Virus record (IMG/VR): IMGVR_UViG_3300021963_000021
Location: 1 to 64,000 of that record
Length of the DNA: 64,000 nucleotides
Direction: 5' to 3' (one strand)
The translations under genes were made by a program, and so were the position numbers. The notes below the pieces were generated by a model that worked only from the letters and a program-made list of their open reading frames with translations, was not told the DNA's origin and made no database searches. Every line of letters starts with the position of its first letter. Within the stretch, counting starts at the first letter, position 1. Positions 1 to 64,000 of the stretch are shown here, piece after piece.

Positions 1-2
1 AC

Positions 3-182
3 AAACGGGCTTCCACGGCCCGGGCTGCTGTGACTCGATACCGGAACGAACTGGAGAAAGGATATCGAAGCTATCCTAGGATCCTGGGCTGCTGCTCATA
101 TCAAGACTTCGAAGGGATCCTGATGGGGCTCAGAGGAGATGCCCTGAAGATGTGGCAATTTTGCCACAGTAAAACGGGTTGA
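3..182 (+). CDS. partial early hypothetical protein (5' end outside window)
   Basis: Frame 3 is open from the window edge to TGA at 180-182, which lies inside the next -35 box (ggtTGAca). Confidence 0.55.
   Translation, partial: KRASTARAAVTRYRNELEKGYRSYPRILGCCSYQDFEGILMGLRGDALKMWQFCHSKTG
151..168. promoter_or_regulatory. 18-bp palindromic operator-like site TGTGGCAATTTTGCCACA
   Basis: Perfect 8-bp inverted repeat 10 bp upstream of a -35 box; related copies at 1391-1408 and 2128-2145. Confidence 0.6.
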
Positions 183-207
183 CAGCAGCCCAAAACGATC
201 GTACAAT
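179..207 (+). promoter_or_regulatory. sigma70-type early promoter
   Basis: TTGACA-17bp-TACAAT, followed by AGGAGCGAAC and ATG at 235. Confidence 0.85.
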
Positions 208-234
208 ACGAACACTGAAACACTAGGAGCGAAC

Positions 235-528
235 ATGACCTTTGACACACTGAAATCGGGCCCGATCCAAGCTACCGAGGACCTCGATCACTTGATCAAC
301 CAATTGGCCTTCCAGGTACGCAGCACACGCAGCGAGTATGGGTTGACACAGAAGCAGGCGCAAGAGATCTACAATCGATTCAACAGAATCGTAGCGGCCT
401 ATCCCGAGATCCACGGTCGGGTCAGGGAGGCCTGCGACACGGACGATCGCTTCTGGCAACAGCCCGCAGACACACAGCTAAAGTACCTAGACAGCGCAGG
501 GTTATTGGTTGACACTTTGGGCGTTTGA
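235..528 (+). CDS. early hypothetical protein
   Basis: 97-aa ORF with own promoter and AGGAG RBS. Confidence 0.8.
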   Translation: MTFDTLKSGPIQATEDLDHLINQLAFQVRSTRSEYGLTQKQAQEIYNRFNRIVAAYPEIHGRVREACDTDDRFWQQPADTQLKYLDSAGLLVDTLGV

Positions 529-537
529 GCTTATACT
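509..537 (+). promoter_or_regulatory. sigma70-type early promoter
   Basis: TTGACA-17bp-TATACT overlapping the 3' end of the previous ORF. Confidence 0.85.
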
Positions 538-561
538 AGCAGCAACAGTTAGGGAGCAGGG

Positions 562-702
562 ATGGAATACACAGTCTTATACCCAAATGGGCGCCAGCAA
601 CAGTTCTACATCAGATCAGTGGCTGACATGTACGCAGCACTGGGTGGGGGACGTGTTGTAGGACGGCCACACTTGATTTTGGTTGACAAACGGGCAGCTT
701 GA
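562..702 (+). CDS. 46-aa early protein (absent from ORF track): MEYTVLYPNGRQQQFYIRSVADMYAALGGGRVVGRPHLILVDKRAA
   Basis: Translated by hand; preceded by a promoter and GGGAG RBS; fills the gap in the cassette array. Confidence 0.7.
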   Translation: MEYTVLYPNGRQQQFYIRSVADMYAALGGGRVVGRPHLILVDKRAA

Positions 703-711
703 TCATATAAT
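683..711 (+). promoter_or_regulatory. sigma70-type early promoter
   Basis: TTGACA-17bp-TATAAT, perfect consensus. Confidence 0.9.
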
Positions 712-738
712 ACACACACTGAAACAAAGGAGCGAACA

Positions 739-945
739 ATGACAATCACAGTAGCAGAAATGATCCGGGCCCTAAGCGAGTTGCCCCCAGAGGCTGAGTT
801 GGTGGTCACTGAGAGTGGCTACTACAGCTACTCAGAGTTTGCTGAGATCATGCTGCCCGAAGCCTACACTGTGGAAAGCACAGAAGAAGGCCGCACACAG
901 GGCACACAGGTCTACCGTATCGGTCACAGCCACCAAAGCTATTGA
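739..945 (+). CDS. early hypothetical protein
   Basis: 68-aa ORF, AAGGAGCGAAC leader. Confidence 0.8.
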   Translation: MTITVAEMIRALSELPPEAELVVTESGYYSYSEFAEIMLPEAYTVESTEEGRTQGTQVYRIGHSHQSY

Positions 946-949
946 GTGG

Positions 950-978
950 TTGACCGTTTGGCTAAACGGCCGTATAAT
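950..978 (+). promoter_or_regulatory. sigma70-type early promoter
   Basis: TTGACC-17bp-TATAAT. Confidence 0.85.
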
Positions 979-1007
979 ACACACACTAACACAGCAAGGA
1001 GCGAACC

Positions 1008-1214
1008 ATGAAGAACCCAATACAGAAAAACGGCTTTTTTGCCACTCCAGATAGCATGCAGGCCCTGGAAGATCAGATCATGGCATTCACTGGTCAGGAA
1101 CGTATGGTAGCAATGACCGCAGCACTGATGGCTCTGAACTTGGCCAGCAAAATGGTTGACGAAGCTATCCAAAACCAGTATAATACCAGCACAGACAACA
1201 CACAAGGAGCCTAA
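1008..1214 (+). CDS. early hypothetical protein
   Basis: 68-aa ORF, AAGGAGCGAAC leader. Confidence 0.8.
   Translation: MKNPIQKNGFFATPDSMQALEDQIMAFTGQERMVAMTAALMALNLASKMVDEAIQNQYNTSTDNTQGA
1156..1184 (+). promoter_or_regulatory. sigma70-type early promoter
   Basis: TTGACG-17bp-TATAAT inside the previous ORF. Confidence 0.8.
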
Positions 1215-1215
1215 C

Positions 1216-1398
1216 ATGTCAGAACGTTCAGCCGTGTTTCTCTTGGTCACGGGCATACTGGTAACAGCATTCGGCGTAGGCGGCATTGAGTCTAGCTTAG
1301 ATAATCAAGGACTGTTAGCTGGGGTAGCTGTGAGCACTGTGGGCCTACTGATCATGTGGTCGGGCACACTGGGATTGCGCAACAGGGATCTGTTGTAA
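1216..1398 (+). CDS. small two-TM membrane protein (60 aa)
   Basis: ATG 1216 after AAGGAG; two hydrophobic stretches. Confidence 0.75.
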   Translation: MSERSAVFLLVTGILVTAFGVGGIESSLDNQGLLAGVAVSTVGLLIMWSGTLGLRNRDLL

Positions 1399-1408
1399 AA
1401 ATACAACA
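1391..1408. promoter_or_regulatory. 18-bp palindromic operator-like site TGTTGTAAAAATACAACA
   Basis: 7-bp inverted repeat 9 bp upstream of the -35 at 1418. Confidence 0.6.
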
Positions 1409-1417
1409 ACAAATTGG

Positions 1418-1446
1418 TTGACAGGGTGCCTGTTTGAGCTTATAAT
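1418..1446 (+). promoter_or_regulatory. sigma70-type early promoter
   Basis: TTGACA-17bp-TATAAT, perfect consensus. Confidence 0.9.
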
Positions 1447-1476
1447 ATACGCATACTTAGACGTAAGGAGCGAACT

Positions 1477-1791
1477 ATGAAGCTGGAGAACCGCAGGCAC
1501 ATCGTGTATGCTATCAACATAGCGGGTGCTCAGTACATAGGCTGTACCAATGTAGACGCCAAGCTGGGAGTAGCTGGTAGCCTACGTCGACGCATAGCCA
1601 AGCACTGGTATAGACTCAAGGACGACAAGCGCCGCAAGTGGGCTCTGTATCAGGCATTGGCCACACTGCCCAGCAAGGATGCGGTACCAGCAGAAGTCAT
1701 AGTGGTAGCCGCTAGCAAAGCAGAGGGCCATGCTGAAGAGCAAAGGCTAATTAAGTTATTGGATCCCAAATTGAATTCAGACAAGGACTGA
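1477..1791 (+). CDS. GIY-YIG nuclease family protein
   Basis: IVY...YIG motif, conserved Arg helix, Glu and C-terminal LN. Confidence 0.7.
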   Translation: MKLENRRHIVYAINIAGAQYIGCTNVDAKLGVAGSLRRRIAKHWYRLKDDKRRKWALYQALATLPSKDAVPAEVIVVAASKAEGHAEEQRLIKLLDPKLNSDKD

Positions 1792-1792
1792 T

Positions 1793-2068
1793 ATGAATGA
1801 CAAAGACTACACCGAGTACGACAATCAAGAAGAAGCAGAGATAGCACAGATAGCTAACTTGAATGCCAACACTGCTGCTATCAACGCAGCACGTGCACAG
1901 CTGGCTAAGCAAGCTGAGCAGCCTAGCGCAGAAGAGTGCGAGGACTGCGGCGAAGACATCCCCAAGGCACGTCGAGAGATGATCTTAGGCGTACAACGCT
2001 GCGTCTCATGCCAGGATATCTGGGAACGACGCCGAAGGATGTATGGCACTGGACCTCAAGACGAGTGA
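1793..2068 (+). CDS. TraR/DksA C4-type zinc finger protein
   Basis: CEDCGEDIPKARR...GVQRCVSCQ signature. Confidence 0.85.
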   Translation: MNDKDYTEYDNQEEAEIAQIANLNANTAAINAARAQLAKQAEQPSAEECEDCGEDIPKARREMILGVQRCVSCQDIWERRRRMYGTGPQDE

Positions 2069-2127
2069 TGGTGGTGATGGTGGTGGTCAGCCATCGATAG
2101 GGGTGGGGGGCATAGTGTATATGCTAG

Positions 2128-2145
2128 TGTTGCTATTTTACAACA
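2128..2145. promoter_or_regulatory. third 18-bp palindrome TGTTGCTATTTTACAACA
   Basis: Same TGT(T/G)G-N8-C(A/C)ACA pattern as 151-168 and 1391-1408. Confidence 0.5.
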
Positions 2146-2251
2146 GGTATGGGTACAGAATCACCACCTTGAAAAGAAAAGTACTCCACCACAATTTTTT
2201 GCGCAGCTGGTTTTTTTCCCTGTAGACCCATTTCGGGCTATATACTAGCTT

Positions 2252-2326
2252 ATGTACGCACCAATAGAATACGATCTTATTTTAGTAGAAATCTTACTAG
2301 AACTGTTATCACAAGGTAAATTATGA
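2252..2326 (+). CDS. putative 24-aa micro-ORF MYAPIEYDLILVEILLELLSQGKL
   Basis: ATG 5 nt after TATACT (2241-2246); ATGA overlap with the next micro-ORF. Confidence 0.35.
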   Translation: MYAPIEYDLILVEILLELLSQGKL

Positions 2327-2394
2327 TCCGTCCCGCATATGTGGTTGTAGCTGTAATGCTTGTAGCGTTTATAGCCATACATCTATATCTATAA
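2323..2394 (+). CDS. putative 23-aa hydrophobic peptide MIRPAYVVVAVMLVAFIAIHLYL
   Basis: ATGA-coupled to the previous ORF; single TM-like helix. Confidence 0.35.
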   Translation: MIRPAYVVVAVMLVAFIAIHLYL

Positions 2395-2619
2395 GTAGCT
2401 CTTAGCAGTCAGTATCTTTAGATTACTGTCTGTGAGCATGACCAAGGCTATCAGCTCTTTAGGCACGTAAAAGTCAACGCAGCCTAGCATTCCACTATGC
2501 GCAGCACCACCTTTTGACTGTATCAAACTCCATAGATACTCTGGATCCACTGAGCAGTAGTATGGATCATAGTGTACACAATATAGTGTGATTGGTAGTG
2601 TATATGTCGACGGCCCCAT
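2389..2619 (-). CDS. hypothetical protein
   Basis: 76-aa ORF with TTGACA-17bp-TATAGT promoter (2653-2625) 5 nt before ATG. Confidence 0.65.
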   Translation of the reverse strand: MGPSTYTLPITLYCVHYDPYYCSVDPEYLWSLIQSKGGAAHSGMLGCVDFYVPKELIALVMLTDSNLKILTAKSYL

Positions 2620-2767
2620 CGCTTACTATATAGCACTGTAGATCGACTGTCAAGAGATCCCACGGGGCCAAGAGGAGAAATTTTGCTAACCGTTTTGCAG
2701 CTTGCGCTGCGCTTCGCTAGCTAAAAACCGCTTGCACCGCTTCGCGGATATCTACTTTAGCGGGTCG

Positions 2768-3307
2768 TCAAGTCCAGAGATCAAAGTTGACCAAACACCT
2801 AGGGCCTGTTGTACTAGGGCTACCTGCGTGTAGGATCTTGCCGTCAAACATGACTACACGGCCTTTTTTGGGTGTAACACGTTTGACTATCTGCCTATTG
2901 TTGTCAAAGAACACAGTGTCTCCATCTGCGTCATTGACATAGTAAATGACCACTGTGTGTGCGCCTGGCAGATCCTGATGCGGGTGGAAATGCGTTAGTG
3001 TAGTTGCTGTGGGCGTGGCAATGAATATACGTGCTACTATGATGTCTTTCAGTGTGAGATTGCTCTGTGCGCAGGCTGCTTGTGCTATCATGCCAAAGTT
3101 AGCTAATTCTCTGCTCTGCGCAGTGTTGCTTTTTAATATGTGTACAAAACTCAAAGGTGAATATTCTGGGGTTTCAGCAGTGGGCTCCCATTGGCAACGG
3201 AACTCCACTGTGGGATGTATGAACTCATCACTGCTGCGGCCCAAGCAGATCAGCTCAAAGTAATCCTGTAGATATCCAGGTATTAGATCATCCCAGACTG
3301 TGATCAT
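2768..3307 (-). CDS. 2OG-Fe(II) oxygenase
   Basis: HxD (HQD), YYVNDADGDT, distal His (LHAG) and Arg (PRCLVN). Confidence 0.85.
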   Translation of the reverse strand: MITVWDDLIPGYLQDYFELICLGRSSDEFIHPTVEFRCQWEPTAETPEYSPLSFVHILKSNTAQSRELANFGMIAQAACAQSNLTLKDIIVARIFIATPTATTLTHFHPHQDLPGAHTVVIYYVNDADGDTVFFDNNRQIVKRVTPKKGRVVMFDGKILHAGSPSTTGPRCLVNFDLWT

Positions 3308-3894
3308 TAGGCAATCACTACAGTGTCAGCTACAGCCACTTCTTCAGCAAATAGGCCGTCGTAGTAAATGCGCATGTCTATGGTGTGTCCTGAGACCGCA
3401 GCAGCATCTAGGGTTTTGGTTATCACAGCTTGATTTTCGTTGACTGTGACACCTGCGCTGAGATCGTTGTCAGTGAAGTCTCCGCTGACCACAGTGCCGT
3501 CTGCCACATAGTAGATCACATCACCGTTGGCCACGCCCTGTGTGGTAATGGTCCAGGTAATGGTGTCTCCCACAGCAGCTGAACTGACATCTGCGGCGAT
3601 TTCGTAGCCCTGCCAACTGATCAGGATGTTTTCGTCAGCACCGCCCGTGGCGTAGAAACCCAAATCTATGCCCGCAGTGCCTGGTGCTGAACCATCATAG
3701 ACACGATATTCTTTGCGGCGCAGCCAGGCTTCTATGGTGTCTCGAGTTTCCACAGTTATGGTAACTTCTTTGGTAAACTTGCGATCTTTAGCTCGTTGAT
3801 CTATTAGGTTTAGTATTAGTCCGTAACGCTCGTCTAGTTCAGCGTCATCGAATTCCGAAGCAGCTTTGGCTCTGCTCTGTGCGGCTGTGCTCAT
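3307..3894 (-). CDS. putative virion protein with C-terminal Ig/Calx-beta-like domain
   Basis: Beta-rich Thr/Val/Asp C-terminal half; TAAATA late box at 3926-3931. Confidence 0.5.
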   Translation of the reverse strand: MSTAAQSRAKAASEFDDAELDERYGLILNLIDQRAKDRKFTKEVTITVETRDTIEAWLRRKEYRVYDGSAPGTAGIDLGFYATGGADENILISWQGYEIAADVSSAAVGDTITWTITTQGVANGDVIYYVADGTVVSGDFTDNDLSAGVTVNENQAVITKTLDAAAVSGHTIDMRIYYDGLFAEEVAVADTVVIA

Positions 3895-3941
3895 GTGTCT
3901 TTTCCTTAAGGCAAATTGATGGAAATATTTAGTGCCTGATC

Positions 3942-3970
3942 TTGACAGGCGTTGCTAAAAGTGGTATAAT
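3942..3970 (+). promoter_or_regulatory. sigma70-type promoter
   Basis: TTGACA-17bp-TATAAT, perfect consensus. Confidence 0.9.
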
Positions 3971-4002
3971 TAAACATGTAATAACTCTTCTAGGAGAACC
4001 TA

Positions 4003-4689
4003 ATGTTTTACAATGACAGTATTGGAACTTATAAAACTGCTGAGCAGATCAACTCAGCGATGATGCGTGTGTACAATCACATGTGCCTAGCAGTCTGTAC
4101 TTCGGCTGCGGTTGCTGGACTCACAGCCTCCAGCACTGCTCTAATGGCAGTTCTGTTTGGCACAGCTCTAAAGTGGGTCATCATCTTTGCTCCCTTGGTA
4201 GCTATCTTTGCCTTTGCTTGGGCAGCAGATCGTTTGGACCGAACGGGGTTGATCCTATTCCTACACGGTTTTGCTGCGCTGATGGGTCTTAGTATGAGCA
4301 CCATATTTGTGGTCTTTACCATGGGCAGTATCTTTTCAGCATTCATGGGTGCCGCAATCTTGTTTGCTGTGCTCAGTGGCTATGGATACTTTACCAAACG
4401 CAGTCTAGATGGTCTTGGGCAGTTTATGTTTATTGGTTTGATCGCTATCGTTATAGCATCAGTCATTAACATTTTCATAGGCAGCACTGTGATGGCCACA
4501 GTGATTTCAGCATTGGCTATCATCATCTTCTTGGGCTTGACGGCCTATGACACACAGAAGATCCGTGAGATCATCTCAGTGGGCGGTGATACAGGACGTG
4601 AAGAAGTCATTGGCGCACTGACGCTGTACTTGGACTTTATCAACCTGTTTATGAACCTACTACAGTTGATTGGCGTTAAACGTGATTGA
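4003..4689 (+). CDS. Bax inhibitor-1/YccA family 7-TM protein
   Basis: Seven hydrophobic helices; TAYDTQKI and ALTLYLDFINLF motifs. Confidence 0.9.
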   Translation: MFYNDSIGTYKTAEQINSAMMRVYNHMCLAVCTSAAVAGLTASSTALMAVLFGTALKWVIIFAPLVAIFAFAWAADRLDRTGLILFLHGFAALMGLSMSTIFVVFTMGSIFSAFMGAAILFAVLSGYGYFTKRSLDGLGQFMFIGLIAIVIASVINIFIGSTVMATVISALAIIIFLGLTAYDTQKIREIISVGGDTGREEVIGALTLYLDFINLFMNLLQLIGVKRD

Positions 4690-4701
4690 TTGATCAGTGA
4701 C

Positions 4702-4729
4702 AAAAAAGCCCGCTTCGGCGGGCTTTTTT
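4702..4729. terminator. bidirectional intrinsic terminator
   Basis: AAAAAAGCCCGC-TTCG-GCGGGCTTTTTT between convergent genes. Confidence 0.9.
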
Positions 4730-5405
4730 ATTGGTCTATACTAAGCTCTTGATCCTGTAGCCTACGTATGCGATCTGCCATTTTATCTATAAGCCCTACA
4801 CGGCGTAGCTGCTTGAATACTAGATTTTCCACTGACCATTCTCCGGCACGAGCCAGTCCTGATTTGCGCATCTGTGTGATCTTGGTTTTCACACGTTCTA
4901 GACGATCTAGTTCGTTAGAGTCCAGTGCTTCGCCTATACCCCAGGCTAGACTCTGATACTTGGCACTCACAGCACGATCGTCTATCTTGGGTTTGGTCTT
5001 TGTGGGCACTGTGAGCCATTCATTTTTATTGATGCTGTATATGCCTGTTGAGTGATGTGGCTCATCTTCGCCCTGTACATAACACTCTACCGGTAGTCCG
5101 CGGACAGTGATTTCGTGTTCATCGCTCCACAGGCTCTTTTTAGCTGAATACAGTTCGCGTTCTTCTTCTGTGGGTATACCTGGAACTATTACATGTAGAT
5201 CTAGGTCTGAATACTGATTCCATGTGTAGTTGGCATTTGACCCTGTGACTGTGAGATCTACAACTTCTACCTCTACGCCTAGGAAATCAATGAATGCTTC
5301 TGCGATCTTGTGCAGTGCTTGATCGACATCGGGCTGTAGCTCAGTGCCATTCCAAATTTTTGGATTTAAGGTCTTGTTAACCGTGATTAGATCGCTGGCT
5401 CGCAT
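4728..5405 (-). CDS. Pol-beta superfamily nucleotidyltransferase
   Basis: hG[S]-x-DxD motif (TGSNANYTWNQYSDLDLH) and third acidic residue (PVECY). Confidence 0.75.
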   Translation of the reverse strand: MRASDLITVNKTLNPKIWNGTELQPDVDQALHKIAEAFIDFLGVEVEVVDLTVTGSNANYTWNQYSDLDLHVIVPGIPTEEERELYSAKKSLWSDEHEITVRGLPVECYVQGEDEPHHSTGIYSINKNEWLTVPTKTKPKIDDRAVSAKYQSLAWGIGEALDSNELDRLERVKTKITQMRKSGLARAGEWSVENLVFKQLRRVGLIDKMADRIRRLQDQELSIDQ

Positions 5406-5789
5406 TTAGACTCCGTAGCGATTCTTTCGGGGCTTGGCCACTGGACTGACATTGTTGATGCTGCCTAGTTCGTGACTGTCTAGATCACCGTCGTTGAGAT
5501 CATGCCATGTAGCACCTACAGCTTTATAGGCCAACTTCAACATGTTGACTTCTTCTTGTGTGTAGGGATTGTTAAACTTGTGCTTGCCAATCCAGGATTT
5601 TGGATCTATGTCTGGTTTGGTTTTTCCGTCAGTCATTGCCAGAGCCATGCCTAGTCTAAACATGGTGTAATCTGAATTAGCGTGTTCTGCGTCGGAATAT
5701 AGGTGTGCGCCCACTGTGCTACGCTGCTGACGTTTGGTCAGCTTGGCCTGGGCTACTTCACTTAGAACTGTTATTTCTTTTGCTCGCAT
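5406..5789 (-). CDS. late hypothetical protein, possibly head-internal
   Basis: GATAAATA 4 nt upstream; N-terminus MRAKEITVLSE. Confidence 0.7.
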   Translation of the reverse strand: MRAKEITVLSEVAQAKLTKRQQRSTVGAHLYSDAEHANSDYTMFRLGMALAMTDGKTKPDIDPKSWIGKHKFNNPYTQEEVNMLKLAYKAVGATWHDLNDGDLDSHELGSINNVSPVAKPRKNRYGV

Positions 5790-6049
5790 CCATTATTTAT
5801 CAGCCTAAGGTGTGTGCTGCGATATATGAATTCTTGGTCTACAACATCGTTGAATGTTTCTAAGACCAGCTGATTGATCTTGGTTTTTGGATCTACGTAA
5901 AGATAGCTCTGTGCGAGTTTAGCATCTAGATCTCGTATCCAACGACTGAGATCTAGACCAAGATGCTGTGCTGCTTCAGCCCAGGCTATTTTAAACTCTT
6001 TGCTGGTAGTGTCTGTCCACTGATATAGTATGTGCTTGTTACACTTCAT
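5771..6049 (-). CDS. hypothetical protein
   Basis: 92-aa ORF overlapping helicase stop. Confidence 0.55.
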   Translation of the reverse strand: MKCNKHILYQWTDTTSKEFKIAWAEAAQHLGLDLSRWIRDLDAKLAQSYLYVDPKTKINQLVLETFNDVVDQEFIYRSTHLRLINNGCEQKK

Positions 6050-7469
6050 CGCTAGAACCCAAACCGTTAATAAACTGCCTTAGTTTGGTTGATTCTACGA
6101 TTGCCTTGACTTTGCCTACTTCTACGCCTTTAGTGGGATCCTGTACGACCCCGTCATCATCTACTACTGTGCTGTTACGACTTTTGATTTGAGAAATTAT
6201 GCTTGAACTACGTTGTGAGCCTGCTTCATCTGATTGTTGATCTTCTGGAAGATCTGCGATACGCAATGTATCAATGTTGAAATCTAGATCTAGTTTTTGT
6301 CCAACACCACTGCTACTACGTGTCTTCATTAACTGGATCTGATAACGACCACGTTCACGCATAGCACGGCTTGTAAAGATACCAAACACGTTATCCGCAG
6401 TTTGAATCTTACTTAGACCACCTGAAATGTGACTGTGATCGAATTCTACTTCTTCTACAGCGCCACGATTCAACTGTGCGGCTGTGACCAACAATACCTG
6501 TTTTTCCATAGCCAAGTTACGCAATTCTTCTGACACATACTTGTCTTTGATAAACAGATTTTCTGCGGAGATCTTTTTACCTATGGGCATCAATAAGTCC
6601 AAATAGTCAACTAAAAGTACGTCTACTTTCTTGCCCATTTGTATTTCATATTCTTTTAGATACGCACGAATATCGTTGGTAGTTTTACCCGATGGCATGT
6701 ATTTGACCTGGAACATACCTGACTTCTTGCCTACTAGTTTGACTTTCATTTCAACATCGTCAATGTTCTTAAAAATGTCTTTGGTAGTCACACCTGTAAG
6801 CATCGAGTCAATACGCATAGATACCAGTGCTTCTGAAAGTTCTAATGTAAGGTACACAACATTAAGACCCATCGTAGCCCAGTTAACACCTAGATTGGCT
6901 AAGAACAAAGATTTGCCAGCACCAGATCCACCTGCCCAAATATTCAGTTCGCCTCTGTTCATACCACCAAACAGTTTACGATCCAAAGTACTCCAACCTG
7001 TAGATACCTGCCCGTTCTTGTCTTTGAGTCCCATCAGTCGTGCTCTAGGATCAGCAAAGTAGTTAGTACCCATGTCTCGAGCAAGGCCGATCTGTACAGC
7101 TTCTTTAACCAGTGCTTCTACCTGTCCGTAGTCTTTCTTTTCTAAAAGATCTGCTGATTTAATAATCGCACGTTCTAGACTCTTATGACGAGTAAACTGT
7201 TCAAAGTCATCTAAGAACCAATCCATGTGGCCGTCTTTGAGTTCACCTGGATGTGCTAGTTCAGTCTTACAGGCCGCATTGACCATGTTATATTCTGGCA
7301 GCACAGAATATTGCTCTGCGTATTGATGTACGAACTCTGCTGCTTCTTGTAGTTTGCGATCAAATAATGTGTGATCAAAAATGCCTTGGCAACGCACAAA
7401 TGTTTCTGCGTCAGCTAACATTATTTCAAGATAGAGTTTTTGTACGTCGTAGTCGTATTCTTTTATCAT
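6039..7469 (-). CDS. dnaB: DnaB/gp41-like replicative helicase
   Basis: Walker A GGSGAGKS, Walker B LLVDYLD, TAAQLNR, QLMKTR. Confidence 0.92.
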   Translation of the reverse strand: MIKEYDYDVQKLYLEIMLADAETFVRCQGIFDHTLFDRKLQEAAEFVHQYAEQYSVLPEYNMVNAACKTELAHPGELKDGHMDWFLDDFEQFTRHKSLERAIIKSADLLEKKDYGQVEALVKEAVQIGLARDMGTNYFADPRARLMGLKDKNGQVSTGWSTLDRKLFGGMNRGELNIWAGGSGAGKSLFLANLGVNWATMGLNVVYLTLELSEALVSMRIDSMLTGVTTKDIFKNIDDVEMKVKLVGKKSGMFQVKYMPSGKTTNDIRAYLKEYEIQMGKKVDVLLVDYLDLLMPIGKKISAENLFIKDKYVSEELRNLAMEKQVLLVTAAQLNRGAVEEVEFDHSHISGGLSKIQTADNVFGIFTSRAMRERGRYQIQLMKTRSSSGVGQKLDLDFNIDTLRIADLPEDQQSDEAGSQRSSSIISQIKSRNSTVVDDDGVVQDPTKGVEVGKVKAIVESTKLRQFINGLGSSDEV

Positions 7470-8426
7470 TTAACTATTATACTGTAATTCAAGATGTTTT
7501 ACAATACCTAAGTTACAGTTTATTCTCTGATTGGTGGTCAACAATGCTGCGCCGATAGCTGAACTACCGTCGCCGGGATCAGGCAATGACCATATACCTT
7601 TCCACTGTCTATTCAGCTTCTTGTTATACTTGCTGTTCATAGCACATCCGCCCATATAGACTAGATTGTCTATTGATGTATAAGAGTGTGCCAAGGCCAT
7701 AACCCAGTCTACCTGTTCTTCGAATACAGTCTGTACAGCAGCAGCAATATCAGCACGATTCTCGTCAGTGACTGGTTCGTCCCAATCCCATACACCTCTG
7801 TGTAGATTTCTATTCAGTGTCATAGGCGCATCAAAATAACCTTTGACTTTGAAATAGTATCTTTTGAAATCACCTTGATCACTGAGTTGCTGAAGCAGAT
7901 GCTCTTCTGCCAGTGGCTTGAATCCTATCAGTTTGGTGAATGCTGAGTAGAACAGGCCTAGACTGTTGGGATAAGATGCTGACCATAGTTTGGTTAATTT
8001 AGTGCCACTGCCTAACCAGATGCTGGCCGATTCCCATTCTCCAATAGCGTCTAACACTACTACTATTGCTTGATTAAATGGGCTGGTAAAAAAACCCGCA
8101 GCAGCATGTGATTTGTGGTGCGGGTGATATACTACTTTAGGATATCTTAGATTCATTGATCTTAGATAGTTGCTCGGCATCACTGACATATCCATGGCAG
8201 CATCCCATTGTCCCGCATACAACTGACGTGTCTTTTTAACCAACGGACGTTCGTACCAAGCGATAGTAGATGGACCTCGATAGCCACTGTAGTCAATGGC
8301 TTCTTTGACCATTTCTGACGTTAGGCGATCGCTGGAGTTATTCCTAATCCAATGTACGGTATCCTTGCCGCCTACTACAGCAATACTAGATCCGTGATTT
8401 AATGCGTTTACGCCCCAGACTATCAT
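7470..8426 (-). CDS. carbamoyltransferase N-terminal (Kae1-like) domain only
   Basis: HGSSIA, HHKSHAAA, DAIGE, SLGLFYS, GGCAMN, PGDGSSAIGAA; no C-terminal YrdC-like domain. Confidence 0.85.
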   Translation of the reverse strand: MIVWGVNALNHGSSIAVVGGKDTVHWIRNNSSDRLTSEMVKEAIDYSGYRGPSTIAWYERPLVKKTRQLYAGQWDAAMDMSVMPSNYLRSMNLRYPKVVYHPHHKSHAAAGFFTSPFNQAIVVVLDAIGEWESASIWLGSGTKLTKLWSASYPNSLGLFYSAFTKLIGFKPLAEEHLLQQLSDQGDFKRYYFKVKGYFDAPMTLNRNLHRGVWDWDEPVTDENRADIAAAVQTVFEEQVDWVMALAHSYTSIDNLVYMGGCAMNSKYNKKLNRQWKGIWSLPDPGDGSSAIGAALLTTNQRINCNLGIVKHLELQYNS

Positions 8427-8512
8427 TTATAGATAAAAGGATCGCGCTTACGCAGTTCACGTATCCTTCTCCTGTACTTGATATAATTGATTAACTTTCT
8501 AAATAAGTTCAT
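8423..8512 (-). CDS. 29-aa basic peptide MNLFRKLINYIKYRRRIRELRKRDPFIYK (absent from ORF track)
   Basis: ATGA overlaps at both ends (primase stop and carbamoyltransferase start). Confidence 0.75.
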   Translation of the reverse strand: MNLFRKLINYIKYRRRIRELRKRDPFIYK

Positions 8513-9504
8513 TTAACTTTTCTCTCGAACTGCTTCATATATAGATTTATCTTGATAGCACCACTGACAGCAGTATTCATGGCATCTACCATAACAAACA
8601 ATTTTCCGTATTTTGCCACAGCATCTGCGCAGTCTTTGACATCCGCATCCCAATTAGGAAATGCCACATGCCAATCATACTTTAATGCGTCTTTGATTAG
8701 ACTAGCACCTGCTCGATCTTGATCAGGAATAACAATCACAGTCTTACCTAGTTTGTTAATCAATCTTGCTTGTTCTTCTGATATCTCGTTGTGTAGTAGT
8801 GCTAGTCCTTGTACAGCAAGAGCATCAAATGGACCTTCTACAACAAATACATACTCTTGTTCTTGTGTAACACTATCCATGTTAAACACAAAATGCGGCT
8901 GTTGTTCACTGAGATATTTTGGCTTGCCTTCTTTGATCTTTCTGGCAGTCCATCCTACTATTCTTCCTGTGTATTTGAACGGTATGATTACACGCTCATC
9001 CATGCCATCTAAAGGACTCCAATAATATTCGCCTAATGGATCAATGCCCCTGCCAACAAGATAGTTAACTACGTTTGCTAGTTTTTGATCAGTATCTGCG
9101 TCCAGTTCTTGATCAATCCATTCGCTTAACAATAGACTACCTTCTGGTAAAGGTTTATCTGGAAATACTACTAGCTCTCTTTTTTGTTCTTTTACTTCAG
9201 GAGCTTCTGCTCTAAGAGCTTCGAATACCATCTTGTTGATATCGTCTTCAGGAGCACCTAACCAACGCATGAAGTTTTTTAGTTTTTGACCGATCTGTCT
9301 GCCTGGTTTCCAACTGGCTGTATATCCGCAGTTGAAACAGTTAAAGACTAGTCCTTCAGAAAATATCACACCACCACGTTGACGATTGTCTGCGGTATGC
9401 CCTCTATGATGACAACAGGGAGCATTGAAGCTAACCCATCCACTGGGTGTTTTTTTGCTTCGATGCGGTAAATGTTGTTTGAATATATCGACTACCAGAC
9501 TCAT
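8509..9504 (-). CDS. DNA primase (gp61/DnaG-like)
   Basis: Zn finger (CFNCG), IIPF...GWTAR, PKYL, TOPRIM VEGPFDA and PDQD. Confidence 0.9.
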   Translation of the reverse strand: MSLVVDIFKQHLPHRSKKTPSGWVSFNAPCCHHRGHTADNRQRGGVIFSEGLVFNCFNCGYTASWKPGRQIGQKLKNFMRWLGAPEDDINKMVFEALRAEAPEVKEQKRELVVFPDKPLPEGSLLLSEWIDQELDADTDQKLANVVNYLVGRGIDPLGEYYWSPLDGMDERVIIPFKYTGRIVGWTARKIKEGKPKYLSEQQPHFVFNMDSVTQEQEYVFVVEGPFDALAVQGLALLHNEISEEQARLINKLGKTVIVIPDQDRAGASLIKDALKYDWHVAFPNWDADVKDCADAVAKYGKLFVMVDAMNTAVSGAIKINLYMKQFERKVK

Positions 9505-9510
9505 GTATAC

Positions 9511-9539
9511 ATTTTAATATCTGTATAGCACTTTGTCAA
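9511..9539 (-). promoter_or_regulatory. sigma70-type promoter for primase (leaderless)
   Basis: TTGACA-17bp-TAAAAT, 6 nt before ATG, no SD. Confidence 0.75.
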
Positions 9540-10296
9540 TAGTCCCGGTAGCCGGAGTGTGTTTTATTCTTAGATTATTCCAAACGCCAGTGACGTTATG
9601 GTATGTAAGCCCACTGTTACTGTAGTTTATGCTGTCGATATCAACCCATTCTACTGGATTGGTTGAATTGTCCAAACTGCCCTGTATTGTTATCGAACCG
9701 GTGTAGTTTGTTAGATAAAATGCGAATGTGTGTAGGCCTGCGTTGGAGTTAAACTGCGGCTTGGCATCAAATAGATCGCTGGTATACCAACTAACTGGAT
9801 CTCCCATAAGATCAAACCCACCAGATTCAAAATTTGTTACTGTTTGACTGTCTACAGGCTCTCCAGTAATGCTGCCTTCGACGTCTATTCTGCCAATAGC
9901 TGAAAATTGTGTATCACCGTACAATGGAGTCTTGACACCGTTGGTATCTATAGTGTAAGCGGAGAATAGATAATGTCCGTGCTCTAGATCCGCCATGTCT
10001 GCTTCTGTTAGGACTACATATACTTTGCCAAGTGTGCTATCATACACCGAGCAGGTCTTTTGTTTTATCAACTCATTTGATTCAGGTAATATAACATTGA
10101 ATACTACTTCATACCCAGTAATGTTTTTTGCTTTTTGGTCAGAATTACGTACCTGTAATTCAAGACGATTATCTACTCCACGGTAGACTTTGAATGTTCT
10201 TTGATACACTTTTCTATACCTCTCTGTTGTCCAAGAGCCGAGATTTGTGTAGACGTCGATCTTGTTTGGATATAAATAACACGGATTGAGCTGCAT
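9514..10296 (-). CDS. putative structural protein (two beta-sandwich domains)
   Basis: Beta-rich 260 aa; GATAAATA late box at 10317-10324. Confidence 0.55.
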   Translation of the reverse strand: MQLNPCYLYPNKIDVYTNLGSWTTERYRKVYQRTFKVYRGVDNRLELQVRNSDQKAKNITGYEVVFNVILPESNELIKQKTCSVYDSTLGKVYVVLTEADMADLEHGHYLFSAYTIDTNGVKTPLYGDTQFSAIGRIDVEGSITGEPVDSQTVTNFESGGFDLMGDPVSWYTSDLFDAKPQFNSNAGLHTFAFYLTNYTGSITIQGSLDNSTNPVEWVDIDSINYSNSGLTYHNVTGVWNNLRIKHTPATGTIDKVLYRY

Positions 10297-10325
10297 GTTG
10301 TGGCCCTAATAATAGATATTTATCG

Positions 10326-10697
10326 ATGAGAATCAGCGAGCACTTACAACAAAACTTCCCATTTATCACAGTGATCACGTATGTGGATCAGGAATTTGTG
10401 GGCATAATAATAAATCAAGACGCACAAATAACCAGTATCTACGACTATTCTAGTTTAAAGACAGAATCTGAAAAACAGAAGTTTTTAGAGCTTGGTGAAG
10501 TTTGGTGGTGGGAATCAAATAGACAGATTCCTATTAACATTTTCTTATCTAAAGAAATGTATGAATTCCGATACATTATAAGGAATTTTACAACCAAAGA
10601 TGTAAAGGTCTTGTTTGGACCAGTTACAAGTCTAAATGATATTATGACCAAACGAGTGAAAAGAAAAAGTATCACTCTTATTCGCAAAGCAAAATAG
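10326..10697 (+). CDS. hypothetical protein
   Basis: 123-aa ORF; TATAAATA at 10271-10278. Confidence 0.75.
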   Translation: MRISEHLQQNFPFITVITYVDQEFVGIIINQDAQITSIYDYSSLKTESEKQKFLELGEVWWWESNRQIPINIFLSKEMYEFRYIIRNFTTKDVKVLFGPVTSLNDIMTKRVKRKSITLIRKAK

Positions 10698-11267
10698 TTA
10701 CTGAAATCCGTAACTTATTGTTTCACATATTAAGTTCATCTGTACCACCACCGCCGTAGCATAGGCAATAGCATGTGACTTCTTAAAGAAGTATTCATCG
10801 CTGGCAGGCTTTACCCACACCTCGTCTTCTACATCTTTCCAGCTCTTCCCTATCAAATGCCTCTTTGCTGGCCTGATCATAGCCAGTACTGCCGCAAGCT
10901 GCGGAATTGTTTTCGGCTTCATTGTTCTTAAGATAGAACCATGTCCGTTGACGTGAAAGAGCATACTGCTGAAATCGTCTTGTTCGAGTAAATCCCATAA
11001 CGGCTCCGTGTTCATTAGAATTTCTAAATGCTCTTCTGAGCGTACCTCTTTGTAAATTCCAACGTTTAAAAAATCAATCTTGAAGTAGCCTTGATCTTCC
11101 GCTTCTTCATAGGGAATAGCACATAGACCTGTCGGAGCATGTACAGGAACAGTATGTAGATATACACCTGTGTTGTGTACAGCCATATCTTTGCGACTAG
11201 CCTTGATATGTTTAATATGTGCTAGTGCTTGATTTCTATCAGCAAAGTCTATGTCTATGTCTGGCAT
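10698..11267 (-). CDS. miniature family-C DNA polymerase (DnaE palm-like) protein
   Basis: PDIDIDF, HNTGV, KIDFL, IRP, FKKSHAIAYA motifs in DnaE order within 189 aa. Confidence 0.85.
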   Translation of the reverse strand: MPDIDIDFADRNQALAHIKHIKASRKDMAVHNTGVYLHTVPVHAPTGLCAIPYEEAEDQGYFKIDFLNVGIYKEVRSEEHLEILMNTEPLWDLLEQDDFSSMLFHVNGHGSILRTMKPKTIPQLAAVLAMIRPAKRHLIGKSWKDVEDEVWVKPASDEYFFKKSHAIAYATAVVVQMNLICETISYGFQ

Positions 11268-11497
11268 TATTGTAACCTTGTGGTTTCAAAAAGTAATAAC
11301 GGTAGTGTGTCTTGTAAAAATTGTGCGTATTCTTCTGCGTCTTCGAAATCTTCAAAGCCTGTAAATTTTAGATATACAGCTGGTTCCTCTTCGCCTACTT
11401 CGATTTCAATGCCTATGTCATCTCTTGAAATAAATTCTTCGTTTTCTTGTAGTTCTTCTACTTCAACTTCTACCTGCTCAGTTTTCTTTTTTGTCAT
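11267..11497 (-). CDS. acidic hypothetical protein
   Basis: 76 aa, Glu-rich, TAATG-coupled on both sides. Confidence 0.7.
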   Translation of the reverse strand: MTKKKTEQVEVEVEELQENEEFISRDDIGIEIEVGEEEPAVYLKFTGFEDFEDAEEYAQFLQDTLPLLLFETTRLQ

Positions 11498-12171
11498 TAA
11501 GGCACCTTGGCTTCCTTTAGAACCTCTTTCACTAGCTCAAGATCGCCTGGAGCACTTTTAAATCTGCGACTCCAGTGGTCTGGGTCTAGCATAGGAGATA
11601 CTATTTCTATTTGTTCGTTATTTAACTTGGTAAGCATCTGTCGACCACTTTTACAGTTTAAAATAAACCAAGGACTTACCAATCCTTCTTTTATATGTTT
11701 AGTTGCTCTGTTTAAATTTACATACAAAAAATAATGTTCCCATTGTGCTGAATTTTCTTCAGCCCATTCTAACATTGTAGTCATGGTTCGTTGTATAGCA
11801 CCATCTGCTGGCTCAGTCTTTATTAGCTCAGTGATATAATGATCATACAATTCATCACGACACCAATGATCTAATTTTATTCCACTACGAATAACATAGT
11901 CAATAAATCTCTCTGGATATACAGGATTAGCATTGACTAAAAAACTACCAAATTTTACAAAAGCGTTATAGTATGGGCTTTCTACGAACTCATCGAAGTT
12001 TTTGTGTTTGCCCTTTTGAACCAAATCATAGAATTTTTGATAAGCAATTAACGCAGCCTGTACATGTTTTTCATTGCGACTGAGATGGCGTCTTTTCTTT
12101 TCGCAGATATGTACAGCCAGAGTTTTTTCTCTAGTAAAGTCTTTACCGCAATACACACACTGATAGGTCAT
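11497..12171 (-). CDS. zinc-finger protein (CxxC...H-x-C)
   Basis: YQCVYCGKDF...LAVHIC N-terminus. Confidence 0.75.
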   Translation of the reverse strand: MTYQCVYCGKDFTREKTLAVHICEKKRRHLSRNEKHVQAALIAYQKFYDLVQKGKHKNFDEFVESPYYNAFVKFGSFLVNANPVYPERFIDYVIRSGIKLDHWCRDELYDHYITELIKTEPADGAIQRTMTTMLEWAEENSAQWEHYFLYVNLNRATKHIKEGLVSPWFILNCKSGRQMLTKLNNEQIEIVSPMLDPDHWSRRFKSAPGDLELVKEVLKEAKVP

Positions 12172-12656
12172 ATTAGATCTTTAATCGCCCTTTCATCTAG
12201 ACCGTGATCTCTAGCCAGTTCCTTGACTTCTTTATCTGTCATTAGTTTTGCTAACACTTCAACATCATCAATCTTCATGTTAGGATTCATAATCATTAAG
12301 AATCTTGCTTTCTTAGAACTGCCGTCACTCTTTCTTTCTAGTTTAATCCATTCGTGGAATTGTGTTTTTTTACTTTCGTGACAGCACATACACAGCAGAG
12401 TCCACAGAAGTTTAGAATCTTCTTTGGCTAGCACCGCATAATTCTTGTTGTAGAATTCGTTAACGATAATGACAAAGTGTTCTTGTAGTTCTCTATTGCT
12501 GGTCTTACAACTACTGATATATCTATTAAGATTCCACAAGTCACCTTTGATTTCTTTTCGGCCTTCATCTGTGGCAGCGTCCCACAGTTCTTTCAATCCC
12601 ATGTCTACCGCTGGGATCATGTCTTTAAAAAGATCTACGTGTTTATTTCTGCCCAT
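12168..12656 (-). CDS. hypothetical replication protein (possibly gp62 clamp-loader-small-subunit-like)
   Basis: Helical 162 aa with LNRYIS and FHEWIK segments; family assignment tentative. Confidence 0.45.
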   Translation of the reverse strand: MGRNKHVDLFKDMIPAVDMGLKELWDAATDEGRKEIKGDLWNLNRYISSCKTSNRELQEHFVIIVNEFYNKNYAVLAKEDSKLLWTLLCMCCHESKKTQFHEWIKLERKSDGSSKKARFLMIMNPNMKIDDVEVLAKLMTDKEVKELARDHGLDERAIKDLI

Positions 12657-12903
12657 GTTCTTTACTCAGTTCGTATACTAGTATAGCATGATCAATTGCC
12701 TTTTGTAAAGCGGGATTAGTTCTTGCTTCTCGCATCATATCGACCCATTTAAAGGATCTCCAATTATTTTCTCGAGTTTCTTGTTTCTTATAATCCCATC
12801 CGATTGCTATTCTTGTGCTCGGGTCTGCTCCAAATTCTCTAGCGTAGACTGTGTCGTCTACACGTTCATATATGTAGGTTGCTCCAGGTTTAAGTGTCCC
12901 CAT
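12643..12903 (-). CDS. hypothetical protein
   Basis: 86-aa coupled ORF. Confidence 0.75.
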   Translation of the reverse strand: MGTLKPGATYIYERVDDTVYAREFGADPSTRIAIGWDYKKQETRENNWRSFKWVDMMREARTNPALQKAIDHAILVYELSKEHGQK

Positions 12904-13246
12904 TATTTCTATACCCTATAGTTTCTCTTTCGATATCATTATGATCAAATTCTGCCCAATACAATTCAAACATGACTCCGTCTGTAATGGCTTCAAACTG
13001 ATGATATTCTCCGGGCGCAACCTTAGTATATTGCCCTGCTTTAAGTAACGTTGTGTCAACAAGATCATAATCATTCTTCCAAACTCGAATAATCATTTCT
13101 CCTTTTTCAACAAAGAATCCGTTCCATTTATATTTGTGTTTATGCTTTGAGCATACGCCACCAGCATTAACTTCAATACGATGAAATTCTAATACTCCGT
13201 TAGCTTCTAGGAGTTCAGTAACTCCCCATATTTTTCCTGCTCTCAT
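12890..13246 (-). CDS. cupin-fold protein (sugar isomerase-like)
   Basis: KIWG, CSKHKH, PGEYHQF...ELY cupin motifs. Confidence 0.8.
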   Translation of the reverse strand: MRAGKIWGVTELLEANGVLEFHRIEVNAGGVCSKHKHKYKWNGFFVEKGEMIIRVWKNDYDLVDTTLLKAGQYTKVAPGEYHQFEAITDGVMFELYWAEFDHNDIERETIGYRNNGDT

Positions 13247-13749
13247 AATATTTTATCAAGTTGTATTACTTCGCTTTGTCTAGAAATTTCTTTTACGAAA
13301 TAGGCACATGGCGGATTAGGACCTTCACGCAACGGCACTGTTAGTAATTGATTATTTTTCATCTTTGGAAAATACCATTTAACATCCTGATAGATGTTTA
13401 CAATTTCCACTGATGCGTATTCTACTTTGAATCCTTTAATAGGATTAAACAGCATAGCATCAAATCCACGTTCATTGATACTGGTCAATGGCAATACTTC
13501 CGGATCCATTCCGCAGTCTTTGTCCCCAACTAGCATAGCCCAATCCAATGGCATTTGTACTTCATACCCGCCAATCTTTAATACGATGGCCGGCGAATTA
13601 AATGATTCCAGGAAGATAAGTGGTATAAAAAAGAAATCAGGTTCTGTAGGATTAGAATTATCTAATACCGAAAACCGTGTGTCATCTTCTATTTCTTCTG
13701 GTAGATCGTTTAAATCAAACGATTTATTTTCTAATGTTAGTATTCTCAT
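13243..13749 (-). CDS. hypothetical protein
   Basis: 168-aa all-beta-looking ORF coupled to the helicase. Confidence 0.75.
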   Translation of the reverse strand: MRILTLENKSFDLNDLPEEIEDDTRFSVLDNSNPTEPDFFFIPLIFLESFNSPAIVLKIGGYEVQMPLDWAMLVGDKDCGMDPEVLPLTSINERGFDAMLFNPIKGFKVEYASVEIVNIYQDVKWYFPKMKNNQLLTVPLREGPNPPCAYFVKEISRQSEVIQLDKIL

Positions 13750-15203
13750 ATTGTTACCTTGGTTATATTGAAAGGATATTGAGCATCCTTGTAAAATTTC
13801 TTGCGTTCTGTTAAGTGGCGTTTAGCGTATTTGGTGCCGCCTGTTATGTCCCAAATCTGTACAAAATCTTTGTCCTCTGCTTTGCGAATACCTCGTCCTA
13901 TGCTCTGTATGACCCTTACAAAAGATTTGCCAGGTTCAATAAGTATAAGATTAAAAATGCGAGGAATGTTAATCCCCACGGCGGCAACACCATAAGTAGC
14001 AACAATGATCTTATCATCCACAGATCGTACTTCATCGTATGTTTCTTTCCTGTCTTTGGTTTTTACAGATCCGCTAATAAAATCTGCTTCTGGTAATCTT
14101 TCACATAACATTTTGCCTGTTTCGATTCTATCAATTAATACAAGCGTGTTTCCTGTAGCAGCAATGTTTTTAATTTTATTAGCTATCCAATCAACTCTTT
14201 CGGAATCAGTTACTAGATATTTTAATTCCTCAGGATATGACCGGAACTCTTTGATTTCAATAGTCTGTAATACTTCAACGTGACACTCTGCCAACACACC
14301 TTTTTGTTGTAGATCGTGAGCAGAGATACTGTTAATAACTGGCCCTATACTGGCTAACAGACTTGTAAATTCAAATTTTTCTTTAGGAATAGTTCCTGTC
14401 AACCCCCAACGTATTGGGCAATTTGCTAGATCTCTAGTGAGAATATTTTTTAATACTTCTGCTTTGGCTTGATGTACTTCGTCGACAATGATAGCAGCAA
14501 CGTCTTGAAAAAATTCCGCCAATGTCAGCAGTTCAGGATCGTCTTTGCTTTTCTTATCTAATACATTAAGACTCTGCCAAGTACAGATAGTGTGTATTTT
14601 TCCTAGTTCTTTGCGGTCGCCGTAATACACACCTACATCTAGTCCAACGGTTCTAAAATCTTCTTCTGTCTGTTCAACTAACGACTTGTTAGGAACGATA
14701 ACGATAGATCTTCCATATTTTTCACAACAGTGACTTAGTGTAGCAGTGGTAATAGTTTTACCTGCTCCTGTGGCAATTTCTTGAAGGCATTGCGGATTTT
14801 CTAAAAACTTGTTAACAGCATCATATTGATAGTCACGCAGTATAATCGGCTGTCCTTCTGCCGGGTGTCCCTTGGGCCAAACCTTACCTTTGTCTGCCCA
14901 ATAGGTTTCTGTGACCTTAGTGAACTCTAGACTTACCGAAGACCTATGATCTTCGAATTCTACATCATAACCGTCTTTAGTGACGATATCTAATATCTCT
15001 GGTAAGTGGCACATATAGCCTGTACCGCCTATGCCAAAGAAGGCAACAGTACCATCCCAACGTCCGAGACGATAGGAAGGTTGATATCTAGCCCACGGAA
15101 CGTCAATCTTAAACTTGTTGGCTAACTTTCGTCTAGTTTCTAGTGCCAACCCTTCGAATTTAATGTTTACTTCATCTTTTATTATTAGTTTACAATTCGA
15201 CAA
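13746..15203 (-). CDS. uvsW: UvsW-like SF2 DNA helicase
   Basis: LRDYQ, ATGAGKT, DEVH, GLTGT, QSIGRGIR. Confidence 0.9.
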   Translation of the reverse strand: MSNCKLIIKDEVNIKFEGLALETRRKLANKFKIDVPWARYQPSYRLGRWDGTVAFFGIGGTGYMCHLPEILDIVTKDGYDVEFEDHRSSVSLEFTKVTETYWADKGKVWPKGHPAEGQPIILRDYQYDAVNKFLENPQCLQEIATGAGKTITTATLSHCCEKYGRSIVIVPNKSLVEQTEEDFRTVGLDVGVYYGDRKELGKIHTICTWQSLNVLDKKSKDDPELLTLAEFFQDVAAIIVDEVHQAKAEVLKNILTRDLANCPIRWGLTGTIPKEKFEFTSLLASIGPVINSISAHDLQQKGVLAECHVEVLQTIEIKEFRSYPEELKYLVTDSERVDWIANKIKNIAATGNTLVLIDRIETGKMLCERLPEADFISGSVKTKDRKETYDEVRSVDDKIIVATYGVAAVGINIPRIFNLILIEPGKSFVRVIQSIGRGIRKAEDKDFVQIWDITGGTKYAKRHLTERKKFYKDAQYPFNITKVTI

Positions 15204-16389
15204 TCTTTAGGTCCTTATTAACAGACGGCTTCACCTTGCCGATATAAAAAACTGTGTGATGTGAATTAATCATAGAGCTAGCGACTATGTTAGTCTGCGG
15301 GTATAGCGAATTACTTATCACAATCTTCGGTGAAAAATCACCCTTCAACATCCACTTTGGCGGTTTGTGTTGGCAAATAAAAATCTTTCCAGACTCTACA
15401 CTTCCGCCTAAATTATTTTCTTTGACCCATTGATTGAACTCGGTTCCTTCTGGATCTTCCTTGGGGAATCTGAAACACACCCTCATGCCTTCGATACCAA
15501 GATTTTCGGCCTGAAAATGGTAAAATATGTTCTTGACCCAATCAATGGCATCATGGCTTCGATCAAGAAAAATCACAATAGGGTATGCGTTTAACTCTTT
15601 GATCAGGTTGGCAATTTTTTTAATGTCACTGGTCCAGAACTTGGTTTCCATGGTTGAAAAAATCTCAAAAATTTTGGATTTTTCTTGAGATTTTGCCACC
15701 GGAAATCCCATGGTTTTTGCTAGGTGTAGATCTTCAATCAACTGACCACTTTTGTGGTTTTCAAAATATGTAAGAGCGTTGGCGTTGGCGTTGACTAACA
15801 AAATATTTTTATCTTCGATAACACAGTGTGGTGACAAATCCACTTCATCACTCCATATTTCTTCGACCTGTTCCACAAGATTTATGAAATTTTCACTGAA
15901 TTCAAATTCGTTCTTTTTGCCATACTCATACAAGCGAATATGATTGATATCATGTAACGCAGCCTTTTGAACTTTTTGTTCGTTGTCCCATACTGTGGGA
16001 GTTTTACCTCTGCTGTCGGCAAATTCTTTCTGAAAATTTTCCTTTAAACTAAATGGAAAACGTATGTGTACGTAGGTCTTTCCGTCTTCTTCAAATTCTA
16101 TAGAAATTCTTTTACTATAGTCGATTTCTCTAAAAGGATTTTTCCATAAAGGATTATCTATCAACTCACCGATTTCTTTGCCTAGGCTAATTTCAAGATC
16201 TTTTCGATATTTTCTAACCAGTTTTAACATAAAGTCGGCCTGGCGTTTAGTAATGCCACTTCCACTGTCAAGAGCATGTTGGAAACTCATCACAGGAGAC
16301 GCATCGGCATGCCAAAAAGAAATTTGGCCAGCGTTTACTAGTTTTGCTAATTCAAGAAAAGCGTCTTCAATAAATCTTGTCGTTGACAT
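15190..16389 (-). CDS. hypothetical protein
   Basis: 399-aa ORF; TTGATC-17bp-TAATAT promoter 6 nt before ATG. Confidence 0.75.
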   Translation of the reverse strand: MSTTRFIEDAFLELAKLVNAGQISFWHADASPVMSFQHALDSGSGITKRQADFMLKLVRKYRKDLEISLGKEIGELIDNPLWKNPFREIDYSKRISIEFEEDGKTYVHIRFPFSLKENFQKEFADSRGKTPTVWDNEQKVQKAALHDINHIRLYEYGKKNEFEFSENFINLVEQVEEIWSDEVDLSPHCVIEDKNILLVNANANALTYFENHKSGQLIEDLHLAKTMGFPVAKSQEKSKIFEIFSTMETKFWTSDIKKIANLIKELNAYPIVIFLDRSHDAIDWVKNIFYHFQAENLGIEGMRVCFRFPKEDPEGTEFNQWVKENNLGGSVESGKIFICQHKPPKWMLKGDFSPKIVISNSLYPQTNIVASSMINSHHTVFYIGKVKPSVNKDLKIVEL

Positions 16390-16461
16390 TTTACTATATT
16401 AACATCTTGCTTGCCAGAGATCAAGAATTTTCTGTGATTTTTTTGACTCAATAAATATCGT

Positions 16462-17277
16462 ATGGAAAGAAAAATTGCCGTAGTCACTACATTCAACGAT
16501 CGTGGGCGTATTCAGTATGCTCAAAAAATGATAAACAGCTTCTGCCAAAATTGGCCTAAAGAAGTAACACTATATCTGTACCCTGAGGACACAAATCCCC
16601 AGGTTCCAGCCCATGATAGAATACGTCTTGTGGATCTTGGTACTGGAGTACCGGACCTAAAAGCATTTAAAGACAAATGGAAAGACGTACCTCATGCCAA
16701 TGGCGACATTTCTGGCGTCCCAAGACTGGCATCTAGAAAAGACAGCCATAAACCATTCAAGTGGGATGCGGTAAGATTCGCACATAAAGTGTATTCTATA
16801 TTTCATTGTGCTAAAAATTGTGATGCTGACGTGTTGATATGGATGGATGCTGATATGGTTTGCCATAGCCCTATTACTTTAGAAAAAATCAACGAAATGA
16901 TTCCAGAAGGTGCTGATCTTTGTTATCTAGGAAGGAAGGGCAAGTTCTCAGAATGTGGCCTGTATTCAATGAATCTACGATCTCCTATGGTAAAAACGTT
17001 TCTACAAGAATTTCAAAGAATGTACGACGACGCAGAGCACGGAATTTTTTATCTTGACGAATGGCACGATAGTTTTGTGTTCGATGCTGTCAGACAAAAA
17101 ATGCCATTTCTACAACAGGTAGATTGGAGCAACGGAATTATCACCGGAGAAGGCCATCCGTTAATTAACAGCAAATGGGGTGCCTATCTTGACCATCTCA
17201 AAGGTGACAGAAAAGCTCAAGGCAAGAGTCATTTGAAAGATTTAAAAGTAAAAAGACAAGAAGCATACTGGCAATGA
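16462..17277 (+). CDS. GT-A fold glycosyltransferase
   Basis: FAHKV, IWMDAD (DxD), WHDS, HLKG; TAAATA 4 nt upstream. Confidence 0.75.
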   Translation: MERKIAVVTTFNDRGRIQYAQKMINSFCQNWPKEVTLYLYPEDTNPQVPAHDRIRLVDLGTGVPDLKAFKDKWKDVPHANGDISGVPRLASRKDSHKPFKWDAVRFAHKVYSIFHCAKNCDADVLIWMDADMVCHSPITLEKINEMIPEGADLCYLGRKGKFSECGLYSMNLRSPMVKTFLQEFQRMYDDAEHGIFYLDEWHDSFVFDAVRQKMPFLQQVDWSNGIITGEGHPLINSKWGAYLDHLKGDRKAQGKSHLKDLKVKRQEAYWQ

Positions 17278-17882
17278 TATTAGATACACAACCAAAAACT
17301 TTTGTAATCGCAATTAAAGGACATCCCATTAGCGAAAAACAACTCCAAGAATGTTTAGATACTGCTAAAGCATACAACTGGAGTGTAGAAGTGTTTTGGG
17401 GTGTAAATGGCAAAACAATTACACCAGAAACTTGGCTTTCGGAAGGTCTAACTCCTAGATTAGATAAACCAACAATGGGCTCGCTTGGTGTACAAGGTTG
17501 CTTTTTGAGTCATTATTCGTTATGGAAACGTTGTGTAGAACTCAACGAACCTATCATCATTTTTGAACACGATGCGTTGATCCAAGGCAACTGGATTCCT
17601 ATAAATTTAGACAACGCTGTGGTAAAATTACATAGATATTACAAGCCAAAAAATCTTAAATTTGATGATGACTCGGGTCTATGGTCTCCATCGGGGCATG
17701 CCTATTGTATTTCTCCAACACACGCAACAATTTTAATTAATTTTGTAAAACAAGTAGGTGCGTTTGAAGTAGATAGGGTGTTAGGTGATAAAGTTATACC
17801 AGTAATACACCTAGGAAAGCCTTCATTAGTCGAAAGACAAGATTCTTATTCAACAACAAATAATTTAGAGGAACACCTATGA
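17274..17882 (+). CDS. glycosyltransferase family 25
   Basis: GCFLSHYSLW, IIIFEHDA, AYCISP. Confidence 0.85.
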   Translation: MILDTQPKTFVIAIKGHPISEKQLQECLDTAKAYNWSVEVFWGVNGKTITPETWLSEGLTPRLDKPTMGSLGVQGCFLSHYSLWKRCVELNEPIIIFEHDALIQGNWIPINLDNAVVKLHRYYKPKNLKFDDDSGLWSPSGHAYCISPTHATILINFVKQVGAFEVDRVLGDKVIPVIHLGKPSLVERQDSYSTTNNLEEHL

Positions 17883-18499
17883 AAGAACCTAGAGTTGAGA
17901 ACAGAGAAGGATGGGTGTGGCCTGTTCAAGATGTAAAATGTTGGGAGTGGTTACAGGCTGAAAAAGATCTTCCTAACTTGATTTCTTCTTACTGTGCTAA
18001 TAAACGTGTAGTCGTACAGGCAGGAGGAAACTGTGGCTTTTATGTTAAACCCTATGCTCAGATGTTTGAGACCGTTTATACATTTGAACCAAATTCATTG
18101 AATTTTTATTGCCTAACTAATAATGTATGGGAAGGAAATGTTGTTAAAATTCAAGCCTGCTTAGGTGATTCTCATAATTCAGTTGGGTTAACTTATAAAA
18201 AAGTAAATTCTGGAGTGAGTAGAGTACACGGCGAAGGGATATTTCCCACTTTCAAGATTGACGACTTAGGTTTATCAAATTGTGACCTAATACATCTGGA
18301 TATCGAAGGCTACGAAATGTTTGCGTTAAAAGGCGGCATAGAAACCATCAAAGAATTCAAGCCAATAATTGCTTTAGAATGGCTAGATCATAATAATCAA
18401 TTTGGCATTAGCGCAGACGACATACTTAATTGGTTAACAGAGTTAGGATACAAAGAAATTGCTTCTTTATACCACGAAAAGGTCTTTTCAGCATCATGA
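17879..18499 (+). CDS. FkbM-family methyltransferase
   Basis: VQAGGNCG, FEP, LDIEGYE, PIIALE. Confidence 0.85.
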   Translation: MKEPRVENREGWVWPVQDVKCWEWLQAEKDLPNLISSYCANKRVVVQAGGNCGFYVKPYAQMFETVYTFEPNSLNFYCLTNNVWEGNVVKIQACLGDSHNSVGLTYKKVNSGVSRVHGEGIFPTFKIDDLGLSNCDLIHLDIEGYEMFALKGGIETIKEFKPIIALEWLDHNNQFGISADDILNWLTELGYKEIASLYHEKVFSAS

Positions 18500-20016
18500 A
18501 ATCATTTATTATTCATTTATCAAAGATACCAGCTTCCTTAAAAACTGCGTTAGATGTTAAACAACAATTAGAGTCGTTTGGTATGGAAGCCGAACTGTTC
18601 GAAGGGTCGTACGGCAACGAAGTAAAAGAAAGATATGCCAGGGAAGGTCGTCGATATCATCCTTGGAATTTTAAAAATGGTCCTGAAAATCCGTTTCCTG
18701 AAGAATTTCGTGACAGCCAACAAAACCCAGGAGAAATGGGCTGCTTTGACAGCCATTATCGCTTGTGGGAAAAATGTGTAGAACTCAACGAGCCTATTTT
18801 AATTTTTGAAGATGACGTAATTTTTGAAAGACCATACCTTCCTGTAACATTTAATGAAGTATTGATTACAGTTTTTGGAAATTTAACCAAGTCAGCAAAA
18901 TATTTTCACTATTATACATCGCCGACTGGAGATCCTCGGGCTGAGTGGTACGGCCAGGCATCTATGCCAGGTACTCCGGGATATGCTATCAAACCATCGG
19001 CTGCTAAAAAACTTGTAGAAATGTATAAAAACACTTGGTTGCCATCAGACAATGCTATGATGATAAACATTGTAGGTATACAAGTACATAGTCATGTCAT
19101 GGGCAGAGCATTGATAGCCGAAGATGGCAAAAAATCATTGGTTCGAGGAAAAAATAATTTTTGGGGAAAGCAGGAAATGAAAAAGAAGGTGTTAATCACA
19201 GGTAACTCCGGATATATTGGCTCACATCTTACACAACTGTTAGTAAAAGATTCAAACATTGAGATACATGGACTAGATAAGAACGACCCGATAAAACCTG
19301 TTTCAAAATTTTTCCATAGAGACATTACACACGATACTGAATGGTATATTGAACACGAGTACGACTGTGTTATACATCTCGCAGCAGAAGTAGCTGTAGG
19401 AAGAAGTGTAGAAACACCAACATTGTATTATCAAACCAATACAATTGGTACACTCAATGTTCTTAAGAAAATAAAAACCAAGAGATTAGTGATAGCATCG
19501 ACAGGTGCTGCTGCGGGTATGGGAAGTCCTTACGGAATCAGCAAACGAGCTATGGAAGATATTGTTTTTGAATATTGTAAAACTCATAATATTCCATTTA
19601 CAATTTTTAGATTTTACAATGTTACCGGTAGCGACGGAATAGAACCAACTAATCCAGATGGGCTGTTTGCTAGCTTAATCGCTGCTACTAAGACTGGCAA
19701 TTTTACAATCTTTGGTAATGATTATAACACAGAAGACGGCACATGTATCAGAGATTATACACATGTCAATGAAATATGCCATTCAGTAGTCGAAGCAATA
19801 GATAAGTCAACTAATCAAATAGAAAATCTAGGGCACGGTGTTGGCACTAGTGTAACACAGATGGTAGATATCTTTAAAAGAGTGAACGGTGCTGATTTTA
19901 ATGTTACTATAGGATCTCGTAGAGAAGGTGATCTTGAAAGAAGCGTACTAACTAATCCTTCACCTTTTATGAAAAAACTTTATCCTATTGAAGATCTATT
20001 AACAATGAAAAAATAA
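18496..20016 (+). CDS. GT25 glycosyltransferase fused to NAD-dependent epimerase (GalE-like)
   Basis: N-terminal GCFDSHY/FEDD; C-terminal ITGNSGYIG, YGISK, FRFYNV, DGTCIRDY; ATGA overlap at 18496. Confidence 0.85.
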   Translation: MKSFIIHLSKIPASLKTALDVKQQLESFGMEAELFEGSYGNEVKERYAREGRRYHPWNFKNGPENPFPEEFRDSQQNPGEMGCFDSHYRLWEKCVELNEPILIFEDDVIFERPYLPVTFNEVLITVFGNLTKSAKYFHYYTSPTGDPRAEWYGQASMPGTPGYAIKPSAAKKLVEMYKNTWLPSDNAMMINIVGIQVHSHVMGRALIAEDGKKSLVRGKNNFWGKQEMKKKVLITGNSGYIGSHLTQLLVKDSNIEIHGLDKNDPIKPVSKFFHRDITHDTEWYIEHEYDCVIHLAAEVAVGRSVETPTLYYQTNTIGTLNVLKKIKTKRLVIASTGAAAGMGSPYGISKRAMEDIVFEYCKTHNIPFTIFRFYNVTGSDGIEPTNPDGLFASLIAATKTGNFTIFGNDYNTEDGTCIRDYTHVNEICHSVVEAIDKSTNQIENLGHGVGTSVTQMVDIFKRVNGADFNVTIGSRREGDLERSVLTNPSPFMKKLYPIEDLLTMKK

Positions 20017-20018
20017 TT

Positions 20019-20651
20019 ATGTCAGATAATTTAGAAGAAATATGGTCAAAGTCAATGGCCGAAAACAGTCAGCTAGGATTGGAATCTATTAGCGGTGTTG
20101 GCTCAACATTAAGATACACTGAAAATCTAAGAAAAGAATTGCCACATCTGATTGAAAAATTTTCTATTAAATCTATATTCGACGCACCGTGCGGTGATAT
20201 GAATTGGATGAATGTGTTTTTAAATGAGCACCCTATAAAATATATCGGCGGCGACATAGTTAATCAAGTAGTAGATAGTAATCAACAGTACACTAATAAT
20301 CTTACTAAAGTAGTGAAATTAGACATTACAACTGACCCGTTTCCTTCGGCAGATTTATGGATTTGTAGAGACTGCTGGTTTCATTTGCCAGATGAAAAGA
20401 TATTTTTATCTATTGATAATTTTTTAAAATCAGATATTAAATTTTTGTTGACTACTACACATATCAACACTGGATTTAATAATTCCGATTTAGCTACTGT
20501 TGGATTTAAATTAATAGATCTTTTTTCTTCTCCATATAATTTTCCAAAACCTTTATACAAAATTACAGACTACTACGGAAAAAAATTACCTAGAGAAATG
20601 GTGTTGTTTAGCAAAGAACAATTAGTAGCATGGAAAAAATCCCAAGAATAA
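20019..20651 (+). CDS. class I SAM-dependent methyltransferase
   Basis: SGVGS, FDAPCGD, YIGGDIV, CRDCWFHL. Confidence 0.8.
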   Translation: MSDNLEEIWSKSMAENSQLGLESISGVGSTLRYTENLRKELPHLIEKFSIKSIFDAPCGDMNWMNVFLNEHPIKYIGGDIVNQVVDSNQQYTNNLTKVVKLDITTDPFPSADLWICRDCWFHLPDEKIFLSIDNFLKSDIKFLLTTTHINTGFNNSDLATVGFKLIDLFSSPYNFPKPLYKITDYYGKKLPREMVLFSKEQLVAWKKSQE

Positions 20652-21304
20652 TTTATTGTTTTTGGTTCGGGCCAGAAATGTCTGCTGATCGAGCTAGGTG
20701 CTTTCAAAGCATTACACAACACTCTAAAGTTGATGTAAAATTAATAACTGAGAACAATCTTAAAAATTATCTAACAACACCAATACACGACGGTTTCAAA
20801 TATCTAAGCTCAACTCATAAATCAGATTATCTCAGATCCTATTTCATGTATCATTATGGTGGAGGATACACTGATATTAAACAGTGCGATTTTGACTGGA
20901 ATCCTTATTTTGATTGTTTAGAAAACAGCGATAAGTCGTTTATCGGATGTCCGCAGTACAGCCCGAAACATATTGCTTATCGACCCTACAAAGAGTTTTA
21001 TAATGATCTTATTGGGTGTACTAATTTTATTTTTAAAAAACAATCAAAGTTTGGAAAACTTTGGTATGATCAAACAAATTATGTAATGGATTTAAAACTA
21101 GCTGCGTTAAAAAATAATCCAGGGACATATCATCATCGAGCGATTTTAGGTGGAGTACAAGGTATACCTGATATTTTTAATGAATCAAAATATCCGCTGA
21201 CTTGGAATGAATTACTGGGACAAATTTTTCATAAACTTCAATACGAAAATCGTGAAGATTATATGATTGGAACACCGTTCCCAAATATAGAAAATTATCG
21301 CTGA
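20630..21304 (+). CDS. GT32/capsular polysaccharide synthesis-like glycosyltransferase
   Basis: IPRIIYCFW, SDYLR, YGGGYTDI. Confidence 0.8.
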   Translation: MEKIPRIIYCFWFGPEMSADRARCFQSITQHSKVDVKLITENNLKNYLTTPIHDGFKYLSSTHKSDYLRSYFMYHYGGGYTDIKQCDFDWNPYFDCLENSDKSFIGCPQYSPKHIAYRPYKEFYNDLIGCTNFIFKKQSKFGKLWYDQTNYVMDLKLAALKNNPGTYHHRAILGGVQGIPDIFNESKYPLTWNELLGQIFHKLQYENREDYMIGTPFPNIENYR

Positions 21305-22236
21305 ATAAATTTTTTCATATGATCCCAGCATTCGCCGGATCTTAATTCGTCAAACTTCCAGTGTGACATTGCTAGTCGCTCAACCCAGGCCTGTCTATCT
21401 GGCATCCACGGATTTTCCATCTTAGAAAGATCTGTATTGGCAATATCTCTACATTGACTGTTTGTCGGATCAGTAACAAACACCGGATATCCTTCTATAG
21501 CTGCTCCGACCACTGGACTAGAATTATGATTCACCGCAGCCCAACAGTTTTTTAAATCGTCTAATAGGTTTTCATTGTGACTCAATGTAACACCGTAGTC
21601 AAATTTAATTTTACACAAGGGACCGCCGGCTTTAACAATTCGTTTAGTTTCTTTATCTCCTGGGTGTAGTCTAATTACTATAGGTCTACTACTGTATTTT
21701 CTAATCTCTTTGATAGTATTCACAGCCCAGTCTTGATTATTTAGACCTCTCATAGACCATCCGCCATTTCTCTGTAAGCATAGTAATATATGGCTTCCGG
21801 TTTCTCTGTAGTCTTTGAGTTGTAGGTTTAAATCTTTGCTGATCGACTTCCACCGTTCTGGATTTACTTCAGTATCGCAGTAAATGCCCGTGTTAGGAAA
21901 AATTCCATTAAAACTGTATCTAAGATAATGATAAGGATTAGTTGTGTCTGCGTAAAGGAATAGATTACTGTCTACACCTACAACATATCTTGAATGCTCT
22001 AGTTGATTTTTTATAACTCTGGCTCTTAGATCACCGTGAGGGCTTGTTGGCTGTCCGTCAGCGACCCACCCTTGTATAACCGCAACATCAGCAGCAGAAT
22101 AGACCGAGTAGTTGTTAATATCAAATACTGTTTCGCCTTTAGCTCTGGCACCTTGGGCAAATAATCTCAAGATATCCATTTTTTCTTGATTCTTATTGTT
22201 AGGCACTGACTTGTGATATACTGCTAAAAGTGTCAT
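21295..22236 (-). CDS. GT-B-like capsule biosynthesis protein (KpsS-like)
   Basis: ILLCLQ, IRLHP, NSSPVVGAAIEGYPV. Confidence 0.65.
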   Translation of the reverse strand: MTLLAVYHKSVPNNKNQEKMDILRLFAQGARAKGETVFDINNYSVYSAADVAVIQGWVADGQPTSPHGDLRARVIKNQLEHSRYVVGVDSNLFLYADTTNPYHYLRYSFNGIFPNTGIYCDTEVNPERWKSISKDLNLQLKDYRETGSHILLCLQRNGGWSMRGLNNQDWAVNTIKEIRKYSSRPIVIRLHPGDKETKRIVKAGGPLCKIKFDYGVTLSHNENLLDDLKNCWAAVNHNSSPVVGAAIEGYPVFVTDPTNSQCRDIANTDLSKMENPWMPDRQAWVERLAMSHWKFDELRSGECWDHMKKFIQR

Positions 22237-23024
22237 TGTGTTAACATCCTTAACGCTGTTCCGTTATTCATTTCTGTGACATGAAACTGTCCGTATGCCA
22301 AGTGGCATCCCCATGCGTATAATTTATCCTGCGATGGATAGTAAGGTTCGTTTATACTAGATAGGTCTTGACTTGCCACAGGCATGGCAGCATTAGCAGG
22401 TGCTAGCGTAAAGGCTGGAATTCCATGAAAAATACTTTCGATAGCAGCTACGCTATTATATGTAACTAGAGCAAACACATCGTCATCTAATGCCTGCTGT
22501 AGTGTATTATGTGATATTCTATCTATTCTTTGTTTTGCTCGTTCTCTTACGACTATCGGTCTGTCAGTGTATTGTTTTATAGTGTCTATGGTGTTTTGTA
22601 CCCATGTTTCTTTGTCTACACCATAAAATTTACAGGGTTTTTCATCTGGCGCTGCTATAAGAATCTTCCTACCAGACTTTTTCCAAGGATTAAATGTTTT
22701 ATTAAATTGCTTGAATCTGTCGTCTGGCCTTGGAATTATATCTGTATGCTGTAGATTGTTTTTAACTATGCGATGCCAATATTTCCATCCGTTGGGATTC
22801 TTATTAGTTTTTTCGTTACCAAAATATCCAGTGTCAACATAGTAAAAATCTCTGTTGTCGTCCCAACACTGTTTCATTAATTTATATTTGAGTATTCCTC
22901 TAATGACTATCGGATCAGTGCTGTCTTCGTAAGTAAAATTACTAGAGTTCATAGGCTGAAACCCAGAACCTCGAGCAAAATTATTAATGTATTCGTCTTG
23001 GCCGTTCTTACTTAAAAATATCAT
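22233..23024 (-). CDS. GT-B-like capsule biosynthesis protein (paralogous fold)
   Basis: DTGYF, RPIVVR, YNSVAAIESIFHGIP. Confidence 0.65.
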   Translation of the reverse strand: MIFLSKNGQDEYINNFARGSGFQPMNSSNFTYEDSTDPIVIRGILKYKLMKQCWDDNRDFYYVDTGYFGNEKTNKNPNGWKYWHRIVKNNLQHTDIIPRPDDRFKQFNKTFNPWKKSGRKILIAAPDEKPCKFYGVDKETWVQNTIDTIKQYTDRPIVVRERAKQRIDRISHNTLQQALDDDVFALVTYNSVAAIESIFHGIPAFTLAPANAAMPVASQDLSSINEPYYPSQDKLYAWGCHLAYGQFHVTEMNNGTALRMLTQ

Positions 23025-23700
23025 GTTGTTGACAGTATTCTGTAAGTATTCGCTCTCTGTGCCATTCGTCTCCCATTGGAGTACCTGCGTATTGATAAAA
23101 ACTAGGTGTACCTAGTGTGTAGTGTAGTAGTTTCGCATCAGGATTTGGACCGTATTCATCGGGCAACCAATTCCATTCTTTAGGAAGTTCTCCTATGCGT
23201 TTGTCATCCAGCCATGAAAATCTATGTAATACAGAACCTGGAGAGTTTTGTACAAACTCAGGTGTTAATTTACGATTAGGGAAACTAGCACAATTCCACA
23301 TTATCACACTAGACCAATTTTTTCTAGGATAGTCTTCGTTTTTACTTCCTAGATATTTTTCTTTTGCTTTGGTTTTATAGTCATGCTTTACGACCATAAC
23401 GTCTTTGTCGATTTGTTTTGATTCCCACAGCTCATTGATGTCGCCGCGTAGAATCATGTCACCGTCAATGAATATTGCCCAGCCTTGCCAACGCATTAGA
23501 TAAGGCACAAGAAATCTACTATAAATGAATGAGTTGCTGCCGTCAGTATGTGTTTCTGTATAGTCTTTAAACAGGTTAAGTGATACAGGAATAATAGCTA
23601 CAGGTTTGGAAGAATGCCTAATAATACTGTTAACACAGGTATGATAAGCAATAGCTTCTCTTGGATCATATCCAATGAATACCGGTATGATGTCTGTCAT
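23008..23700 (-). CDS. glycosyltransferase family 8-like
   Basis: FIGYD, SRFLVP, FIDGD, RKNWSS, EWNWL, LHYTLG. Confidence 0.85.
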   Translation of the reverse strand: MTDIIPVFIGYDPREAIAYHTCVNSIIRHSSKPVAIIPVSLNLFKDYTETHTDGSNSFIYSRFLVPYLMRWQGWAIFIDGDMILRGDINELWESKQIDKDVMVVKHDYKTKAKEKYLGSKNEDYPRKNWSSVIMWNCASFPNRKLTPEFVQNSPGSVLHRFSWLDDKRIGELPKEWNWLPDEYGPNPDAKLLHYTLGTPSFYQYAGTPMGDEWHRERILTEYCQQHDIFK

Positions 23701-24458
23701 TTTCTTTCTATGTCCTCTTCTTCGCAGCGTTCACCGTATTGTATTTCGACAATTTTACACGGTGTGTCATAGGGGTTGTGTACTCTATGCCAGTCGCCTA
23801 CTGGAATTGATATTTGTTGATGTGTTGTCAGTTCTTTGCTAGGTAACGCATAACCGCTTGGCATCTGTTGCTCGACTACACATTTACCATCAGCTACATG
23901 CCAAAACTCGTGTCTTAGACTATGCCGTTGAAGGCTGATACCTTTTCCGGGTTCAATGGTTAGCTCTTTTACTTTACACCCTGGGATCTCATGTAGTACA
24001 CGATAGTAGCCCCAGGAGCGGTGTGTCTTAGGTGCTTTCCACTCCTGTAGGATCCAACTGCTTGAGTTAGACTTATCAAACCCGCCAACTCCGAACACGA
24101 ACGATAAATGTTCGTCTTTGAAATCCATTTCTGGAATATCAAGGTGTGTTCTATCTCCACCGTTGGCAAAAACAATTTTATGATCTGGCCAAGTCTGTCT
24201 AGCTAGCTTAATAGCGTGTTTAGCACTACCGTCATCGTCATTGAATTCTAAAACAAAATCTACATCTTTTATATTTTTAATAATATTCAATCGCTCAGTG
24301 AGCGGCATAAATGGCGCACCCTTTTTGCGTGTTAGCCACGCATCAGAATTTACGCCCACAACCAGTACATCGCCTAGTTGTTTTGCTGCTTTGATATAAG
24401 AAAGATGTCCGGAATGAAGCGGATCGAAACCGCCGGTTATTAGCACGAGTGTTTTCAT
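23697..24458 (-). CDS. cytidylyltransferase-like nucleotidyltransferase fused to mannose-6-phosphate-isomerase cupin
   Basis: GGFDPLHSGH (HIGH), NGGDR, SSS; C-terminal RSWG, SLQRH, EIQYG...EEDIER. Confidence 0.88.
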   Translation of the reverse strand: MKTLVLITGGFDPLHSGHLSYIKAAKQLGDVLVVGVNSDAWLTRKKGAPFMPLTERLNIIKNIKDVDFVLEFNDDDGSAKHAIKLARQTWPDHKIVFANGGDRTHLDIPEMDFKDEHLSFVFGVGGFDKSNSSSWILQEWKAPKTHRSWGYYRVLHEIPGCKVKELTIEPGKGISLQRHSLRHEFWHVADGKCVVEQQMPSGYALPSKELTTHQQISIPVGDWHRVHNPYDTPCKIVEIQYGERCEEEDIERK

Positions 24459-24496
24459 GCTAATATTTATATGTGTATATTATAGGGGAATGATAC

Positions 24497-24952
24497 TTAG
24501 AGTGTAGCATCTTCCATGCCAGCTACTCGCAATTTAACTATATTTGTTAGTTGCCATTGTTTCTGGTCAAGAGCTTTGACAATGCCCAACCATTTGTTAC
24601 GTAGTAGGGCAAATTCATTGATAATTTTTTCAAAGTCAACTACATCTGCTTCGCCATCTACAAACTTTTCACAGTCTCTAGATGACAAAGCACGTTGGTA
24701 GTTTTCTAAGTATTTTCTAAAATGCTGACTCTTTAATCGACGAAGTTCAATGTTTAGATATTCAAGAATCGCTTCAATCTCTTGTAATTGATTAAAGCGA
24801 TGCTCAACGATACCGGGCATATTTGCCGAGGCACGTTCAACATTTCCATGGATTTTACATTCCATTTTCGCTGCTTGTAATTCTGCTTCGTAGTATACAG
24901 CAGCATCAGGGATGTTGCTAATATCCTTGGAAATCTTATCGTACCAGTTCAT
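24497..24952 (-). CDS. uvsY: UvsY-like recombination mediator
   Basis: Coiled-coil 151 aa downstream of recA; T4-like gene order. Confidence 0.7.
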   Translation of the reverse strand: MNWYDKISKDISNIPDAAVYYEAELQAAKMECKIHGNVERASANMPGIVEHRFNQLQEIEAILEYLNIELRRLKSQHFRKYLENYQRALSSRDCEKFVDGEADVVDFEKIINEFALLRNKWLGIVKALDQKQWQLTNIVKLRVAGMEDATL

Positions 24953-25191
24953 TAGTCCTCGTCATCATAACGATCATCATCAGTCTCGTCGCTATATGTT
25001 TCGCCATCAAGTGCGTAATCAATAGCATTGTCGAGATAGGGATCAATACCTAAAAGATTGTCGAGCGTTGATTCTTTAATTCCATAGTCTAACAGAGTAT
25101 TAACAAAGTCTGCTGCTACATCCTTTTTGAATTTTTCTGGAATGTGTTCGCTCATCACGTTCCAAATATCGGCAATCAAATCTTCTTTCAT
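24952..25191 (-). CDS. acidic hypothetical protein
   Basis: 79-aa coupled ORF. Confidence 0.7.
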   Translation of the reverse strand: MKEDLIADIWNVMSEHIPEKFKKDVAADFVNTLLDYGIKESTLDNLLGIDPYLDNAIDYALDGETYSDETDDDRYDDED

Positions 25192-26255
25192 TCAGTTGGC
25201 TCCATTTCGGCTTGAGTAGTTACCTCTGCTTGCGCTACTAGTTCGGGCTTCTTGGCGATATCGTTCATGACCATGTCTAGTTTTTCTCCAGTCCATGCCT
25301 TACGATATTCAAGATGTACTACACCATCGAGGTCAACATATTTAAGTCGATTGCCTTCTTTTTTCAAGATACCTTTTGCTTCAAACAGATCAACAAGACC
25401 GCTGTATGGATTCATACCTGTCTCATAAGGAATCTTAACCTGTACACTTTCAAAAGGTTTGGCATAACGTGTCTTCATGATCTTACATGCGGCACGAATA
25501 CCTAATACTTCACTGACCTTGTTGCCATCTTCGTCTTCTTTGAGTTTAAGTTTCTTCATAGCAACAACGATACTTGAAGCGTAGATAAACCCTTGACCAC
25601 CTGAGATCTTGTCATCTGGATCAAACATATCTTGTGAAGCGTATGTGTGATTAGTTGCTACTAGACCAATGTTCAGTGACCCAAACATATTAACACAGTT
25701 ACGAACAAGTGCTGTCAGTGCTTTAGGCTTACGGCCCATATCACCTTTTAGATCACCTGCTTCAAACTGATTTACGTCTGTGGGTGTTAGCAACATACCT
25801 AATGAGTCGAGTACAAACAAGACCTTAGGACGAGTTTCTTCTGGCATTGTTTTATATTCAGCGACAAATTCTGTAATAGTTTTTGCCACGTCGTCAATCA
25901 TAGCCATGTTAAGTTTTAACAACTTATCTTCTGCTGTATCGACACCTAGAGCCTTAAGCCAATCTTCGTCAAGTGCGTTTTCGCTGTCGATTAGGATCGG
26001 ATAAATGCCCTGTGCCTGTGCTGCCTTGATAAGGTTGCCAGAACAAATATATGATTTGCCTGCGCCTGATTCACCAGCGAATACAGTAACTTTACCTAGC
26101 GGAACTCCACGATTGAAATCTCCACTGATAAGATAATTTAAGGCATAGTTGCCTGTTGAGATCCAATCTGTTGGATCGTTAAAGCCAATGCTAAGACCTT
26201 CAATGCTCTTAGTGATCGACTTTCTAAATTTAGAAATATCAAATGCTTTAGTCAT
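25188..26255 (-). CDS. uvsX: RecA/UvsX recombinase
   Basis: GESGAGKS, IDSE, LDSLG, TNHTY, SGG, KTR; start at the TAATG overlap. Confidence 0.92.
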   Translation of the reverse strand: MTKAFDISKFRKSITKSIEGLSIGFNDPTDWISTGNYALNYLISGDFNRGVPLGKVTVFAGESGAGKSYICSGNLIKAAQAQGIYPILIDSENALDEDWLKALGVDTAEDKLLKLNMAMIDDVAKTITEFVAEYKTMPEETRPKVLFVLDSLGMLLTPTDVNQFEAGDLKGDMGRKPKALTALVRNCVNMFGSLNIGLVATNHTYASQDMFDPDDKISGGQGFIYASSIVVAMKKLKLKEDEDGNKVSEVLGIRAACKIMKTRYAKPFESVQVKIPYETGMNPYSGLVDLFEAKGILKKEGNRLKYVDLDGVVHLEYRKAWTGEKLDMVMNDIAKKPELVAQAEVTTQAEMEPTE

Positions 26256-26446
26256 TATTGATCCAACTCCATTGAATTCCATTCTTTGATTACTGCGATA
26301 ACCTCGTCTTCGGTACTACACATAGTCTTTGTGGTTTTCCATTCTTCTTTTTTATCGCGGCCACCAATTTCAACCATCCAACCATTGTCGTAACGGTTAA
26401 GAGTAATTGATTCGTTTACCTTTGCCAGTTTGTTTAATTTTGCCAT
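26255..26446 (-). CDS. hypothetical protein
   Basis: AAGGAG RBS before ATG 26446. Confidence 0.75.
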   Translation of the reverse strand: MAKLNKLAKVNESITLNRYDNGWMVEIGGRDKKEEWKTTKTMCSTEDEVIAVIKEWNSMELDQ

Positions 26447-26465
26447 TCTGATCTCCTTTAGTGAC

Positions 26466-26495
26466 AAGAGAGTACGGGCTCACGCCCGCACTCTT
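26466..26495 (-). terminator. stem-loop after gp32 (terminator/stabiliser)
   Basis: GAGTGCGGGC-GTGA-GCCCGTACTC with GNRA loop, short U tract. Confidence 0.65.
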
Positions 26496-26504
26496 ATTTT
26501 ATTG

Positions 26505-27488
26505 TTATTGCTTTTGACGGTTACGAATCATGGCAAGGATGTCTTGCGCACGACTGTTATTGTCTGAGCTAGGAGCAGATGCTTCTGGTTGTGGTGCTGG
26601 CGCTGGACGAGCTGCCACTGGTGCCGGTTCGTCATCACCGTCATCAACTGGTGCTGCTACTGCTGCCTTTTTAGCAACATTAGGATCACCTGTTTGCTGA
26701 CTCATGCCAGCTGGCTTGAAGTATTGACCCCAACGATCCATGTCGTAGGCTTCGCCGTCGACAGAGGCTTCAAACATTTCCTTGATTACCTTCAACTCAA
26801 CATCAGTTGGCTTCTTAGGTAGGAAATCCTTGAGGTTAAACAGTCCATGCTTTTCGATAGCCGCTGTTTCTTCAGGAGATAGAGCACGTTCGTTACGGCT
26901 CCACTTTGATGTGCTGTAATCAGCATAGCCGCCCTTTGATGTCTTAGCAATGCGGAAATCCACACCGTGTAAGAAATCAGTTGGAAGCTCGTTGAGCTCT
27001 GGATCCATCAATGCGGAACGGATGATCTGATAGATCTGAGGTCCGATGATAAATCTGCGGATTGGGTTTTCTGGTGTCGTATCTTCAGCGATAGGACTCT
27101 TGACTACATACCCTTGGAAAATGTAAGAACGTTTCTTCCAGTACTTACGACCCATTTCTTCCAATGATTTGTCTTTGAACCAGCCACGTACTTCGCTTAG
27201 AATAGGACATGTTTCATTCCACATTTCCATACAAGGAACTTGTACTTGTACTGGCTTGCTGCCTGTATCGCCTTTAACACCGGCGAATGGCAGTTTGATC
27301 ATCGCACGTTCTGCCCAGAAGAATGTGTTTGACGAATCACCGTCTGGTAAAAAGCGAATAGTAGCTTCTTTACCTTCTTCCATATTCCAGTGGGGATAGA
27401 TTGCGTTGTCGCCTCCGCTGCTTGATTTGCCGCCTTGGCCTGCTTGTGCTTCTTGAAGTTTCGCACGAATTTCTGCTAATGATGCCAT
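26505..27488 (-). CDS. gp32-like single-stranded DNA binding protein
   Basis: IRFLP, C...CP, KIGPQI-like segment, G.DF.I.K...YADY..S.W; Pro/Ala/acidic tail. Confidence 0.88.
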   Translation of the reverse strand: MASLAEIRAKLQEAQAGQGGKSSSGGDNAIYPHWNMEEGKEATIRFLPDGDSSNTFFWAERAMIKLPFAGVKGDTGSKPVQVQVPCMEMWNETCPILSEVRGWFKDKSLEEMGRKYWKKRSYIFQGYVVKSPIAEDTTPENPIRRFIIGPQIYQIIRSALMDPELNELPTDFLHGVDFRIAKTSKGGYADYSTSKWSRNERALSPEETAAIEKHGLFNLKDFLPKKPTDVELKVIKEMFEASVDGEAYDMDRWGQYFKPAGMSQQTGDPNVAKKAAVAAPVDDGDDEPAPVAARPAPAPQPEASAPSSDNNSRAQDILAMIRNRQKQ

Positions 27489-27601
27489 TTTAAATTGCCT
27501 CCTTTAATATGCCTTAAAATGTATGCCTTGTACGCATAGTATTATTATGCGCTTTTTATTTATCAAGGTCAATATGTTTATCAAATATTTTTTCACCAAA
27601 C

Positions 27602-27630
27602 AAAAAACCTGGATTTTTTAAGTCCAGGTT
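27602..27630 (-). terminator. intrinsic terminator
   Basis: AACCTGGA...TCCAGGTTTTTT on the minus strand. Confidence 0.7.
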
Positions 27631-27658
27631 CGTTGTACTTTTTAAAGTATTTGGTTTG

Positions 27659-29539
27659 TTATAGGCCTGATAAAGATTTGATTCTTGCCAATTCGCTGTT
27701 TTCTGCTGAATTCTGTAACATCTGATCGCCTGTTATTTTTCTTTGATCAAGTCTATTAATCATTTCTTGAGCAATTTGTCCAGCACGGTCGCCGTACTTC
27801 TTAGCAACCATAGTTACTACTGCTGTTGGGCCTTTAGGAAATTCTTCATTTTGTTTGTCGTAGAATGAGCCAATAAATTGTGCTAATTCATTCATGTTTA
27901 AAGATTCTTGTTGTCCAGAACGCTTACGGAAATCGCGAGCGTGTCTGTCGTCATGTTTTTTAGGATCTGGTAAACGGTACTTGTCTGTGCCTTTGCCTCT
28001 CATGCTTGGTGGTAGATCGTAGTCGTCTTGCTTGTCATACTCTGGGTGATTAGGGTCGCTGGCTTCCTCGTACTCGTCGTTAGCATAACCGTAATCTTCA
28101 TCAGATCCAAACCCTGCTGAAGCCAACGCATAGTTGTCGTCAGTTTCGCCACCTTCATCGCTGCCGTCTGGCATTTCCATATCGCCAAAGTCTAGTTCGT
28201 CAACAACTTCAGGAGCATTGTCCTGTAACCATTGATATACTAGCGGACGTACACATGTGTCAGCATCTTCTTTTGCTGCTGCTTTGATTTCCTGATGTAG
28301 TTGTGGATCGTCAATAATTCCTTTTAGACTGCTGATAGCATTTTGACCATCAACACCTGCTGGGAAATGCTCTCCTACTAATTTCTGTAAAGCATCAATA
28401 GCAGAAGAACGTTCTTCTTCGTCATTACTTTGAATTGCTGATTCTTCTCCTAGGTTCATAACCCAAGATTCGAAATTGCCAAAGTCATTTTCAAATGTAT
28501 GTTCTGTTTCTAGATCTTGTTGTACAGTCTCCTGTGTCATTGCGACTATGTCGTCGTAGCCTAATCCGTTGTCGCCCTCTCTCATCAAATTATAGATGAC
28601 TGGGAATACACTCTTGATATCTTCTTTGAAGTTTTTAACGGTAAATTTGTTTGTTAGGTCTTCGATTACATCCTGTGGTACTTCTTCTTGAACTTGTGAT
28701 TGGAAACTTTCTTTGAAATTATGGTAGTAATTTTTTCCTGCTAGTCTTTTAATTTCTTCTCTTAGTCTGTTTAATGCCTGGCCAGTTCTTTCAACAATGT
28801 CATTAGTATCAGAATTCATTAGATCATTACGAACAACATAGTTGCCAAAATTCTTTAGTTGAGCAATTTGTTCGCTCATATTGATTATGTGTCTACCAAT
28901 GTCGTCGTATGGTAGGCCGCCCTCTTGAACGTGTCTCTGCATAGCACGAGCACCTGCTAGGTGTATGAACGGATATTTAAAACGTTCACCTTGACCATTT
29001 TCAATGAACATAGCACTGATGTGTCTAGTTCTAGCACCTGGGCTAGTTTCGTCCACTTTCTGATTGTGCTTGATGATCAGTGTTGTGTTTTCTAGTTTCT
29101 GATAGCTGGTCTTTGTGCTACCGTACATGCCTTCTTTCATAATTGATTCTCCAACGGGCGATGAATATTGTGTTAGGAAAGCGTAATCACGCTTGTCCAA
29201 GTTGTCTTTTGAAATGTCTCTGGTATCAAAGCTCATTAGCCTTCTTTTAGCGAATTCTCGTAGTCCTCTTAAGAATCCGTACCAGTTGCCTTTTTGCTCA
29301 TGATCCATTTGTTCGCTAATACCTGTGCTGTAGTAGACCTTCATGTTTGAAGGCTCAGCAAGGCTAATACTTACATGGCCAACGGGATTTTCTCCCTCCA
29401 TGTAGTCAAAATCAAAAAACACAGCTTCTTCTGGATTAATAGTAACTTCGCCAGTTTCTTTACCTAATTTTAGGCCAGAAAAACGACTACGTATTTTGTA
29501 GAACAAGTCCGTGCTTACACTTTTAAGGTTATCTTCCAT
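27659..29539 (-). CDS. large acidic late protein (putative prohead core/internal protein)
   Basis: GATAAATA 5 nt before ATG 29539; acidic low-complexity segments; C-terminal ELARIKSLSGL. Confidence 0.6.
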   Translation of the reverse strand: MEDNLKSVSTDLFYKIRSRFSGLKLGKETGEVTINPEEAVFFDFDYMEGENPVGHVSISLAEPSNMKVYYSTGISEQMDHEQKGNWYGFLRGLREFAKRRLMSFDTRDISKDNLDKRDYAFLTQYSSPVGESIMKEGMYGSTKTSYQKLENTTLIIKHNQKVDETSPGARTRHISAMFIENGQGERFKYPFIHLAGARAMQRHVQEGGLPYDDIGRHIINMSEQIAQLKNFGNYVVRNDLMNSDTNDIVERTGQALNRLREEIKRLAGKNYYHNFKESFQSQVQEEVPQDVIEDLTNKFTVKNFKEDIKSVFPVIYNLMREGDNGLGYDDIVAMTQETVQQDLETEHTFENDFGNFESWVMNLGEESAIQSNDEEERSSAIDALQKLVGEHFPAGVDGQNAISSLKGIIDDPQLHQEIKAAAKEDADTCVRPLVYQWLQDNAPEVVDELDFGDMEMPDGSDEGGETDDNYALASAGFGSDEDYGYANDEYEEASDPNHPEYDKQDDYDLPPSMRGKGTDKYRLPDPKKHDDRHARDFRKRSGQQESLNMNELAQFIGSFYDKQNEEFPKGPTAVVTMVAKKYGDRAGQIAQEMINRLDQRKITGDQMLQNSAENSELARIKSLSGL

Positions 29540-29550
29540 GTTAATATTTA

Positions 29551-31137
29551 TCAAAATCCACTGCTGACAAAGATAGGCATAGGCATCTGATCTTCGGTTA
29601 ATCTTTCTGTCATTTTTTCATAAATCTGCGGATCCCAATCACTTAGGACTTCAGCCATGCGGCAGATCAACAAAGTAGATGACACTAAGTCATCGTGCTC
29701 ACCTGTTTTAGCACCAAATCCCACACCGTGTGCTACGAACGTTTTGAGCTCTGAAACTAAGGGCTTGCTGTGTATCTTCATTTTATATGTTTCAAGCATA
29801 TTTTTAAACACAGCGCAGGCAGCAATTTTAGTACGGTGTGTGGTATTGAACCCTTTACGGAACTTACGTACATGACCCTTACGTATAGGCTCGCTTAAGA
29901 ATAGCCCTGGAAAGTTTTCCTCACCAATATCGCTAATTACTACCAGTGCTGCTTCGCCTAATGTGTTGTTTTCTACAGAATAGTAAATTTGAGGAGTTCC
30001 GCCTTTTTCAGCACCACGATCTTGTATGTACTTACAAATCTCTCTCATGTGCTTGACCTGCTGTTGTATCGGTGTTAGGTTATGATGCCACTCTGCTACC
30101 TGAGTCATACTAGGCATTTCAAATACCTGTATAGCACCATAGTCTCCGCCTGTACCTAAGCTAGGATCGAGTGCGACTAGATATGTTGCTCGCGGATCAA
30201 CATCTTTGTACCAGCGTGTTTGCCCCATAGTCATTACAGGGTCAACACCTTTAATTTCCGCCAGCTTTACTGCGTTGATCAATGTTTCATCAAAGATCAA
30301 GAATTCGCAGTCAAATTCTCTGCGGAATCGTTCGTCACCAATCTTAGCACGTTCTATCTTAGCCCATGCTTCATCGCGATCTGGATGTTCTGCCCAGTGA
30401 GCAAAATACGAATAAAATCCGTTGGTTCCTAATTTTTGTTCGTTGCCAAACTCGTCAAACTTTTTGTTGGCTTCAGTCCAAATCAACGCAAACTGATCTT
30501 CGTCTGAGTTTGGTGTTGATGTGATAATACATTTACCACCTGTTGATAATGTTGGCGATAACGCAGTCCAGAACTCTTTAGCTTTCTCTGGGGGCTGTAC
30601 GAACGCAAACTCATCGCAGTAAATTAAAGAAAGAGACTTACCACGACCGGTGTTTTCTGTAGTAGTGGTAGCTTGGATTCTTGCTCCGTTATCGTATTCA
30701 ATAGTGTTCCTATTGTAACTGTAGACACCAGCACGAATAAAATCAGGTAAATTTTCATAGCCATACCTATAACGATTCATAATATCCTGCGCACCTTCAT
30801 ATTTGTGAGCAGCAATTAGAACTTGTGCTTCTGGTACAAACATTGTGTACCATAACAGATAACCTGTAGCACAGGTTGTTTTGCCCATCTGACGAGGTAA
30901 CATAGCAATACATTGCTTGTTTTCGTGGTAGGCCTGTATTAGACGTTCCTGGTATTCGTAGGGAACGAACGGGATCGATCCACGAACAGGATGTTGTATT
31001 TTAAGAAAGTTTTTACAAAAATAAAGTGGGCCCGTAACAGGATCCATACATGCTTCTAAGTGCTTAACTTCTTCTAGCGTGTATCTTTGTTTTGCGTGGG
31101 CCTTTTTGATTAAAACGCCATCAAGTGATTTTGCCAT
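29551..31137 (-). CDS. terL: terminase large subunit (gp17-like)
   Basis: YEYQ, PRQMGKT, YCDEFAF, TSTPN, ALDPS.G.GGD, HDDLV. Confidence 0.95.
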   Translation of the reverse strand: MAKSLDGVLIKKAHAKQRYTLEEVKHLEACMDPVTGPLYFCKNFLKIQHPVRGSIPFVPYEYQERLIQAYHENKQCIAMLPRQMGKTTCATGYLLWYTMFVPEAQVLIAAHKYEGAQDIMNRYRYGYENLPDFIRAGVYSYNRNTIEYDNGARIQATTTTENTGRGKSLSLIYCDEFAFVQPPEKAKEFWTALSPTLSTGGKCIITSTPNSDEDQFALIWTEANKKFDEFGNEQKLGTNGFYSYFAHWAEHPDRDEAWAKIERAKIGDERFRREFDCEFLIFDETLINAVKLAEIKGVDPVMTMGQTRWYKDVDPRATYLVALDPSLGTGGDYGAIQVFEMPSMTQVAEWHHNLTPIQQQVKHMREICKYIQDRGAEKGGTPQIYYSVENNTLGEAALVVISDIGEENFPGLFLSEPIRKGHVRKFRKGFNTTHRTKIAACAVFKNMLETYKMKIHSKPLVSELKTFVAHGVGFGAKTGEHDDLVSSTLLICRMAEVLSDWDPQIYEKMTERLTEDQMPMPIFVSSGF

Positions 31138-31151
31138 AACTTTATTTACAG

Positions 31152-31179
31152 AAAAAAATAGGCTCCGAAGAGCCTATTT
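31152..31179 (-). terminator. intrinsic terminator
   Basis: AAATAGGCTC-TTCG-GAGCCTATTTTTTT. Confidence 0.88.
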
Positions 31180-31194
31180 GGATCACATATCTTA

Positions 31195-31680
31195 TTATTG
31201 ATTCTTGTGTTCAGCTAACTGAGCAAGCAGTTGTGCTTTAATGCTATTAACTAGATCATCGCCTTCGCCCATGGCACGTGGATTATCGCCACCTGCTGCT
31301 GCCGGATAACCTTTCTTAGGCTTGTGCATGTCGTTGCCATCTGGAATAGAAGCAGAAATATCTTTATAATCTGGGCTAGGATGTGTTGTAGCATCATCGA
31401 AACCGTCTTCTAGTTCTTCTCTATCTCTCATACCAATTTTCATGATAGGATTTGTCATTGTCGGCAAAGGCATATCATTTTTTGGCATCATATCTGGGTT
31501 AACTTTAGTCATTAACTTTAGTAGACTTTCGATATTGTCCATGCCTTGTGCGTTTAGACTAACACTCATGCTAGGTGGAGTTGCTGGCGGAGTTGGGGAA
31601 CTCATAGGCATTTCACCGCATTCTGCGATGACACCTTTGTCGATGTCATGAATGCGTTTATATAGATCGTTAAAGTTCAT
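31195..31680 (-). CDS. putative head-internal/core protein
   Basis: Pro/Met-rich low complexity with IAE and LEE sites. Confidence 0.55.
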   Translation of the reverse strand: MNFNDLYKRIHDIDKGVIAECGEMPMSSPTPPATPPSMSVSLNAQGMDNIESLLKLMTKVNPDMMPKNDMPLPTMTNPIMKIGMRDREELEDGFDDATTHPSPDYKDISASIPDGNDMHKPKKGYPAAAGGDNPRAMGEGDDLVNSIKAQLLAQLAEHKNQ

Positions 31681-32243
31681 TATTTGCTCCCAACGGCACT
31701 CTTAGCACCGGCTTTGTCTTCTTTGTGTTTAGGTAATTTGTACTCTACATGCTGGCCTTCATCTTTTTTACGTGCTTTTGATTCTTTAGCAAGATTCTTT
31801 AAAAATGAAGTATTGTAGTCATCGCCAAAATAATCCTTGCTGCGAATCTTTTCTGGGTCTGATAATTCTTTGTTTAATAGTGCGTCGCCACTTGGATTTT
31901 CTACATCAAAGTATGGTTGTAGATCTTCTCCTAGACTACGTACACGGAAATGGCTTTCTGGCATGCCAGTAACCTCACGTACACGTACAGCAATCTGTTG
32001 TGAAGTTACAGGATAGTCGCATTCTGCTTCAAACACAGTAACTTCGATATTTTTTAGGTCGGGGAAATCCAAAGCAGTTGGGCGTATTGGAGTTTCGCTT
32101 GATTTAGCTACTTTTGAGCAGTTAAATTTAGCAAGGCCACCTTTTACTTTGTCTTCAAACCCTTCAGCAAGACTACCTGCTACCTTAATATGAAAGGTAT
32201 AGGTTTTTTTGCTTTCGGTTAGGTAATCTTTCAATGTCTTCAT
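31680..32243 (-). CDS. putative prohead core protein
   Basis: N-terminus MKTLKDYLTES resembles the T4 capsid-targeting sequence; TAAATA 5 nt upstream. Confidence 0.6.
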   Translation of the reverse strand: MKTLKDYLTESKKTYTFHIKVAGSLAEGFEDKVKGGLAKFNCSKVAKSSETPIRPTALDFPDLKNIEVTVFEAECDYPVTSQQIAVRVREVTGMPESHFRVRSLGEDLQPYFDVENPSGDALLNKELSDPEKIRSKDYFGDDYNTSFLKNLAKESKARKKDEGQHVEYKLPKHKEDKAGAKSAVGSK

Positions 32244-32251
32244 ACTCATAT

Positions 32252-32731
32252 TTATTCTTTTCCTGAAAGTTTTTTAAGTAGCTCATTACGGTCAGTTATA
32301 ACAAACCCTTGCCCGTTTAGGACGTTTCCGTCCTCGTCACCGGCATCTTTGTCTATTTTGAGCTTTTTAAGTTTAAGCTCTACTGCTTTGAGCTTTTTAT
32401 CAATCTTCGCTGACTTGGCATCTATGGCATTTTTAAGCATAGTGCCCGCAACTTCTAAAATTCGACCGCTGTAACGTACTTCTACGTTCATGCCCAAATC
32501 CATAAGATCGTCGTAGGCATCTTCGGCCTTTTTTGCCAATGCGTCTAGGTCTTTTTCGTCTAGAGTGTCTAGGTCATCTATAGGGGGCAATGATCCGGCT
32601 ATTTGATCAATTTCTCTATAGCTGCGTTCTAGACTGCGTACTTCTTCTTTAGTTTCTTCGACTTGAGGTACAACTTCCTGAATGTTTTCAGGGCTATCTA
32701 GATTAAAGAGTTCTTCAAGTTTTTTAGTCAT
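32252..32731 (-). CDS. terminase small subunit (gp16-like)
   Basis: Helical; RILEV motif and C-terminal FVITDRNELLKKL; near terL and gp4. Confidence 0.6.
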   Translation of the reverse strand: MTKKLEELFNLDSPENIQEVVPQVEETKEEVRSLERSYREIDQIAGSLPPIDDLDTLDEKDLDALAKKAEDAYDDLMDLGMNVEVRYSGRILEVAGTMLKNAIDAKSAKIDKKLKAVELKLKKLKIDKDAGDEDGNVLNGQGFVITDRNELLKKLSGKE

Positions 32732-32738
32732 ACTTTAC

Positions 32739-33179
32739 TTATCTGCGTTTTGAGCCTTTATGGAAAATATCATCTTCGTTGACTACACGAAATTTGATAC
32801 CCTGCTGCTTACACCAAGCAGTAGCAGCTTCCCATTTGGCTAGATTTTTGATATACTGTTCTTGGTTATACAAGCTCTTGCCCACACGTTCTTTTAACGT
32901 ATGGTTACTGGGCTTAACTTCTACAACTTCGGCATGTGTTGATTTATTTTTGTCTACATATACTACAAAAAAATCAGGAACATACACGGTGTACTTGCCA
33001 GTTAACGGATCTTTATATGGAATCTGTATGCTTTCGCTGGCCCAGTTTTGTACTCCTGGATGCTCGTCTAACATTCTCATAAAAACAAATTCCCAACTGC
33101 TTCTAGCCAGCGGGCGTCTTTTCCCTATATATTTGTCAGGGTTTTTTAGAGTATACGGTCCTTGGGCAAATTTTGGCAT
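32739..33179 (-). CDS. head completion nuclease (gp4/TnsA-like)
   Basis: NPDKY, RSSWE, WASE..IPY, YVPDF, EVKP, NLAKW. Confidence 0.88.
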   Translation of the reverse strand: MPKFAQGPYTLKNPDKYIGKRRPLARSSWEFVFMRMLDEHPGVQNWASESIQIPYKDPLTGKYTVYVPDFFVVYVDKNKSTHAEVVEVKPSNHTLKERVGKSLYNQEQYIKNLAKWEAATAWCKQQGIKFRVVNEDDIFHKGSKRR

Positions 33180-33556
33180 TAGGCTAAGATGTTTCTTGTT
33201 TGGAATTGATTTTCGACTGTAGCAAATCTAAATCCCAATACTGATGTTACAGATCTATTTTGATTTAATACTGTGCTTACAATAGACGAAAGTTGTAGTT
33301 CTTGTAGACCTTTTAATGTGTCCAATAACGCATATACTGGAATGTTTTCTTGTTTGGCCTGTTTTAGCAATATTATCGACGTGATAATTGATGCTTGGTC
33401 GCCGAACCCCTTAGATCGAAGATATCCTACAGTAGAATCAACATCACTGGCGTTGTATTCTTCACCTTTGTTTGCGTAGTTGTTGAAATATGTTTTTGAA
33501 AAATCTGAACTGTCTGTCGACGGCGGTGCTGGTAAATTTGATAACACTGTTTTCAT
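33179..33556 (-). CDS. hypothetical protein
   Basis: 125-aa ORF within tail operon. Confidence 0.7.
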   Translation of the reverse strand: MKTVLSNLPAPPSTDSSDFSKTYFNNYANKGEEYNASDVDSTVGYLRSKGFGDQASIITSIILLKQAKQENIPVYALLDTLKGLQELQLSSIVSTVLNQNRSVTSVLGFRFATVENQFQTRNILA

Positions 33557-33557
33557 A

Positions 33558-34652
33558 TTATCTTACTCCGGGGAAGGACACACCGGGGAGACCGGATGTA
33601 CTGTTTGGCAAGGCAACAGAACCTTGTAGTATGTTTTGTGCGTCGGCTGCTAGACTTTCTGGACTGATGCTAGCGAGGCTCTTATAGAGGTTTACAGCTC
33701 GTATCGCAGAACTTAATAAATCTCCCGGTGAACCGGCGTCATCGACATAGAACCCTCTGAAAATAATGCTAGCATCGAATATTACTTCGGCACCAGCATC
33801 GGCTAAGATACCTAATGGGCCAAACAGTTGTCCTTGACCAGCTCCTCCGCTAATAGTCAACGGGCTCGGAACTTTATCATAATGAACCAACTGGAATCCT
33901 TTTGGTTCTTTGCCTTTAATAACTCTGCCGGTTCCATATCTAACAGATTCATAGGCAAGCTGCATTGTAATTTCACCTGTACCGTTGCTTTCTGAACTAT
34001 TAACTTGACCATGAGACATACTAACAATATGCGGTTTTATCAATGTATAAGAATTAAAAGTTTTCTTAGCCATTGTGTATATTGTTATAGAATTAAAGAA
34101 CGGCATGTTTGTTCCGTCAGAGTCTAATCCATAACGCTGAGCTTTTAGCTCTTCGCCGAGATGACTGTCATACATGCCTGCGCCTACACCGGTTGATCCG
34201 TTGGAATGATATCCTACATTCAAACTGTCAATGGTTCCAATAAATCTTTCAGGCGAATAATAACCATAATACAAAGCCATCATAGCATTAACAATACCAG
34301 CGTTATCATCATGTAAGCTAATACTAATAGGATCGTATTTGATATCTTTGTAAATTATTTTTTTCTTATTATATTGATTTTTAAAATCATAATCATAAGT
34401 CATTTTGGGAAGGTCTGCGCTCTTGACTAACATCCCTGCTTCTAGCTGATGTTTAAATTTCCAGTCTGATCCTCGCATTGCTTCTTTTTCTATATCAAAG
34501 AATATATGATACGAAAACTTAGTACGTGGAGCTCTCGACATGCTATAATCGGTAAACAACCGAGCAGCATGACGGGCATCGCCAAGGTTACCCTTGGGAT
34601 TTAATATGCCTTGTCCAAAACCTTCTAAAAATCTATCGAATTGATCTGCCAT
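33558..34652 (-). CDS. tail tube-like baseplate/tube initiator protein
   Basis: LPK...QYN...YDPISISLHDD tube fold; follows the tube gene. Confidence 0.65.
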   Translation of the reverse strand: MADQFDRFLEGFGQGILNPKGNLGDARHAARLFTDYSMSRAPRTKFSYHIFFDIEKEAMRGSDWKFKHQLEAGMLVKSADLPKMTYDYDFKNQYNKKKIIYKDIKYDPISISLHDDNAGIVNAMMALYYGYYSPERFIGTIDSLNVGYHSNGSTGVGAGMYDSHLGEELKAQRYGLDSDGTNMPFFNSITIYTMAKKTFNSYTLIKPHIVSMSHGQVNSSESNGTGEITMQLAYESVRYGTGRVIKGKEPKGFQLVHYDKVPSPLTISGGAGQGQLFGPLGILADAGAEVIFDASIIFRGFYVDDAGSPGDLLSSAIRAVNLYKSLASISPESLAADAQNILQGSVALPNSTSGLPGVSFPGVR

Positions 34653-34668
34653 AATATTATTTAGTCGT

Positions 34669-34700
34669 AAAAAAAGCCCGACTTTAAATCGGGCTTTCTT
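34669..34700 (-). terminator. intrinsic terminator after tail tube
   Basis: AAAGCCCGA...TCGGGCTTTTTTT. Confidence 0.85.
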
Positions 34701-34715
34701 TGAGTTTTAGTGCTA

Positions 34716-35357
34716 TTAAGTGCTACCGCCACCAGTTGATAAGCTACCAATTGATCTAGCACCGATGCTTCTACCAATACCATCGACGCCGCCGCCTTTG
34801 TATTGGATAGCGTTGTCGTATCTAATCGCTAGCGTAACTTGTGCTGGCTCATTAGTTGTATAGTTTAGATCACCGTAGTCGATGTTTTGAACAAAGCAAC
34901 CATAGCACTCAAATGTTTCAAGAGTGTTTGGTGTTTGTGTACCGTTACCACCATCTAGGACTTCGATTACTGTTGTAAACTTGTAATCTTGTCCTGAAGC
35001 AGCACCAGACTGTTCGAAAAAGTCAAATTGCTTTTGAATCTGCTCACCACACAATCTTTGAATAGCGCCAGTAGCGTCATCGCGGATGTTAAGCGTTAGT
35101 GGTTCCCAGTTATGACGTCCTGCTAGATAAACTCTAGAGTTGTAAACTGGAAGTTCGATTTCTTCGAAGTTAATCTTTGGACGTGTAATGTCCATGACTT
35201 GCTTTGTAAGCTCTGTGGGCACCGTACCGTTAGCACCGAAGCCCTGTAGTGTAACCCTAAATCTATATTTTAGTTTAGGCATCAGCAGACCTTGGCTCGC
35301 TGATGAAGCATCAGTTGCTAAGGGTACTGTTAGTTTTGATAATGTTGAAATTGCCAT
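34716..35357 (-). CDS. tail tube protein (gp19-like)
   Basis: RFRV, AGRHNWEPLTLNIRDD, YGDLNY, IRYDNA. Confidence 0.88.
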   Translation of the reverse strand: MAISTLSKLTVPLATDASSASQGLLMPKLKYRFRVTLQGFGANGTVPTELTKQVMDITRPKINFEEIELPVYNSRVYLAGRHNWEPLTLNIRDDATGAIQRLCGEQIQKQFDFFEQSGAASGQDYKFTTVIEVLDGGNGTQTPNTLETFECYGCFVQNIDYGDLNYTTNEPAQVTLAIRYDNAIQYKGGGVDGIGRSIGARSIGSLSTGGGST

Positions 35358-35395
35358 GTCTTCTTGCTCCGGGTAATGTTATTTATCACGGAATC

Positions 35396-35417
35396 AAAGG
35401 GGTCATATGACCCCCTT
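35396..35417. terminator. hairpin after sheath gene
   Basis: AAGGGGTCA-TA-TGACCCCCTT. Confidence 0.55.
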
Positions 35418-35419
35418 AA

Positions 35420-38400
35420 TTACGATGCTCTCGCTCCCTGTATTTCTCCTGTGTTCTTCAATCTTAATGGAATGTAAATGAACTCAATTGCCTTGACTGG
35501 CTCAATTGCGATATCTACATATAGCTCATTACGATCGATTCTTGCTGGAGTATTGTTTGTTTCGTCACAAACTACAGCGTAGTCATAGATAGCTCTTAGG
35601 CCAACTAGTTCTAGCAACAGACTTTCAATAGCCTGCTTGATCTCATCACGTGTGATCTTGTCGTTTGGTTCAAACACATAAGGTTTAGCTAGTTTGTTTA
35701 GCTGACTTCTTAGGAATACTACTAGACGAGCTACGTTAATTCTATCAAGTGCTGAATTACCAGCTGAACGTGTTCGTTGACCGTAGTTTACTAGTCCAAC
35801 ACCATTAAAGAATGTTAATGGATTGATCTTAACTCCGTATAACGCATCACGTTGTCCTTCAGTTAAGCTAACAGACTTAAATTCGCCTGTGGTCTTATCA
35901 ACGTATCCGACTGATGTAGCATTAGTGATAGCACCTCTGCGTAGACCAGCTGGAGCAAACCATGGATAGCTAACTTGATCGCTTAGGGCGATTGTTTTAA
36001 GCATCATGTGGCTTGCTGGAACAACGACTGTGTTACCAGTGTTGTCGTTAGTTAAACCACTTGGATAAAATACTGCTGAGTAAGCGTCATATGTTACAAG
36101 ACCAGTATCACCGTTGTCAGTAGCACCATTTTCGTTATTACCCCAAGCAACTAGCGATGCTGTGTCGGATGGTAATCTTAGTGGTGTGTCGCCAACAACA
36201 AATGCTGTGCCTCCACGATCATTGTTAAGATCTACTAGATTCTGTAGAACTTCTGGATAACCTGGGCAAGCAATTAGATTGAAGCTGCGTACTTCGTCTT
36301 CACGCATTTCTTGGTTTGTAGAAATAGCTTCTTTCAATGCCTGTACAACTACTCTGCGTTGTGCTTTACGGCCAAAATCTTCACCGGACATAGTTACCCA
36401 ACGTGATGGGAAGTAATCAATCATTGATTGATCGCCCTGTCTTGGGTTATCATCTTCAGTGTTAATATAGTTTTCTCTGTATACCTTGACGTTGAAACCA
36501 CTTCTACGTGTGTTCCATAACAAGATACCTTTTGGATATAGATCTGGATCTGGAGCATCTGGATCTAGGAAGTCGCTTGTTAATAGGTCTAGTATATCTG
36601 CTGCTGTGCCAGACTCTGTGCCAGCTCCTGGACCAGTTGTCCAACGAGCATCAGCAAACACAACACCTTCTTCAGATGTGCTGTCTGATGTATCAATAGC
36701 AGTCCATTTTAGGGTGTCTGTATTCCAACGATAGATAACTGGGTAGTTTTCTAAGTCGCTAGTGTCAATCCATAGATCGCCTGCTTGTAGATTAGTTACA
36801 CCGTCGCTTTGTTTTACTGGTTTTGTAGCACCAATTAGTGGACCAGTTGGGTCTGCTAATGGAAACTCGTTTTGATAACCGACCCATGTATTGCCGTCGT
36901 GTACCATGATATCAACTTCGCTGATAGCACTTGAATACCAATATTGACCGTCCGCTGGGTCATTCAATGGAGGATCCATATCTGCTACATAGCCAGTTAG
37001 CGTTGCTGCTAATGGCAACCAACCGCTGGCAATGAAATCGTATGTTTCGCCTTGTGGAGCAGGGTATAAGTTTACAGAACCTTCCCATGCGCCAGATGAA
37101 CCGTTGTAGTCAAATCCGCTAAATCCAATATCTGTAAACACGTTGCTAGTGTCAAGAATTCTAAATTCTCCACCTAGCTTATGAGAAATAGTAACCTTGT
37201 TGTTGCTTACAGTTGCTTCGATATTTGCTAGCTCGGAGTTGTTAATTGCCTGAGCAATAGCATTTGCGTTTGCTGCTCCGTCGCCTGCTACTGAAGTAAA
37301 TGTAACAGTGATTGGACTAGGAGTACCTGTTTCACCAGATGGTGTTCCTAGCAATCTGCTGCCAAGCACACTTTCTCTAATTGTGAATGACTTAGACACT
37401 GACGTACTAAATGTAGAATCAGTGATCTGTCCTGAGGTAATTGAAACAGCGCCAGATGTGCGTCTTGTGAATAATTTGAAAGCAGCAGTCTGGGGTGTAG
37501 CATCGTACCCAGTGTCTTCTGTGTAGTTATATTGAACATATAAAGTGTCTTTGACAATATTCTGTCCGCCAGCAATTTTGTCAATGCCATATACCGCAGC
37601 ATGGCCGCTAGCATATAACGGAGCAGTAACTTCTACCCATGCTTTAGATGTGTCATTCCACTTCTTAACTCTCCAACGAGCACCTTGATTTGGTTCAGTT
37701 GCCTTGACCCAAACAGAACCTGTTGGGCGTGGTTTTTGTGAACTTGTTTTCCACTGAGGAACACTAGTGTGTGCTGCTATTGATAGATCCGGAGCATAGT
37801 ATTGTCCTGCGGCAAATCCAAAAATGTCTGCGATAGTAATTGCTGGATTCTCAGAACTAGTTTCGAACATGATAGAAGCAGCGCCTTCTGAGTCGCCTGG
37901 GCCATCTGTTTGATCGATAACAAAGAACGATACCTTGTTGTTTACAACACCTGCTCTTACACCCTGGATAGCATATCCATTGATTGTGTTAGCAAGATTT
38001 TGTGCTGTTTGGCCACCTACGCCAACTGTAACAGCCACGCCGTTAACAATAAATTTATATGCGTCATTGATATTCGCATACCCAGCTACAGTAGCAGTAA
38101 CAGTTGGGGAAGTACCTCTCCAACCTGGTGTACCAATTAGGTGCCATGCTGCTGATGATGTTGATTGTGTATAATTTTTGCCTTTGTAGTAGTATCTGAT
38201 AACATCAGTTTCTGCTACTACTGCGTAGTCACCGACTTTACCTACTCCGCTTGCTGGAGCACCGTTGTCAATTTTGTCGCTGTCAGACGCTGAGAGAACG
38301 ATTGGAGTCTTAGCAACAAACTTCTGTCCGCCTAGATCGGCCGGGGTAGCATCCCACTCTAGTAGACCCCATTTTGTGCTTTGTGTATCGAGCCACCACT

Positions 38401-38800
38401 GTCCGTTGGAAGCTTCTGAACCTGGTACTGTTTCTGTGCCAGTTAAGTCATCTAGATTAATATCTGCTCTTGCGATATATGCTGTGTTGGAAATACCTAA
38501 AAAGCTATATGCTGCTTGTAGACCGTATTCGTTTTGTTCGTCTCCGTTTCTTGGGTTTCCAGAGACTGTCTTTTTAAATGTAGGTGTTCCGTAAAATTCA
38601 GCCAACTCGCGTTGACTTGAAACACGGTATACCTTACCTATGTTTGCTGCTAGGGTACCTTTTGCTATTCCGGTGCCACTAGCGTTTGATTTATTCTGTG
38701 CGGTGGCTACAACAATAAGAGGAGTTGTTCCAGCTTCTGCTGGAGTATAAAAACTCTCGTCGTTTACGGTAACCTGTACGCCTGGTGATGTTAGAGCCAT
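35420..38800 (-). CDS. tail sheath protein (gp18-like) with large insertion
   Basis: SPGVQV, PWFAPAG..RG, LDRINVARL, FEPND, P.KAIEFI. Confidence 0.95.
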   Translation of the reverse strand: MALTSPGVQVTVNDESFYTPAEAGTTPLIVVATAQNKSNASGTGIAKGTLAANIGKVYRVSSQRELAEFYGTPTFKKTVSGNPRNGDEQNEYGLQAAYSFLGISNTAYIARADINLDDLTGTETVPGSEASNGQWWLDTQSTKWGLLEWDATPADLGGQKFVAKTPIVLSASDSDKIDNGAPASGVGKVGDYAVVAETDVIRYYYKGKNYTQSTSSAAWHLIGTPGWRGTSPTVTATVAGYANINDAYKFIVNGVAVTVGVGGQTAQNLANTINGYAIQGVRAGVVNNKVSFFVIDQTDGPGDSEGAASIMFETSSENPAITIADIFGFAAGQYYAPDLSIAAHTSVPQWKTSSQKPRPTGSVWVKATEPNQGARWRVKKWNDTSKAWVEVTAPLYASGHAAVYGIDKIAGGQNIVKDTLYVQYNYTEDTGYDATPQTAAFKLFTRRTSGAVSITSGQITDSTFSTSVSKSFTIRESVLGSRLLGTPSGETGTPSPITVTFTSVAGDGAANANAIAQAINNSELANIEATVSNNKVTISHKLGGEFRILDTSNVFTDIGFSGFDYNGSSGAWEGSVNLYPAPQGETYDFIASGWLPLAATLTGYVADMDPPLNDPADGQYWYSSAISEVDIMVHDGNTWVGYQNEFPLADPTGPLIGATKPVKQSDGVTNLQAGDLWIDTSDLENYPVIYRWNTDTLKWTAIDTSDSTSEEGVVFADARWTTGPGAGTESGTAADILDLLTSDFLDPDAPDPDLYPKGILLWNTRRSGFNVKVYRENYINTEDDNPRQGDQSMIDYFPSRWVTMSGEDFGRKAQRRVVVQALKEAISTNQEMREDEVRSFNLIACPGYPEVLQNLVDLNNDRGGTAFVVGDTPLRLPSDTASLVAWGNNENGATDNGDTGLVTYDAYSAVFYPSGLTNDNTGNTVVVPASHMMLKTIALSDQVSYPWFAPAGLRRGAITNATSVGYVDKTTGEFKSVSLTEGQRDALYGVKINPLTFFNGVGLVNYGQRTRSAGNSALDRINVARLVVFLRSQLNKLAKPYVFEPNDKITRDEIKQAIESLLLELVGLRAIYDYAVVCDETNNTPARIDRNELYVDIAIEPVKAIEFIYIPLRLKNTGEIQGARAS

Positions 38801-38908
38801 TCCGTTCTCTCCTGATGGGTTAAAACTTTGTATAGATATTTAGCGCCATTTGGTAAAAATACACTGTTATAACCCTAGGAAAAGGGATAAAAAAGGGTAA
38901 GTATGTAT

Positions 38909-39244
38909 ATGAGACCTTTATGCGAATGCGGTTTAAGACCCTCTGCGGTTAACTACCATAAAAATGGTAAAACTTTTTACAGGTCAAGATGCGAAACTTG
39001 CCTAAAGAAAGGTAAATTTCACGGTATACCTAAATGGTATAGAGTTGGGTATAGATTAAAGAGTCAGTGTGACAAATGCGGTTTTAAAAGCCCGCATAAG
39101 GAAGTATTTGCTGTCTATCATGTAGACGAAAATTTAGATAATTGTAGACCCAGCAATCTTAAAACAGTATGCGCTAACTGCCAGCGCATACTTGCTAAAG
39201 AAGGTATTAAATGGAAACAGGGAGATCTAATTGCTGATTTTTAA
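38909..39244 (+). CDS. HNH-like zinc-binding protein
   Basis: CECG, CETC, CDKCG, H.DENLDN...NL..VCANC; TAAGTA 5 nt before ATG 38909. Confidence 0.7.
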   Translation: MRPLCECGLRPSAVNYHKNGKTFYRSRCETCLKKGKFHGIPKWYRVGYRLKSQCDKCGFKSPHKEVFAVYHVDENLDNCRPSNLKTVCANCQRILAKEGIKWKQGDLIADF

Positions 39245-39854
39245 TCAAACTCTCGGACTGCTTAAAGAGTTCATCTATAGTACCGTTGTTATCTACGATC
39301 AGATCGAAATCGGTATCAGCCCATGCCCATTCGCTTGCGTGTACTTTGTGAATACTGGTCATAGCTTCTAAAGCCATTTTATCCCCTTGGCAGGCTAGTC
39401 GAGCTGTGTCAAACCAAATAGGTTCTTCACCGCGAACTACTCTAACTACAAATCCACCAGCATTTTTAATAGCTTTTACTTCATTGGGGAATCTAACATC
39501 GCTGATAACAACGTTGTCTTGTGTTTTTCTTAACTTGTTTTCTAAGCTGGCAATCCAAATATCATCGTGGAAGCTCTGGCGGCAGACTTCTGTCCCCCAG
39601 TACTGTAATACCCAACGTGGCGTTAAGTGAGGCATCCCCATACGCTGCGCCCACCACGGATCTACCTGTTCTCGCCACTCACGTGCTTCTTTAGTACGTC
39701 CTTCAAGCAGTACACGATCCCAGCCAAACACAGCAGCAACGGCATCTTTTAGTGTGCCGGCAAAACTATCACGACGGAACTCGTGGAAGTTAACAAGATA
39801 GTCTGCTATCGTGTCTTTTCCTGTTCCAATAAAACCGCAGATTCCTATGATCAT
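39207..39854 (-). CDS. deoxynucleoside monophosphate kinase
   Basis: GFIGTGKDT, LQYWGTE, ISDVRFPNE, HASE. Confidence 0.92.
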   Translation of the reverse strand: MIIGICGFIGTGKDTIADYLVNFHEFRRDSFAGTLKDAVAAVFGWDRVLLEGRTKEAREWREQVDPWWAQRMGMPHLTPRWVLQYWGTEVCRQSFHDDIWIASLENKLRKTQDNVVISDVRFPNEVKAIKNAGGFVVRVVRGEEPIWFDTARLACQGDKMALEAMTSIHKVHASEWAWADTDFDLIVDNNGTIDELFKQSESLIKNQQLDLPVSI

Positions 39855-39905
39855 AAAAAAGCCCTCTATTTGTTATATAATAAAGGGCTTTTAGTTCTGT
39901 GTCAA
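39855..39905 (-). promoter_or_regulatory. sigma70 promoter overlapping a terminator-like hairpin
   Basis: TTGACA-17bp-TATTAT; 14-bp stem AAAAGCCCTTTATT / AATAGAGGGCTTTT. Confidence 0.7.
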
Positions 39906-39912
39906 GAGTGGC

Positions 39913-40677
39913 TTAGCCAATCACAAATGTGTATCCTGCGTTAGCTGTACCTGGTACAAAGTTCACTAGTTCCGCTGTCAATCTTTCGATATCTGCTTGG
40001 GCTTCTTGTTTGAGGGCTGCTCCGTTGAGCTGTGTGCCTCCCTGTGGGCCTGCTATGCTGGCAAATTTTTCACGAGCTTGTCCTAACATCATCTTACAGT
40101 TAGCCAAAGTATAATCTTTGATCCAGATATTAGCATAAGTGTCTGTAAGTATAGCGTGGTCTGGCCGTGTGTTGTATACCCAAAGCATGATCTCTTCATC
40201 GGATCTTGGTCTTTGGTGAATAGTTAATTTGTGTGATTGAGCGTGCCATGTAAACTGAATAAAACTGCCAAACATTTTGCCCACACGTTCTTGATAGCCA
40301 GCAAAAAGTTCGTATGTTAACAGCCCGCCCATATTTGTTGAGCTTAACAAATAAGTGTTTGTATAGGCCAAGTTAAACGGCTCAAAAACAGTACCACCGT
40401 TTCCGCCGCCCGATCGAGATCCTATAGATCTTCTATACGCTTCTCTAACTACCTGTATTTCTTTAGGTAGTATGTATTCGTTTTGATCTATTTCCAGCTT
40501 CAAAAATGCGAAACTTTCTTCCACTGAATTATCACCGCGTTGTCTGAATATAGCAAGAGATCTATCCAGCGCAGTTGTATAATGTATAGGGTCTAGCTCT
40601 ACATCAACCATACCGTCGCCCAACATGGTTTTACAGTAATCGTAGACTTTTTGTTTTTCTTGATCTATTTGGCTCAT
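39913..40677 (-). CDS. neck/head-tail adaptor protein (gp13-like)
   Basis: LG...VDVEL, WIKDY, REKF...GPQGGTQLNG. Confidence 0.85.
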   Translation of the reverse strand: MSQIDQEKQKVYDYCKTMLGDGMVDVELDPIHYTTALDRSLAIFRQRGDNSVEESFAFLKLEIDQNEYILPKEIQVVREAYRRSIGSRSGGGNGGTVFEPFNLAYTNTYLLSSTNMGGLLTYELFAGYQERVGKMFGSFIQFTWHAQSHKLTIHQRPRSDEEIMLWVYNTRPDHAILTDTYANIWIKDYTLANCKMMLGQAREKFASIAGPQGGTQLNGAALKQEAQADIERLTAELVNFVPGTANAGYTFVIG

Positions 40678-40682
40678 GCTAG

Positions 40683-40703
40683 TATTTATTACAGCGGTAA
40701 ATA
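40683..40703. promoter_or_regulatory. back-to-back T4-type late promoters
   Basis: TATTTA (40683-40688, minus) and TAAATA (40698-40703, plus) between divergent neck genes. Confidence 0.75.
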
Positions 40704-40710
40704 TATGACT

Positions 40711-42027
40711 ATGCCAAGACTCAGTTTATACAAGCCCGAAAAAGGCAACGATTACAGATTTTTTGACCGTAATATTTGGGAGATGTTCCAAGTAGGCGGT
40801 ACGGATGTGCTGCTACACAAGTATGTAGGGCCAGGTGCTCCTGCTCCTGGTGAAAGCAGCCCTACAATACCGAACTATACCAGCGGTATTCCTGAACTAC
40901 AAATACAAGATCTTTTGTTTTTAGAAAACAGAGATCGTAAGTATGACCCAGATATCTATCTTATGAGGGGCATATACAACATACAAGACATAGACTTTAA
41001 CCTAAGTCAGTTTGGTCTATTCTTACAAAATGACGTAATTTTTATTACATTCCATATCAACGACACTATAGAAAAAATAGGTCGTAAAATTATGGCAGGT
41101 GATGTTCTCGAGTTGCCCCATTTGAAGGACGATCATGCTCTTAATGATCTTAAATTTGCTCTAAAAAGATTTTATGTCATAGAAGAAGTTAACAGAGCAG
41201 CTGAAGGGTTTTCAGCTACTTGGTATCCTCACTTGTATAGAGCCAAATGTAAACCTTTAGTAGACAGTCAAGAGTTTAAACAGATATTAGATGGAATCGC
41301 CGATACTGAAAACTTCAAAGGCACATACAACCCAGCCGCAACATACTATCCTGATGATGTTGTTACTGGCCCAGACGGTAGAAAATACACAGTGACCGCA
41401 CAGGTAACTGGAATTGCTCCTCCTAACAGTACCTACTACAGAGATGCCGATACCTTAAGAGAAATAATGAGCACCTACGAAAAAGAAATGCAGATCACAA
41501 ACGCAGTTTTAGATCAAGCAGAAGCAGATGCTCCAAGAAGTGGCTACGACACATCTATGTTCTATACTGTGCCGTTAGATGAAAATGGTAAAATAAAACT
41601 AAACACAGTAGATAAAGATACAGTTACCGCAGACAATGCTGATCCTAACGCAGGCAGTGACGCTAGTATGATTGTTGCTTCTCCAGTTAAAGACGGATAC
41701 CAAAGCTATCACGAAGATGGTATTACACCAAATGGTGCTCCTTTTACCAGTGGTATAGCATTCCCTCAGACGCCAGTCGAAGGACAATTTTGCCTAAGAA
41801 CAGATTATTTTCCAAAGAGACTGTTTAGATATAACGGAACACGTTGGGTCAAATACGAAGATAATGTACGAATGACTATGAGTAACAATGGAACAGATTC
41901 CGCTGATACTAGACTTAATCAGAAAGGTACATTTATTAACAATAACACAGTATCTACTATTGACGGAAAACAAATACAAGAGAAACAAAGCCTTAGCAAG
42001 GCACTACGACCAAAGGCAGATGAATAA
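40711..42027 (+). CDS. neck protein (gp14-like)
   Basis: DLLFLENRDRKY, LSQFGLF, GDVLELP; start 40705 or 40711. Confidence 0.75.
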   Translation: MPRLSLYKPEKGNDYRFFDRNIWEMFQVGGTDVLLHKYVGPGAPAPGESSPTIPNYTSGIPELQIQDLLFLENRDRKYDPDIYLMRGIYNIQDIDFNLSQFGLFLQNDVIFITFHINDTIEKIGRKIMAGDVLELPHLKDDHALNDLKFALKRFYVIEEVNRAAEGFSATWYPHLYRAKCKPLVDSQEFKQILDGIADTENFKGTYNPAATYYPDDVVTGPDGRKYTVTAQVTGIAPPNSTYYRDADTLREIMSTYEKEMQITNAVLDQAEADAPRSGYDTSMFYTVPLDENGKIKLNTVDKDTVTADNADPNAGSDASMIVASPVKDGYQSYHEDGITPNGAPFTSGIAFPQTPVEGQFCLRTDYFPKRLFRYNGTRWVKYEDNVRMTMSNNGTDSADTRLNQKGTFINNNTVSTIDGKQIQEKQSLSKALRPKADE

Positions 42028-43460
42028 TGGATTTCTTTTATGACGGTCAGATAAGACGCTACATTACACAATTTATGCGTATCTTTATCGGTTTTAGTTA
42101 TAAGGCCGGTGACAATACGTTGAAACAGGTGCCAGTTATGTACGGTGATCTTAGCAAACAGGTAGCTAACGTGATCAGAGAAAACTCAGGAAACAAACTT
42201 CCTAGTGTTCCTCGTATTGCCTGTTATGTAACAGCATTGGAATTAGACAGATCTAGACTAGCAGACCCGTCATTTATTTCAAAAGTAAACATAAGAGAAC
42301 GTGCTTATGACTACGACGATGAAGGTAAACCAGTCTATCAAAACTATCAAGGTGGCGGTTATACTGTTGAAAGATTAATGCCGACACCGTTTTTATTAAC
42401 TATGCGCTGTGATTTATGGACATCTAATACTGATCAAAAATTACAGTTGTTAGAACAGATGTTGGTATTGTTTAATCCTAGCCTAGAAGTACAGACCACC
42501 GACAATTACATTGACTGGACCAGTCTAAGCACAATCATGCTACAGTCTACAACATTTAGTTCTAGATCTATTCCTCAAGGAACAGAGGAAGATATAGACA
42601 TCTGTACTTTAGATTTTGAAATGCCTATATACATTTCTCCGCCTGTCAAGGTTAAGAAGCTAGGCGTTATACAAAATATTATTATGAATATGTTTAATGA
42701 ATCTGGAGACATAAGACCATTAAACGAATTAGCTTATAATTTCTCAGATGCTCAAGGCGCAAACATTTATTCAACTGCTGTTACTCCTGGCGGATACGGA
42801 GTTCTACTAGTTGCTGATAAATCAGTAACAGGTGCTGATATGGGAACTTATTACGTTTCTGTACTCGAAGCCAACGAAGCATTGCGAGACCTAGGTCTTG
42901 AATTGCCATTGAAGTCCGGTGATCGACTTGACTGGAATAAGGTCATACTACAGTACATGAACTATCGTCCAAACATAAGTCGAATAAGATTTTTACAACC
43001 AAGTGGCAGTGAAATCGTAGGTACATTTGCCATTAACGAGTTAGATCCAACATATTTGGTTGTTGAGTTTGACAACGATACATTGCCTCCAAACAATATA
43101 CCTCACATAACTTCTATAATAAATCCTCAGACATTTAATCCCGTGACAACATTTGGATCAAAGGCAGCTATTGCTACTGGAACACGATATCTTATATTAG
43201 AGGATATCGGCAATGCTATAAATCAAGATGGTCCAGATGGGTGGAAAGGCCTAGGCAACGAAGATCTTATCGCATCAGCTAACGATATTATAGAGTGGAA
43301 CGGAGCAAAATGGATCGTGTCTTTAGATGCTTCCGCAACTACTACAACAAAATATGTCACCAATTTAAGAACCAAAATACAATATAAGTGGGACGGAGAT
43401 CAGTGGCTCAAGAGTTTTGAGGGCGAATACACTGCCGGTTATTGGAGTTTTGATTTCTAA
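42027..43460 (+). CDS. tail terminator/sheath stabiliser (gp15-like)
   Basis: FFYDGQIRRY, VPVMYG, PTPF, QLLEQ...FNP. Confidence 0.85.
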   Translation: MDFFYDGQIRRYITQFMRIFIGFSYKAGDNTLKQVPVMYGDLSKQVANVIRENSGNKLPSVPRIACYVTALELDRSRLADPSFISKVNIRERAYDYDDEGKPVYQNYQGGGYTVERLMPTPFLLTMRCDLWTSNTDQKLQLLEQMLVLFNPSLEVQTTDNYIDWTSLSTIMLQSTTFSSRSIPQGTEEDIDICTLDFEMPIYISPPVKVKKLGVIQNIIMNMFNESGDIRPLNELAYNFSDAQGANIYSTAVTPGGYGVLLVADKSVTGADMGTYYVSVLEANEALRDLGLELPLKSGDRLDWNKVILQYMNYRPNISRIRFLQPSGSEIVGTFAINELDPTYLVVEFDNDTLPPNNIPHITSIINPQTFNPVTTFGSKAAIATGTRYLILEDIGNAINQDGPDGWKGLGNEDLIASANDIIEWNGAKWIVSLDASATTTTKYVTNLRTKIQYKWDGDQWLKSFEGEYTAGYWSFDF

Positions 43461-43477
43461 AACAGATACATAATAGC

Positions 43478-43864
43478 ATGCAAAAACATGCTGGCATACT
43501 GTTTATTTCTAAAAAATCTTCTAGGATCTTCCTGTTGTTAGATGACGGGAAGTGGTCTGTGCCTACATTCGTTCGGGCCAAGTCAGTAATAGAAGATGCT
43601 CAACCAGTCATCGATTCTTTCTATGAAAAAGAATCTAGACTAATACCTATCGAATTATATCTGAGTCAAGACCAAGGGTTTGAATATTCAACCTACATCT
43701 GTTTGATCGAAGATGATTTTATTGCTAAAAATGGCGATACTTATTGTTGGGCTTCGTTACAGAATCTTCCAAAAAACATACACACTGGTCTAAAATCTAC
43801 TCTAACAAATAAAATTATTCAAACAAAGATTGACACTATTTTATTAATGGGGAAGAATGAATGA
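43478..43864 (+). CDS. NUDIX-fold-like protein lacking the Nudix box
   Basis: AGILF...FLLL...W start and YCW...LP.N.H end; no REUxEE. Confidence 0.5.
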   Translation: MQKHAGILFISKKSSRIFLLLDDGKWSVPTFVRAKSVIEDAQPVIDSFYEKESRLIPIELYLSQDQGFEYSTYICLIEDDFIAKNGDTYCWASLQNLPKNIHTGLKSTLTNKIIQTKIDTILLMGKNE

Positions 43865-44118
43865 GTGTGTTGTCTATAAAAAATAATCCTCAATTTCAAA
43901 AGGATCTTGATCGATTCACAGAAGTTATAAATCAGCTTGATGGTGTCAAAAAGAATGAAGCTGAAAAACTGTTAAAAAGATTTATAGAGGCTATAAAAAG
44001 AATCGACGACACACTAGTAAATGTCAGTCTTGCTCCTGTTGATTATTCTTTTCACGTAGAAGCAAGAAGAGAACTAAAAAAGATTAGGCTCGATTTAGAA
44101 AATCTTTTACAGAAATAA
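43861..44118 (+). CDS. helical hypothetical protein
   Basis: 85-aa ATGA-coupled ORF. Confidence 0.65.
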   Translation: MSVLSIKNNPQFQKDLDRFTEVINQLDGVKKNEAEKLLKRFIEAIKRIDDTLVNVSLAPVDYSFHVEARRELKKIRLDLENLLQK

Positions 44119-44956
44119 ATCGATAATCGCCGATCACTGATTTTAATTTTTCTATATCAGCACAGGTATACTTTTGATATTGTCCTTCTAATTCGAAAGG
44201 AAACTCTATTTCTTTTATCGAAGCATCGTATTTCTTAGCAACAAGCTCAGCTACATCTTTAAAAGAAACTACTGCGCCTGTACCTAAATTGAATATGCCA
44301 CTGTGCCAATGGCCCACTGATAGTTTAATATTAACTATATCCTCTACGCAGATAAAGTCTCTTAGAAAATTCTCACTGCCTTTGAACACAAATACACTGC
44401 CTTCTACCTGCGCCTGTTGAGAAAACTTGTGTATAGGACTCGCCTGTGACCCTTTGTGCTTTTCACCGTTGCCGTAGACATTGAAGTATCTCCAGCCCTG
44501 TAACTTAGCTCTAGGGTTTTCTAATAATTTGATAGCTGTGTAGTAATCTATATCAGCTTTGCTTTGTGCGTACAAGGATCTAGGATCAAGAGGTTGATTT
44601 TCTTTAAAGCTCGGGCCGCTGCCATACACACTGGCAGAGCTAGCATATGACAAAAGAAAATCATGCTCGATTGCTTTATCTATAAGAAAAAATGTAGGAT
44701 TTTTATTTTTTCTTTGTATTAGATTTTTATCACGCTCTGTTGTACTAGATATCGCACCTTCGTGATATACTACTTCAACTGTGTGCCACTGATTGAAATT
44801 GTTATAGAACTCGTCAACAGTATGCCATTCAGAATAGGCCAGTTCTATATTAGCACGAGCATCATCGACACAGATAATGTCAGTGCGTCCTAGAGCATTT
44901 AATCCACGAACTAGATTAGATCCTATAAATCCTGCTGCGCCAGTGACTACAATCAT
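44084..44956 (-). CDS. hldD: ADP-L-glycero-D-manno-heptose 6-epimerase
   Basis: IVVTGAAGFIGSNLV, GAISSTTE, YASSASVYG, YAQSK, RYFNVYG..E.HKG.QAS. Confidence 0.9.
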   Translation of the reverse strand: MIVVTGAAGFIGSNLVRGLNALGRTDIICVDDARANIELAYSEWHTVDEFYNNFNQWHTVEVVYHEGAISSTTERDKNLIQRKNKNPTFFLIDKAIEHDFLLSYASSASVYGSGPSFKENQPLDPRSLYAQSKADIDYYTAIKLLENPRAKLQGWRYFNVYGNGEKHKGSQASPIHKFSQQAQVEGSVFVFKGSENFLRDFICVEDIVNIKLSVGHWHSGIFNLGTGAVVSFKDVAELVAKKYDASIKEIEFPFELEGQYQKYTCADIEKLKSVIGDYRFISVKDFLNRA

Positions 44957-45444
44957 CCCAGTGTCTGCTCCAACCAAGTCTTACAATTAGGCCAACTTCT
45001 GTAAATGTGTGCCCTACCACCAGCTCTAATCCATTCTTCGCAGTTACTATTGCGATCGTCAATTAAAATGTCACCTGGTTCTCTACAGTGCATGTATTTT
45101 TCGTAACTGTAAGGGCCAAGAAACACAGGTATGTGTGGAAAATGTTCTTGTGCCCAAAATACTTTATCCTGAGGTGCCCAGGGCATGTCGTTGCCTTTGG
45201 GAATAGCACTGAGAAAATAGAGACCGCAGCCTGTAATTGATTTATATGTTGTTACCCAATTGACTAATTCATATGCGCCTTCTTTGATTGGAAGTTTGCT
45301 GTACATACGCTGATCATCTTTGAGCCTACGCCAAGTTGAGTCAGGTAAAAGGTCACCGTCTTTAAACAAAGGTGCTTTTAGATAATCTCTAGCGTAGCCA
45401 TACCAATCAGCTACAACATCATCCATGTCTAGATATATGTTCAT
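44953..45444 (-). CDS. HAD-family phosphatase (5'(3')-nucleotidase-like)
   Basis: YLDMDDVVAD, DK..W, ILIDD..SN..EW..AGG. Confidence 0.8.
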   Translation of the reverse strand: MNIYLDMDDVVADWYGYARDYLKAPLFKDGDLLPDSTWRRLKDDQRMYSKLPIKEGAYELVNWVTTYKSITGCGLYFLSAIPKGNDMPWAPQDKVFWAQEHFPHIPVFLGPYSYEKYMHCREPGDILIDDRNSNCEEWIRAGGRAHIYRSWPNCKTWLEQTLG

Positions 45445-45833
45445 GATTTTTCTGCGTTTTCAAAAATCTGTTTCTGACTGTCACCTGGGATAATTCTGTA
45501 ATTGTCCTCTACACTGTCAGCAGTACTGACTTCAAACAGCATGGCATTGTCTGTTAATGCTTCTAGTTGGTGCGGCTGTAATGGAGGGTTATGCCATGTG
45601 TCGCCTTCGCTGAGATCTTTTTCAAACAGCACCGCACGTTCTGTATCTATCCAACGGACTTTAAACTTGCCGCTGTTAACAAACCATGTTTCGTCTTTGT
45701 CTTTATGGAAGTGCATAGAAAATTTATTTCCTGCCTTAGTAAAGCACAGTATTTTTCCGCAGTATTTTTCGTTGGTGGCAAATATTAATTCGTATCCCCA
45801 GCCTTTTTCTTGATAACCTTGTAATTGTGTCAT
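45441..45833 (-). CDS. cupin-fold sugar isomerase-like protein
   Basis: KGWG.E, SMHFH..KDET, PH, EVST...EDNYR..PGD. Confidence 0.82.
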   Translation of the reverse strand: MTQLQGYQEKGWGYELIFATNEKYCGKILCFTKAGNKFSMHFHKDKDETWFVNSGKFKVRWIDTERAVLFEKDLSEGDTWHNPPLQPHQLEALTDNAMLFEVSTADSVEDNYRIIPGDSQKQIFENAEKS

Positions 45834-46579
45834 TTTATTTCCTCTATTTTTGGAGCATAACAACCTACGTGCTGTACTGTTATTGACGCAGCGTTGTTGG
45901 CAAATTCTACTGCCGTTTTAATTTCTTTTGTTTCTAGATACATGTAGGCTAACGCAGATAAAAAAGTATCGCCTGCGCCTGTAACATCAACTACTTCAAC
46001 TGAGGGAGCAGGGGAAGAAATGTCATGATGCTTTATTATTGCGCCTTTAGCACCTTTGGTAACTATCAGTCCTGTACATTCAGATTTGATTTTACTATAT
46101 TCTAATTCATTGATCTTAACCCATGCGCCTTGTAATCGTTCTAGATCTGTTTTCTTTGTGTCAACAAACACAGGAATTCTAGTAGCTATGGCTTCCTCAA
46201 TAACATCGTAGGATACCGTACCTTTGTCGTAGTCGCTGATAACAATAGCATCATAGACTTTAGGTATTGCTGTCACAAACTCAATTGGGGTTGAGCTGGC
46301 ATCATTGTCTATTCTAACAATCTGTTGTTTACTGCGTATATCTATCAAGCGTGTCTTGGTTGAGCAGTCGCCGTGTAAGAAGTTAACTTCGCAGCCCAGT
46401 GCTTCTAGATTACGAGCAACATTGCCGGCCATACCTGGTTTTTGTTCTTCATGACTAAACTTAAACACAGGCACAGGTGCTTCCGGACTGATGCGATCCA
46501 CAGTGCCGTATTGATATATGTCAAGACAATTATCGCCGATCAATAATATCTTGTATCTTTTTTGTTGTTGAATAACCAT
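45830..46579 (-). CDS. D-glycero-D-manno-heptose-7-phosphate kinase (HldA/RfaE domain I, PfkB family)
   Basis: RISPEAPVP, GMAGNVA.N, SDYDKG, DVTGAGDT. Confidence 0.9.
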   Translation of the reverse strand: MVIQQQKRYKILLIGDNCLDIYQYGTVDRISPEAPVPVFKFSHEEQKPGMAGNVARNLEALGCEVNFLHGDCSTKTRLIDIRSKQQIVRIDNDASSTPIEFVTAIPKVYDAIVISDYDKGTVSYDVIEEAIATRIPVFVDTKKTDLERLQGAWVKINELEYSKIKSECTGLIVTKGAKGAIIKHHDISSPAPSVEVVDVTGAGDTFLSALAYMYLETKEIKTAVEFANNAASITVQHVGCYAPKIEEIK

Positions 46580-46925
46580 CGATTCTTTCAAAAAATTCTA
46601 TCCTTTTACAGACCTCTTCGCCTACTATAGGTTTTCCCTGCCAATCGGCACCCTTGACCATTACATCACAGTCTGCGATAAGATTTCTTAATTCGGTATC
46701 TGTTTCGAAAACTTTAACATCTGATACAGCTCTAAGGCTTTTTAACATTTTAGTACGTTCAAATTGATTATTAATTGGCCGACTGTGACCTTTTAATCTG
46801 CGTACACGCTCGTCAGAATCTATGCCCACGATTACCTCGTTACCGAGGCTCTGTGCGTATTCTAATAGTTCAATGTGTCCGACATGAAGTATGTCAAAGG
46901 TGCCATTCACAAAAACACGAGTCAT
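46530..46925 (-). CDS. heptose-1-phosphate nucleotidyltransferase (HldC/RfaE domain II)
   Basis: NGTFDILHVGH, LKG..RPIN...R, KGADW, GYSTT. Confidence 0.9.
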   Translation of the reverse strand: MTRVFVNGTFDILHVGHIELLEYAQSLGNEVIVGIDSDERVRRLKGHSRPINNQFERTKMLKSLRAVSDVKVFETDTELRNLIADCDVMVKGADWQGKPIVGEEVCKRIEFFERIDGYSTTKKIQDIIDRR

Positions 46926-46964
46926 ACTATATTTTAGTATAGTACGACCCGGTTTGTCAACGGA

Positions 46965-49900
46965 TTAGGCTTGCGCTTCTGCCCAACGTAGAATAATGTT
47001 AGCTGGTGTAGCTGTTCCAGATACCTTATACACGTTGATAGCCAAAACGTCTGGTCCGTTCGGGAATGTACCACGTCCGCCTAACGCAGTTGTAGTCAAT
47101 TCTTTAAGTTCGCCTAGGTTCAACGCATCAGTTGATCCTGGGTTTGTAATGAACGAGAAGATCGTTTCGCCCGGTAGCGCATATGGTGGTAAACCAAATT
47201 GGAACTGTACTGTGGTAGACCCTCCAGTAACCACAACGTTAGTAGTTTGTGTAAAGGTTACTGTATAATATGGCGTTCCTGAGAATGTCTGTAATGTGCT
47301 CACTGACTGTACACGAGTACCAGCAGGGAATTTGGTTTCAGTTGTGGCAACTTCAGTGTTAGCCGATGCTCCAGACGATTCCCACGATGCTTGTGTAAAG
47401 TAAATCGTAGAAGTGTTAGCAGTTGACTGTGCTAGCTGGAATGTGATGTTATTGGTGTTGCTAATTGCGCTGGTCGATGCTCTACTAAATGACAGTGTAT
47501 AATACAGTGTAGTATTAAATGTCACTGTTCCGCTAGCAGACACAACGGCTGTATTTCCTGCGTTAAATGTCACAGCATAATAACTAGTACCAGCAAATGT
47601 TCTCAGTGTGCTCACAGAGCTAATTTGAGTACCGCCGCCAAATTTAGCATCGTTAGTTGTCTGACCTGCGATAATATCAACAGGTAACGCAGCCCAACTT
47701 GACTGTTGGAAGAAGTGTATAGTATTTCCAATTGCTCTAGTACCAGCAAATCTAAATGATACTGTCGAGTTATTATTAACTTGACGGAGTGTTGATGTGC
47801 TAAAGCTCACGGTGTAAAACCCACCACTTGGGCCTGTTACTGCTGTAACATAAGTTCCATCAACAAACAACGACGTATCATTAGTAAAGATATCAGTAGC
47901 AGTAGTAGAACCTTGTAGTGCTGCCCACGAAGCCTGTAAGAAATATAACACATTGCTTGGAGCACCAATAGTAAACGCAGATACTGATGTTGATTGTAAT
48001 AATGGTAAAGTAGTTGCTGTTGGATTTGGGCTGTCTGTCTTGCCAGATACTGTAGTACCCGACGGAAACTTAACGTCATTAACAGATTGTCCTACCACGG
48101 CAGCAATGCTGTCCCAACTGGTTCTTGTCACATAAGCAATAGTAGTACCGCTAGATCTATTAAATGCTGCGCCAGTTGGCACAGTGGCATTACCAGTTAC
48201 AGTACCTAATGCTGTAGCAGTAGTAAATGTATACGAGCCACCACCTGCCCAGTTAACAGAACCGCCAGGAGCAATCTGTGCGAAGCTAGGCTGTCCACCT
48301 TGCGCTAGTCCGTTTAATTTACCCCAGGTAATATCTCCTGGGTTAGTTGGATAGTTTTGTGGATTCAACACACCTTCAATAACCACTCCGCCAGTGCCTG
48401 CGTCTGAAGCGATTGAAATCTCTTTCAATAACAACTGCGCTCTGTTTAACAGTTCACGCTCGCCTAGATCTCCAACAACAGCGTTAGACACGCTAGGTGC
48501 TAGTCGAATCAAGAACACAGTCTTTTTAGTAGTCGAAATTGAGTTACCAGTTGATGTATAACTGAATAGATAACCGCGGTCTTCGTCAAATCTACCGTCT
48601 GTCAAGAACGCAGAACCCCAGTGACTAATCAAAGGTGTTGTTGTATTTGTTAATAATATTACACCTGTTCTTGATGTATGTGATGTAGCTATACCTGCTC
48701 GGTAACTTCTTAACGCACCAGATTGATAGTTAGTTAACTGTGCTGCTCGAGTAGCGCCAGTTAAGGCTGTCGCTGTTTTACCTGAGTAACTGATTAATTC
48801 ATTATCGACATAAACTACACCCGTGTCTGGATAGAACTGAGTGTCTTCAATAGGAATAGTTGTGTCTAAGGCAGTTATGTCAGCAGTTAGTCTTTCAGCT
48901 GGGCCATAGTTAGCTACCTCGTATCGCACTGGCAAGTTACCAGTTCTCATGAACGCTTCTGAGTTCACGTTACTGTTACGCATACGATGAGCAAAAACAA
49001 AGTTACCATCTCCGCCACGTAGCATAAAGTCAATAAATCCAGCACCGTACCAAGTATATTGGATACCGATCATCTGCATTTTTGTAATATCAACATCGTA
49101 GCCGCTAGGACCGGTACCGTCTAGTCTGTCTCTATTGAACTGACTCTGAGGGACACGTTTATCAAACACCAAACAGATCTTAGTTCCGCTGACTGCGCTG
49201 ACTCCTCTGAAGTCTGGATTCACAGTCATTGAAGTGTTAGATGCTACCGCCGTGACTACGTGAGTCATTCCCTTAACTACCACAAAGTCGCCTGCTTTGA
49301 CTTGATCTAAGAATCGAGAGTTACTACCAGTTATGGTATTACTACCAGGCAATATAGAAATCGTGCCAGCTAGCTGCTTGGTAGCAGTTCTTTGTACAAC
49401 TGCTAGTTCAGTGCCGTTATATTCCCAAAACACACCGTTTTGATCATCAAACGCACCTGCTCTAACTACTGCGCCTTTCCAATTTAACGTTGATACCTGA
49501 CAGCTGAATCCTAGTGTTGGAATTTTTGAACCTAATCGTCTAACTGCCTTAACTCGGAACACTCGTTCACTGACAATTTCGTCAACTGTGTAATCTTCAC
49601 CAGGATAAAATTCATTACCACTGTCATATCCTGGAGTATCTACTCCAGTGATACGCACCACAGCACCTGCTTGGAATCCGTGATCGTTTTCGTCTAGAGT
49701 AATTGTTATAGTAGAACCGACTTCCACTCCATCAGAGACAATATTCTGTATGTCGTAACTAGGGGCAAATAGCGCACCGGTGGTGTACATCATGCCTTTA
49801 CCAGATTGGTAACGAATGTATTTTTTACTTTGACGTATTGCCTGTACACCGTGCTGCGGACCGCCTGTGCCTAGTTGTACACCACCGTCGAAGGGTCTAT

Positions 49901-52900
49901 GTGTAAAGAAGCTGTCTGGTCTAGCATAGACTCTACCAGTAATAGTGCCAGCAATAGTACCCGATGCTCTGGCCTGATAGCTTAGAGCTGTTGCTGTTGG
50001 TATTGAAGTTGCTGTATATGATCCGCCGGCAAGTGTATGATTGTTAGAACCGTTGTCTGAAGATGGCACAACAATAAAGGCTCCGCCCGGTGGTATACCA
50101 TGCGCTGCTAAGAAATCTATACGTATCGTTGCCAACGCAGCATACGTCAATGTCGTTGATGAAGGCACAGCTCCTGTTGTGAATTCACTGACAGTGATTG
50201 CTGAATACAGCGAGAATGTAGTACCTGCTGAAGCAGTATGCGATCCTACAGTTATGTTAACAACTCCGCCTAGGGTAACATTTGAAACAGTTAGAACAAC
50301 ATCGTTAGTTGGACTTGCGCCACCAAGGGTAGCACCTGATAACTGTATCTTATTACCGATGTAATAATTAGTCCCGCCAGTTGCTGCTACTACAGAACTG
50401 TATGCGCTGCTAGATCTTGTTAGATTAAATGTTGCTCCGTTGCCTCTAGAAGCTGTGTTTGTTCCAGCCACTCCTGTGTAGGTAATTTGATAACTGGCAG
50501 TTCCAGAAACGCTAGCTTCTGTAATCGCGCCAGACTGGTTACTTGCTGCGCCTGTTACAGAGAAGTTTGTTATACCGCCAGTGACATTAGCTGCTGTCAC
50601 TGTGATTGTTAAATCGTTGGCTGTTGTTGAACCACCTAACTGTGTACCGTAGATCGTTAATGTATCTGCGGAATTATAACCAGATCCTGGGTTTGTTAGA
50701 GTCACAAAATATTCAGTGCCGTTCCTGATAACAGTAAATGTCGCTGCTGACCCAGTACCAGAAGTCAGGTCTTGAATAATGCTAGTGTAAGTAGCTGAAA
50801 CTTTAGATACTGTAATAGTAGCGTTATTTGACGGTGTTGATCCGTAGGTAAATGTTGTCCCAGGAACTGTAAACGATTCACCTGCTGAATAATTTGAACC
50901 GGCAGTGGTAACGTTAACTGTATAAGCGTTGCTGCGAGTTATTGAAAACACAGCACCTGTGCCTGCTGCCGAAGTTGTATAAACAGTGCTATCAATGCCA
51001 GTTACTGTTTGATTAGCAATGGCAAGAGCTGTTCCTTGGATCACTGTCACGGCTGAGATAGCACTGCCTGATAATGTTTCAACGTTTAGATACAGGTCGT
51101 TGGCTGTGGATGTTCCACCGAGATCTGTACCTAGTATTACGATAGTGTCACCAACAGCGTATCCGGATCCTCCGGCATTAACTGTTACTGTAGAATAGTT
51201 AGTAGTGTTATCTCGCAAGACATTAAATGTTGCGCTAGATCCTGTGCCTACAACGTTAGTACCTGCTATACCTAGATAGTTAACATTATTACCTTTGATG
51301 CTAGCAGTCAAAGGATCTGTAAACACTAATGTAAGGCCCTGTATATCCGAAATGAATATGTTATTACCTGATCCGTCGTTGACTGCTAGACCAATTTGTA
51401 CACCGACTGTGCTGGTCACATCAACTTGTGTAGTTCCAGAAGGATAATCGGCGGTCAATAAAGGTGTTGTCACAACACCTCCAGTACCAAGCACTGAAGT
51501 TATCTGTGAACCTACACCGAGATTCGTACCGGTTATAGGAGCACCAATTTCTGGTGCTGTGCCTGTGAACGCAAATCTATTAGAACCACTCGGTGCTGCT
51601 AATGATGTTGTCACTGTACCGCTAGTACCGTTGCTGATAACGGAAAATGTTGGTGTACCAATTTCAGCACCAGTATAAAAACCGCCTTGACGTACCTGTG
51701 AAAATGCTGTGGCCAATGCTGTGGGATTGCTCGATCCTACTCGTGCTTTGGCATAGTATGTAAATGATTTAGTAGTCGGTACTGAAGTAACAATAAATGA
51801 CCCCTCAGCACGTGAAACTCCACTGATAGCCTGAGTAAGACCTCTCACAGTAATAGGCTGACCAACAGCAAATCCGTGTACAGCGTTTGTCGTTACTGTA
51901 ATCAAACTGCCGCCGATGCCACTGGTGCCCACTGACGCATCTGAAACAATGCTAACTATATCTTGATCAGTACCCGGGACTTCATAGATACTTGGATATC
52001 CTCTCGCTACTGCGATAGCCTGCCACTTGGTTGGCTGTAAGCCGTATTCAAAGTCAGCGTCAAGCATGGCCTGCGGCGGAGCAACACGCATACGTTCAAT
52101 AGCATCTGTGCCAAAGTCGTATGGACGTACTGACATATCTTTGGTTTCTACAAATATCTGTATCTCATCATCTTCGGTCATTGAAGATGTGTCACAGTTT
52201 AATTTAATAGTCGTTACACCGTCAGTGGCCTGTAAGAATTTTACAAAGTCCTCGTCTTCAACAGTCTCTTGTGTAACGGTTCCGCCGATAGCAGGATTAG
52301 AGAAATTATAAATGATTACGTTTGCGGTCGTGTTTGTGATCAATAATAGATCATCACTACCAGCTTTACCTTGGAATTTAATTCTACCATAGGTGTTTGG
52401 AATTGCTGCTGCTAACAAGCTCAGACCGCCAGGAATAACAGTTAACACTATATTAGATAGTTCTACAATTCTCGCGGCAGCTCCTGCTTCTGGAGATCCA
52501 GTCAATACAACCTGAGGTGTAGATGTCTGGTATGGTACAGTTCTATATGAAGGATACGAAGGCAACGAACTAGTGCCAACCAACAATAGATTAATTAATA
52601 AATCCGATAACGCAGTGATTCGTGTTGTAGCACCTGTTTCAGCGAACGGAGATGTTCTAACCTGAGCATAGGTATTCTGGAATGACGGAGCAGCTATACC
52701 TGTTAAAATATAGTTGTTTATAGTGTTTCTTAAAAACGTATGAGCATAAGCTTCTGGATATCTATCGCCGTCAACTTGTGCTTCGTTTCCATAATAGTAT
52801 TTTGATACAACACGATATGTTTCTTCATTTCCATTGTATTGTAAGTCATAGATGTATGCGTCGATAACATAACCGGAATCTCTAATACACTTAGCACTGT

Positions 52901-54791
52901 CAAATGTATATCCTTGGAAATCTACCACGCTGTTAACTATAGTTGTCTTAGCCGATGCTATAGCTGTCTTAGCTGTTTGTAGTGCTGTGACAGCAAAAGT
53001 CACGCTAGGTACAGTTCTTGCTATTCCGCTTAGATATGAATTAGCCTGTGACTGTGTTGTACAGGCAACTACATCTTTGGTTATCTGTACCAGACCCTCT
53101 AATATTGTAGTTTCAGTATTGCTGGCGTTTGCGCCAGTTATTGTCTGAGACAGTGTATTTGGTGTAGACCCAGTGACTGTTTTTGTTATAGATATACCTT
53201 GAACAATTTGACCTATTATAGTTTTCAGTCTTCCGTAGGCATCTACAGTCTGTAATCTATGCGTTGGATCAATGCCCGGAGCTCCGTTAGCAAAACCATA
53301 GAAGAAGAATTTTGCTTGGTCATAGGTCGCAGCATTGCCACCATATAGAATATCATAACATAGCGCATCAATGGCATATTTGACATCTCGAGTACACTTA
53401 GCTTCGTCGTGATTATGTGTGGGATATGCGTCAGCTACCCAAGCATTGACTTCTGCTGCTATAAAGTTTTTGTTGGCAATCAGTTTGTCTTTGGCTGCGA
53501 TTTGATTTGCTGTGGCCGAACTTGGATTTGTGAACGTCACTGTATCAGCATTAGCTCTGCCGTTAGTAGCAATATCTCTAACTTCACTAAAGAAATTATT
53601 AGATCTTGTAACTGCTAGTGTACTTGCTGAAACACCGGCTAGTGCTGCTACTTCTAGTCCGGCTCTACGAATAGTATCTAACACGATAAAATCGTTGTCA
53701 AGAGCATTGTATTCTGCTAGTCCAAGGAACACAGCATTATAATTAGTGCCTAGGGCTATGTCGTATTGAACACCATCTATTAGATAACCAATATCTCGAA
53801 CACACTTGCTGGCTGTATCGATTTGATCTTGTATCCAAGCAGTGACTTCATATTGTAGATATTGTTTGTTAGCAGTTAACAAACGAACTGCTTCGTCGTA
53901 ATCTTCTGTGCCTACAATATTTTCAATGATATTGCTGTTAATTCTTTCTCGAACAAATCGATGTGCTTCAACTTCAGCTTGGCCGCTGCCGTCAACTTGT
54001 AGAGTATCTCCGTCGTAATAGACCTTAACAATATCCGTGATTGCTTCTGTACCGTCGTATCTTAAATCGTTTAGATACGCATCAAGTACAAATCCAAAAT
54101 CTCTTTCGCACTTGGCATTGCTGTAAGTGTAGTTTTCGTAGGTAGATGCTTTATATTGTATAGTCGGTAATGCGCTGAGTCCAGTGCTAATTACATCTTT
54201 GGTTATTTGTATTAATGTAGAAACTTTAGCAAATGATTGTACTTCAGCAGATGGTCCAGTTCTATACTGTGTGTAAGTTCCCTGATAAGAAGAAGCCGCA
54301 GTAGTTGTTAGGATGTTATTCTGTATGAGAGAATTTAAAAATGTGTAGGCCGCAACTTCTGGGGTTCTTGGTCCGTCAATTTGTGGACTAGATCCAATCC
54401 AGTAGTAGGTCGCTATTCTTCTAGTTTCTTCGTTACCGCCATATCGCAGATCATGGATATAGGCATTGATATTATTGGTTACGTCATTTAGACACTTTGT
54501 TGCGTCATAGGTATAACCGGAAAATGGTGCTATGCTGTTTGTTATCTGATACTGTATCCAAGCAACAACTTCATATTTCATATAGTTGATATTATTGGTC
54601 AGTAAGCGATAAGCTTCTGGATAGTAGTTAAACGCAGTATCAACAGTTATTCTTCTGTTGATGAATGCTGATAACTCTTTCTTTAGATGTTCTTTGTTAG
54701 CTGCTATGCTGGCATAGGCACTTGGAAACAAGTTATCAGTGTAACTTATTCCCGGTCTAAAAACGTAATTATTAATTTTTTTCTTTGCCAT
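46965..54791 (-). CDS. giant virion fibre/baseplate protein (2608 aa): N-terminal helical KCxRD repeats, Thr/Ser/Gly beta-repeats, lectin-like domain
   Basis: Five KCx(R/N)D repeats; about four GSGY..GD.I.I.GT.LGG repeats; RQSKKYIRYQSGK...YTWYGAG domain; lies among tail genes. Confidence 0.75.
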   Translation of the reverse strand: MAKKKINNYVFRPGISYTDNLFPSAYASIAANKEHLKKELSAFINRRITVDTAFNYYPEAYRLLTNNINYMKYEVVAWIQYQITNSIAPFSGYTYDATKCLNDVTNNINAYIHDLRYGGNEETRRIATYYWIGSSPQIDGPRTPEVAAYTFLNSLIQNNILTTTAASSYQGTYTQYRTGPSAEVQSFAKVSTLIQITKDVISTGLSALPTIQYKASTYENYTYSNAKCERDFGFVLDAYLNDLRYDGTEAITDIVKVYYDGDTLQVDGSGQAEVEAHRFVRERINSNIIENIVGTEDYDEAVRLLTANKQYLQYEVTAWIQDQIDTASKCVRDIGYLIDGVQYDIALGTNYNAVFLGLAEYNALDNDFIVLDTIRRAGLEVAALAGVSASTLAVTRSNNFFSEVRDIATNGRANADTVTFTNPSSATANQIAAKDKLIANKNFIAAEVNAWVADAYPTHNHDEAKCTRDVKYAIDALCYDILYGGNAATYDQAKFFFYGFANGAPGIDPTHRLQTVDAYGRLKTIIGQIVQGISITKTVTGSTPNTLSQTITGANASNTETTILEGLVQITKDVVACTTQSQANSYLSGIARTVPSVTFAVTALQTAKTAIASAKTTIVNSVVDFQGYTFDSAKCIRDSGYVIDAYIYDLQYNGNEETYRVVSKYYYGNEAQVDGDRYPEAYAHTFLRNTINNYILTGIAAPSFQNTYAQVRTSPFAETGATTRITALSDLLINLLLVGTSSLPSYPSYRTVPYQTSTPQVVLTGSPEAGAAARIVELSNIVLTVIPGGLSLLAAAIPNTYGRIKFQGKAGSDDLLLITNTTANVIIYNFSNPAIGGTVTQETVEDEDFVKFLQATDGVTTIKLNCDTSSMTEDDEIQIFVETKDMSVRPYDFGTDAIERMRVAPPQAMLDADFEYGLQPTKWQAIAVARGYPSIYEVPGTDQDIVSIVSDASVGTSGIGGSLITVTTNAVHGFAVGQPITVRGLTQAISGVSRAEGSFIVTSVPTTKSFTYYAKARVGSSNPTALATAFSQVRQGGFYTGAEIGTPTFSVISNGTSGTVTTSLAAPSGSNRFAFTGTAPEIGAPITGTNLGVGSQITSVLGTGGVVTTPLLTADYPSGTTQVDVTSTVGVQIGLAVNDGSGNNIFISDIQGLTLVFTDPLTASIKGNNVNYLGIAGTNVVGTGSSATFNVLRDNTTNYSTVTVNAGGSGYAVGDTIVILGTDLGGTSTANDLYLNVETLSGSAISAVTVIQGTALAIANQTVTGIDSTVYTTSAAGTGAVFSITRSNAYTVNVTTAGSNYSAGESFTVPGTTFTYGSTPSNNATITVSKVSATYTSIIQDLTSGTGSAATFTVIRNGTEYFVTLTNPGSGYNSADTLTIYGTQLGGSTTANDLTITVTAANVTGGITNFSVTGAASNQSGAITEASVSGTASYQITYTGVAGTNTASRGNGATFNLTRSSSAYSSVVAATGGTNYYIGNKIQLSGATLGGASPTNDVVLTVSNVTLGGVVNITVGSHTASAGTTFSLYSAITVSEFTTGAVPSSTTLTYAALATIRIDFLAAHGIPPGGAFIVVPSSDNGSNNHTLAGGSYTATSIPTATALSYQARASGTIAGTITGRVYARPDSFFTHRPFDGGVQLGTGGPQHGVQAIRQSKKYIRYQSGKGMMYTTGALFAPSYDIQNIVSDGVEVGSTITITLDENDHGFQAGAVVRITGVDTPGYDSGNEFYPGEDYTVDEIVSERVFRVKAVRRLGSKIPTLGFSCQVSTLNWKGAVVRAGAFDDQNGVFWEYNGTELAVVQRTATKQLAGTISILPGSNTITGSNSRFLDQVKAGDFVVVKGMTHVVTAVASNTSMTVNPDFRGVSAVSGTKICLVFDKRVPQSQFNRDRLDGTGPSGYDVDITKMQMIGIQYTWYGAGFIDFMLRGGDGNFVFAHRMRNSNVNSEAFMRTGNLPVRYEVANYGPAERLTADITALDTTIPIEDTQFYPDTGVVYVDNELISYSGKTATALTGATRAAQLTNYQSGALRSYRAGIATSHTSRTGVILLTNTTTPLISHWGSAFLTDGRFDEDRGYLFSYTSTGNSISTTKKTVFLIRLAPSVSNAVVGDLGERELLNRAQLLLKEISIASDAGTGGVVIEGVLNPQNYPTNPGDITWGKLNGLAQGGQPSFAQIAPGGSVNWAGGGSYTFTTATALGTVTGNATVPTGAAFNRSSGTTIAYVTRTSWDSIAAVVGQSVNDVKFPSGTTVSGKTDSPNPTATTLPLLQSTSVSAFTIGAPSNVLYFLQASWAALQGSTTATDIFTNDTSLFVDGTYVTAVTGPSGGFYTVSFSTSTLRQVNNNSTVSFRFAGTRAIGNTIHFFQQSSWAALPVDIIAGQTTNDAKFGGGTQISSVSTLRTFAGTSYYAVTFNAGNTAVVSASGTVTFNTTLYYTLSFSRASTSAISNTNNITFQLAQSTANTSTIYFTQASWESSGASANTEVATTETKFPAGTRVQSVSTLQTFSGTPYYTVTFTQTTNVVVTGGSTTVQFQFGLPPYALPGETIFSFITNPGSTDALNLGELKELTTTALGGRGTFPNGPDVLAINVYKVSGTATPANIILRWAEAQA

Positions 54792-54800
54792 TTTTCTCTC

Positions 54801-55352
54801 TTAGGCTCCAAACGCTACCGCAAAAGCGACAACGGAATTGTCTACATAATCTTTTCTTGCCGGATTGGCTGCTAATGTAGGAACAGGGATTAGCATACCA
54901 TCGACAAATGTCACTATACCACTTATATCTGCCCCAGACGCTGAAATTTCAGCGTTGTCAGCATTTAAACTTCCTGGGGAGACACCATTACTTACCACAT
55001 CTATTTGGTAGGCCGTGACCTGTCCTGGCGTTAGTGTACCAATATCTACATTATTAATAGTTCCTCTGGTCAAGCTGTTAATAACTACACGACCAGAAAC
55101 AACTGAAACTCTGTTTACCCCACTGCTTCTTAAATATACATCGCCATTAGTTTGTAACTGAGACAACACACCTATAGTTTCAAGGCTGCTGTTTTTAATT
55201 GTGTTGCTAAGGGCAGTTAAATCAGTTGAGAATGGATTGCCATAAGAACCTATGCTGAGAGTATTTGCGGTAAGATTACCGTTCTCATCAACATAGAACC
55301 CTGGACTTTTAAATCCAAAATCTGACTTTAATGTTTTTTGTCCTACAGTCAT
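54801..55352 (-). CDS. short fibre-like virion protein
   Basis: TINNVDIG, ARKDYVD motifs typical of fibre shafts; late box 55366-55371. Confidence 0.6.
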   Translation of the reverse strand: MTVGQKTLKSDFGFKSPGFYVDENGNLTANTLSIGSYGNPFSTDLTALSNTIKNSSLETIGVLSQLQTNGDVYLRSSGVNRVSVVSGRVVINSLTRGTINNVDIGTLTPGQVTAYQIDVVSNGVSPGSLNADNAEISASGADISGIVTFVDGMLIPVPTLAANPARKDYVDNSVVAFAVAFGA

Positions 55353-55368
55353 AGTTTATCCAGAGTAT

Positions 55369-56922
55369 TTATAGCCTGCCCACAACCACTTCTATAACGC
55401 CTTCGACGCCATCAAAGTTTTCTAGAGCCTTGCCGATTACGGTTCCGACTTTTGGGTCACTTGAAGGTCTAGCATATCCACCACCACTTGCGACCATCAT
55501 ATCACCTTTGTGGATTTTTCCTCGAACTTTACATGGCACACGCCCTTGTAATGCCAACGGAACTACATGTTTGCCTTCTAAATGACCATTCATTAAATGC
55601 GCAGGCTGTGTAGAAACAATGCCTGCTACACGTCTTGTTTCGTCTGATGCTACGGTTACTTCATAGTCTCCGCCAAATTCTAATACTGTTCCGGGTTCGT
55701 AGGCAGCATCTGCCAAATAATTTTCTGCCAAGTCCGCCCATTGTGCTTGTGTTGATGTAACTGTAAGAACATCAGTTGCTGTATTCAATGTCACTGTGCT
55801 CTTAGCATAAAGAGACTGCCCAGATACAGAGTCTGTTCCTGTAGAAAGCACCAACGGATATGAGCCAGTACTAACAGCCTGTACAATTACAGCCTGTGCT
55901 GTTCCGCCACTTCCGCCTCCACCACCAGAGGACGAAAAGGTTATAGTATCAGAAGCAGCATTGGTAGTAATAGTCATGCCTGTGCCTGCTACAAATGTCA
56001 ACGTGTCACTTGCTCTTTCAGCTATGACATTGGATTGTCCAGATACCGCAATAGTAGTAAAAGAATTACCAGAAGATACTGTTCCGCCACCTCCGCTGCT
56101 AGATCCGCTGCTGCCTGTGTTGGTAATAGTAATTGAATCCGTCAATGGATCTGTAATAATACTGATTCCAGTACCGGCAACTAGTGTAACTCTATCATTT
56201 GGTGTTTCGGCTACTACATCAGATTCGCCTGCTACAGATATTTTATTAAAATAGGTAAATGCCTGACCACCTATAGTCGAACCTGCGGGTACTTCTATGG
56301 CATTTGAACCTGTGCTAGATATTACTGCGCCATTTAGATTTAACACACCACCTAGGTATAAATTGTCCCAAGGTGCTGCTGCGGTCCCAAGATCGTGAAC
56401 AAATCCTAAATCTGGAATTATATCTCTGTCAACAGCGCCTAGATTTATAGTCGAACCACCTCCAGATATAGGAGGTCCACCTGGTGTTGGGTCAGGTACT
56501 AAAAAGGTAGGACTCTGAGGACGCTCAATGGCATTAAGAACTCCAGAGTAATGTGCTCTATATATGGCTTTCAGACCGTTGTAGTCAGCAATTTTTGGTG
56601 ATAGTTTCAGTGACAGATAACTGTCGTTGACTTCTACAGACACATCAACTAATTCGTCATCAATAGCTACACGACCAACAATAGAATAGTTGGCATAATC
56701 GGGTCTAGCTACAACTAGGACTTGAAGTGTTTCTTTTTTGTTAGAATTAAATTCTAAAGAAATTTGATAGCTAGCACTGGCAAAGTCGCCTACATACCAG
56801 CGATCAATTTCAGTAGAATCAAAGATTTGAATCCAGGGCCCTTTGTGGAGAAAATTGACCCCATTTTTAAACTGTAGGGTATTTTTTACATTAGGTATAA
56901 AATAATTGTTAAAATCGGTCAT
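55369..56922 (-). CDS. tail fibre protein with C-terminal chaperone/peptidase-like domain
   Basis: Duplicated IAVSGQS.V.A....DTLT.VAGTG repeat; ADLAENY...GRVPCKV...IGKALE C-terminus. Confidence 0.8.
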   Translation of the reverse strand: MTDFNNYFIPNVKNTLQFKNGVNFLHKGPWIQIFDSTEIDRWYVGDFASASYQISLEFNSNKKETLQVLVVARPDYANYSIVGRVAIDDELVDVSVEVNDSYLSLKLSPKIADYNGLKAIYRAHYSGVLNAIERPQSPTFLVPDPTPGGPPISGGGSTINLGAVDRDIIPDLGFVHDLGTAAAPWDNLYLGGVLNLNGAVISSTGSNAIEVPAGSTIGGQAFTYFNKISVAGESDVVAETPNDRVTLVAGTGISIITDPLTDSITITNTGSSGSSSGGGGTVSSGNSFTTIAVSGQSNVIAERASDTLTFVAGTGMTITTNAASDTITFSSSGGGGGSGGTAQAVIVQAVSTGSYPLVLSTGTDSVSGQSLYAKSTVTLNTATDVLTVTSTQAQWADLAENYLADAAYEPGTVLEFGGDYEVTVASDETRRVAGIVSTQPAHLMNGHLEGKHVVPLALQGRVPCKVRGKIHKGDMMVASGGGYARPSSDPKVGTVIGKALENFDGVEGVIEVVVGRL

Positions 56923-56966
56923 AGCTCGCTCGGGGTTATTATGTATTTAACAGATTTTATCCATAA

Positions 56967-56993
56967 TAAAAAACCCCCTTGCGGGGGTCTTTA
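56967..56993 (-). terminator. intrinsic terminator
   Basis: ACCCCC-GCAA-GGGGGTTTTTT. Confidence 0.88.
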
Positions 56994-56994
56994 A

Positions 56995-58821
56995 TTAGCT
57001 ATTTGCTATTTTTACCAACTTACCGTATTCTGGCAAGTATAGGTATTCAATATCGCTGCGTACTAGCGTATCTATAGCATCATCTAGTGTTTCTACTAGT
57101 GGGTCGCCACCTAAATTAAAGCTGGTGTTAAACAAGATAGGAATACCTGTTTCTTCTTTGAATGCTTTGATTAGATCATAGTAATGTTTGTTTTGCTCTT
57201 GTGTAACTGTCTGTATACGACAAGTGCCATCAACGTGAATAATACTTGGGATCTTTTCAGCAATACCGGGCTTACAATTTACAGCATACATCATGTGAGG
57301 GCTTGAACCCATTCCTCGCAGATCAAACCACTCATGAACATCGTCTTGTAGAATAGATCCTGCGAAGGGTCTAAAATACTCGCGACGTTTGACCATGTTT
57401 ACGAAGTCTTTTCCATCTTCAAAAGTTGGATCAAAAAGCACACTTCTGTTACCAAGTGCTCTAGGACCGTTCTCACTGCGTCCTTGGAAAATAGTAACAA
57501 TATTTTTTTCACGCAACAATTTAACAACATCTTTATGTGTAGCATCAGTCATTGTTCCGTCTGCAAACTTAACTTTTTCTTCTATTTCATCGACAGTGTA
57601 GATCTGTTCTGGGCCAAGATACAGCGTATCTAACTTGTGAACAGTCATGTTATCATCTAAAGCATGCCAGAACATCAAAGCAGCACCCATAGCAGTACCA
57701 GCATCATTGGAAATTGGTTCTACATAAATTTCGATGCCGTCTTTTTCTAAATGTTCTAGATAGAAATAATTGGCCACACAGTTTAGGCCGTAGCCGCCAC
57801 TGATAACTACACGCTTCTTGCCGCTCATTGCTGAGGCTTTACGAATCAAATTCAGTACCTGTTCCTGTGTCTGAGTTTGTACAGCATAGGCCAAGTCTCT
57901 TCTATTCTGTAGTGTAGTCACATCAGTTTTTTCATCTGTAGGATTTTCATCTAAGAATTCAAACATATCTGCGTTAACTGTAGAACTTGACGGATACATT
58001 GGTATGATCAAATTTCTATTTGACACAGGAAACTTTGCGTTAGATTCAAACAGCGGAGGAATCTTATCGTTAGGTTTACCATATGGAAATAGTCCCATAG
58101 TTTTTCCAGCTTCGATAGCTGAAAATCCACAGTACTCAGTTACACCTTCGTAGGTCTTAACAATGCCAGCACGGTCTGTTACCCATGCTTCGTGTGTTTC
58201 GCCCTGTTCACCAAATTGGTCAGAAGCTAACTTGTCATAATACTGCGCAGGAATACCTTCTCTAGTTCCATAGTGTTTATACAATGTTTTAAACTGTGAA
58301 GGATAGTTACAGTCAACAATAGATTCTACTTCATACGACCATATCTGTTGTCCGTTAAATGACAGTGGAATAAAAGTTCCTGCTCCGTCAACAATAAGTG
58401 CTACAGCATCTTCCCATCCTGAACGATAAAACGCACAGGCAGCATGTAGTTTGTGATGCATAAAGCTGAGATCAATAATCTGTGGGTGATTATAGATATT
58501 GGCTTTACGATCAATTAATCCCATCTTACGAGCTAGACCAGTATAGACATCGTCACCGGTATAGTCGACTCTGCCAGCTGTGTCGCCAAGTTTTTGTGTG
58601 TGAGCAATGATCAAATAATCTAACTTGTCTGTATATTCTAAAATTTTCATTATAGACGCATACGGACCGCCGTCATACTTGTGTCTTGTTAGTCGTTCTT
58701 CCTCAATAGAAAATACGATTTCACCATCTTTTAATAAGCAAACACCAGCATTATGGCCACGAGCTACGGCTGCGATCCAACCGCTTTTTAATCTTGGAGT
58801 TAAATCTTGTTGTTCGTTCAT
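56995..58821 (-). CDS. carbamoyltransferase (NodU/CmcH family), full length
   Basis: EEERLTR.K, HHKLHA, DGAG, GKTMGL, GPRALGNRS, KRREYFRPFA, HVDGT.R.Q, NTSFN. Confidence 0.93.
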   Translation of the reverse strand: MNEQQDLTPRLKSGWIAAVARGHNAGVCLLKDGEIVFSIEEERLTRHKYDGGPYASIMKILEYTDKLDYLIIAHTQKLGDTAGRVDYTGDDVYTGLARKMGLIDRKANIYNHPQIIDLSFMHHKLHAACAFYRSGWEDAVALIVDGAGTFIPLSFNGQQIWSYEVESIVDCNYPSQFKTLYKHYGTREGIPAQYYDKLASDQFGEQGETHEAWVTDRAGIVKTYEGVTEYCGFSAIEAGKTMGLFPYGKPNDKIPPLFESNAKFPVSNRNLIIPMYPSSSTVNADMFEFLDENPTDEKTDVTTLQNRRDLAYAVQTQTQEQVLNLIRKASAMSGKKRVVISGGYGLNCVANYFYLEHLEKDGIEIYVEPISNDAGTAMGAALMFWHALDDNMTVHKLDTLYLGPEQIYTVDEIEEKVKFADGTMTDATHKDVVKLLREKNIVTIFQGRSENGPRALGNRSVLFDPTFEDGKDFVNMVKRREYFRPFAGSILQDDVHEWFDLRGMGSSPHMMYAVNCKPGIAEKIPSIIHVDGTCRIQTVTQEQNKHYYDLIKAFKEETGIPILFNTSFNLGGDPLVETLDDAIDTLVRSDIEYLYLPEYGKLVKIANS

Positions 58822-59762
58822 TTCTTATGTTTTCCTAAAACAGCATCAACGACATAATCTATAATTTCAGGCGTCATTGACATTAGATTTTCATGCTTTC
58901 TATCTATACGTTCGTCCATTGTAATACGTATAGGGCTGTATTCACGCAGTTCTTCGCCCATGTCTAATACATTAAAGTTTTTGGCATTAGGATATGAAAC
59001 GTTTATAGGATAGGTAGAACCAAATACCACAGTTGATGGCTTATCCATTGCGTAGGCCAAGTGCTGGCCTAGACTATCACAACCTAAGAAATGATCTGCG
59101 TATTTGATTACAGCAGCCCATTGACGTATACTGATATTTTCAGGGAACGCAATTTCATCTTTGATAGTTTTTTCTTGAGTTAGGTCTAGTTTTATTTCGC
59201 TCATCATTATTACAGCAAATCCTTTTTCCTGTAACTTCTGTATGATTTTCTTAACATCTTTGTATTCAATACTGCGAGCAGTTCTGTCTACAAACGATTC
59301 GTCGAGATATTCTATGCCTCTACCAAACGGCTGGAATACAATTACTTTTTCTTTTTTTAATTTCTTTTTAACTTCAGCAATTAGTTGACGACCGGCAATT
59401 AATTCATCCTTGCTGAGTCTCAACGTAGGTCTTGGTAATTCTCTAATACCCTGCTTGTTTAATTCGATATCAATGGCTTGGCTAATACTACATTTTTGAT
59501 TGTAATATTCCCAGACACGATACGGTTCAATTGTGTAGATATCTTTGTCTTTGAGTTTCTCTACGAACAGATTCTTGTGCCAAACGTCATAGGTTCTAGC
59601 ATCAAGGGTGGGGTGTCCTTTAAACACATCTGTGCCACCTTCGCAAACGATAATAAAATCTTTATCTCCGGACTCTTGTTCGTACTTTTCAAAAGCAGGT
59701 ACTGAACAAAGCATACGGCCTGCGCCGCCATTAATAAAGAATGCTTTAGAGCGTTTTTCCAT
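58818..59762 (-). CDS. GT9-like (ADP-heptose-type) glycosyltransferase
   Basis: GGAGR, VFQPFG, IKYADHFLGCDSLGQHLA, STVVFGST. Confidence 0.7.
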   Translation of the reverse strand: MEKRSKAFFINGGAGRMLCSVPAFEKYEQESGDKDFIIVCEGGTDVFKGHPTLDARTYDVWHKNLFVEKLKDKDIYTIEPYRVWEYYNQKCSISQAIDIELNKQGIRELPRPTLRLSKDELIAGRQLIAEVKKKLKKEKVIVFQPFGRGIEYLDESFVDRTARSIEYKDVKKIIQKLQEKGFAVIMMSEIKLDLTQEKTIKDEIAFPENISIRQWAAVIKYADHFLGCDSLGQHLAYAMDKPSTVVFGSTYPINVSYPNAKNFNVLDMGEELREYSPIRITMDERIDRKHENLMSMTPEIIDYVVDAVLGKHKK

Positions 59763-59769
59763 TTATACT

Positions 59770-59830
59770 CCAAGAAAATAGGTTCTGTGTACTATGTATC
59801 AAACAATAATAACACAGAACCTATTCTTGG
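59770..59830 (-). promoter_or_regulatory. RBS-overlapping hairpin with late-promoter-like GATACATA in its loop
   Basis: 14-bp perfect inverted repeat 59777-59790 / 59812-59825, extended by CCAAG/CTTGG. Confidence 0.6.
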
Positions 59831-59840
59831 TTCAAGTATT

Positions 59841-60485
59841 TTAATAGAAAGTTGGTAAGTCGCTTGGGAAAGGAATCTTCCAGTGATCTACATCAGCATA
59901 TGTAGTTTCAAGGTTTTGTAGCCATTCTAAATGGTCTTCCATTTTTTGAATGTCTTCAGCGGAATACATCATTTCTGCTGCGTGTGCCAATGATCTTTCT
60001 ACAGACTCAATTAGACTTGGGATTGAAGCTAAGAAACTTGCTCTTGAGTTTGCGTGTTCACGGAATCTCGGTCCAACAAATGCTCCGTTGATATATTTCA
60101 TATCGTTAGTCCAACGACATTGACCTAGCGCACCCTGTTTCTGATCATAATGGTATGTGTATGTTCCACCAGGTACTTCTTCTTCATACGTTGGAATTTC
60201 TTCTACATACTCGTACTGATTAGTTAGGTACGCACATTGATATGTGTATTCGTCTGCGTCAATTTTGTAAAAAGTAGTTGCTGGATCGTCATCAACTAAA
60301 TCTTCAAAATTTAAATCCGCCTCAGTTTCGGCTCGTCTAGCGATGTATTTTATCTCGCCAGTTGCGTCAATAACGCAAATAGCAAGGTATCTTGAACCGG
60401 TATAAACAGCATTCACTGTGTTATTGTTAACAGTGGTAGTCTTATATGGCTCATCTGGTAGTAAAAAAGTAAATGCTTTTCTCAT
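59841..60485 (-). CDS. putative tail fibre assembly/chaperone protein
   Basis: Acidic; C-terminal W...L...WKIPFP resembling Tfa-like ends; follows the Cys-rich genes. Confidence 0.5.
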   Translation of the reverse strand: MRKAFTFLLPDEPYKTTTVNNNTVNAVYTGSRYLAICVIDATGEIKYIARRAETEADLNFEDLVDDDPATTFYKIDADEYTYQCAYLTNQYEYVEEIPTYEEEVPGGTYTYHYDQKQGALGQCRWTNDMKYINGAFVGPRFREHANSRASFLASIPSLIESVERSLAHAAEMMYSAEDIQKMEDHLEWLQNLETTYADVDHWKIPFPSDLPTFY

Positions 60486-60507
60486 AATCGTCCTCTAAAT
60501 CTATTTA

Positions 60508-61470
60508 TCAAAAGAATCTAATGCGTACAGCACCATGACCGCCACGTCCTGCGTGATCTCTATGGTCTGGACAAGGTCTCGGTGCCCACCCACCAATTCC
60601 CGGTGGAATGTAAGGAGTACAGCCCTGCATTTCATAACAGCCACATGCTCGGTCTGAACGCCAGCAGTAACTCATTGGAATTCCTACCTGCGGACTTCTT
60701 GACATAGCAGCCACAGCATTCATGGACTGCATTTTTCCTTGACCGTTCATACCGTTTGAGTGTCTGTTATCGTCCTCGGTTTGCCAAGAAGCAGCACCAC
60801 CGTTACAGCCGTATAATCCAGGAGGCGCAGCGACCCAATACTGGAAGCAACAGGTACATGTTGGTTGACATCCGTTAAACGATGTACAACTAAATGCGCC
60901 ACAGCAGTTAACATCGCCGCCAAATCCGCAGGCAATCCAAATACCTGAGAAGTAATTACAGATCAAACCGCAGTTATCATTATATGGTCCACGAGCACAA
61001 TAGCCGTTAGCAGCAAAACAGCAGAACAAAGAAGTACCTGTTGAGCAGAAAGAACGGCCGCCTGCCCCACCTTGGGCGCACATACAGCCGTTAGCACCAG
61101 CGGCTCCTTGCCAACATAGGGCAGTTGAATCTGAACATCCTCGGAAACAGATAGCATCTGCGTTACCGCAGCTCATTCCAACACCGCCGCAGATAGTTTT
61201 ACCTGCGCAAACTGATATTGTTCTCTTAGAATACGCACCAGCATTACCTGGCAATCCGCCACCGCAGCAGCACATACGAGCACCACTACCACCGGCACCC
61301 CATATTTCTATGACTGCTGTGCCTGTGCCTGGTGCTATCCAGCAAAATCCTGTACATAAGTTAGTGTAAAAAGTAGATGGCGTATAGACCCAGATTCTAC
61401 CCTGTTGGATATTGTCTTCTTCTCTACCTATTGATCGCTGTCTAACCAGCATTTGTAATGATGACGGCAT
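60508..61470 (-). CDS. Gly/Cys-rich virion protein, paralog A
   Basis: EIWGAGGSG...GGHGAVRIRF glycine-rich domain; about 33 Cys in 320 aa. Confidence 0.75.
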   Translation of the reverse strand: MPSSLQMLVRQRSIGREEDNIQQGRIWVYTPSTFYTNLCTGFCWIAPGTGTAVIEIWGAGGSGARMCCCGGGLPGNAGAYSKRTISVCAGKTICGGVGMSCGNADAICFRGCSDSTALCWQGAAGANGCMCAQGGAGGRSFCSTGTSLFCCFAANGYCARGPYNDNCGLICNYFSGIWIACGFGGDVNCCGAFSCTSFNGCQPTCTCCFQYWVAAPPGLYGCNGGAASWQTEDDNRHSNGMNGQGKMQSMNAVAAMSRSPQVGIPMSYCWRSDRACGCYEMQGCTPYIPPGIGGWAPRPCPDHRDHAGRGGHGAVRIRFF

Positions 61471-63283
61471 TGTTTTCTCTCTGTTATTCTAAGAAATTAT
61501 TTCTTGTACCTGCTGCCACGAATCTAATACGCACAGCACCATGACCTCCGCGACCACCCACGTCACGAACATCTGGGCAACCTCTTCCAGCATAACCAGG
61601 AAATCCTGGTGGCATATAAGGTATACAGCCGTTGGATTCTTGACATCCGCATGAACGGCCACCTGTCCAACAGTTGTTATTCATGAATCCCATGCTTGGA
61701 CTCTTGCTGGCGATTCCAAGTCCGGGAAATATTCCGTTAAGTCCTGTTCCTGACCAGTTTTCTGAAGCGTTATCTGCGTCCATTGTGTAGGTAATAACTG
61801 CGCCGCCAGTGCCAAACTTGCCAGGTGGTGTTGCTACGTGATATTGTGTAGCACACGGACATTGTGGTAAGCAACCAAAGAAACTAGTACAGCTAAATCC
61901 ACCAAAACAGTTGATGTCGCCACCGTAGGCCTGAGCACAGCAACCGCCTGTGCCTGGACCATAGTTACAGATAATTCCGCAGCCTGTGCCACCTAATTGT
62001 GTACCGCAGAAGCTGCCTGCTATAAAGCAGCAATAAGGAGCAGTACCTGTAGTACAATAACTTGTACCACCGCGGCCACCTTGAGCACACATACAACCGT
62101 TAGTTGTACTGCTAAACCAACAGGCCTGTGTAGGATCCGAACAACCACGGAAACATAATCCGTCTGTGTTACCGCAGCTAAATCCCACTGTTCCACAGAT
62201 TTTACAGCCAGTGGCCACGGCGAAAGAACGTTTAGCATAAGCGCCAGGATTACCCGGAAGTCCAGCGCCGCAGCAGCACATACGAGCACCACTACCACCA
62301 GCACCCCATAATTCTAATGTTACACAACCTGCGCTAGGCGCTGTCCAGCAAAATCCTGTACAGAAATTTGTTCTTACGTTACCTGGGCTCCATGCCCAAA
62401 CACGACCTTGTTCGAGGTTTTCCTCTTCATCTGCGATGAAGTTTAATTTTGTTCTTATTAATCCTCTAAAACTTGTAGGCATCTTAGAATCCCTCGATAA
62501 ATTTAATTCTGATCATACCGTGTCCGCCTCGGCGTCCTTGATCTCTAACACCTGGACACGGAGCTCCTGCTGATCCTGGATGTCCTGGAGGTATATGTCC
62601 AGAACAACCTTCGTTTTCATAACAGCCGCAACCACCACCGAAGCCCCAGTTATATGCGAACGGAATACCTGAGTTTGGTTTTTTACTTGCTGCTGACAGC
62701 GCAGAAACGTGTTGGTGTGCGCCTTGACCGGACCAGTTTGAGAATTCGTTACCATCTTCTGTGGTAAACACAGCAACACCACCGCATTTAGCATATTGTC
62801 CCGGTGGAATGGCTACATGATAGTGGAAGGAACATGGACATTGTGGTAAGCACCCAGCAAATAGCGTACAGCTAAAACCACCGCAGCGATTAACGTCACC
62901 GCCAAAACCACAGCCAATCCAAGCACCGCCGAAGTAGTTACAGATCAAACCACAGTTATCGTTGTATGGACCACTGAAACAGAACCCTTGGTTGACAAAG
63001 CAACAGAACAAGGATGTGCCTGTAGAACACATCTGTCTACCGCCCAAACCACCTTGAGCACACATACAACCGCTTGCTCCGCAGTTTCCGTACCAATATA
63101 ACCCTGAGGCATCCGAACAGCCTTTAAAACATAGTCCTTCGTTACCACAGGCATAACCCACTGAACCGCAGATAAAGCAACCTGCGTTCATTCTTATTGT
63201 TTTCTTAGCATAGCCGCCTGCGTTACCTGGCAATCCGCCACCGCAGCAGCACATACGAGCACCACTACCACCAGCACCCCATA
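61244..63283. repeat. identical DNA blocks shared by the three Cys-rich paralogs
   Basis: 50 bp identical at 61244-61293 and 63223-63272; 43 bp identical at 62268-62310 and 63241-63283. Confidence 0.8.
61484..62482 (-). CDS. Gly/Cys-rich virion protein, paralog B
   Basis: Same framework incl. ARMCCCG. Confidence 0.75.
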   Translation of the reverse strand: MPTSFRGLIRTKLNFIADEEENLEQGRVWAWSPGNVRTNFCTGFCWTAPSAGCVTLELWGAGGSGARMCCCGAGLPGNPGAYAKRSFAVATGCKICGTVGFSCGNTDGLCFRGCSDPTQACWFSSTTNGCMCAQGGRGGTSYCTTGTAPYCCFIAGSFCGTQLGGTGCGIICNYGPGTGGCCAQAYGGDINCFGGFSCTSFFGCLPQCPCATQYHVATPPGKFGTGGAVITYTMDADNASENWSGTGLNGIFPGLGIASKSPSMGFMNNNCWTGGRSCGCQESNGCIPYMPPGFPGYAGRGCPDVRDVGGRGGHGAVRIRFVAAGTRNNFLE

Positions 63284-63458
63284 GCTCAATCACAGCAGTA
63301 CCGCAGGTAGGGGCAATCCAGCACATGGTAAACTGTGAAAAGTCGTTGCCTGGTGTATAAACCCAAACTCTTCCTCTTTCTAAATTTTCTTCAGCGCCTG
63401 CTGAGGTATAGAAAGAGTTAGTCTTGGTTCCTATCAGGCTTTTAAATGATGTTGGCAT
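62484..63458 (-). CDS. Gly/Cys-rich virion protein, paralog C
   Basis: Same framework incl. ARMCCCG. Confidence 0.75.
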   Translation of the reverse strand: MPTSFKSLIGTKTNSFYTSAGAEENLERGRVWVYTPGNDFSQFTMCWIAPTCGTAVIELWGAGGSGARMCCCGGGLPGNAGGYAKKTIRMNAGCFICGSVGYACGNEGLCFKGCSDASGLYWYGNCGASGCMCAQGGLGGRQMCSTGTSLFCCFVNQGFCFSGPYNDNCGLICNYFGGAWIGCGFGGDVNRCGGFSCTLFAGCLPQCPCSFHYHVAIPPGQYAKCGGVAVFTTEDGNEFSNWSGQGAHQHVSALSAASKKPNSGIPFAYNWGFGGGCGCYENEGCSGHIPPGHPGSAGAPCPGVRDQGRRGGHGMIRIKFIEGF

Positions 63459-63500
63459 ATTGTTCTCGCTTCCTGTAAGTTGTGAATATCGCTCGCATCA

Positions 63501-63833
63501 TTAAGCCGATGATACAATCCATCCGTAGTTTGATCCTGTGTACACTAGTGTGATAATAGATCCGTTAATGTCTATTGTTAGATCGTCAGCAATATTCTGT
63601 ATCTTAGCACCATTTCTAGCAACAGTGATGTTGTTAGTAGCTGCTGATGCGCCAATATCAATGATCTGAATAGTGTCATTCAAAAACAGTGTGTTTGATG
63701 CCGGCAGCGTTATGGTAAATGCTGTGCTTGAAGAATTTGCTAAAATTCTGTCGTTTACTGAAGCGTTGAAGGTATTACTAACTTCACGTATAGTAGTACC
63801 TGCTGTTCCAGTTGTTGTGATATATCTTCCCAT
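63501..63833 (-). CDS. small tail-fibre-repeat domain protein
   Basis: FTITLPA...D.IQIID...NNITVARNG.KI...LVY...GW (T4 gp34-like repeat); late box 63851-63856. Confidence 0.75.
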   Translation of the reverse strand: MGRYITTTGTAGTTIREVSNTFNASVNDRILANSSSTAFTITLPASNTLFLNDTIQIIDIGASAATNNITVARNGAKIQNIADDLTIDINGSIITLVYTGSNYGWIVSSA

Positions 63834-63858
63834 TTAAGTCCCCTATGGAATATTTATT

Positions 63859-63999
63859 TTATAACGTAGATGTTTCAAGTCCGAACGCTACGGCACTTAT
63901 GTTTGCTTGGTTACTGTAAACCACCAAAACTTTGCCTGCGTCCATGACTATACCAGTTCTTTCAAGCACACCTTTACCTAAAAGTTCTGTGTCGTATTC
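63859..63999 (-). CDS. partial virion protein (3' end)
   Basis: Open frame EYDTELLGKGVLERTGIVMDAGKVLVVYS...FGLETSTL to TAA at 63859. Confidence 0.65.
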   Translation of the reverse strand, partial: EYDTELLGKGVLERTGIVMDAGKVLVVYSNQANISAVAFGLETSTL

Positions 64000-64000
64000 T

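What the first reader, a model, noticed from the sequence alone, without database searches (positions are those of the whole stretch)
44084..60485. Candidate virion glycosylation system: heptose pathway, GT9-like transferase and carbamoyltransferase around Ser/Thr-rich fibres
Seen: hldC-hldA-cupin-HAD-hldD lie directly downstream of the giant Thr/Ser-rich fibre gene. A GT9-like gene ATGA-coupled to a full NodU/CmcH carbamoyltransferase lies directly downstream of the Cys-rich fibre genes, behind a late-promoter-like box. Established: GT9 enzymes use ADP-heptose; bacterial AAH/TibC enzymes heptosylate Ser residues of adhesins; NodU-family enzymes O-carbamoylate sugars. Inference: the phage builds a carbamoylated, possibly methylated, heptose-containing glycan on its own fibres or sheath. 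The alternative is remodelling of host LPS for superinfection exclusion.
Basis: inference. Interest (0 to 1): 0.7.

Follow-up and report, generated by a model that had tools for sequence, protein, structure and literature searches.

The report
Phage heptose glycosylation cassette beside fibres
A 364-kb aquatic jumbo phage carries, inside its tail-fibre gene block, a full set of genes to make ADP-heptose, attach it with a GT9-fold transferase and carbamoylate it; the most likely target is the phage's own fibres, which would be a new kind of virion glycosylation, but the target is not shown.

Summary
On the minus strand of 44084-60485 lie an HldC-like nucleotidyltransferase, an HldA-like kinase, a cupin, a HAD phosphatase and an HldD-like epimerase. 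Four of the five are joined by ATGA overlaps. A GT9-fold transferase is ATGA-coupled to a two-domain O-carbamoyltransferase. All of these are interleaved with fibre genes. The block is orthologous and syntenic to T4-GC302-308 of T4-like cyanophages, whose pathway genes were called 'LPS genes' of unknown use, while the sheath and capsid resemble jumbo phages. New here: the GT9-like protein defines a small phage family. Its members sit next to tail-fibre genes in five unrelated phage groups. In 78 of 78 assessable viral contigs a carbamoyltransferase follows it; one TAG-recoded phage has a sulfotransferase instead. The cupin resembles a type II phosphomannose isomerase and probably replaces GmhA. 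The family keeps donor-site residues of WaaC but lacks its catalytic Asp13. Metatranscriptome contigs cover GT9+CT as one unit. The chemistry, a carbamoyl-heptose transferred from ADP-heptose, is well supported. The acceptor is inferred: tail fibres about 0.45, host envelope about 0.3. The 'late-promoter box' at the GT9 start overlaps the ATG and cannot serve that gene.

The parts
46530..46925 (-). HldC-like heptose-1-phosphate adenylyltransferase (131 aa)
   Evidence: PF01467 at 3.7e-17. Best NCBIfam match is TIGR02199 rfaE_dom_II at 1.4e-32, 112 bits, below the cut-off of 181. 41-52% identical to cyanophage T4-GC304.
45830..46591 (-). HldA-like heptose-7-phosphate kinase (PfkB; likely start ATG at 46579)
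   Evidence: Best NCBIfam match is TIGR02198 rfaE_dom_I at 1.2e-50, 172 bits, below the cut-off of 345. 38-44% identical to T4-GC305. Stop codon overlaps the cupin start as ATGA.
45441..45833 (-). Metal-binding cupin resembling type II phosphomannose isomerase; proposed sedoheptulose-7-P isomerase (stand-in for GmhA)
   Evidence: Cupin_2 at 5.8e-8, with weak MannoseP_isomer and GMP_PMI hits. HxH..E..H motif. hhalign to the PMI cupin of the window's own NT-PMI fusion gives probability 74.6, E 2.7e-5. Orthologue of T4-GC307, which travels with the kinase, NT and epimerase in every module seen. No SIS GmhA in the genome.
44953..45444 (-). HAD phosphatase of the NT5C family; proposed heptose-1,7-bisphosphate 7-phosphatase (stand-in for GmhB)
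   Evidence: PF06941 at 8.6e-6. DMDDV motif I. ATGA-coupled on both sides. It occupies the place that in cyanophages holds the ~110-aa 'phosphoheptose isomerase' GC306, which has no SIS domain and resembles the PNKP phosphatase domain.
44084..44956 (-). HldD-like ADP-glycero-manno-heptose 6-epimerase
   Evidence: 38% identical to E. coli RfaD/HldD over 298 aa, E 6e-54. TIGR02197 at 241 bits, below the cut-off of 274.6.
46931..46960 (-). Sigma-70-like promoter TTGACA-18-TAAAAT just before the NT start codon
   Evidence: Best match (11 of 12) in the 20 kb scanned. Same layout as other TTGACA..TAxAAT sites 5-6 nt before an ATG in this genome. In run X7 depth rises from about 7 to 38 across it. 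Function is inferred.
46918..46951 (-). 14-bp hairpin with a T-run at the giant-gene/NT junction, enclosing the NT start codon
   Evidence: Terminator-like site found; sequence.
46965..54791 (-). Giant 2608-aa virion/fibre protein, moderately Thr-rich
   Evidence: Residues 802-2608 are 41-45% identical to 'virion structural protein' of S-CAM1/S-CAM3 and weaker to S-PM2, Syn1 and others. Ser+Thr 22.1%. No Pfam hit.
54801..55352 (-). 183-aa protein preceded by a late-type box TATAAATA (55373-55366)
   Evidence: No family hit. Conserved after CT in relatives.
55369..56922 (-). 517-aa fibre-like protein preceded by TTAAATAC (56950-56943)
   Evidence: C-terminal match to phrog_6427, phrog_22593 and tail-fibre phrog_19602. 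Sequence.
56965..56988 (-). Intrinsic terminator after the carbamoyltransferase gene (ACCCCC-GCAA-GGGGGT followed by T6)
   Evidence: Sequence. RNA contigs of X6 and X7 end at 57057 and 56998.
56995..58821 (-). O-carbamoyltransferase of the NodU/CmcH/TobZ family (608 aa, both domains)
   Evidence: Carbam_trans_C at 1.2e-57 and Carbam_trans_N at 1.2e-26. Sequence matches to solved structures 7xb6, NovN, GdmN and TobZ at E 1e-55 to 1e-42. 48-62% identical to cyanophage T4-GC303.
58818..59762 (-). GT9-fold glycosyltransferase (314 aa), predicted heptosyltransferase of a distinct phage family
   Evidence: PF01075 at 33.9 bits. Model pLDDT 94.8. The top 24 Foldseek PDB hits are all GT9-family entries (an uncharacterised V. 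parvula family-9 transferase, TibC, WaaC, WaaF) at E 1e-10 to 1e-8, while other GT-B folds score E>1e-5. R163, D229 and H234 align with WaaC K192, D261 and H266. WaaC Asp13 is not conserved.
59777..59825 (-). 14-bp perfect hairpin followed by a T-rich run, between the 214-aa gene and the GT9-like gene
   Evidence: Sequence. RNA contigs break here: the upstream contig ends at 59839 with adapter sequence, and the GT9+CT contig ends at 59759/59761 with adapter sequence.
59841..60485 (-). 214-aa protein, possibly a tail-fibre assembly chaperone, preceded by a late-type box GATAAATAG (60509-60501)
   Evidence: phrog_9740. Feature-based neighbours carry Phage_tail_APC or Caudo_TAP at scores 0.86-0.88, which is a lead only. 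Box. A homologue lies about 700 bp upstream of the GT9-like gene in most relatives.
60508..63458 (-). Three paralogous Cys-rich (9-10%) and Gly-rich (17-20%) proteins of 320, 332 and 324 aa, probably fibre-tip proteins
   Evidence: Composition; sequences. phrog_4205. Feature search places them with Gly_rich_2 (PF21722) viral clusters at 0.95.

Best explanation
The interval holds a self-sufficient glycosylation cassette embedded in the phage's tail-fibre module.

Step 1 (well supported). [quoted passage not shown] They are a PMI-like cupin acting as isomerase in place of GmhA, an HldA-like kinase, a HAD phosphatase in place of GmhB, an HldC-like adenylyltransferase and an HldD-like epimerase.

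Step 2 (well supported for the donor). A GT9-fold transferase of a distinct phage family uses this donor.

Step 3 (inferred from gene coupling and from the Pseudomonas WapO precedent). The ATGA-coupled TobZ-type enzyme O-carbamoylates the transferred heptose.

Step 4 (inferred, about 0.45). The acceptor is Ser/Thr of the phage's own tail-fibre or receptor-binding proteins, modified in the cytoplasm during assembly in the manner of the TibC/AAH adhesin heptosyltransferases. The further glycosyltransferases elsewhere in the window may extend this glycan.
For: Gene identities.

Operon coupling: ATGA junctions.

One ancestral module: the genes are contiguous in P-SSM2 (T4-GC302-308) and syntenic in S-SSM7, S-CAM3 and Sf-FS3, always between fibre genes and the neck gene.

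Link between transferase and heptose pathway:
- All cultured phages with the GT9-like gene have the epimerase.
- A 29%-identical family member in a TAG-recoded phage sits beside the same kinase-NT-cupin-GC306-epimerase set, next to a sulfotransferase.
- CT follows the GT9-like gene in 78 of 78 assessable IMG/VR loci.

Fold and donor site.

Link to fibres: family members with the same invariant residues lie next to tail-fibre genes in
- this jumbo phage,
- T4-like cyanophages,
- Aeromonas myovirus HJ05,
- N4-like Vibrio podoviruses,
- a metagenomic phage where the domain is fused to a GT8 and follows three tail-collar proteins.
The Aeromonas and Vibrio phages show no sugar-pathway gene in the 7-kb flanks examined.

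Against a canonical LPS acceptor:
- Marine Synechococcus WH8102 (host of carrier Sf-FS3) has LPS with neither heptose nor Kdo.
- The N-terminal domain does not align to WaaC and lacks Asp13.

No membrane or export component among the sugar genes.

Expression: RNA-library contigs cover GT9+CT as one piece, at depths like the neighbouring fibre-tip genes.

The fibre and glycosylation block is cyanophage-like, while the sheath and capsid are jumbo-phage-like. This suggests that fibres and enzymes moved together.
Against: - No glycan has been seen on any virion protein of any carrier.
- Adjacency to receptor-binding genes is also typical of the receptor-modifying (seroconversion) genes of temperate phages (own knowledge).
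- In S-SM2 and P-TIM68 the same five pathway genes lie in large non-structural glycan clusters, with other transferases and without the GT9-like gene. That looks more like polysaccharide synthesis.
- The GT9-like gene has no consensus late box of its own. A sigma-70-like site precedes the pathway operon, so timing is undetermined.
- The giant protein is only moderately Ser/Thr-rich.
- The host of this phage is unknown and may have heptose-containing LPS.
- The isomerase and phosphatase roles of the cupin and HAD rest on context and weak homology.
- RNA-library contigs cannot exclude DNA carry-over.
Confidence: 0.45

Rival explanations
1. Host-envelope remodelling. The cassette adds a carbamoyl-heptose to LPS core or another host surface glycoconjugate during infection. 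This would mask the receptor, either excluding superinfection or preventing loss of progeny on cell debris.
For: - This is the long-standing reading of the cyanophage orthologues as 'LPS genes'.
- GT9 enzymes with solved structures are mostly LPS heptosyltransferases.
- Heptose plus a GT9 enzyme plus a NodU-type carbamoyltransferase is the gene set that in Pseudomonas yields a carbamoylated inner-core heptose; the carbamoyltransferase role of WapO/PA5005 is described there as putative.
- The pathway genes of S-SM2 and P-TIM68 sit in non-structural glycan clusters.
- Receptor-modifying genes often neighbour receptor-binding genes (own knowledge).
Against: - LPS of marine Synechococcus, including the host of a carrier phage, has neither heptose nor Kdo, so the canonical acceptors are missing.
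- The acceptor domain is unlike WaaC and lacks its catalytic Asp.
- NCBIfam LPS heptosyltransferase models score 17-27 bits against cut-offs of 170-467.
- Lytic Aeromonas and Vibrio phages keep the gene inside the tail module.
- The window has no flippase, ligase or membrane protein.
Confidence: 0.3
2. Glycosylation of another phage protein, such as capsid, sheath, baseplate or a non-structural protein, rather than the fibres.
For: - Same chemistry and cytoplasmic location as the best explanation.
- In mycobacteriophages the known targets are the capsid and tail-tube subunits.
- The sheath gene lies 5 kb away.
Against: The conserved neighbours across five phage groups are fibre or receptor-binding genes, not capsid or sheath genes.
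Confidence: 0.1
3. Modification of phage DNA, or synthesis of a small heptose-containing metabolite.
For: - T4-like phages glycosylate DNA, and viral transferases hypermodify DNA with diverse glycans (cited).
- All solved relatives of the carbamoyltransferase act on small molecules.
Against: - The genome has no ThyA-family hydroxymethylase to create a 5-hydroxymethyl pyrimidine acceptor.
- The gene sits in the tail module, not among replication or early genes.
- There are no biosynthetic scaffold genes nearby.
Confidence: 0.05
4. Non-functional cargo or 'stuffer' DNA, or a general metabolic helper with no specific acceptor.
For: Raised as a possibility for the cyanophage clusters.
Against: - Orthologues are kept at 40-60% identity with invariant catalytic-site residues across distant phages.
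- At least 599 viral contigs carry the gene.
- The genes are tightly translationally coupled.
- RNA-library contigs cover them.
Confidence: 0.03

Closest known systems
TibC/AAH bacterial autotransporter heptosyltransferases (protein O-heptosylation of adhesins)
   Same: Both have a GT9-like GT-B fold; TibC chains rank among the top Foldseek hits at E about 1e-9. Both would take ADP-heptose as donor. Both would act in the cytoplasm on beta-rich adhesin-like proteins encoded next door.
   Different: The equivalog model TIGR04414 scores 15 bits against a cut-off of 200. This protein is 314 aa, against 371-390 residues in the TibC chains. No dodecamer or iron-finger features were examined. The neighbours are phage fibres, not autotransporters. 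Protein acceptor use is not shown here.
LPS inner-core heptosyltransferases WaaC/WaaF, with Pseudomonas WapO (PA5005) carbamoylation of HepII
   Same: Same fold and the same donor-site motif (R/K, D, H). The same trio of an ADP-heptose pathway, a GT9 enzyme and a NodU-family carbamoyltransferase gives an O-carbamoylated heptose in Pseudomonas.
   Different: The N-terminal acceptor domain is not alignable and WaaC Asp13 is absent. Scores are far below the equivalog cut-offs. The genes are phage-encoded in a fibre module. Cyanobacterial hosts of the orthologues lack the Kdo and heptose acceptors.
Cyanophage 'LPS gene' set T4-GC302-308 (P-SSM2, S-SSM7, S-CAM1/3, Sf-FS3)
   Same: Orthologous at 38-62% identity, with the same order and the same position between fibre genes and the neck gene.
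   Different: Here the carrier is a 364-kb jumbo phage whose capsid matches Rak2-like jumbo phages and whose sheath matches Atu_ph07-like ones, with no psbA, hli or CP12. A giant fibre gene splits the module. An NT5C-type HAD replaces GC306. In the literature GC302 is 'hypothetical', GC306 is called 'phosphoheptose isomerase', and the function is open.
Mycobacteriophage virion glycosylation (Freeman et al. 2023, as cited in PMC12619734)
   Same: Phage-encoded transferases near structural genes put glycans on virion proteins.
   Different: Those phages infect actinobacteria, the targets are the capsid and tail-tube C-termini, the transferase families differ, and there is no phage-encoded nucleotide-sugar pathway, heptose or carbamoylation (as far as described and from own knowledge).
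Temperate-phage seroconversion modules (gtrABC, oac)
   Same: These are phage sugar-modifying genes often placed next to the tailspike gene (own knowledge).
   Different: Those systems use membrane proteins acting on undecaprenyl-linked sugars or O-antigen in lysogens. Here all enzymes are predicted soluble and the phage looks lytic and T4-like.
Giant-virus self-encoded glycosylation of fibrils or capsid (Mimivirus, chloroviruses)
   Same: The virus encodes both the nucleotide-sugar pathways and the transferases that decorate its own surface fibres (own knowledge).
   Different: Those are eukaryotic viruses with different sugars and enzymes. The resemblance is one of logic only.

Membership tests
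CAZy GT9 / Pfam Glyco_transf_9 heptosyltransferases | Pfam PF01075 match above the gathering score | tested here: met
   33.9 bits against a cut-off of 22, covering residues 171-264 only.
CAZy GT9 / Pfam Glyco_transf_9 heptosyltransferases | GT-B fold whose nearest solved neighbours are GT9 enzymes | tested here: met
   Model pLDDT 94.8. The top 24 PDB hits are 3tov, TibC, WaaC and WaaF at E 1e-10 to 3e-8 with TM 0.5-0.67. Other GT-B folds score E>1e-5 with TM about 0.3.
CAZy GT9 / Pfam Glyco_transf_9 heptosyltransferases | C-terminal donor-site residues equivalent to WaaC K192, D261 and H266 | tested here: met
   hhalign pairs R163, D229 and H234 with them. These residues are invariant or nearly so in the family. 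The roles of the WaaC residues are from own knowledge.
CAZy GT9 / Pfam Glyco_transf_9 heptosyltransferases | N-terminal catalytic Asp (WaaC Asp13 in the 'SSMGD' loop) | tested here: not met
   The family has GGAGR at that loop, with G12, G13, G15 and R16 nearly invariant. The alignment was made by hand, anchored on the following Pro. hhalign did not align the N-domain.
CAZy GT9 / Pfam Glyco_transf_9 heptosyltransferases | Uses ADP-heptose as donor | not testable with these tools
   Supported only by repeated co-location with an ADP-heptose pathway.
LPS heptosyltransferase I/II/III equivalogs (WaaC, WaaF, WaaQ) | NCBIfam equivalog score above the cut-off | tested here: not met
   17-27 bits against cut-offs of 170-467.
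TibC/AAH autotransporter O-heptosyltransferases | NCBIfam TIGR04414 above the cut-off | tested here: not met
   15.4 bits against a cut-off of 200.
TibC/AAH autotransporter O-heptosyltransferases | Protein Ser acceptor; dodecameric iron-containing assembly | not testable with these tools
   Only fold similarity was seen. No complex prediction was run.
ADP-L-glycero-beta-D-manno-heptose pathway (GmhA, HldA, GmhB, HldC, HldD) | HldD epimerase | tested here: met
   38% identity to E. coli HldD over its full length, E 6e-54. TIGR02197 is the best hit at 241 bits but below the cut-off of 274.6.
ADP-L-glycero-beta-D-manno-heptose pathway (GmhA, HldA, GmhB, HldC, HldD) | HldA kinase and HldC adenylyltransferase | tested here: inconclusive
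   rfaE_dom_I and rfaE_dom_II are by far the best family hits (1.2e-50 and 1.4e-32), but both fall below the equivalog cut-offs. The kinase is shorter than the model.
ADP-L-glycero-beta-D-manno-heptose pathway (GmhA, HldA, GmhB, HldC, HldD) | GmhA (SIS-domain sedoheptulose-7-P isomerase) | tested here: not met
   No SIS_2 match anywhere in the 364-kb genome. A PMI-like cupin is proposed as the replacement.
ADP-L-glycero-beta-D-manno-heptose pathway (GmhA, HldA, GmhB, HldC, HldD) | GmhB (HAD-IIIA heptose bisphosphate phosphatase) | tested here: not met
   No NCBIfam hit at all. The protein is an NT5C-family HAD with an intact DxD motif. Its role is inferred from ATGA coupling within the operon.
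NodU/CmcH/TobZ O-carbamoyltransferases | Kae1-like N-domain plus YrdC-like C-domain in one chain | tested here: met
   Carbam_trans_N at 94 bits and Carbam_trans_C at 195 bits. Aligned to 7xb6, NovN, GdmN and TobZ at E 1e-55 to 1e-42.
NodU/CmcH/TobZ O-carbamoyltransferases | Identity with NodU itself (equivalog) | tested here: not met
   NF041651 scores 141 bits against a cut-off of 1000. The protein belongs to the family but is not NodU.
Phage virion glycosylation systems | Glycan demonstrated on virion proteins | not testable with these tools
   Needs mass spectrometry of virions. No report was found in the searched literature.
Phage seroconversion (gtrABC/oac type) | Membrane-embedded transferase or flippase components | tested here: not met
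   No 19-residue window reaches transmembrane-like hydrophobicity in any sugar gene of the window.

The most novel reading that the evidence does not exclude
A widespread, so far unrecognised family of phage GT9-fold heptosyltransferases, embedded in tail-fibre modules of myoviruses, jumbo phages and N4-like podoviruses, O-heptosylates the receptor-binding fibres. The sugar is then carbamoylated or sulfated. Where the host presumably makes no ADP-heptose, as in picocyanobacteria, the phage brings a complete pathway in which a PMI-type cupin and a small HAD replace GmhA and GmhB. This would be the first tail-fibre glycosylation system in phages of Gram-negative bacteria and cyanobacteria. It would also reinterpret the classic cyanophage 'LPS genes'.
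Probability: 0.4. Interest if true: 0.8.

Novelty: new variant of a known kind. Interest (0 to 1): 0.66.

Why it matters
Cyanophage 'LPS genes' have been an open question since 2005, with explanations ranging from stuffer DNA to surface remodelling. If the cassette glycosylates receptor-binding fibres, it adds a layer to host-range determination, virion stability and escape from host or grazer recognition, in abundant aquatic phages: at least 599 viral contigs carry the transferase.

It would also extend protein O-heptosylation, known only from bacterial autotransporter adhesins, to viruses. It would reveal non-orthologous replacements for two steps of the ADP-heptose pathway.

Cultured carriers make this directly testable: S-SSM7, P-SSM2, S-CAM1/3, Sf-FS3, Aeromonas HJ05 and Vibrio SBP1.

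Tried and rejected
1. Megablast of the two gene groups against the phage collection found nothing. Only protein-level searches found relatives.
2. The T4 consensus TATAAATA is not enriched in the window: 3 found against 5 expected. The shorter ATAAATA is the enriched upstream word.
3. The TATAAATG at the GT9 start was rejected as its promoter because it overlaps the ATG.
4. P-SSM2 expression classes were sought in PMC6628666 and PMC7238727. These give only orthologue lists and qPCR of other genes. The relevant transcriptome paper is not in the library.
6. tblastn of a Cys-rich paralog against phages gave no match.
7. Several representative family members lie on contigs too short to give context.
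8. Host inference: no psbA, hli or CP12 in the genome and no tRNA in the window. The host stays unknown.
9. Complex prediction was not used. An enzyme-substrate contact is transient, the candidate acceptors lack deep alignments, and a negative result would say nothing.
10. The DNA-modification idea was rejected mainly because the genome has no ThyA-family hydroxymethylase.
11. PMC12619734 ('moraphages') was checked as a possible description of this lineage. It is a different, non-T4 group.

Full report
**What the window is.** The window is the first 64 kb of a 363,943-bp virus record that CheckV rates as complete. The record has a T4-type major capsid gene. By blastn that gene is nearest to Rak2-like jumbo phages such as Serratia BF, Erwinia pEa_SNUABM_47 and Vibrio 2.275.O. 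Its tail sheath (35420-38800) is nearest to Atu_ph07, Phosso and other jumbo phages. The genome has no psbA, hli or CP12. Near-identical DNA occurs in marine, estuarine, riverine and freshwater metagenomes. The host is unknown.

**The observation.**
- The heptose group reads NT (46530-46925), kinase (45830-46591), cupin (45441-45833), HAD (44953-45444) and epimerase (44084-44956).
- The last four are joined by ATGA overlaps, and the kinase overlaps the NT gene.
- The epimerase is 38% identical to E. coli HldD over its full length, E 6e-54.
- For the kinase and NT, the rfaE domain I and II models are by far the best family hits, though below the equivalog cut-offs.
- The GT9-like gene (58818-59762) overlaps the start of a 608-aa two-domain carbamoyltransferase by ATGA.
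- That carbamoyltransferase aligns to the solved O-carbamoyltransferases 7xb6, NovN, GdmN and TobZ at E 1e-55 to 1e-42.

Some details need correcting.
- The giant protein has 22% Ser+Thr against a genome background of 14%.
- A 214-aa protein that is not Cys-rich separates the Cys/Gly-rich paralogs from the GT9-like gene.
- The genome has no SIS-type GmhA.
- The TATAAATG at the GT9 gene overlaps its ATG.

**The two gene groups are one module.**
- In Prochlorococcus phage P-SSM2 the orthologues are contiguous: GC302 (GT9-like, annotated 'hypothetical'), GC303 (CT), GC304 (NT), GC305 (kinase), GC306, GC307 (cupin) and GC308 (epimerase).
- S-SSM7, S-CAM3 and Sf-FS3 have the same order with a few insertions. 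The module always lies between tail-fibre genes and the neck gene gp13.
- Identities to the window proteins are 38-62%.
- The giant protein's C-terminal 1800 residues are 41-45% identical to a 'virion structural protein' that lies just after the module in S-CAM1/3.
- So the whole fibre-plus-sugar block is cyanophage-like in a jumbo-phage backbone. In the window the giant gene and two small genes have come to lie between CT and NT.

**Co-occurrence.**
- All cultured phages with the GT9-like gene also have the HldD-like epimerase.
- Two phages, S-SM2 and P-TIM68, have the five pathway genes without the GT9-like gene, inside larger non-structural glycan clusters.
- At least 599 IMG/VR contigs encode a relative. 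Among the 80 best, 78 have CT within 0.9-2.9 kb downstream. The other two end before it could appear.
- A 29%-identical family member on a TAG-recoded phage contig is flanked by a sulfotransferase on one side. On the other side lie kinase, NT, cupin, a GC306-like protein and an epimerase.
- The logic is therefore: donor pathway, plus GT9-like transferase, plus an enzyme that decorates a sugar hydroxyl.

**The pathway has two non-orthologous steps.**
- The cupin has the HxH..E..H metal motif and weak PMI hits.
- It aligns to the PMI cupin of the window's own NT-PMI fusion protein (23697-24458) with probability 74.6, E 2.7e-5.
- Converting fructose-6-P to mannose-6-P is the hexose analogue of converting sedoheptulose-7-P to glycero-manno-heptose-7-P. 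A PMI-type cupin is therefore a chemically sensible stand-in for GmhA. This step is inference.
- The cyanophage protein annotated 'phosphoheptose isomerase' (GC306, about 110 aa) has no SIS domain. It resembles the phosphatase domain of polynucleotide kinase.
- In the window an NT5C-family HAD with an intact DxD motif sits in its place, ATGA-coupled on both sides.
- I read both as the bisphosphate phosphatase step. This is also inference.

**The transferase.**
- The family is small: 431 representatives at the 50% clustering level.
- A model built on 54 diverse members has pLDDT 94.8.
- Its best PDB matches are all GT9 enzymes: a Veillonella GT9, TibC, WaaC and WaaF. They are well separated from other GT-B folds.
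- Profile alignment to E. coli WaaC covers only the C-terminal domain. It pairs R163, D229 and H234 with K192, D261 and H266.
- The N-terminal, acceptor-side domain does not align.
- At the loop where WaaC has SSMGD13, the family has a nearly invariant GGAGR16.
- The donor site therefore looks conserved. The acceptor side and the general base do not.
- The protein fails the equivalog models for both the LPS enzymes and TibC/AAH.

**Where family members sit.** Besides the jumbo phage and five cyanophage genera, members with the same invariant residues are found in three further contexts.
- In Aeromonas myovirus HJ05 the gene lies between a tail-fibre gene and the sheath gene.
- In N4-like Vibrio podoviruses it lies between 'tail fiber' and 'tail family' genes.
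- On a metagenomic contig it is fused to a GT8 domain and follows three tail-collar-domain proteins.

The Aeromonas and Vibrio phages show no sugar-pathway gene in the 7-kb flanks examined. Their hosts make ADP-heptose for LPS (own knowledge). The cyanophages carry the pathway, and the LPS of marine Synechococcus WH8102 and CC9311 contains neither heptose nor Kdo. WH8102 is the host of the carrier Sf-FS3. This pattern fits an enzyme whose acceptor is supplied by the phage and whose donor is supplied by whichever partner can make it.

**Transcription signals.**
- Two words are enriched upstream of genes genome-wide. One is ATAAATA (46 genes against 2.7 expected), which lies before giant structural ORFs and head-region operons. 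The other is GGTTGACA with TATAAT.
- Late-type boxes precede the 214-aa gene, the 183-aa gene and, in variant form, the 517-aa gene.
- A 14-bp hairpin with a T-run separates the 214-aa gene from the GT9-like gene.
- A canonical terminator follows CT.
- The best sigma-70-like site in 20 kb, TTGACA-18-TAAAAT, lies 5 nt before the NT start codon.

**Metatranscriptome contigs.**
- In metatranscriptome runs X6 and X7, single contigs span 57057-59759 and 56998-59761. That is GT9+CT and nothing else, with adapter sequence at the 59761 end in X7 and at the 59839 end of the upstream contig in X6.
- Their depths are 22.6 and 49.5. The fibre-tip and 214-aa genes show 26 and 48-100, and the 517-aa gene shows 5-10.
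- The pathway operon and the giant gene are covered at lower depth. In X7 depth steps up at the NT gene.
- Uneven depth across adjacent genes argues for RNA rather than DNA carry-over, but the tool warns that this is not proof.
- Timing within infection cannot be read from these data.

**Weighing the acceptors.** In favour of the fibres:
- the recurrent position of the gene beside fibre genes;
- the mosaic transfer of fibres and enzymes as one block;
- soluble enzymes with no export parts;
- the missing LPS acceptors in cyanobacterial hosts;
- the divergent acceptor domain;
- the precedent of GT9-fold enzymes that heptosylate adhesins.

In favour of the host envelope:
- the Pseudomonas inner core, where a heptose carries an O-carbamoyl group attributed to the putative carbamoyltransferase WapO;
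- the non-structural clusters of S-SM2 and P-TIM68;
- the known habit of receptor-modifying genes to sit beside receptor-binding genes (own knowledge).

DNA modification is unlikely without a hydroxymethylase. My estimates are fibres about 0.45, another phage protein about 0.1, host envelope about 0.3 and the rest about 0.1. The searched literature contains no report linking a phage heptosyltransferase to fibre glycosylation.

**Verdict.** The genes are already annotated in cyanophages, so the parts are known. Four things are new. The 'hypothetical' GC302 is recognised as a GT9-fold family tied to tail-fibre modules across phage types. Its pairing with a carbamoyl- or sulfotransferase is near-invariant. 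The pathway is re-read with a PMI-like isomerase and HAD phosphatases. And the cassette is found in a jumbo phage. This is a new variant of known kinds (virion glycosylation, protein heptosylation), with a testable and fairly surprising prediction.

Noticed in passing
window 16462-24458: A second large glycan gene set. It holds a GT2, a GT25, an FkbM methyltransferase, a GT25-SDR epimerase fusion, a GT32-like protein, two unknowns, a GT8 and a nucleotidyltransferase fused to a PMI cupin. GC content is low (34-39%). Late-type ATAAATA boxes lie 11-12 nt before the first genes of both arms (16462 on the plus strand, 24458 on the minus strand). It may extend the same glycan.
   Followed up: partly
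window 7470-8426 (-): A 318-aa protein with only the Kae1-like Carbam_trans_N domain (112 bits) sits between a DnaB-like helicase (6039-7469) and a Toprim/primase-like gene (8509-9504). This is an odd place for a carbamoyltransferase-like gene. It recalls the short 'Nol' genes of S-SSM7 and Sf-FS3.
   Followed up: no
whole genome; e.g. window 39913-40677, 23697-24458, 8509-9504, 46925: Many genes have the late-type box only 11-12 nt before the ATG (13 genes), or a TTGACA-N17/18-TAxAAT promoter ending 5-6 nt before the ATG. This suggests leaderless or nearly leaderless mRNAs. The RNA contig of GT9+CT also ends at the start codon.
   Followed up: partly
window 1-6000: The first 6 kb have much higher GC (46-51%) than the rest (34-44%). 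They carry several strong early-type promoters (TTGGTTGACA-N17-TATAAT) about 56-61 nt before short ORFs.
   Followed up: no
window 44084-63833 versus 35420-43460 and genome 91917-93095: The genome is a mosaic. Fibre and sugar genes have their best relatives in T4-like cyanophages. The sheath and capsid have theirs in Atu_ph07-like and Rak2-like jumbo phages. Yet the genome lacks the cyanophage signature genes psbA, hli and CP12.
   Followed up: partly
window 60508-63458 (-): Three tandem paralogs have 9-10% Cys and 17-20% Gly and share a GAGGSGARMCCCG motif. They have no Pfam hit and no tblastn hit in cultured phages. By language-model features they resemble Gly_rich_2 viral proteins.
   Followed up: partly
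L024 (Logan contig SRR19664650_49844): This phage contig has genes that translate only with TAG read as Gln. It carries a methyltransferase, a sulfotransferase, a GT9-like gene and the five heptose-pathway genes next to a ClpP-type protease.
   Followed up: partly
L001, L002, L005, L012, L013 (cyanophage records): The ~110-aa cyanophage protein annotated 'phosphoheptose isomerase' (T4-GC306, phrog_1238) has no SIS domain. It resembles the PNKP-type HAD phosphatase domain. The neighbouring 'cysteine dioxygenase' (GC307) is the PMI-like cupin. Both annotations look wrong.
   Followed up: partly
L001, L002, L005, L006 (cyanophage GT9-like genes): The cyanophage GT9-like proteins carry an extra 60-100-residue C-terminal tail, rich in Pro/Gln and ending in Lys-rich sequence. 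The jumbo-phage protein lacks it.
   Followed up: no
L006 (Sf-FS3), L001, L002: Several 2OG-Fe(II)/prolyl-4-hydroxylase-like genes are interleaved with the module in Sf-FS3, S-SSM7 and P-SSM2. This may point to further protein modification in the same gene neighbourhood.
   Followed up: no
window 46965-54791, N-terminal 800 residues: The N-terminal third of the giant protein has no cyanophage match. It contains a motif of the form Y-x-x-D-L-R/Q-Y-x-G-N/T-E repeated three times, near residues 110-125, 275-290 and 685-700.
   Followed up: no

Follow-up and report, generated by a model that had tools for sequence, protein, structure and literature searches.

The first ~720 residues of a giant phage protein consist of five tandem copies of an all-alpha domain of ~110-130 residues, and this domain is a relative, though a divergent one, of the bilin-binding globins (phycobiliproteins and BBAGs). 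Overall, the evidence is best explained by an array related to these proteins in which each domain most probably still works as a bilin-binding module, a reading to which we assign a probability of about 0.5. The protein is encoded by a ~364-kb jumbo phage, of which we analysed one 64-kb stretch of DNA (the window). The relevant features are as follows.

46965..54791, minus strand: intact ORF of 2608 aa, predicted giant virion structural protein
54246..54626, minus strand: domain 1, residues 56-182 (HMM E=1.3e-30)
54492-54494, minus strand: Cys100 codon of domain 1, from the motif position; the motif is KCLND, with Asn in place of Arg
53895..54221, minus strand: domain 2, residues 191-299 (HMM E=2.8e-19, AF2 model), motif KCERD, Cys228 codon 54108-54110
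53541..53903, minus strand: domain 3, residues 297-417 (HMM E=2.9e-19, AF2 model), motif KCVRD, Cys330 codon 53802-53804
53124..53507, minus strand: domain 4, residues 429-556 (HMM E=3.6e-34), motif KCTRD, Cys466 codon 53394-53396
52641..53006, minus strand: domain 5, residues 596-717 (HMM E=2.2e-26, AF2 model), motif KCIRD, Cys635 codon 52887-52889
46968..52388, minus strand: C-terminal module of 1807 residues, beta-rich and Ser/Thr/Gly-rich, assigned as virion-structural by cyanophage homology

A sequence-only reading of this DNA had reported a 2608-residue tail protein with five helical repeats centred on KCxxD motifs; the frame is intact, and the cysteine codons lie exactly where that reading placed them; the unit that it quoted, AAKDKLIANKNFIAAEVNAWVADAYP...EAKCTRDVKYAIDALCYDILYGGN...TVDAYGRLKTII, corresponds to residues 432-525. 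The motifs begin at residues 99 (KCLND), 227 (KCERD), 329 (KCVRD), 465 (KCTRD) and 634 (KCIRD), so that four of the five domains carry C-x-R-D and domain 1 carries C-L-N-D. The five units are 28-43% identical to one another, with the Lys, the Cys and two Asp invariant. Domain 3 is a variant subtype with an 'LGTNYNAV' continuation, and the AF2 model of domain 1 has helices at residues 58-66, 68-84, 97-117, 121-128 and 142-160.

Searched against PHROG, the whole protein matched phrog_5838 ('virion structural protein', E=2.5e-240) and, in five stretches, phrog_4527 ('short tail fiber', E=1.4e-19). The repeat array matched 32 Synechococcus phage records by tblastn, and orthologues on contigs of 310-367 kb are 55-90% identical across the first ~800 residues. 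The C-terminal module shares 41% identity over 80% of its length with a virion structural protein found in S-CAM1 and S-CAM3, two phages of Synechococcus, and 175 phage records match it, nearly all of them cyanophages; the domain HMM found no significant phycobiliprotein-like domain in these 1807 residues. In BFVD, the structural matches were tail proteins from S-WAM2, S-CAM1 and S-PM2, with TM 0.66-0.73 and E-values as low as 1.7e-4. Because homologues carry annotations as virion, tail-fibre or baseplate (gp7, baseplate wedge) proteins of cyanophages and genes for gp13, gp15 and sheath lie near the ORF, we infer that the protein is located in the virion. Many glycan-synthesis genes also surround it. 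The host is probably a cyanobacterium, and we do not consider this established because the terminase is closest to those of PA5oct-like jumbo phages of Proteobacteria. A 20-kb piece of the window had no megablast match among phages.

Kinship with phycobiliproteins emerged from several searches. When a profile of the five repeats was run against 177,635 PDB sequences, the ten best matches were phycocyanin alpha chains (E=0.005), with the domain Cys aligned to Cys84. At this level the resemblance exceeds chance, because it is an unbiased search of the PDB that puts phycocyanin alpha chains in the first ten places. A deeper profile of 71 diverse copies gave no stronger match (best E=0.017, against 0.005), and for that reason homology is not proven by sequence alone. 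PF00502 was the sole Pfam family matched by more than one of these 71 copies (10 of them, best E=3.9e-5), and 21 of the 120 listed homologues bear a precomputed PF00502 assignment. The whole 2608-residue protein gave no PF00502 match at E<=1, and domain 4 alone scored 13.2 bits (E=0.089), under the Pfam gathering threshold of 22.2 bits.

Profile-profile alignment by hhalign paired the domain family with 10 real phycobiliproteins over 103 columns (88% probability, P=3.1e-6), whereas reversed controls gave P=0.69-0.70. With the five KCxRD columns taken out, P rose to 0.076 and the register was kept over 98 columns. Given this value and the lack of gain from the deeper profile, the case for homology from sequence rests mostly on the motif. 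Further features nonetheless align: a conserved Asn at the A/B kink, a Tyr before helix E, a Gly-Gly turn after helix E and a 'V-x-A' in helix G. The phycocyanin alpha sequence that the earlier reading had quoted was essentially right (Acaryochloris CpcA reads ...WYVEALKYIK). Its statement that the match extends over several helices holds for the predicted structure, but the sequence supports it only weakly (P=0.076 without the motif). Two other candidates appeared in these searches. Weak matches of the five-repeat profile to anthrax protective antigen (E=0.05-0.2, positions 84-125) disappeared with the deeper profile and are put down to chance, and a match to the haem-binding beta-barrel of THAP4 (E=0.013-0.04) was under threshold and is rejected, since it clashes with an all-helical model.

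Domain 4 was the copy chosen for single-domain AF2 modelling. Modelled without templates (pLDDT 88.5, pTM 0.75), it forms helices at 3-14, 16-30, 38-58, 62-73 and 84-105 (model numbering), equivalent to helices A, B, E, F'/F and G; the globin-type core is therefore present in the model and helix H is absent. Compared by Foldseek with 350,542 PDB chains, the model returned phycobiliproteins as all of its best 50 matches (TM 0.55-0.63, probability 1.0, E=0.04-0.15), and other helical bundles and globins were absent from those 50. A model of the N-terminal 800 residues (pTM 0.73) again led to phycobiliproteins, with target TM of 0.6-0.7. A search for look-alikes in the ESM Atlas gave scores <0.8 and was uninformative. 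The globin-like fold proposed from the letters is thus predicted for the single domain and for the longer N-terminal model alike. The KCxRD motif could itself have cued the AlphaFold2 prediction. For globin-fold, phycobiliprotein-related domains, as that reading had described them, the PDB profile, PF00502, hhalign and AF2 with Foldseek all agree, these four lines of support being partly independent.

Phycobiliproteins (PF00502; phycocyanin alpha 8z20_K and 1jbo_A, phycoerythrin beta 1eyx_B) share with the phage domain the predicted succession of helices A, B, E, F'/F and G, a CXRD motif on helix E with its Cys equivalent to Cys84, the Asn at the A/B kink and the Gly-Gly turn after E. Unlike the phage domains, they have an X-Y N-terminal hairpin and a helix H, and they are free alpha/beta subunits of ~160 residues, whereas the phage domains form tandem arrays inside giant virion proteins and bear a conserved set of Asp, Asn, Tyr and Thr of their own. 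The hhalign match begins at phycobiliprotein residue 34, downstream of X-Y. D13, R93 and Y97 are invariant in the 10 real phycobiliproteins; in the phage domain R93 aligns to a conserved Asp and Y97 to a variable position. Since the X-Y helices and D13/R93/Y97 are missing, we regard the domains as relatives of the phycobiliprotein family and not as members of it. Judged from these alignments, what has been kept is the set of chromophore contacts of phycobiliproteins, and what has been lost (D13, R93, Y97 and the X-Y helices) is the set of contacts by which these assemble into alpha/beta units and rings.

Other known systems share single aspects of this arrangement. BBAG-1 and BBAG-3, with which we compared the array by published description, also have CXRD in phycobiliprotein relatives outside the antenna, and they provide a precedent for a CXRD globin acting outside phycobilisomes. 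They are single-domain cellular proteins encoded beside haem oxygenase and pre-PcyA reductase genes, whereas the window array consists of repeats within a phage virion protein, without such neighbours in the window. ApcE, the core-membrane linker LCM, likewise holds a phycobiliprotein-type domain inside a large multidomain protein, but that domain is single, with linker repeats after it and no tandem globin array, and ApcE belongs to the phycobilisome and not to a virion. The same domain, CXRD included, occurs in true homologues: S-PM2p091, gp7 of P-HM1 and P-HM2 and the 'short tail fibre' of S-RSM4 (PHROG 4527). S-PM2p091 has five domain copies and the gp7-like protein of MED4-213 at least two, and the window protein unites in one chain the repeat array and the C-terminal module, for which S-CAM1 and S-CAM3 have one gene each. 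None of these cyanophage homologues is annotated or described as phycobiliprotein-like, and our literature search found no earlier description of a phycobiliprotein-like domain in phage virion proteins.

Arrays of 2 to 37 domain copies occur in about 1700 clusters of giant proteins, which reach 6382 residues. A single-domain tblastn against 50,697 phage records matched 345, all cyanophages and including S-PM2, P-HM1 and P-HM2; among T4-like Synechococcus phage records the domain is found in 332 of ~439, or roughly three quarters. Among sequenced phages, as far as these searches detect it, the domain family is confined to cyanophages, where it sits in giant proteins annotated as tail-fibre and baseplate components. 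Across 185,579 cellular genomes it is essentially missing: a single-protein query matched nothing and a degenerate DNA pattern for KCxRDVGYIxDA found four loci, all on low-GC phage-like contigs in proteobacterial assemblies. A search for stand-alone single-domain proteins gave nine matches, mostly fragments on contigs of ~1 kb, and hence no free-living intermediate was found. The restriction to cyanophages could reflect the place of capture and not function.

The sequence-only reading had also raised the conservation of the Cys, Arg and Asp across homologues, and across 1894 domain copies they are conserved at 95%, 95% and 97%, with all three together in 1798. For comparison, in a representative set of 71 copies that are at most 42% identical to one another, mean column identity is 20%. 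The site also tends to be lost together: in the 51 copies without the Cys, Tyr or Phe stands in its place, the Arg is kept in 4%, and two further residues are depleted relative to the other copies (Y118, 25% against 91%; T159, 14% against 85%). In one orthologue (P0036), the triad is gone from three of the five domains and the domain model still matches, which implies that the triad is not needed for folding. The family has, in addition, conserved residues that are absent from phycobiliproteins, namely Asp at +9, Asp at +14, Asn at +20, a Tyr and a Thr; these could form a different site, such as a cation site or an inter-chain contact.

Binding of a bilin by the domains is plausible by analogy with CXRD globins, for which self-assembly with bilins is known. 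CXRD is a recognised bilin-attachment motif, and lyase-independent binding of several bilins was shown for the CXRD globins BBAG-1 and BBAG-3 (Rockwell, Martin and Lagarias 2023; PMC10151467); in vitro, spontaneous bilin binding is also seen with most apo-phycobiliproteins, and ApcE attaches its bilin autocatalytically (PMC2327270). In the mechanism that we propose, a virion assembled in a cell containing free bilins would acquire a thioether from the Cys to ring A of a linear tetrapyrrole, while the Arg and Asp would hold its propionate and pyrrole nitrogens. Attachment might be autocatalytic, as in BBAG-1/-3 and ApcE, or aided by a host or phage lyase. The resulting fibre would be a rod studded with chromophores, with light sensing, photoprotection and rod stiffening as candidate roles for the pigment. 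Because the domain keeps the attachment motif and is found, among sequenced phages, only in tail and baseplate proteins of cyanophages, its sequence and distribution suggest that these virions may carry bilin pigments. The phage domain lacks helix H and also the contacts from neighbouring subunits with which the phycobiliprotein pocket is completed, and this counts against bilin binding.

The same data can be read, possibly and with less confidence on our part, as structural reuse: a derivative of a phycobiliprotein or bilin globin that has become a rigid helical block of a fibre or baseplate arm and carries no chromophore, its Cys, Arg, Asp and family-specific residues holding the rod together as a polar network or as a contact between domains or chains. 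With as many as 37 copies in proteins that reach 6382 residues, the arrays resemble length-setting rod modules, and the pTM of 0.73 for the 800-residue model points to domains packed as one defined body. The family's own conserved residues, not found in phycobiliproteins, fit such a role, and a cooperative structural network would likewise be expected to lose the site all at once. In agreement with what had been noted before, no bilin reductase or lyase, nor any haem oxygenase, was found within the 64-kb window by Pfam or PHROG scans of nearly all ORFs >=100 aa, the remainder being covered through the precomputed Pfam assignments of orthologues, and our literature search found no report of pigmented cyanophage virions; both absences favour a purely structural module and count against bilin binding. 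Against this, the P0036 orthologue shows that the triad is unnecessary for the fold or for a viable protein, the larger Tyr or Phe in place of Cys implies a cavity beside the Cys and not tight packing, and the phycobiliprotein residues retained are exactly the chromophore contacts and not those of assembly.

It is improbable, in our estimate, that the pocket instead serves a metal ion, a molecule of the host surface, or haem or some other tetrapyrrole, with the domains acting as receptor-binding units. The conserved Asp, Asp, Asn, Thr and Tyr do resemble cation- or sugar-binding sites, the protein is surrounded by many glycan-synthesis genes, and the weak match to haem-binding THAP4 (E=0.013) points the same way; yet that match falls under threshold and sets a beta-barrel against a helical model. 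Variable sequence and a place at the distal C-terminus are normal for receptor-binding units; the domains here lie at the N-terminus or internally, with a nearly invariant site. CXRD, moreover, is specifically a bilin motif (PMC10151467). Similarly improbable is that an unrelated phage helical bundle with a chance KCxRD-like motif has drawn AlphaFold2 and the profile methods towards phycobiliproteins, as the motif-less hhalign value (P=0.076), the marginal PDB E-values (0.005-0.02) and the Foldseek E-values (0.04-0.15) might allow, since the motif-less alignment holds its register over 98 columns, the Asn of the A/B kink, the Tyr before E, the Gly-Gly after E and the 'V-x-A' of G align as well, helix number, order and length agree with phycobiliprotein A to G, the best 50 of 350,542 PDB chains are all phycobiliproteins, and the family occurs only in phages of phycobiliprotein-making organisms.

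A more speculative extension of the bilin-binding reading, which we think unlikely, is that the arrays are virion-borne biliproteins serving as the phage's own light sensor, in which light on the bilins would shift the conformation of tail fibre or baseplate and so permit adsorption. Light-dependent adsorption is described by Jia et al. 2010, as cited in PMC6628666. S-PM2, P-HM1 and P-HM2 need light for adsorption, whereas P-SSM2 and two podoviruses, P-SSP7 and P-GSP1, can do without it. The domain is present in all three of the former. No copy was found in 149 kb of P-SSM2 spanning all its structural genes, and P-SSP7 and P-GSP1 are not among the phage records matched by the domain. Counted as independent lineages, this coincidence comes to only about three. 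Genes for CpeT, PebS and Ho1 are also present in P-HM1 and P-HM2. In a partial tally of cpeT, pebS, pcyA and ho1 over the 16 phages of Sullivan 2010, the correlation with cpeT is imperfect: Syn1 has the domain without cpeT, and P-SSM4 and P-SSM7 have cpeT, apparently without the domain. The roles of the phage genes cpeT, pebS, pcyA and ho1 'remain a mystery' (PMC3037559). If the arrays did sense light, these orphan genes would have a substrate.

Phycobiliproteins and their relatives have been known as proteins of cells, either of the antenna or small and bilin-binding. Their predicted fold, with an intact attachment motif, is now found in the tail and baseplate arrays of cyanophages and in an uncultured jumbo phage. 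As small, monomeric and possibly self-attaching bilin-binding scaffolds, the domains would be candidates for fluorescent tags. If they bind nothing, the fold of a host photosynthesis protein has still been captured and rebuilt as a structural module of the virion. If they do bind bilins, cyanophage particles would be pigmented; we know of no phage virion with a photoactive cofactor so far, and one carrying a bilin would be the first. Both the light dependence of cyanophage adsorption and the reason why cyanophages carry bilin-synthesis and lyase-like genes would then become directly testable.

The open reading frame at 46965..54791 on the minus strand is intact, with 2608 codons, and encodes a giant protein that is a virion or tail protein by homology. 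Five of its ten cysteines lie within K-C-x-x-D motifs, and all five Cys codons start exactly where the sequence-only reading had placed them. The five repeat segments share 28-43% pairwise identity, the invariant residues being K, C and two Asp. A hidden Markov model (HMM) built from the repeats and iterated on homologues delimits five domains:

Residues 56-182, minus strand: domain 1, motif at residues 99-103, Cys codon starting at 54494
Residues 191-299, minus strand: domain 2, motif at residues 227-231, Cys codon starting at 54110
Residues 297-417, minus strand: domain 3, motif at residues 329-333, Cys codon starting at 53804
Residues 429-556, minus strand: domain 4, motif at residues 465-469, Cys codon starting at 53396
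Residues 596-717, minus strand: domain 5, motif at residues 634-638, Cys codon starting at 52889

When the remaining ORFs of the window were searched, the domain proved to be present in the giant protein only. Two further repeat series are visible by eye at residues ~1150-1560 and ~2200-2560 (window 46968-52388), one of ~90-aa units ('GSGY..GD.I.I.G..LGG...ND') and the other of ~100-aa units ('F.QASW'); blastp self-comparison at E<=1e-3 reported neither.

Searched against Pfam, the whole giant protein did not return the phycobilisome protein family (PF00502), and domain 4 alone reached 13.2 bits (E=0.089), below the threshold of 22.2. When a five-repeat profile was compared with 177,635 distinct PDB sequences, phycocyanin alpha chains took the top ten places (E=0.005-0.05), and phycobiliproteins made up 22 of 41 matches at E<=10. 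Profile positions 4-66 aligned to phycocyanin chain residues 38-104, placing the Cys onto Cys84. All four PDB sequences matched by domain 4 alone were phycobiliproteins. When 71 diverse homologous copies were scanned singly, 10 matched PF00502, the strongest at E=3.9e-5, and every other Pfam family was matched by one copy at most; PF00502 is also precomputed for 21 of the 120 best full-length homologues. Using hhalign, we aligned the 71 copies with ten reference phycobiliproteins from cyanobacterial plasmids (CpcA, CpcB, CpeA, CpeB and allophycocyanin-like), obtaining a probability of 88% (P=3.1e-6) over 103 columns that span phycobiliprotein residues 34-145; reversing either alignment gave P=0.69-0.70. 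Without the five K-C-x-R-D columns the same register was recovered across 98 columns at P=0.076, and the segments before and after the motif each gave P=0.04-0.07. Because deletion of the motif had this effect and a deeper profile gave no better E-value against the PDB, sequence similarity beyond the motif is weak.

An AlphaFold2 model of domain 4, built from phage-family sequences only and with no templates, had a pLDDT of 88.5 and a pTM of 0.75, with helices at 3-14, 16-30, 38-58, 62-73 and 84-105. Compared by Foldseek with 350,542 PDB chains, its best 50 matches were all phycobiliproteins (TM 0.55-0.63 for most, probability ~1.0, E=0.04-0.15). An 800-residue model (pLDDT 88.1, pTM 0.73) likewise had phycobiliproteins as its only high-probability matches, at target-normalised TM of 0.6-0.7. 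For both models the predicted fold is of the phycobiliprotein type that had been proposed from sequence alone. At rank 13 among the domain 4 matches stands 8u0f_C (TM 0.59), a 176-residue 'bacterial fluorescent protein' released in 2024, which may be a non-cyanobacterial bilin-binding globin. Together, the sequence searches, hhalign and predicted structure make a phycobiliprotein-type fold highly probable, and shared ancestry with bilin-binding globins only slightly less so.

The alignment takes in helices A, B, E, F'/F and G. Common to both groups are an Asn at the A/B kink, an aromatic residue ahead of helix E, the (K)-C-x-R-D-x-G-Y motif, a Gly-Gly turn after helix E and V-x-A in helix G. 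By contrast, the phage domain is without the X-Y hairpin, helix H, and D13, R93 and Y97, three residues that mediate alpha/beta pairing of phycobiliproteins and are invariant in the ten real ones; R93 aligns with a conserved Asp of the phage domain. Chromophore contacts are retained and assembly contacts lost. Conserved residues peculiar to the phage domain are Asp +9 (80%), Asp +14 (97%), Asn +20 (84%), a Tyr (91%) and a Thr (85%). Since it falls below the Pfam threshold and lacks the assembly residues, we do not class the domain as a phycobiliprotein; we place it instead among the bilin-binding globins, as a new branch that forms repeats, with the bilin biosynthesis-associated globins (BBAGs) compared by description.

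By word-indexed search, the family was seen in more than 1014 giant proteins, 2000-4500 aa long; in the best 120 of them the HMM detected 1880 domain copies, no protein having more than 24. When 1.84 billion cluster representatives were searched exhaustively with HMMER, 1680 proteins matched at E<=0.001, the largest array being 37 copies in a 6382-aa protein; essentially no free single-domain proteins were found. Conservation of the Cys-Arg-Asp triad, which the sequence-only reading had named as a check, holds across homologues: in 1894 copies Cys is kept in 95%, Arg in 95% and Asp in 97%, and all three together in 1798. The 51 Cys-less copies have Tyr (27) or Phe (20) in most cases, keep Arg in only 4% and have decayed elsewhere (Y118, 25% vs 91%; T159, 14% vs 85%; Asp at +14, 57% vs 97%). 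P0036, a 2692-aa orthologue 51% identical to the window protein, keeps its five domains and has lost the triad in three, so that it offers a naturally occurring 'site knock-out' for comparisons:

Residues 58-177 of P0036: KCxRD replaced by DTQQD
Residues 299-403 of P0036: KCxRD replaced by VTELV
Residues 430-548 of P0036: KCxRD replaced by TFAQD

From the Cys-less copies and P0036, the triad is unnecessary for folding and behaves as a single functional unit in which a bulky aromatic can replace Cys. This pattern would be expected of a ligand pocket, but a cooperative structural network could behave similarly.

The family is found in cyanophages. With the window N-terminus as query, tblastn matched 32 phage records, Synechococcus phages only; among 50,697 phage records, a query taken from the cyanophage homologue S-PM2p091 (3338 aa, five CXRD copies) matched 350, and one 131-aa domain from phage MED4-213 matched 345, all cyanophages (by name, Synechococcus 278, 'Cyanophage' 54-59, Prochlorococcus 12 and 'Marine virus' 1). 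The genes matched carry the annotations tail fibre, short tail fibre, gp7 baseplate wedge and virion structural protein, and comparison of structures with BFVD leads to these cyanophage tail proteins again. Across 185,579 cellular species genomes, no more than four loci fitted a specific degenerate pattern. All are domain arrays of 36-40% GC on contigs with discordant coverage in proteobacterial assemblies, and they are therefore almost certainly mis-binned phage DNA. Three of them (FZLS01000013.1, FZLS01000008.1 and FZLS01000012.1; coverage 67x, 5.7x and 88x; 37-40% GC; 8-10 domain copies each) come from one MAG, 'Rhodobacteraceae bacterium Water_Bin34'. Databases annotate the proteins as 'tail fiber', 'structural protein', 'VrlC' or 'hypothetical', and full-text literature searches found no description of phycobiliprotein-like domains in them; the function of the domain is putative.

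The window's own protein and its close orthologues (55-90% identical) lie on contigs of 310-367 kb. The window encodes a T4-type sheath, gp13, gp15, UvsX-like and gp32-like proteins, helicase, primase and terminase. The terminase (29551-31137) is closest, at 52%, to those of PA5oct, Phosso and Atu_ph07, jumbo phages of Proteobacteria. Over its C-terminal 1807 residues, the giant protein shares 41% identity with the virion structural protein that the Synechococcus phages S-CAM1 and S-CAM3 encode, and the adjoining carbamoyltransferase is 61% identical to Synechococcus-phage enzymes and has the same relative position in those two phages. Ancestry is thus mosaic between the terminase and 46965-58821. 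Because the C-terminal module and carbamoyltransferase match Synechococcus phages and the terminase does not, the host is probably, but not demonstrably, a cyanobacterium.

Unusually many sugar/LPS-type genes flank the giant gene (7470-8426, 16462-24458, 44084-46925 and 56995-59762): two carbamoyltransferases, GT2, two GT25, GT8, GT9 (heptosyltransferase-like), an FkbM methyltransferase, epimerases/dehydratases, a mannose-6-P isomerase/cytidylyltransferase fusion, and a PfkB kinase and adenylyltransferase (ADP-heptose-like pathway). They could serve virion glycosylation or host-surface remodelling. Three tandem paralogous ORFs at 60508-63458 on the minus strand (320, 332 and 324 aa; 52-58% mutual identity) have no Pfam or PHROG assignment, nor do their orthologues on a related contig (L001). 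A Bax1-I/BI-1 family membrane protein (4003-4689, on the opposite, plus strand; Pfam E=2e-49) adjoins a 2OG-Fe(II) oxygenase and a nucleotidyltransferase in a region (1-6000) of GC 0.46-0.51 vs ~0.40 elsewhere. Between the terminase and sheath genes, a 146-aa ORF with a TnsA-like endonuclease N-terminal domain (32739-33179, minus strand; E=1e-22) may be a homing-endonuclease-type insertion.

A bolder and unlikely reading is that the domain arrays are a photoreceptor for light-dependent cyanophage adsorption. S-PM2, P-HM1 and P-HM2, reported to require light for adsorption (PMC6628666), all carry the domain. Dark-adsorbing P-SSM2 is missing from the tblastn matches and has zero copies even at E<=10 in 149 kb that include all structural genes, and the dark-adsorbing podoviruses P-SSP7 and P-GSP1 are not among the matches. 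This comparison of light- and dark-adsorbing phages is a small one, covering about three independent lineages. P-HM1 and P-HM2 additionally encode CpeT, PebS and Ho1; the link of cpeT with the domain is imperfect, and the literature calls the roles of phage cpeT, pebS and ho1 a mystery or unresolved (PMC3037559).

Phycobiliproteins bind their chromophore through CXRD, in which Cys joins ring A and Arg and Asp bond other parts of the bilin (PMC10151467). As the sequence-only reading had noted, no bilin reductase or lyase is encoded within the 64-kb window, and haem oxygenase is likewise absent. BBAG-1 and BBAG-3, which bear CXRD, need no lyase to bind several bilins (PMC10151467). In vitro, bilin binding is spontaneous for most apo-phycobiliproteins, and in ApcE, a large multidomain protein, it is autocatalytic (PMC2327270). 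The most likely reading, at a probability of roughly 0.5, is that each phage domain binds a bilin. Its main rival, a possible but less favoured one, is that the fold now serves as a rod module in which the conserved site is structural, as the cooperative network would allow. We rank a different ligand in the same pocket as improbable, and convergence a little more so. If the domains do bind bilin, each would take it up during assembly in a bilin-rich host, and the outcome would be a fibre studded with chromophores.

What the first reader, a model, noticed from the sequence alone, without database searches (positions are those of the whole stretch)
60508..63458. Three tandem Gly/Cys-rich (~10% Cys) virion paralogs: possible metal-cluster fibre tip
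Seen: three 320-332 aa paralogs with the WGAGG.G...GG.G.(V/I)RI.F glycine-rich framework, about 33 Cys counted in paralog A, including CCC, CMC, CC, CxC and CxxxC motifs at conserved positions. They sit between fibre-repeat genes and a putative chaperone. Established: the bacterial cytoplasm disfavours disulfides, and Gly/Cys-rich proteins of some giant viruses (GciS) bind Fe-S clusters. Inference: a heterotrimeric or three-way alternative receptor-binding tip loaded with Fe/S or Zn, or cross-linked after lysis. An iron-bearing tip could exploit host iron uptake.
Basis: partly seen in the sequence, partly recalled or inferred. Interest (0 to 1): 0.72.

Follow-up and report, generated by a model that had tools for sequence, protein, structure and literature searches.

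The report
Cysteine-packed tail-fibre tip proteins, in triplicate
Three neighbouring genes of a 364-kb aquatic jumbo phage encode tail-fibre head proteins of a known glycine-rich fold that carry about 30 cysteines each (22 of them invariant), an undescribed variant whose sulfur chemistry, disulfide staples or bound metal, is still open.

Summary
Three tandem minus-strand genes (320, 332 and 324 aa) encode proteins with 33, 32 and 30 Cys and 17-20% Gly. They are the three most Cys-rich of 404 ORFs in a 363,943-bp phage genome.

They are real genes under purifying selection. The family is found almost only in viruses, and every member is Cys-rich.

An AlphaFold2 model matches the TNF-like plus glycine-rich ("TG") fibre head of cyanophage Pam3 gp24 (Z 15.8). 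It also matches a Bxb1 tail-tip protein (Z 12.6) and the ALK/LTK ectodomain (Z about 10).

The genes sit in a fixed cassette: two small fibre-like proteins, three Cys-rich heads, a 214-aa partner, a GT9-like glycosyltransferase and a carbamoyltransferase. This cassette recurs in 55 viral contigs. It also occurs, with 2-3 Cys-rich copies, in the T4-like cyanophages P-SSM2 and S-CAM1.

The three copies are ancient ortholog groups.

The fibre-tip reading is therefore well supported. The metal-cluster reading is neither shown nor excluded:
- CxxC motifs are the scarcest short spacing and no His is conserved, which argues against canonical metal sites.
- Cys-count parity is random and cysteines change singly, which argues against a closed all-disulfide design.
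- No link to GciS was tested.
- Heterotrimer versus three separate heads is unresolved.

It is a new variant of a known kind.

The parts
60508..61470 (-). Cys-rich TG-domain fibre-head paralog A (third in the cassette; 320 aa, 33 Cys)
   Evidence: ORF; Cys count; AF2 model with pLDDT 68.7 and pTM 0.73; Pam3 gp24 Z 15.8, Bxb1 tail tip Z 12.6, ALK Z 9.7-10.4; ortholog clade support 0.96
61484..62482 (-). Cys-rich TG-domain fibre-head paralog B (second in the cassette; 332 aa, 32 Cys)
   Evidence: ORF; 53% identical to A; ortholog clade support 0.71; dN/dS 0.09-0.29
62484..63458 (-). Cys-rich TG-domain fibre-head paralog C (first in the cassette; 324 aa, 30 Cys)
   Evidence: ORF; 59-61% identical to A; ortholog clade support 0.98
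63501..63833 (-). p110, a small protein resembling a segment of tail-fibre proteins; always directly upstream of the trio
   Evidence: PHROG hits to tail and tail-fibre families, best E 3e-16; conserved position in the 55 cassette loci
63859..64000 (-). p106 (runs on to 64179 in the genome), a small fibre-like protein and first gene of the cassette
   Evidence: phrog_11338 'tail fiber protein' E 1.2e-9; conserved position; homologue in P-SSM2 and S-CAM1 at the same place
59841..60485 (-). p214, a conserved partner directly downstream of the trio; candidate assembly chaperone (inferred only)
   Evidence: phrog_9740, unknown function; present in every full cassette and in P-SSM2 and S-CAM1; AF2 pLDDT 94, N-terminal beta domain plus C-terminal helical hairpin; no PDB match above Z 6.4
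58818..59762 (-). GT9-like (heptosyltransferase family) glycosyltransferase, part of the conserved cassette
   Evidence: Pfam PF01075 E 2.7e-8; phrog_8954 E 1e-136; synteny
56995..58821 (-). NodU/CmcH-type carbamoyltransferase, part of the conserved cassette
   Evidence: Pfam Carbam_trans_C E 1e-57 and Carbam_trans_N E 1e-26; phrog_1601; synteny
46965..56922 (-). Downstream fibre and virion proteins (2608, 183 and 517 aa) that frame the cassette
   Evidence: phrog_5838 'virion structural protein' E 2.5e-240 and short-tail-fibre hits; tail-fibre C-terminal hits for the 517-aa protein

Best explanation
The three genes encode distal head proteins of the phage's tail fibres. Each chain has a short conserved N-terminal helix, probably the docking element. 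The rest is a TNF-like beta-sandwich interwoven with a lattice of extended glycine-rich strands. This is the 'TG' fold of cyanophage Pam3 fibre gp24, of a Bxb1 tail-tip protein and of the ALK/LTK ectodomain. The proteins are presumably made with the fibre genes, probably folded with help from the conserved downstream p214, and mounted at fibre ends where they meet the host surface. The three copies are ancient, separately conserved ortholog groups, so they give three distinct heads. I lean towards three separate heads on different fibres (about 0.5) over one A:B:C heterotrimer (about 0.35). The special feature is a set of 22 invariant and about 10 variable cysteines that flank the glycine motifs and brace the lattice. 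My preferred chemistry (about 0.45) is that the thiols stay reduced during cytoplasmic assembly and oxidise to a dense but not fully closed disulfide network once virions reach oxic water, leaving some free thiols. A metal-thiolate cluster is the main rival (about 0.3). Shown: the genes, their conservation, the fold class, the cassette and the paralogy. Inferred: virion location, docking, the chaperone role and the sulfur chemistry.
For: Fold: VIA-align gives Z 15.8 to Pam3 gp24 (190 residues, 3.0 A), 12.6 to Bxb1 tail-tip chain Qa and 7.3-10.4 to 12 ALK/LTK entries, then drops to 4.2. Foldseek ranks the same proteins first. In BFVD, 153 viral matches reach E<=0.001, led by S-CAM3 and P-SSM2 proteins and many 'glycine-rich domain-containing' and tail-fibre proteins. 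ESM-Atlas features give PF21722 clusters for 84 of 100 hits. [quoted passage not shown] Context: the genes lie in a fibre cluster spanning about 47-95 kb of the genome, in a cassette fixed in 55 loci and shared with P-SSM2 and S-CAM1 next to their 'tail fiber protein' genes, with hhalign probability 99% and E 5e-18. Paralogy: the three cassette positions form clades with support 0.98, 0.71 and 0.96. In a sister lineage one copy sits directly upstream of a 1400-1700 aa fibre gene and two others lie 22 kb away. Cysteines: 22 columns are at least 95% Cys, and every family member has 5.6-12.3% Cys. Pointers to disulfides: an even invariant set, extracellular-type CC/CxC/CxxxC spacings with few CxxC, no conserved His, two variable Cys pairs that co-occur with phi 0.84 and 0.81, and mass-spectrometry-verified disulfides in Pam3 fibres (PMC9942802).
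Against: There are no virion proteomics for any member, so virion location rests on fold and context. The model is of medium confidence (pLDDT 68.7), and several Cys-rich loops (146-158, 260-285) fall below 50. Pfam PF21722 does not match at sequence level. Against the disulfide lean: assembly takes place in a reducing cytoplasm; total Cys parity is random (76 even, 78 odd); close relatives differ by one Cys four times as often as by two; in the cyanophage branch only about a third of the cysteines fall in shared columns; and no sulfhydryl oxidase or thioredoxin was found in the genome, although the oxidase control was silent. Cys-Cys distances could not be read from the model.
Confidence: 0.6

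Rival explanations
1. The invariant cysteines ligate a multinuclear metal-thiolate cluster (metallothionein-like Zn, Cu or Cd, or an Fe-S cluster) that holds the glycine lattice together, loaded in the host cytoplasm.
For: Cytoplasmic proteins with 10% Cys are usually metal binders (general knowledge). Cys number shows no even bias and changes singly. Cys richness persists while positions drift in the cyanophage branch. CC and CxC spacings are also typical of metallothionein clusters (own knowledge). The Cys-rich loops are the low-confidence parts of the model. There is precedent for metals in virion proteins: GciS Fe-S (PMC12499515) and His-bound Fe in the T4 gp37 tip (own knowledge).
Against: There is no hit to any Zn, Fe-S or metallothionein family. 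CxxC is the rarest short spacing, at 1.1 per protein against 4.0 CC and 3.7 CxC. No conserved His, and no conserved acidic residue was examined near the Cys motifs. The protein is aromatic-rich and beta-structured, unlike metallothioneins. No Fe-S assembly gene was looked for or found.
Confidence: 0.3
2. The three paralogs form one obligate A:B:C heterotrimeric head, as the three C1q chains do, rather than three separate heads.
For: All three ortholog groups are kept in fixed order in every full cassette. The split sister lineage also has exactly three copies. S-CAM1 has three. TNF-like heads commonly trimerise, Pam3 gp24 is a trimer, and C1q heads are heterotrimers of tandem paralogs (own knowledge).
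Against: P-SSM2 has only two copies. In the sister lineage one copy has moved next to a single fibre gene, away from the other two. The long N-terminal helical bundle that drives Pam3 gp24 trimerisation is missing here, with only a helix at residues 3-11. The complex prediction gave no answer.
Confidence: 0.35
3. The proteins are not virion parts. They would act inside or on the infected cell, for example as acceptors or scaffolds for the neighbouring GT9 and carbamoyltransferase enzymes, or as thiol or metal buffers.
For: There are no proteomic data. The tight linkage to sugar-modifying enzymes is conserved across two phage lineages. In P-SSM2 the region runs on into heptose-synthesis genes.
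Against: The best structural matches are all fibre or tail-tip heads or their ALK homologues. The genes are embedded among fibre genes and preceded by fibre-like adaptor proteins. No signal peptide or membrane segment was noticed by eye in the translated sequences; none was searched for with a tool.
Confidence: 0.07

Closest known systems
Cyanophage Pam3 tail fibre gp24 (PDB 7YPX, 7YFW)
   Same: TNF-like sandwich plus glycine-rich lattice, Z 15.8 over 190 residues. Similar size. It is a fibre head with a dedicated downstream helper gene (PMC9608196).
   Different: About 20% identity and no sequence-level hit. gp24 has a long N-terminal helical bundle and, as far as the papers say, a single functionally noted Cys (Cys28). 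Here there is only a 9-residue helix and 30-33 Cys. p214 shows no structural match to chaperone gp25.
Mycobacteriophage Bxb1 tail-tip protein (PDB 9D93, chains Qa/Qb)
   Same: Same TG fold, Z 12.6 over 186 residues. A virion tail-tip component.
   Different: It comes from a siphovirus of a Gram-positive-type host and is not Cys-rich as far as known. The gene product was not identified here.
ALK/LTK extracellular TG (TNF-like/glycine-rich) domain
   Same: Same fold class, Z 7.3-10.4 for 12 entries. An extracellular ligand-binding module.
   Different: An animal receptor kinase ectodomain. The relation is structural only.
Viral 'glycine-rich domain' proteins (Pfam PF21722 Gly_rich_2)
   Same: The WGAGG...GG.G..RI.F framework. 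BFVD and ESM-Atlas neighbours carry this family.
   Different: The Pfam model does not match, at E<=0.1 in hmmscan and E<=10 in the genome search. Canonical members were not examined for Cys.
Cys-rich homologues in T4-like cyanophages (PSSM2_304 and 306; S-CAM1 SXBG_00224 to 00226; S-CAM3; P-SSM5)
   Same: Homologous (hhalign 99%, E 5e-18), with 8-12% Cys, the same cassette and the same CCC after the first glycine motif.
   Different: Only 12 columns hold Cys in at least 4 of the 5 cyanophage proteins (6 in all 5). Copy number is 2-3, and duplications within each cyanophage are independent. All are annotated 'hypothetical'.
GciS, the Gly/Cys-rich Fe-S protein of Megavirinae
   Same: A Gly- and Cys-rich virion protein of a large virus.
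   Different: GciS is a low-molecular-weight protein and the most abundant one in the particle (PMC12499515). Here the proteins are 320-aa fibre heads with a defined TG fold. No sequence comparison could be made.
T-even gp38 adhesins (S16 gp38) and the T4 gp37 iron-bearing tip
   Same: Fibre-tip receptor binders built on glycine-rich extended strands (gp38), or carrying metal ions on the fibre axis (gp37; own knowledge).
   Different: gp38 did not appear among the structural matches. The gp37 metals are His-ligated, and no His is conserved here.

Membership tests
TG-fold phage fibre heads (Pam3 gp24 type) | TNF-like beta-sandwich interwoven with a lattice of glycine-rich extended strands | tested here: met
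   AF2 model against PDB: Z 15.8 (Pam3), 12.6 (Bxb1), 7.3-10.4 (ALK/LTK), and 4.2 for the next unrelated entry. The evidence is at model level only (pLDDT 68.7).
TG-fold phage fibre heads (Pam3 gp24 type) | Several glycine-rich motifs (GGxGG type) spread along the chain | tested here: met
   About 9-10 Gly-rich motifs are read directly in the sequence. G58, G60, G61, G70, G75, G78, G134, G135, G137, G138, G184, G185, G310, G311 and G313 are invariant.
TG-fold phage fibre heads (Pam3 gp24 type) | Trimeric assembly through an N-terminal helical bundle | tested here: inconclusive
   Only a short helix (residues 3-11) is predicted. The complex job gave no answer.
TG-fold phage fibre heads (Pam3 gp24 type) | Presence in the virion at fibre ends | not testable with these tools
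   No proteome or structure exists for any phage carrying the family. Context in a fibre cluster is the only support.
Pfam PF21722 Gly_rich_2 | Match to the family HMM above its cut-off | tested here: not met
   No Pfam hit at E<=0.1, and PF21722 does not match in the genome at E<=10. Only fold and language-model likeness link them.
T-even gp38 adhesins | Structural match to S16 gp38 (three-layer glycine-strand sandwich with hypervariable loops) | tested here: not met
   gp38 is absent from the Foldseek and VIA-align lists. There is no sharply hypervariable segment within ortholog groups.
Canonical Zn-finger or Fe-S proteins | CxxC/CxxH-type ligand motifs or a match to a known metal-binding family | tested here: not met
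   No Pfam or NCBIfam hit. CxxC occurs 1.1 times per protein against 4.0 for CC and 3.7 for CxC. No conserved His.
GciS (Megavirinae Gly/Cys-rich Fe-S proteins) | Small size, sequence homology and bound [2Fe-2S] or linear [3Fe-4S] clusters | not tested
   No GciS sequence was at hand in the tools. Size and fold differ from its published description. Metal content cannot be tested here.
Disulfide-rich extracellular domains | Even Cys number, and Cys gained and lost in pairs | tested here: inconclusive
   22 invariant Cys (an even number) and two co-occurring variable pairs, but total parity is 76 even to 78 odd, and Cys count differs by 1 in 16 close pairs against by 2 in 4.
Tail-fibre assembly chaperones (Pam3 gp25 / Mu Tfa type), for p214 | Structural match to a known fibre chaperone | tested here: not met
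   The p214 model has pLDDT 94, but its best PDB Z is 6.4, on the helical hairpin only. Only the gross layout (beta domain plus helical C-terminus) and the gene position are alike.

The most novel reading that the evidence does not exclude
The roughly 22 invariant cysteines of these fibre heads ligate a multinuclear metal-thiolate or Fe-S cluster embedded in the glycine lattice. That would be a new kind of metallo-adhesin, carried by widespread aquatic jumbo phages and some cyanophages, and the first Cys-ligated metal cluster in a phage receptor-binding protein.
Probability: 0.3. Interest if true: 0.85.

Novelty: new variant of a known kind. Interest (0 to 1): 0.55.

Why it matters
Fibre heads decide which cells a phage can infect. 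This family is widespread: more than 500 clusters at 90% identity in public metagenomes, and near-identical DNA of this phage in marine, estuarine, riverine and freshwater runs. It is also present in cultured cyanophages (P-SSM2, S-CAM1), so it can be studied at the bench.

A glycine-strand lattice braced by 22 invariant cysteines is an unusual protein design. If the cysteines form disulfides, it would show how a phage builds a redox-matured, very stable adhesin in a reducing cell. If they bind metal, it would be a new virion metalloprotein with a bearing on trace-metal budgets.

The fixed link to a GT9-like transferase and a carbamoyltransferase also raises the testable idea that these 'LPS genes' of cyanophages modify the fibre tip rather than the host.

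Tried and rejected
- **Complex prediction of A+B+C:** no answer. ESMFold2 could not fold the chains (pLDDT 42), so this is evidence neither way.
- **megablast and tblastn against GenBank phages at E 1e-5:** no match. Weak hits appeared only at E<=1, probably because of the low-complexity filter.
- **Pfam, NCBIfam and PDB sequence searches:** nothing usable.
- **PF21722 HMM on the genome:** no match.
- **Erv1/ALR oxidase search:** the control was silent, so the result is uninformative. No thioredoxin was found, one glutaredoxin was, and no psbA was, so there is no host clue.
- **p214 fold searches:** no convincing match.
- **First attempt to fold p214:** It was repeated without them.
- **Pairwise Cys co-variation on the wide family alignment:** weak (maximum phi 0.45), on an alignment with many gaps.
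- **Literature searches:** no description of this Cys-rich family. The 'moraphage' paper concerns another lineage.
- **Genome-contig scan:** a single hit, a 15-kb contig in an archaeal MAG, probably mis-binned.
- **Metatranscriptome contigs:** they cover the genes, but DNA carry-over cannot be excluded, so expression is not shown.
- **tRNA and Rfam scans of the window:** empty.
- **One mistyped PHROG call:** failed.
Full report
**What is there**

Three back-to-back minus-strand ORFs lie at 60508-61470, 61484-62482 and 62484-63458, encoding proteins of 320, 332 and 324 aa.
- They hold 33, 32 and 30 cysteines (9.3-10.3%) and 17-20% glycine, and are 53-61% identical to each other.
- CCC, CxC, CC and CxxxC motifs sit at aligned positions. 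The frame is WGAGGSG near residue 57 and GGHG-x-(V/I)RI-x-F at the end.
- The window is the first 64 kb of a 363,943-bp virus record that CheckV rates complete.
- Of 404 ORFs I called in that genome, these three are the most Cys-rich. The median is 1.0% and the 95th percentile 3.9%.

**They are real, selected genes of a virus-restricted family**
- A word-indexed search found 522 clusters at E<=0.001, all unnamed or 'hypothetical', from Tara, ENA, JGI and Logan assemblies.
- A profile search of 1.84 billion representatives found only 208 proteins. Every full-length one has 5.6-12.3% Cys.
- Among one genome for each of 185,579 prokaryote species there is a single hit, on a 15-kb contig of an archaeal MAG that is probably mis-binned.
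- dN/dS against orthologues is 0.08-0.29.
- Within each ortholog group, Cys is the most conserved residue class. In 145 jumbo-phage members, 22 columns are at least 95% Cys.
- The phage's terminase is about 52% identical to those of PA5oct, Atu_ph07 and Phosso. Its host is unknown, and it has no psbA.
- Near-identical DNA is found in marine, estuarine, riverine and freshwater runs.

**Fold**

Pfam, NCBIfam and PDB sequence searches give nothing. PHROGs gives only phrog_4205, of unknown function.

An AlphaFold2 model of paralog A built on 26 homologues has pLDDT 68.7 and pTM 0.73.
- Aligned to 48,161 PDB representatives without Foldseek, it gives Z 15.8 to the cyanophage Pam3 fibre gp24 (190 residues, 3.0 A), Z 12.6 to a Bxb1 tail-tip chain and Z 9.7 to ALK.
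- A second look lists 15 entries at Z 7.3-15.8: two Pam3, one Bxb1 and twelve ALK/LTK. The next entry scores 4.2. Foldseek agrees.
- Against predicted viral structures, 153 matches reach E<=0.001. They are led by S-CAM3 and P-SSM2 proteins, followed by 'glycine-rich domain-containing', tail-fibre and minor-tail proteins.
- ESM-Atlas features point to PF21722 Gly_rich_2 clusters, although that HMM itself does not match.

Pam3 gp24 is a trimeric fibre. It has an N-terminal helical bundle that docks to the baseplate, and TNF-like plus glycine-rich domains proposed to recognise the host. It is folded by a chaperone encoded next to it (PMC9608196; PMC9942802). So these proteins have the fold of a fibre head. 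S16 gp38 did not appear among the matches.

**Context**

On the coding strand the order is: fibre proteins of 1600-2100 aa (beyond the window), p106, p110, C, B, A, p214, a GT9-like glycosyltransferase, a NodU/CmcH carbamoyltransferase, then fibre or virion proteins of 517, 183 and 2608 aa.
- p106 and p110 match pieces of tail-fibre families.
- Of 80 related IMG/VR loci, 55 show the same block, sometimes with a second p214 or a second GT9. Tara contigs show it too.
- The T4-like cyanophages P-SSM2 and S-CAM1 carry the same block after a 'tail fiber protein' gene: two small proteins, then two (P-SSM2) or three (S-CAM1) proteins with 8-12% Cys, then a protein of about 230 aa, a GT9-like protein and a 'Nol-like carbamoyltransferase'.
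- Profile-profile comparison confirms homology (probability 99%, E 5e-18).
[quoted passage not shown] 'Chaperone' remains an inference from gene position and gross layout.

**Three copies**
- In a tree of 150 members, each cassette position is a clade (support 0.98, 0.71 and 0.96) once one aberrant phage is set aside. The triplication is therefore old, and every copy has been kept.
- A sister lineage also has three copies but splits them. One, sister to position 3 (support 0.93), lies directly upstream of a 1400-1700 aa fibre gene. Two adjacent ones lie 22 kb away.
- P-SSM2 has two copies.
- Constant co-retention fits a C1q-like heterotrimer. The split arrangement, the two-copy phage and the missing long trimerisation helix fit three separate heads better.
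- The only complex job gave no answer.

**The cysteines**

Against canonical metal sites:
- CxxC is the rarest short spacing, at 1.1 per protein against 4.0 for CC, 3.7 for CxC and 3.0 for CxxxC.
- No His is conserved, and no metal-binding family matches.

Against a closed all-disulfide design:
- Total Cys number is even in 76 and odd in 78 of 154 non-redundant members, and even in 68 and odd in 77 of the jumbo-phage set.
- Among 58 independent close pairs, the count differs by one in 16 and by two in 4.
- In the cyanophage branch only about a third of the cysteines fall in columns shared by at least 4 of 5 proteins, although richness is kept.
- Assembly takes place in the cytoplasm. No thioredoxin was found, and the oxidase search was uninformative.

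For disulfides:
- The invariant set is even (22).
- Two variable pairs co-occur strongly (phi 0.84 and 0.81), though each may be a single clade.
- Pam3 fibres carry disulfides verified by mass spectrometry.

Reading the sequence against the predicted strands (an inference), the cysteines flank the glycine motifs both where they leave the sandwich and at their far turns. An example is the CCC right after the first motif.

I could not read model coordinates, so no distances are available.

**Most likely mechanism**

These are fibre-head proteins that contact the host surface, and the cysteines are structural braces of the glycine lattice. I give about 0.8 to the fibre-head role.

| Question | Option | Probability |
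|---|---|---|
| Brace chemistry | Disulfides that form after release, with some free thiols | about 0.45 |
| Brace chemistry | Metal-thiolate cluster | about 0.3 |
| Brace chemistry | Mixed or other | remainder |
| Arrangement | Three separate heads | about 0.5 |
| Arrangement | One heterotrimer | about 0.35 |

**Novelty**

The TG fold in phage fibres is known (Pam3, 2022-23). Genes of this family have sat in GenBank as 'hypothetical' since P-SSM2 was sequenced. I found no paper describing the Cys-rich subfamily or its cassette. It is a new variant of a known kind and a good target for structure and metal analysis, because cultured cyanophages carry it.

**Reach of the evidence**

Virion location, docking, the chaperone role, oligomer state, sulfur chemistry and any sugar modification are all inferred. 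Metatranscriptomic libraries hold contigs covering the genes, but DNA carry-over is not excluded.

Noticed in passing
window 56995-59762 (-); L009 6924-11297; L010 6550-9778: A GT9-like (heptosyltransferase family) protein and a NodU-type carbamoyltransferase are fixed to the Cys-rich head genes in jumbo phages and in P-SSM2 and S-CAM1. In the cyanophages ADP-heptose synthesis genes follow. These 'LPS genes' may modify the fibre tip (heptose plus carbamoyl) rather than the host; this was not tested.
   Followed up: partly
G001:C1:39581-41493 and 62909-63850; G002:C1:16624-17565 and 39362-41276; L064 7998-8954: In a sister phage lineage the three family copies are split: one sits directly upstream of a 1400-1700 aa fibre gene and two adjacent ones lie about 22 kb away.
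   Followed up: partly
window 59841-60485 (-): p214 gives a very confident AF2 model (pLDDT 94), with a beta domain plus a helical hairpin, and has no match in the PDB above Z 6.4. It may be a new fold for a fibre-associated helper.
   Followed up: partly
window 4003-4689 (+): A Bax inhibitor-1/YccA family membrane protein (Pfam PF01027, E 2e-49) is encoded by the phage, with a 2OG-Fe(II) oxygenase beside it at 2768-3307 (-).
   Followed up: no
window 35420-38800 (-): An unusually long tail sheath protein (1126 aa; phrog_10581, E 4.5e-210).
   Followed up: no
window 60508-63458: Near-identical DNA occurs in marine, estuarine, riverine and freshwater metagenomes and in three metatranscriptomic libraries. 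That is a broad salinity range for one phage lineage.
   Followed up: partly
L092 1264-2223: The only hit among 185,579 species genomes is on a 15-kb contig of a marine archaeal MAG (PAOW01000006.1), most likely a phage contig binned by mistake.
   Followed up: no
window 1-2000: GC content is 51% against about 40% for the rest of the window. No tRNA or Rfam family is found there, and the small ORF at 939-1286 has 6% Cys.
   Followed up: no
window 44084-44977 (-): A nucleotide-sugar epimerase (phrog_540, E 1.5e-53) lies just downstream of the fibre cluster, adding to the sugar-modification genes around the fibres.
   Followed up: no
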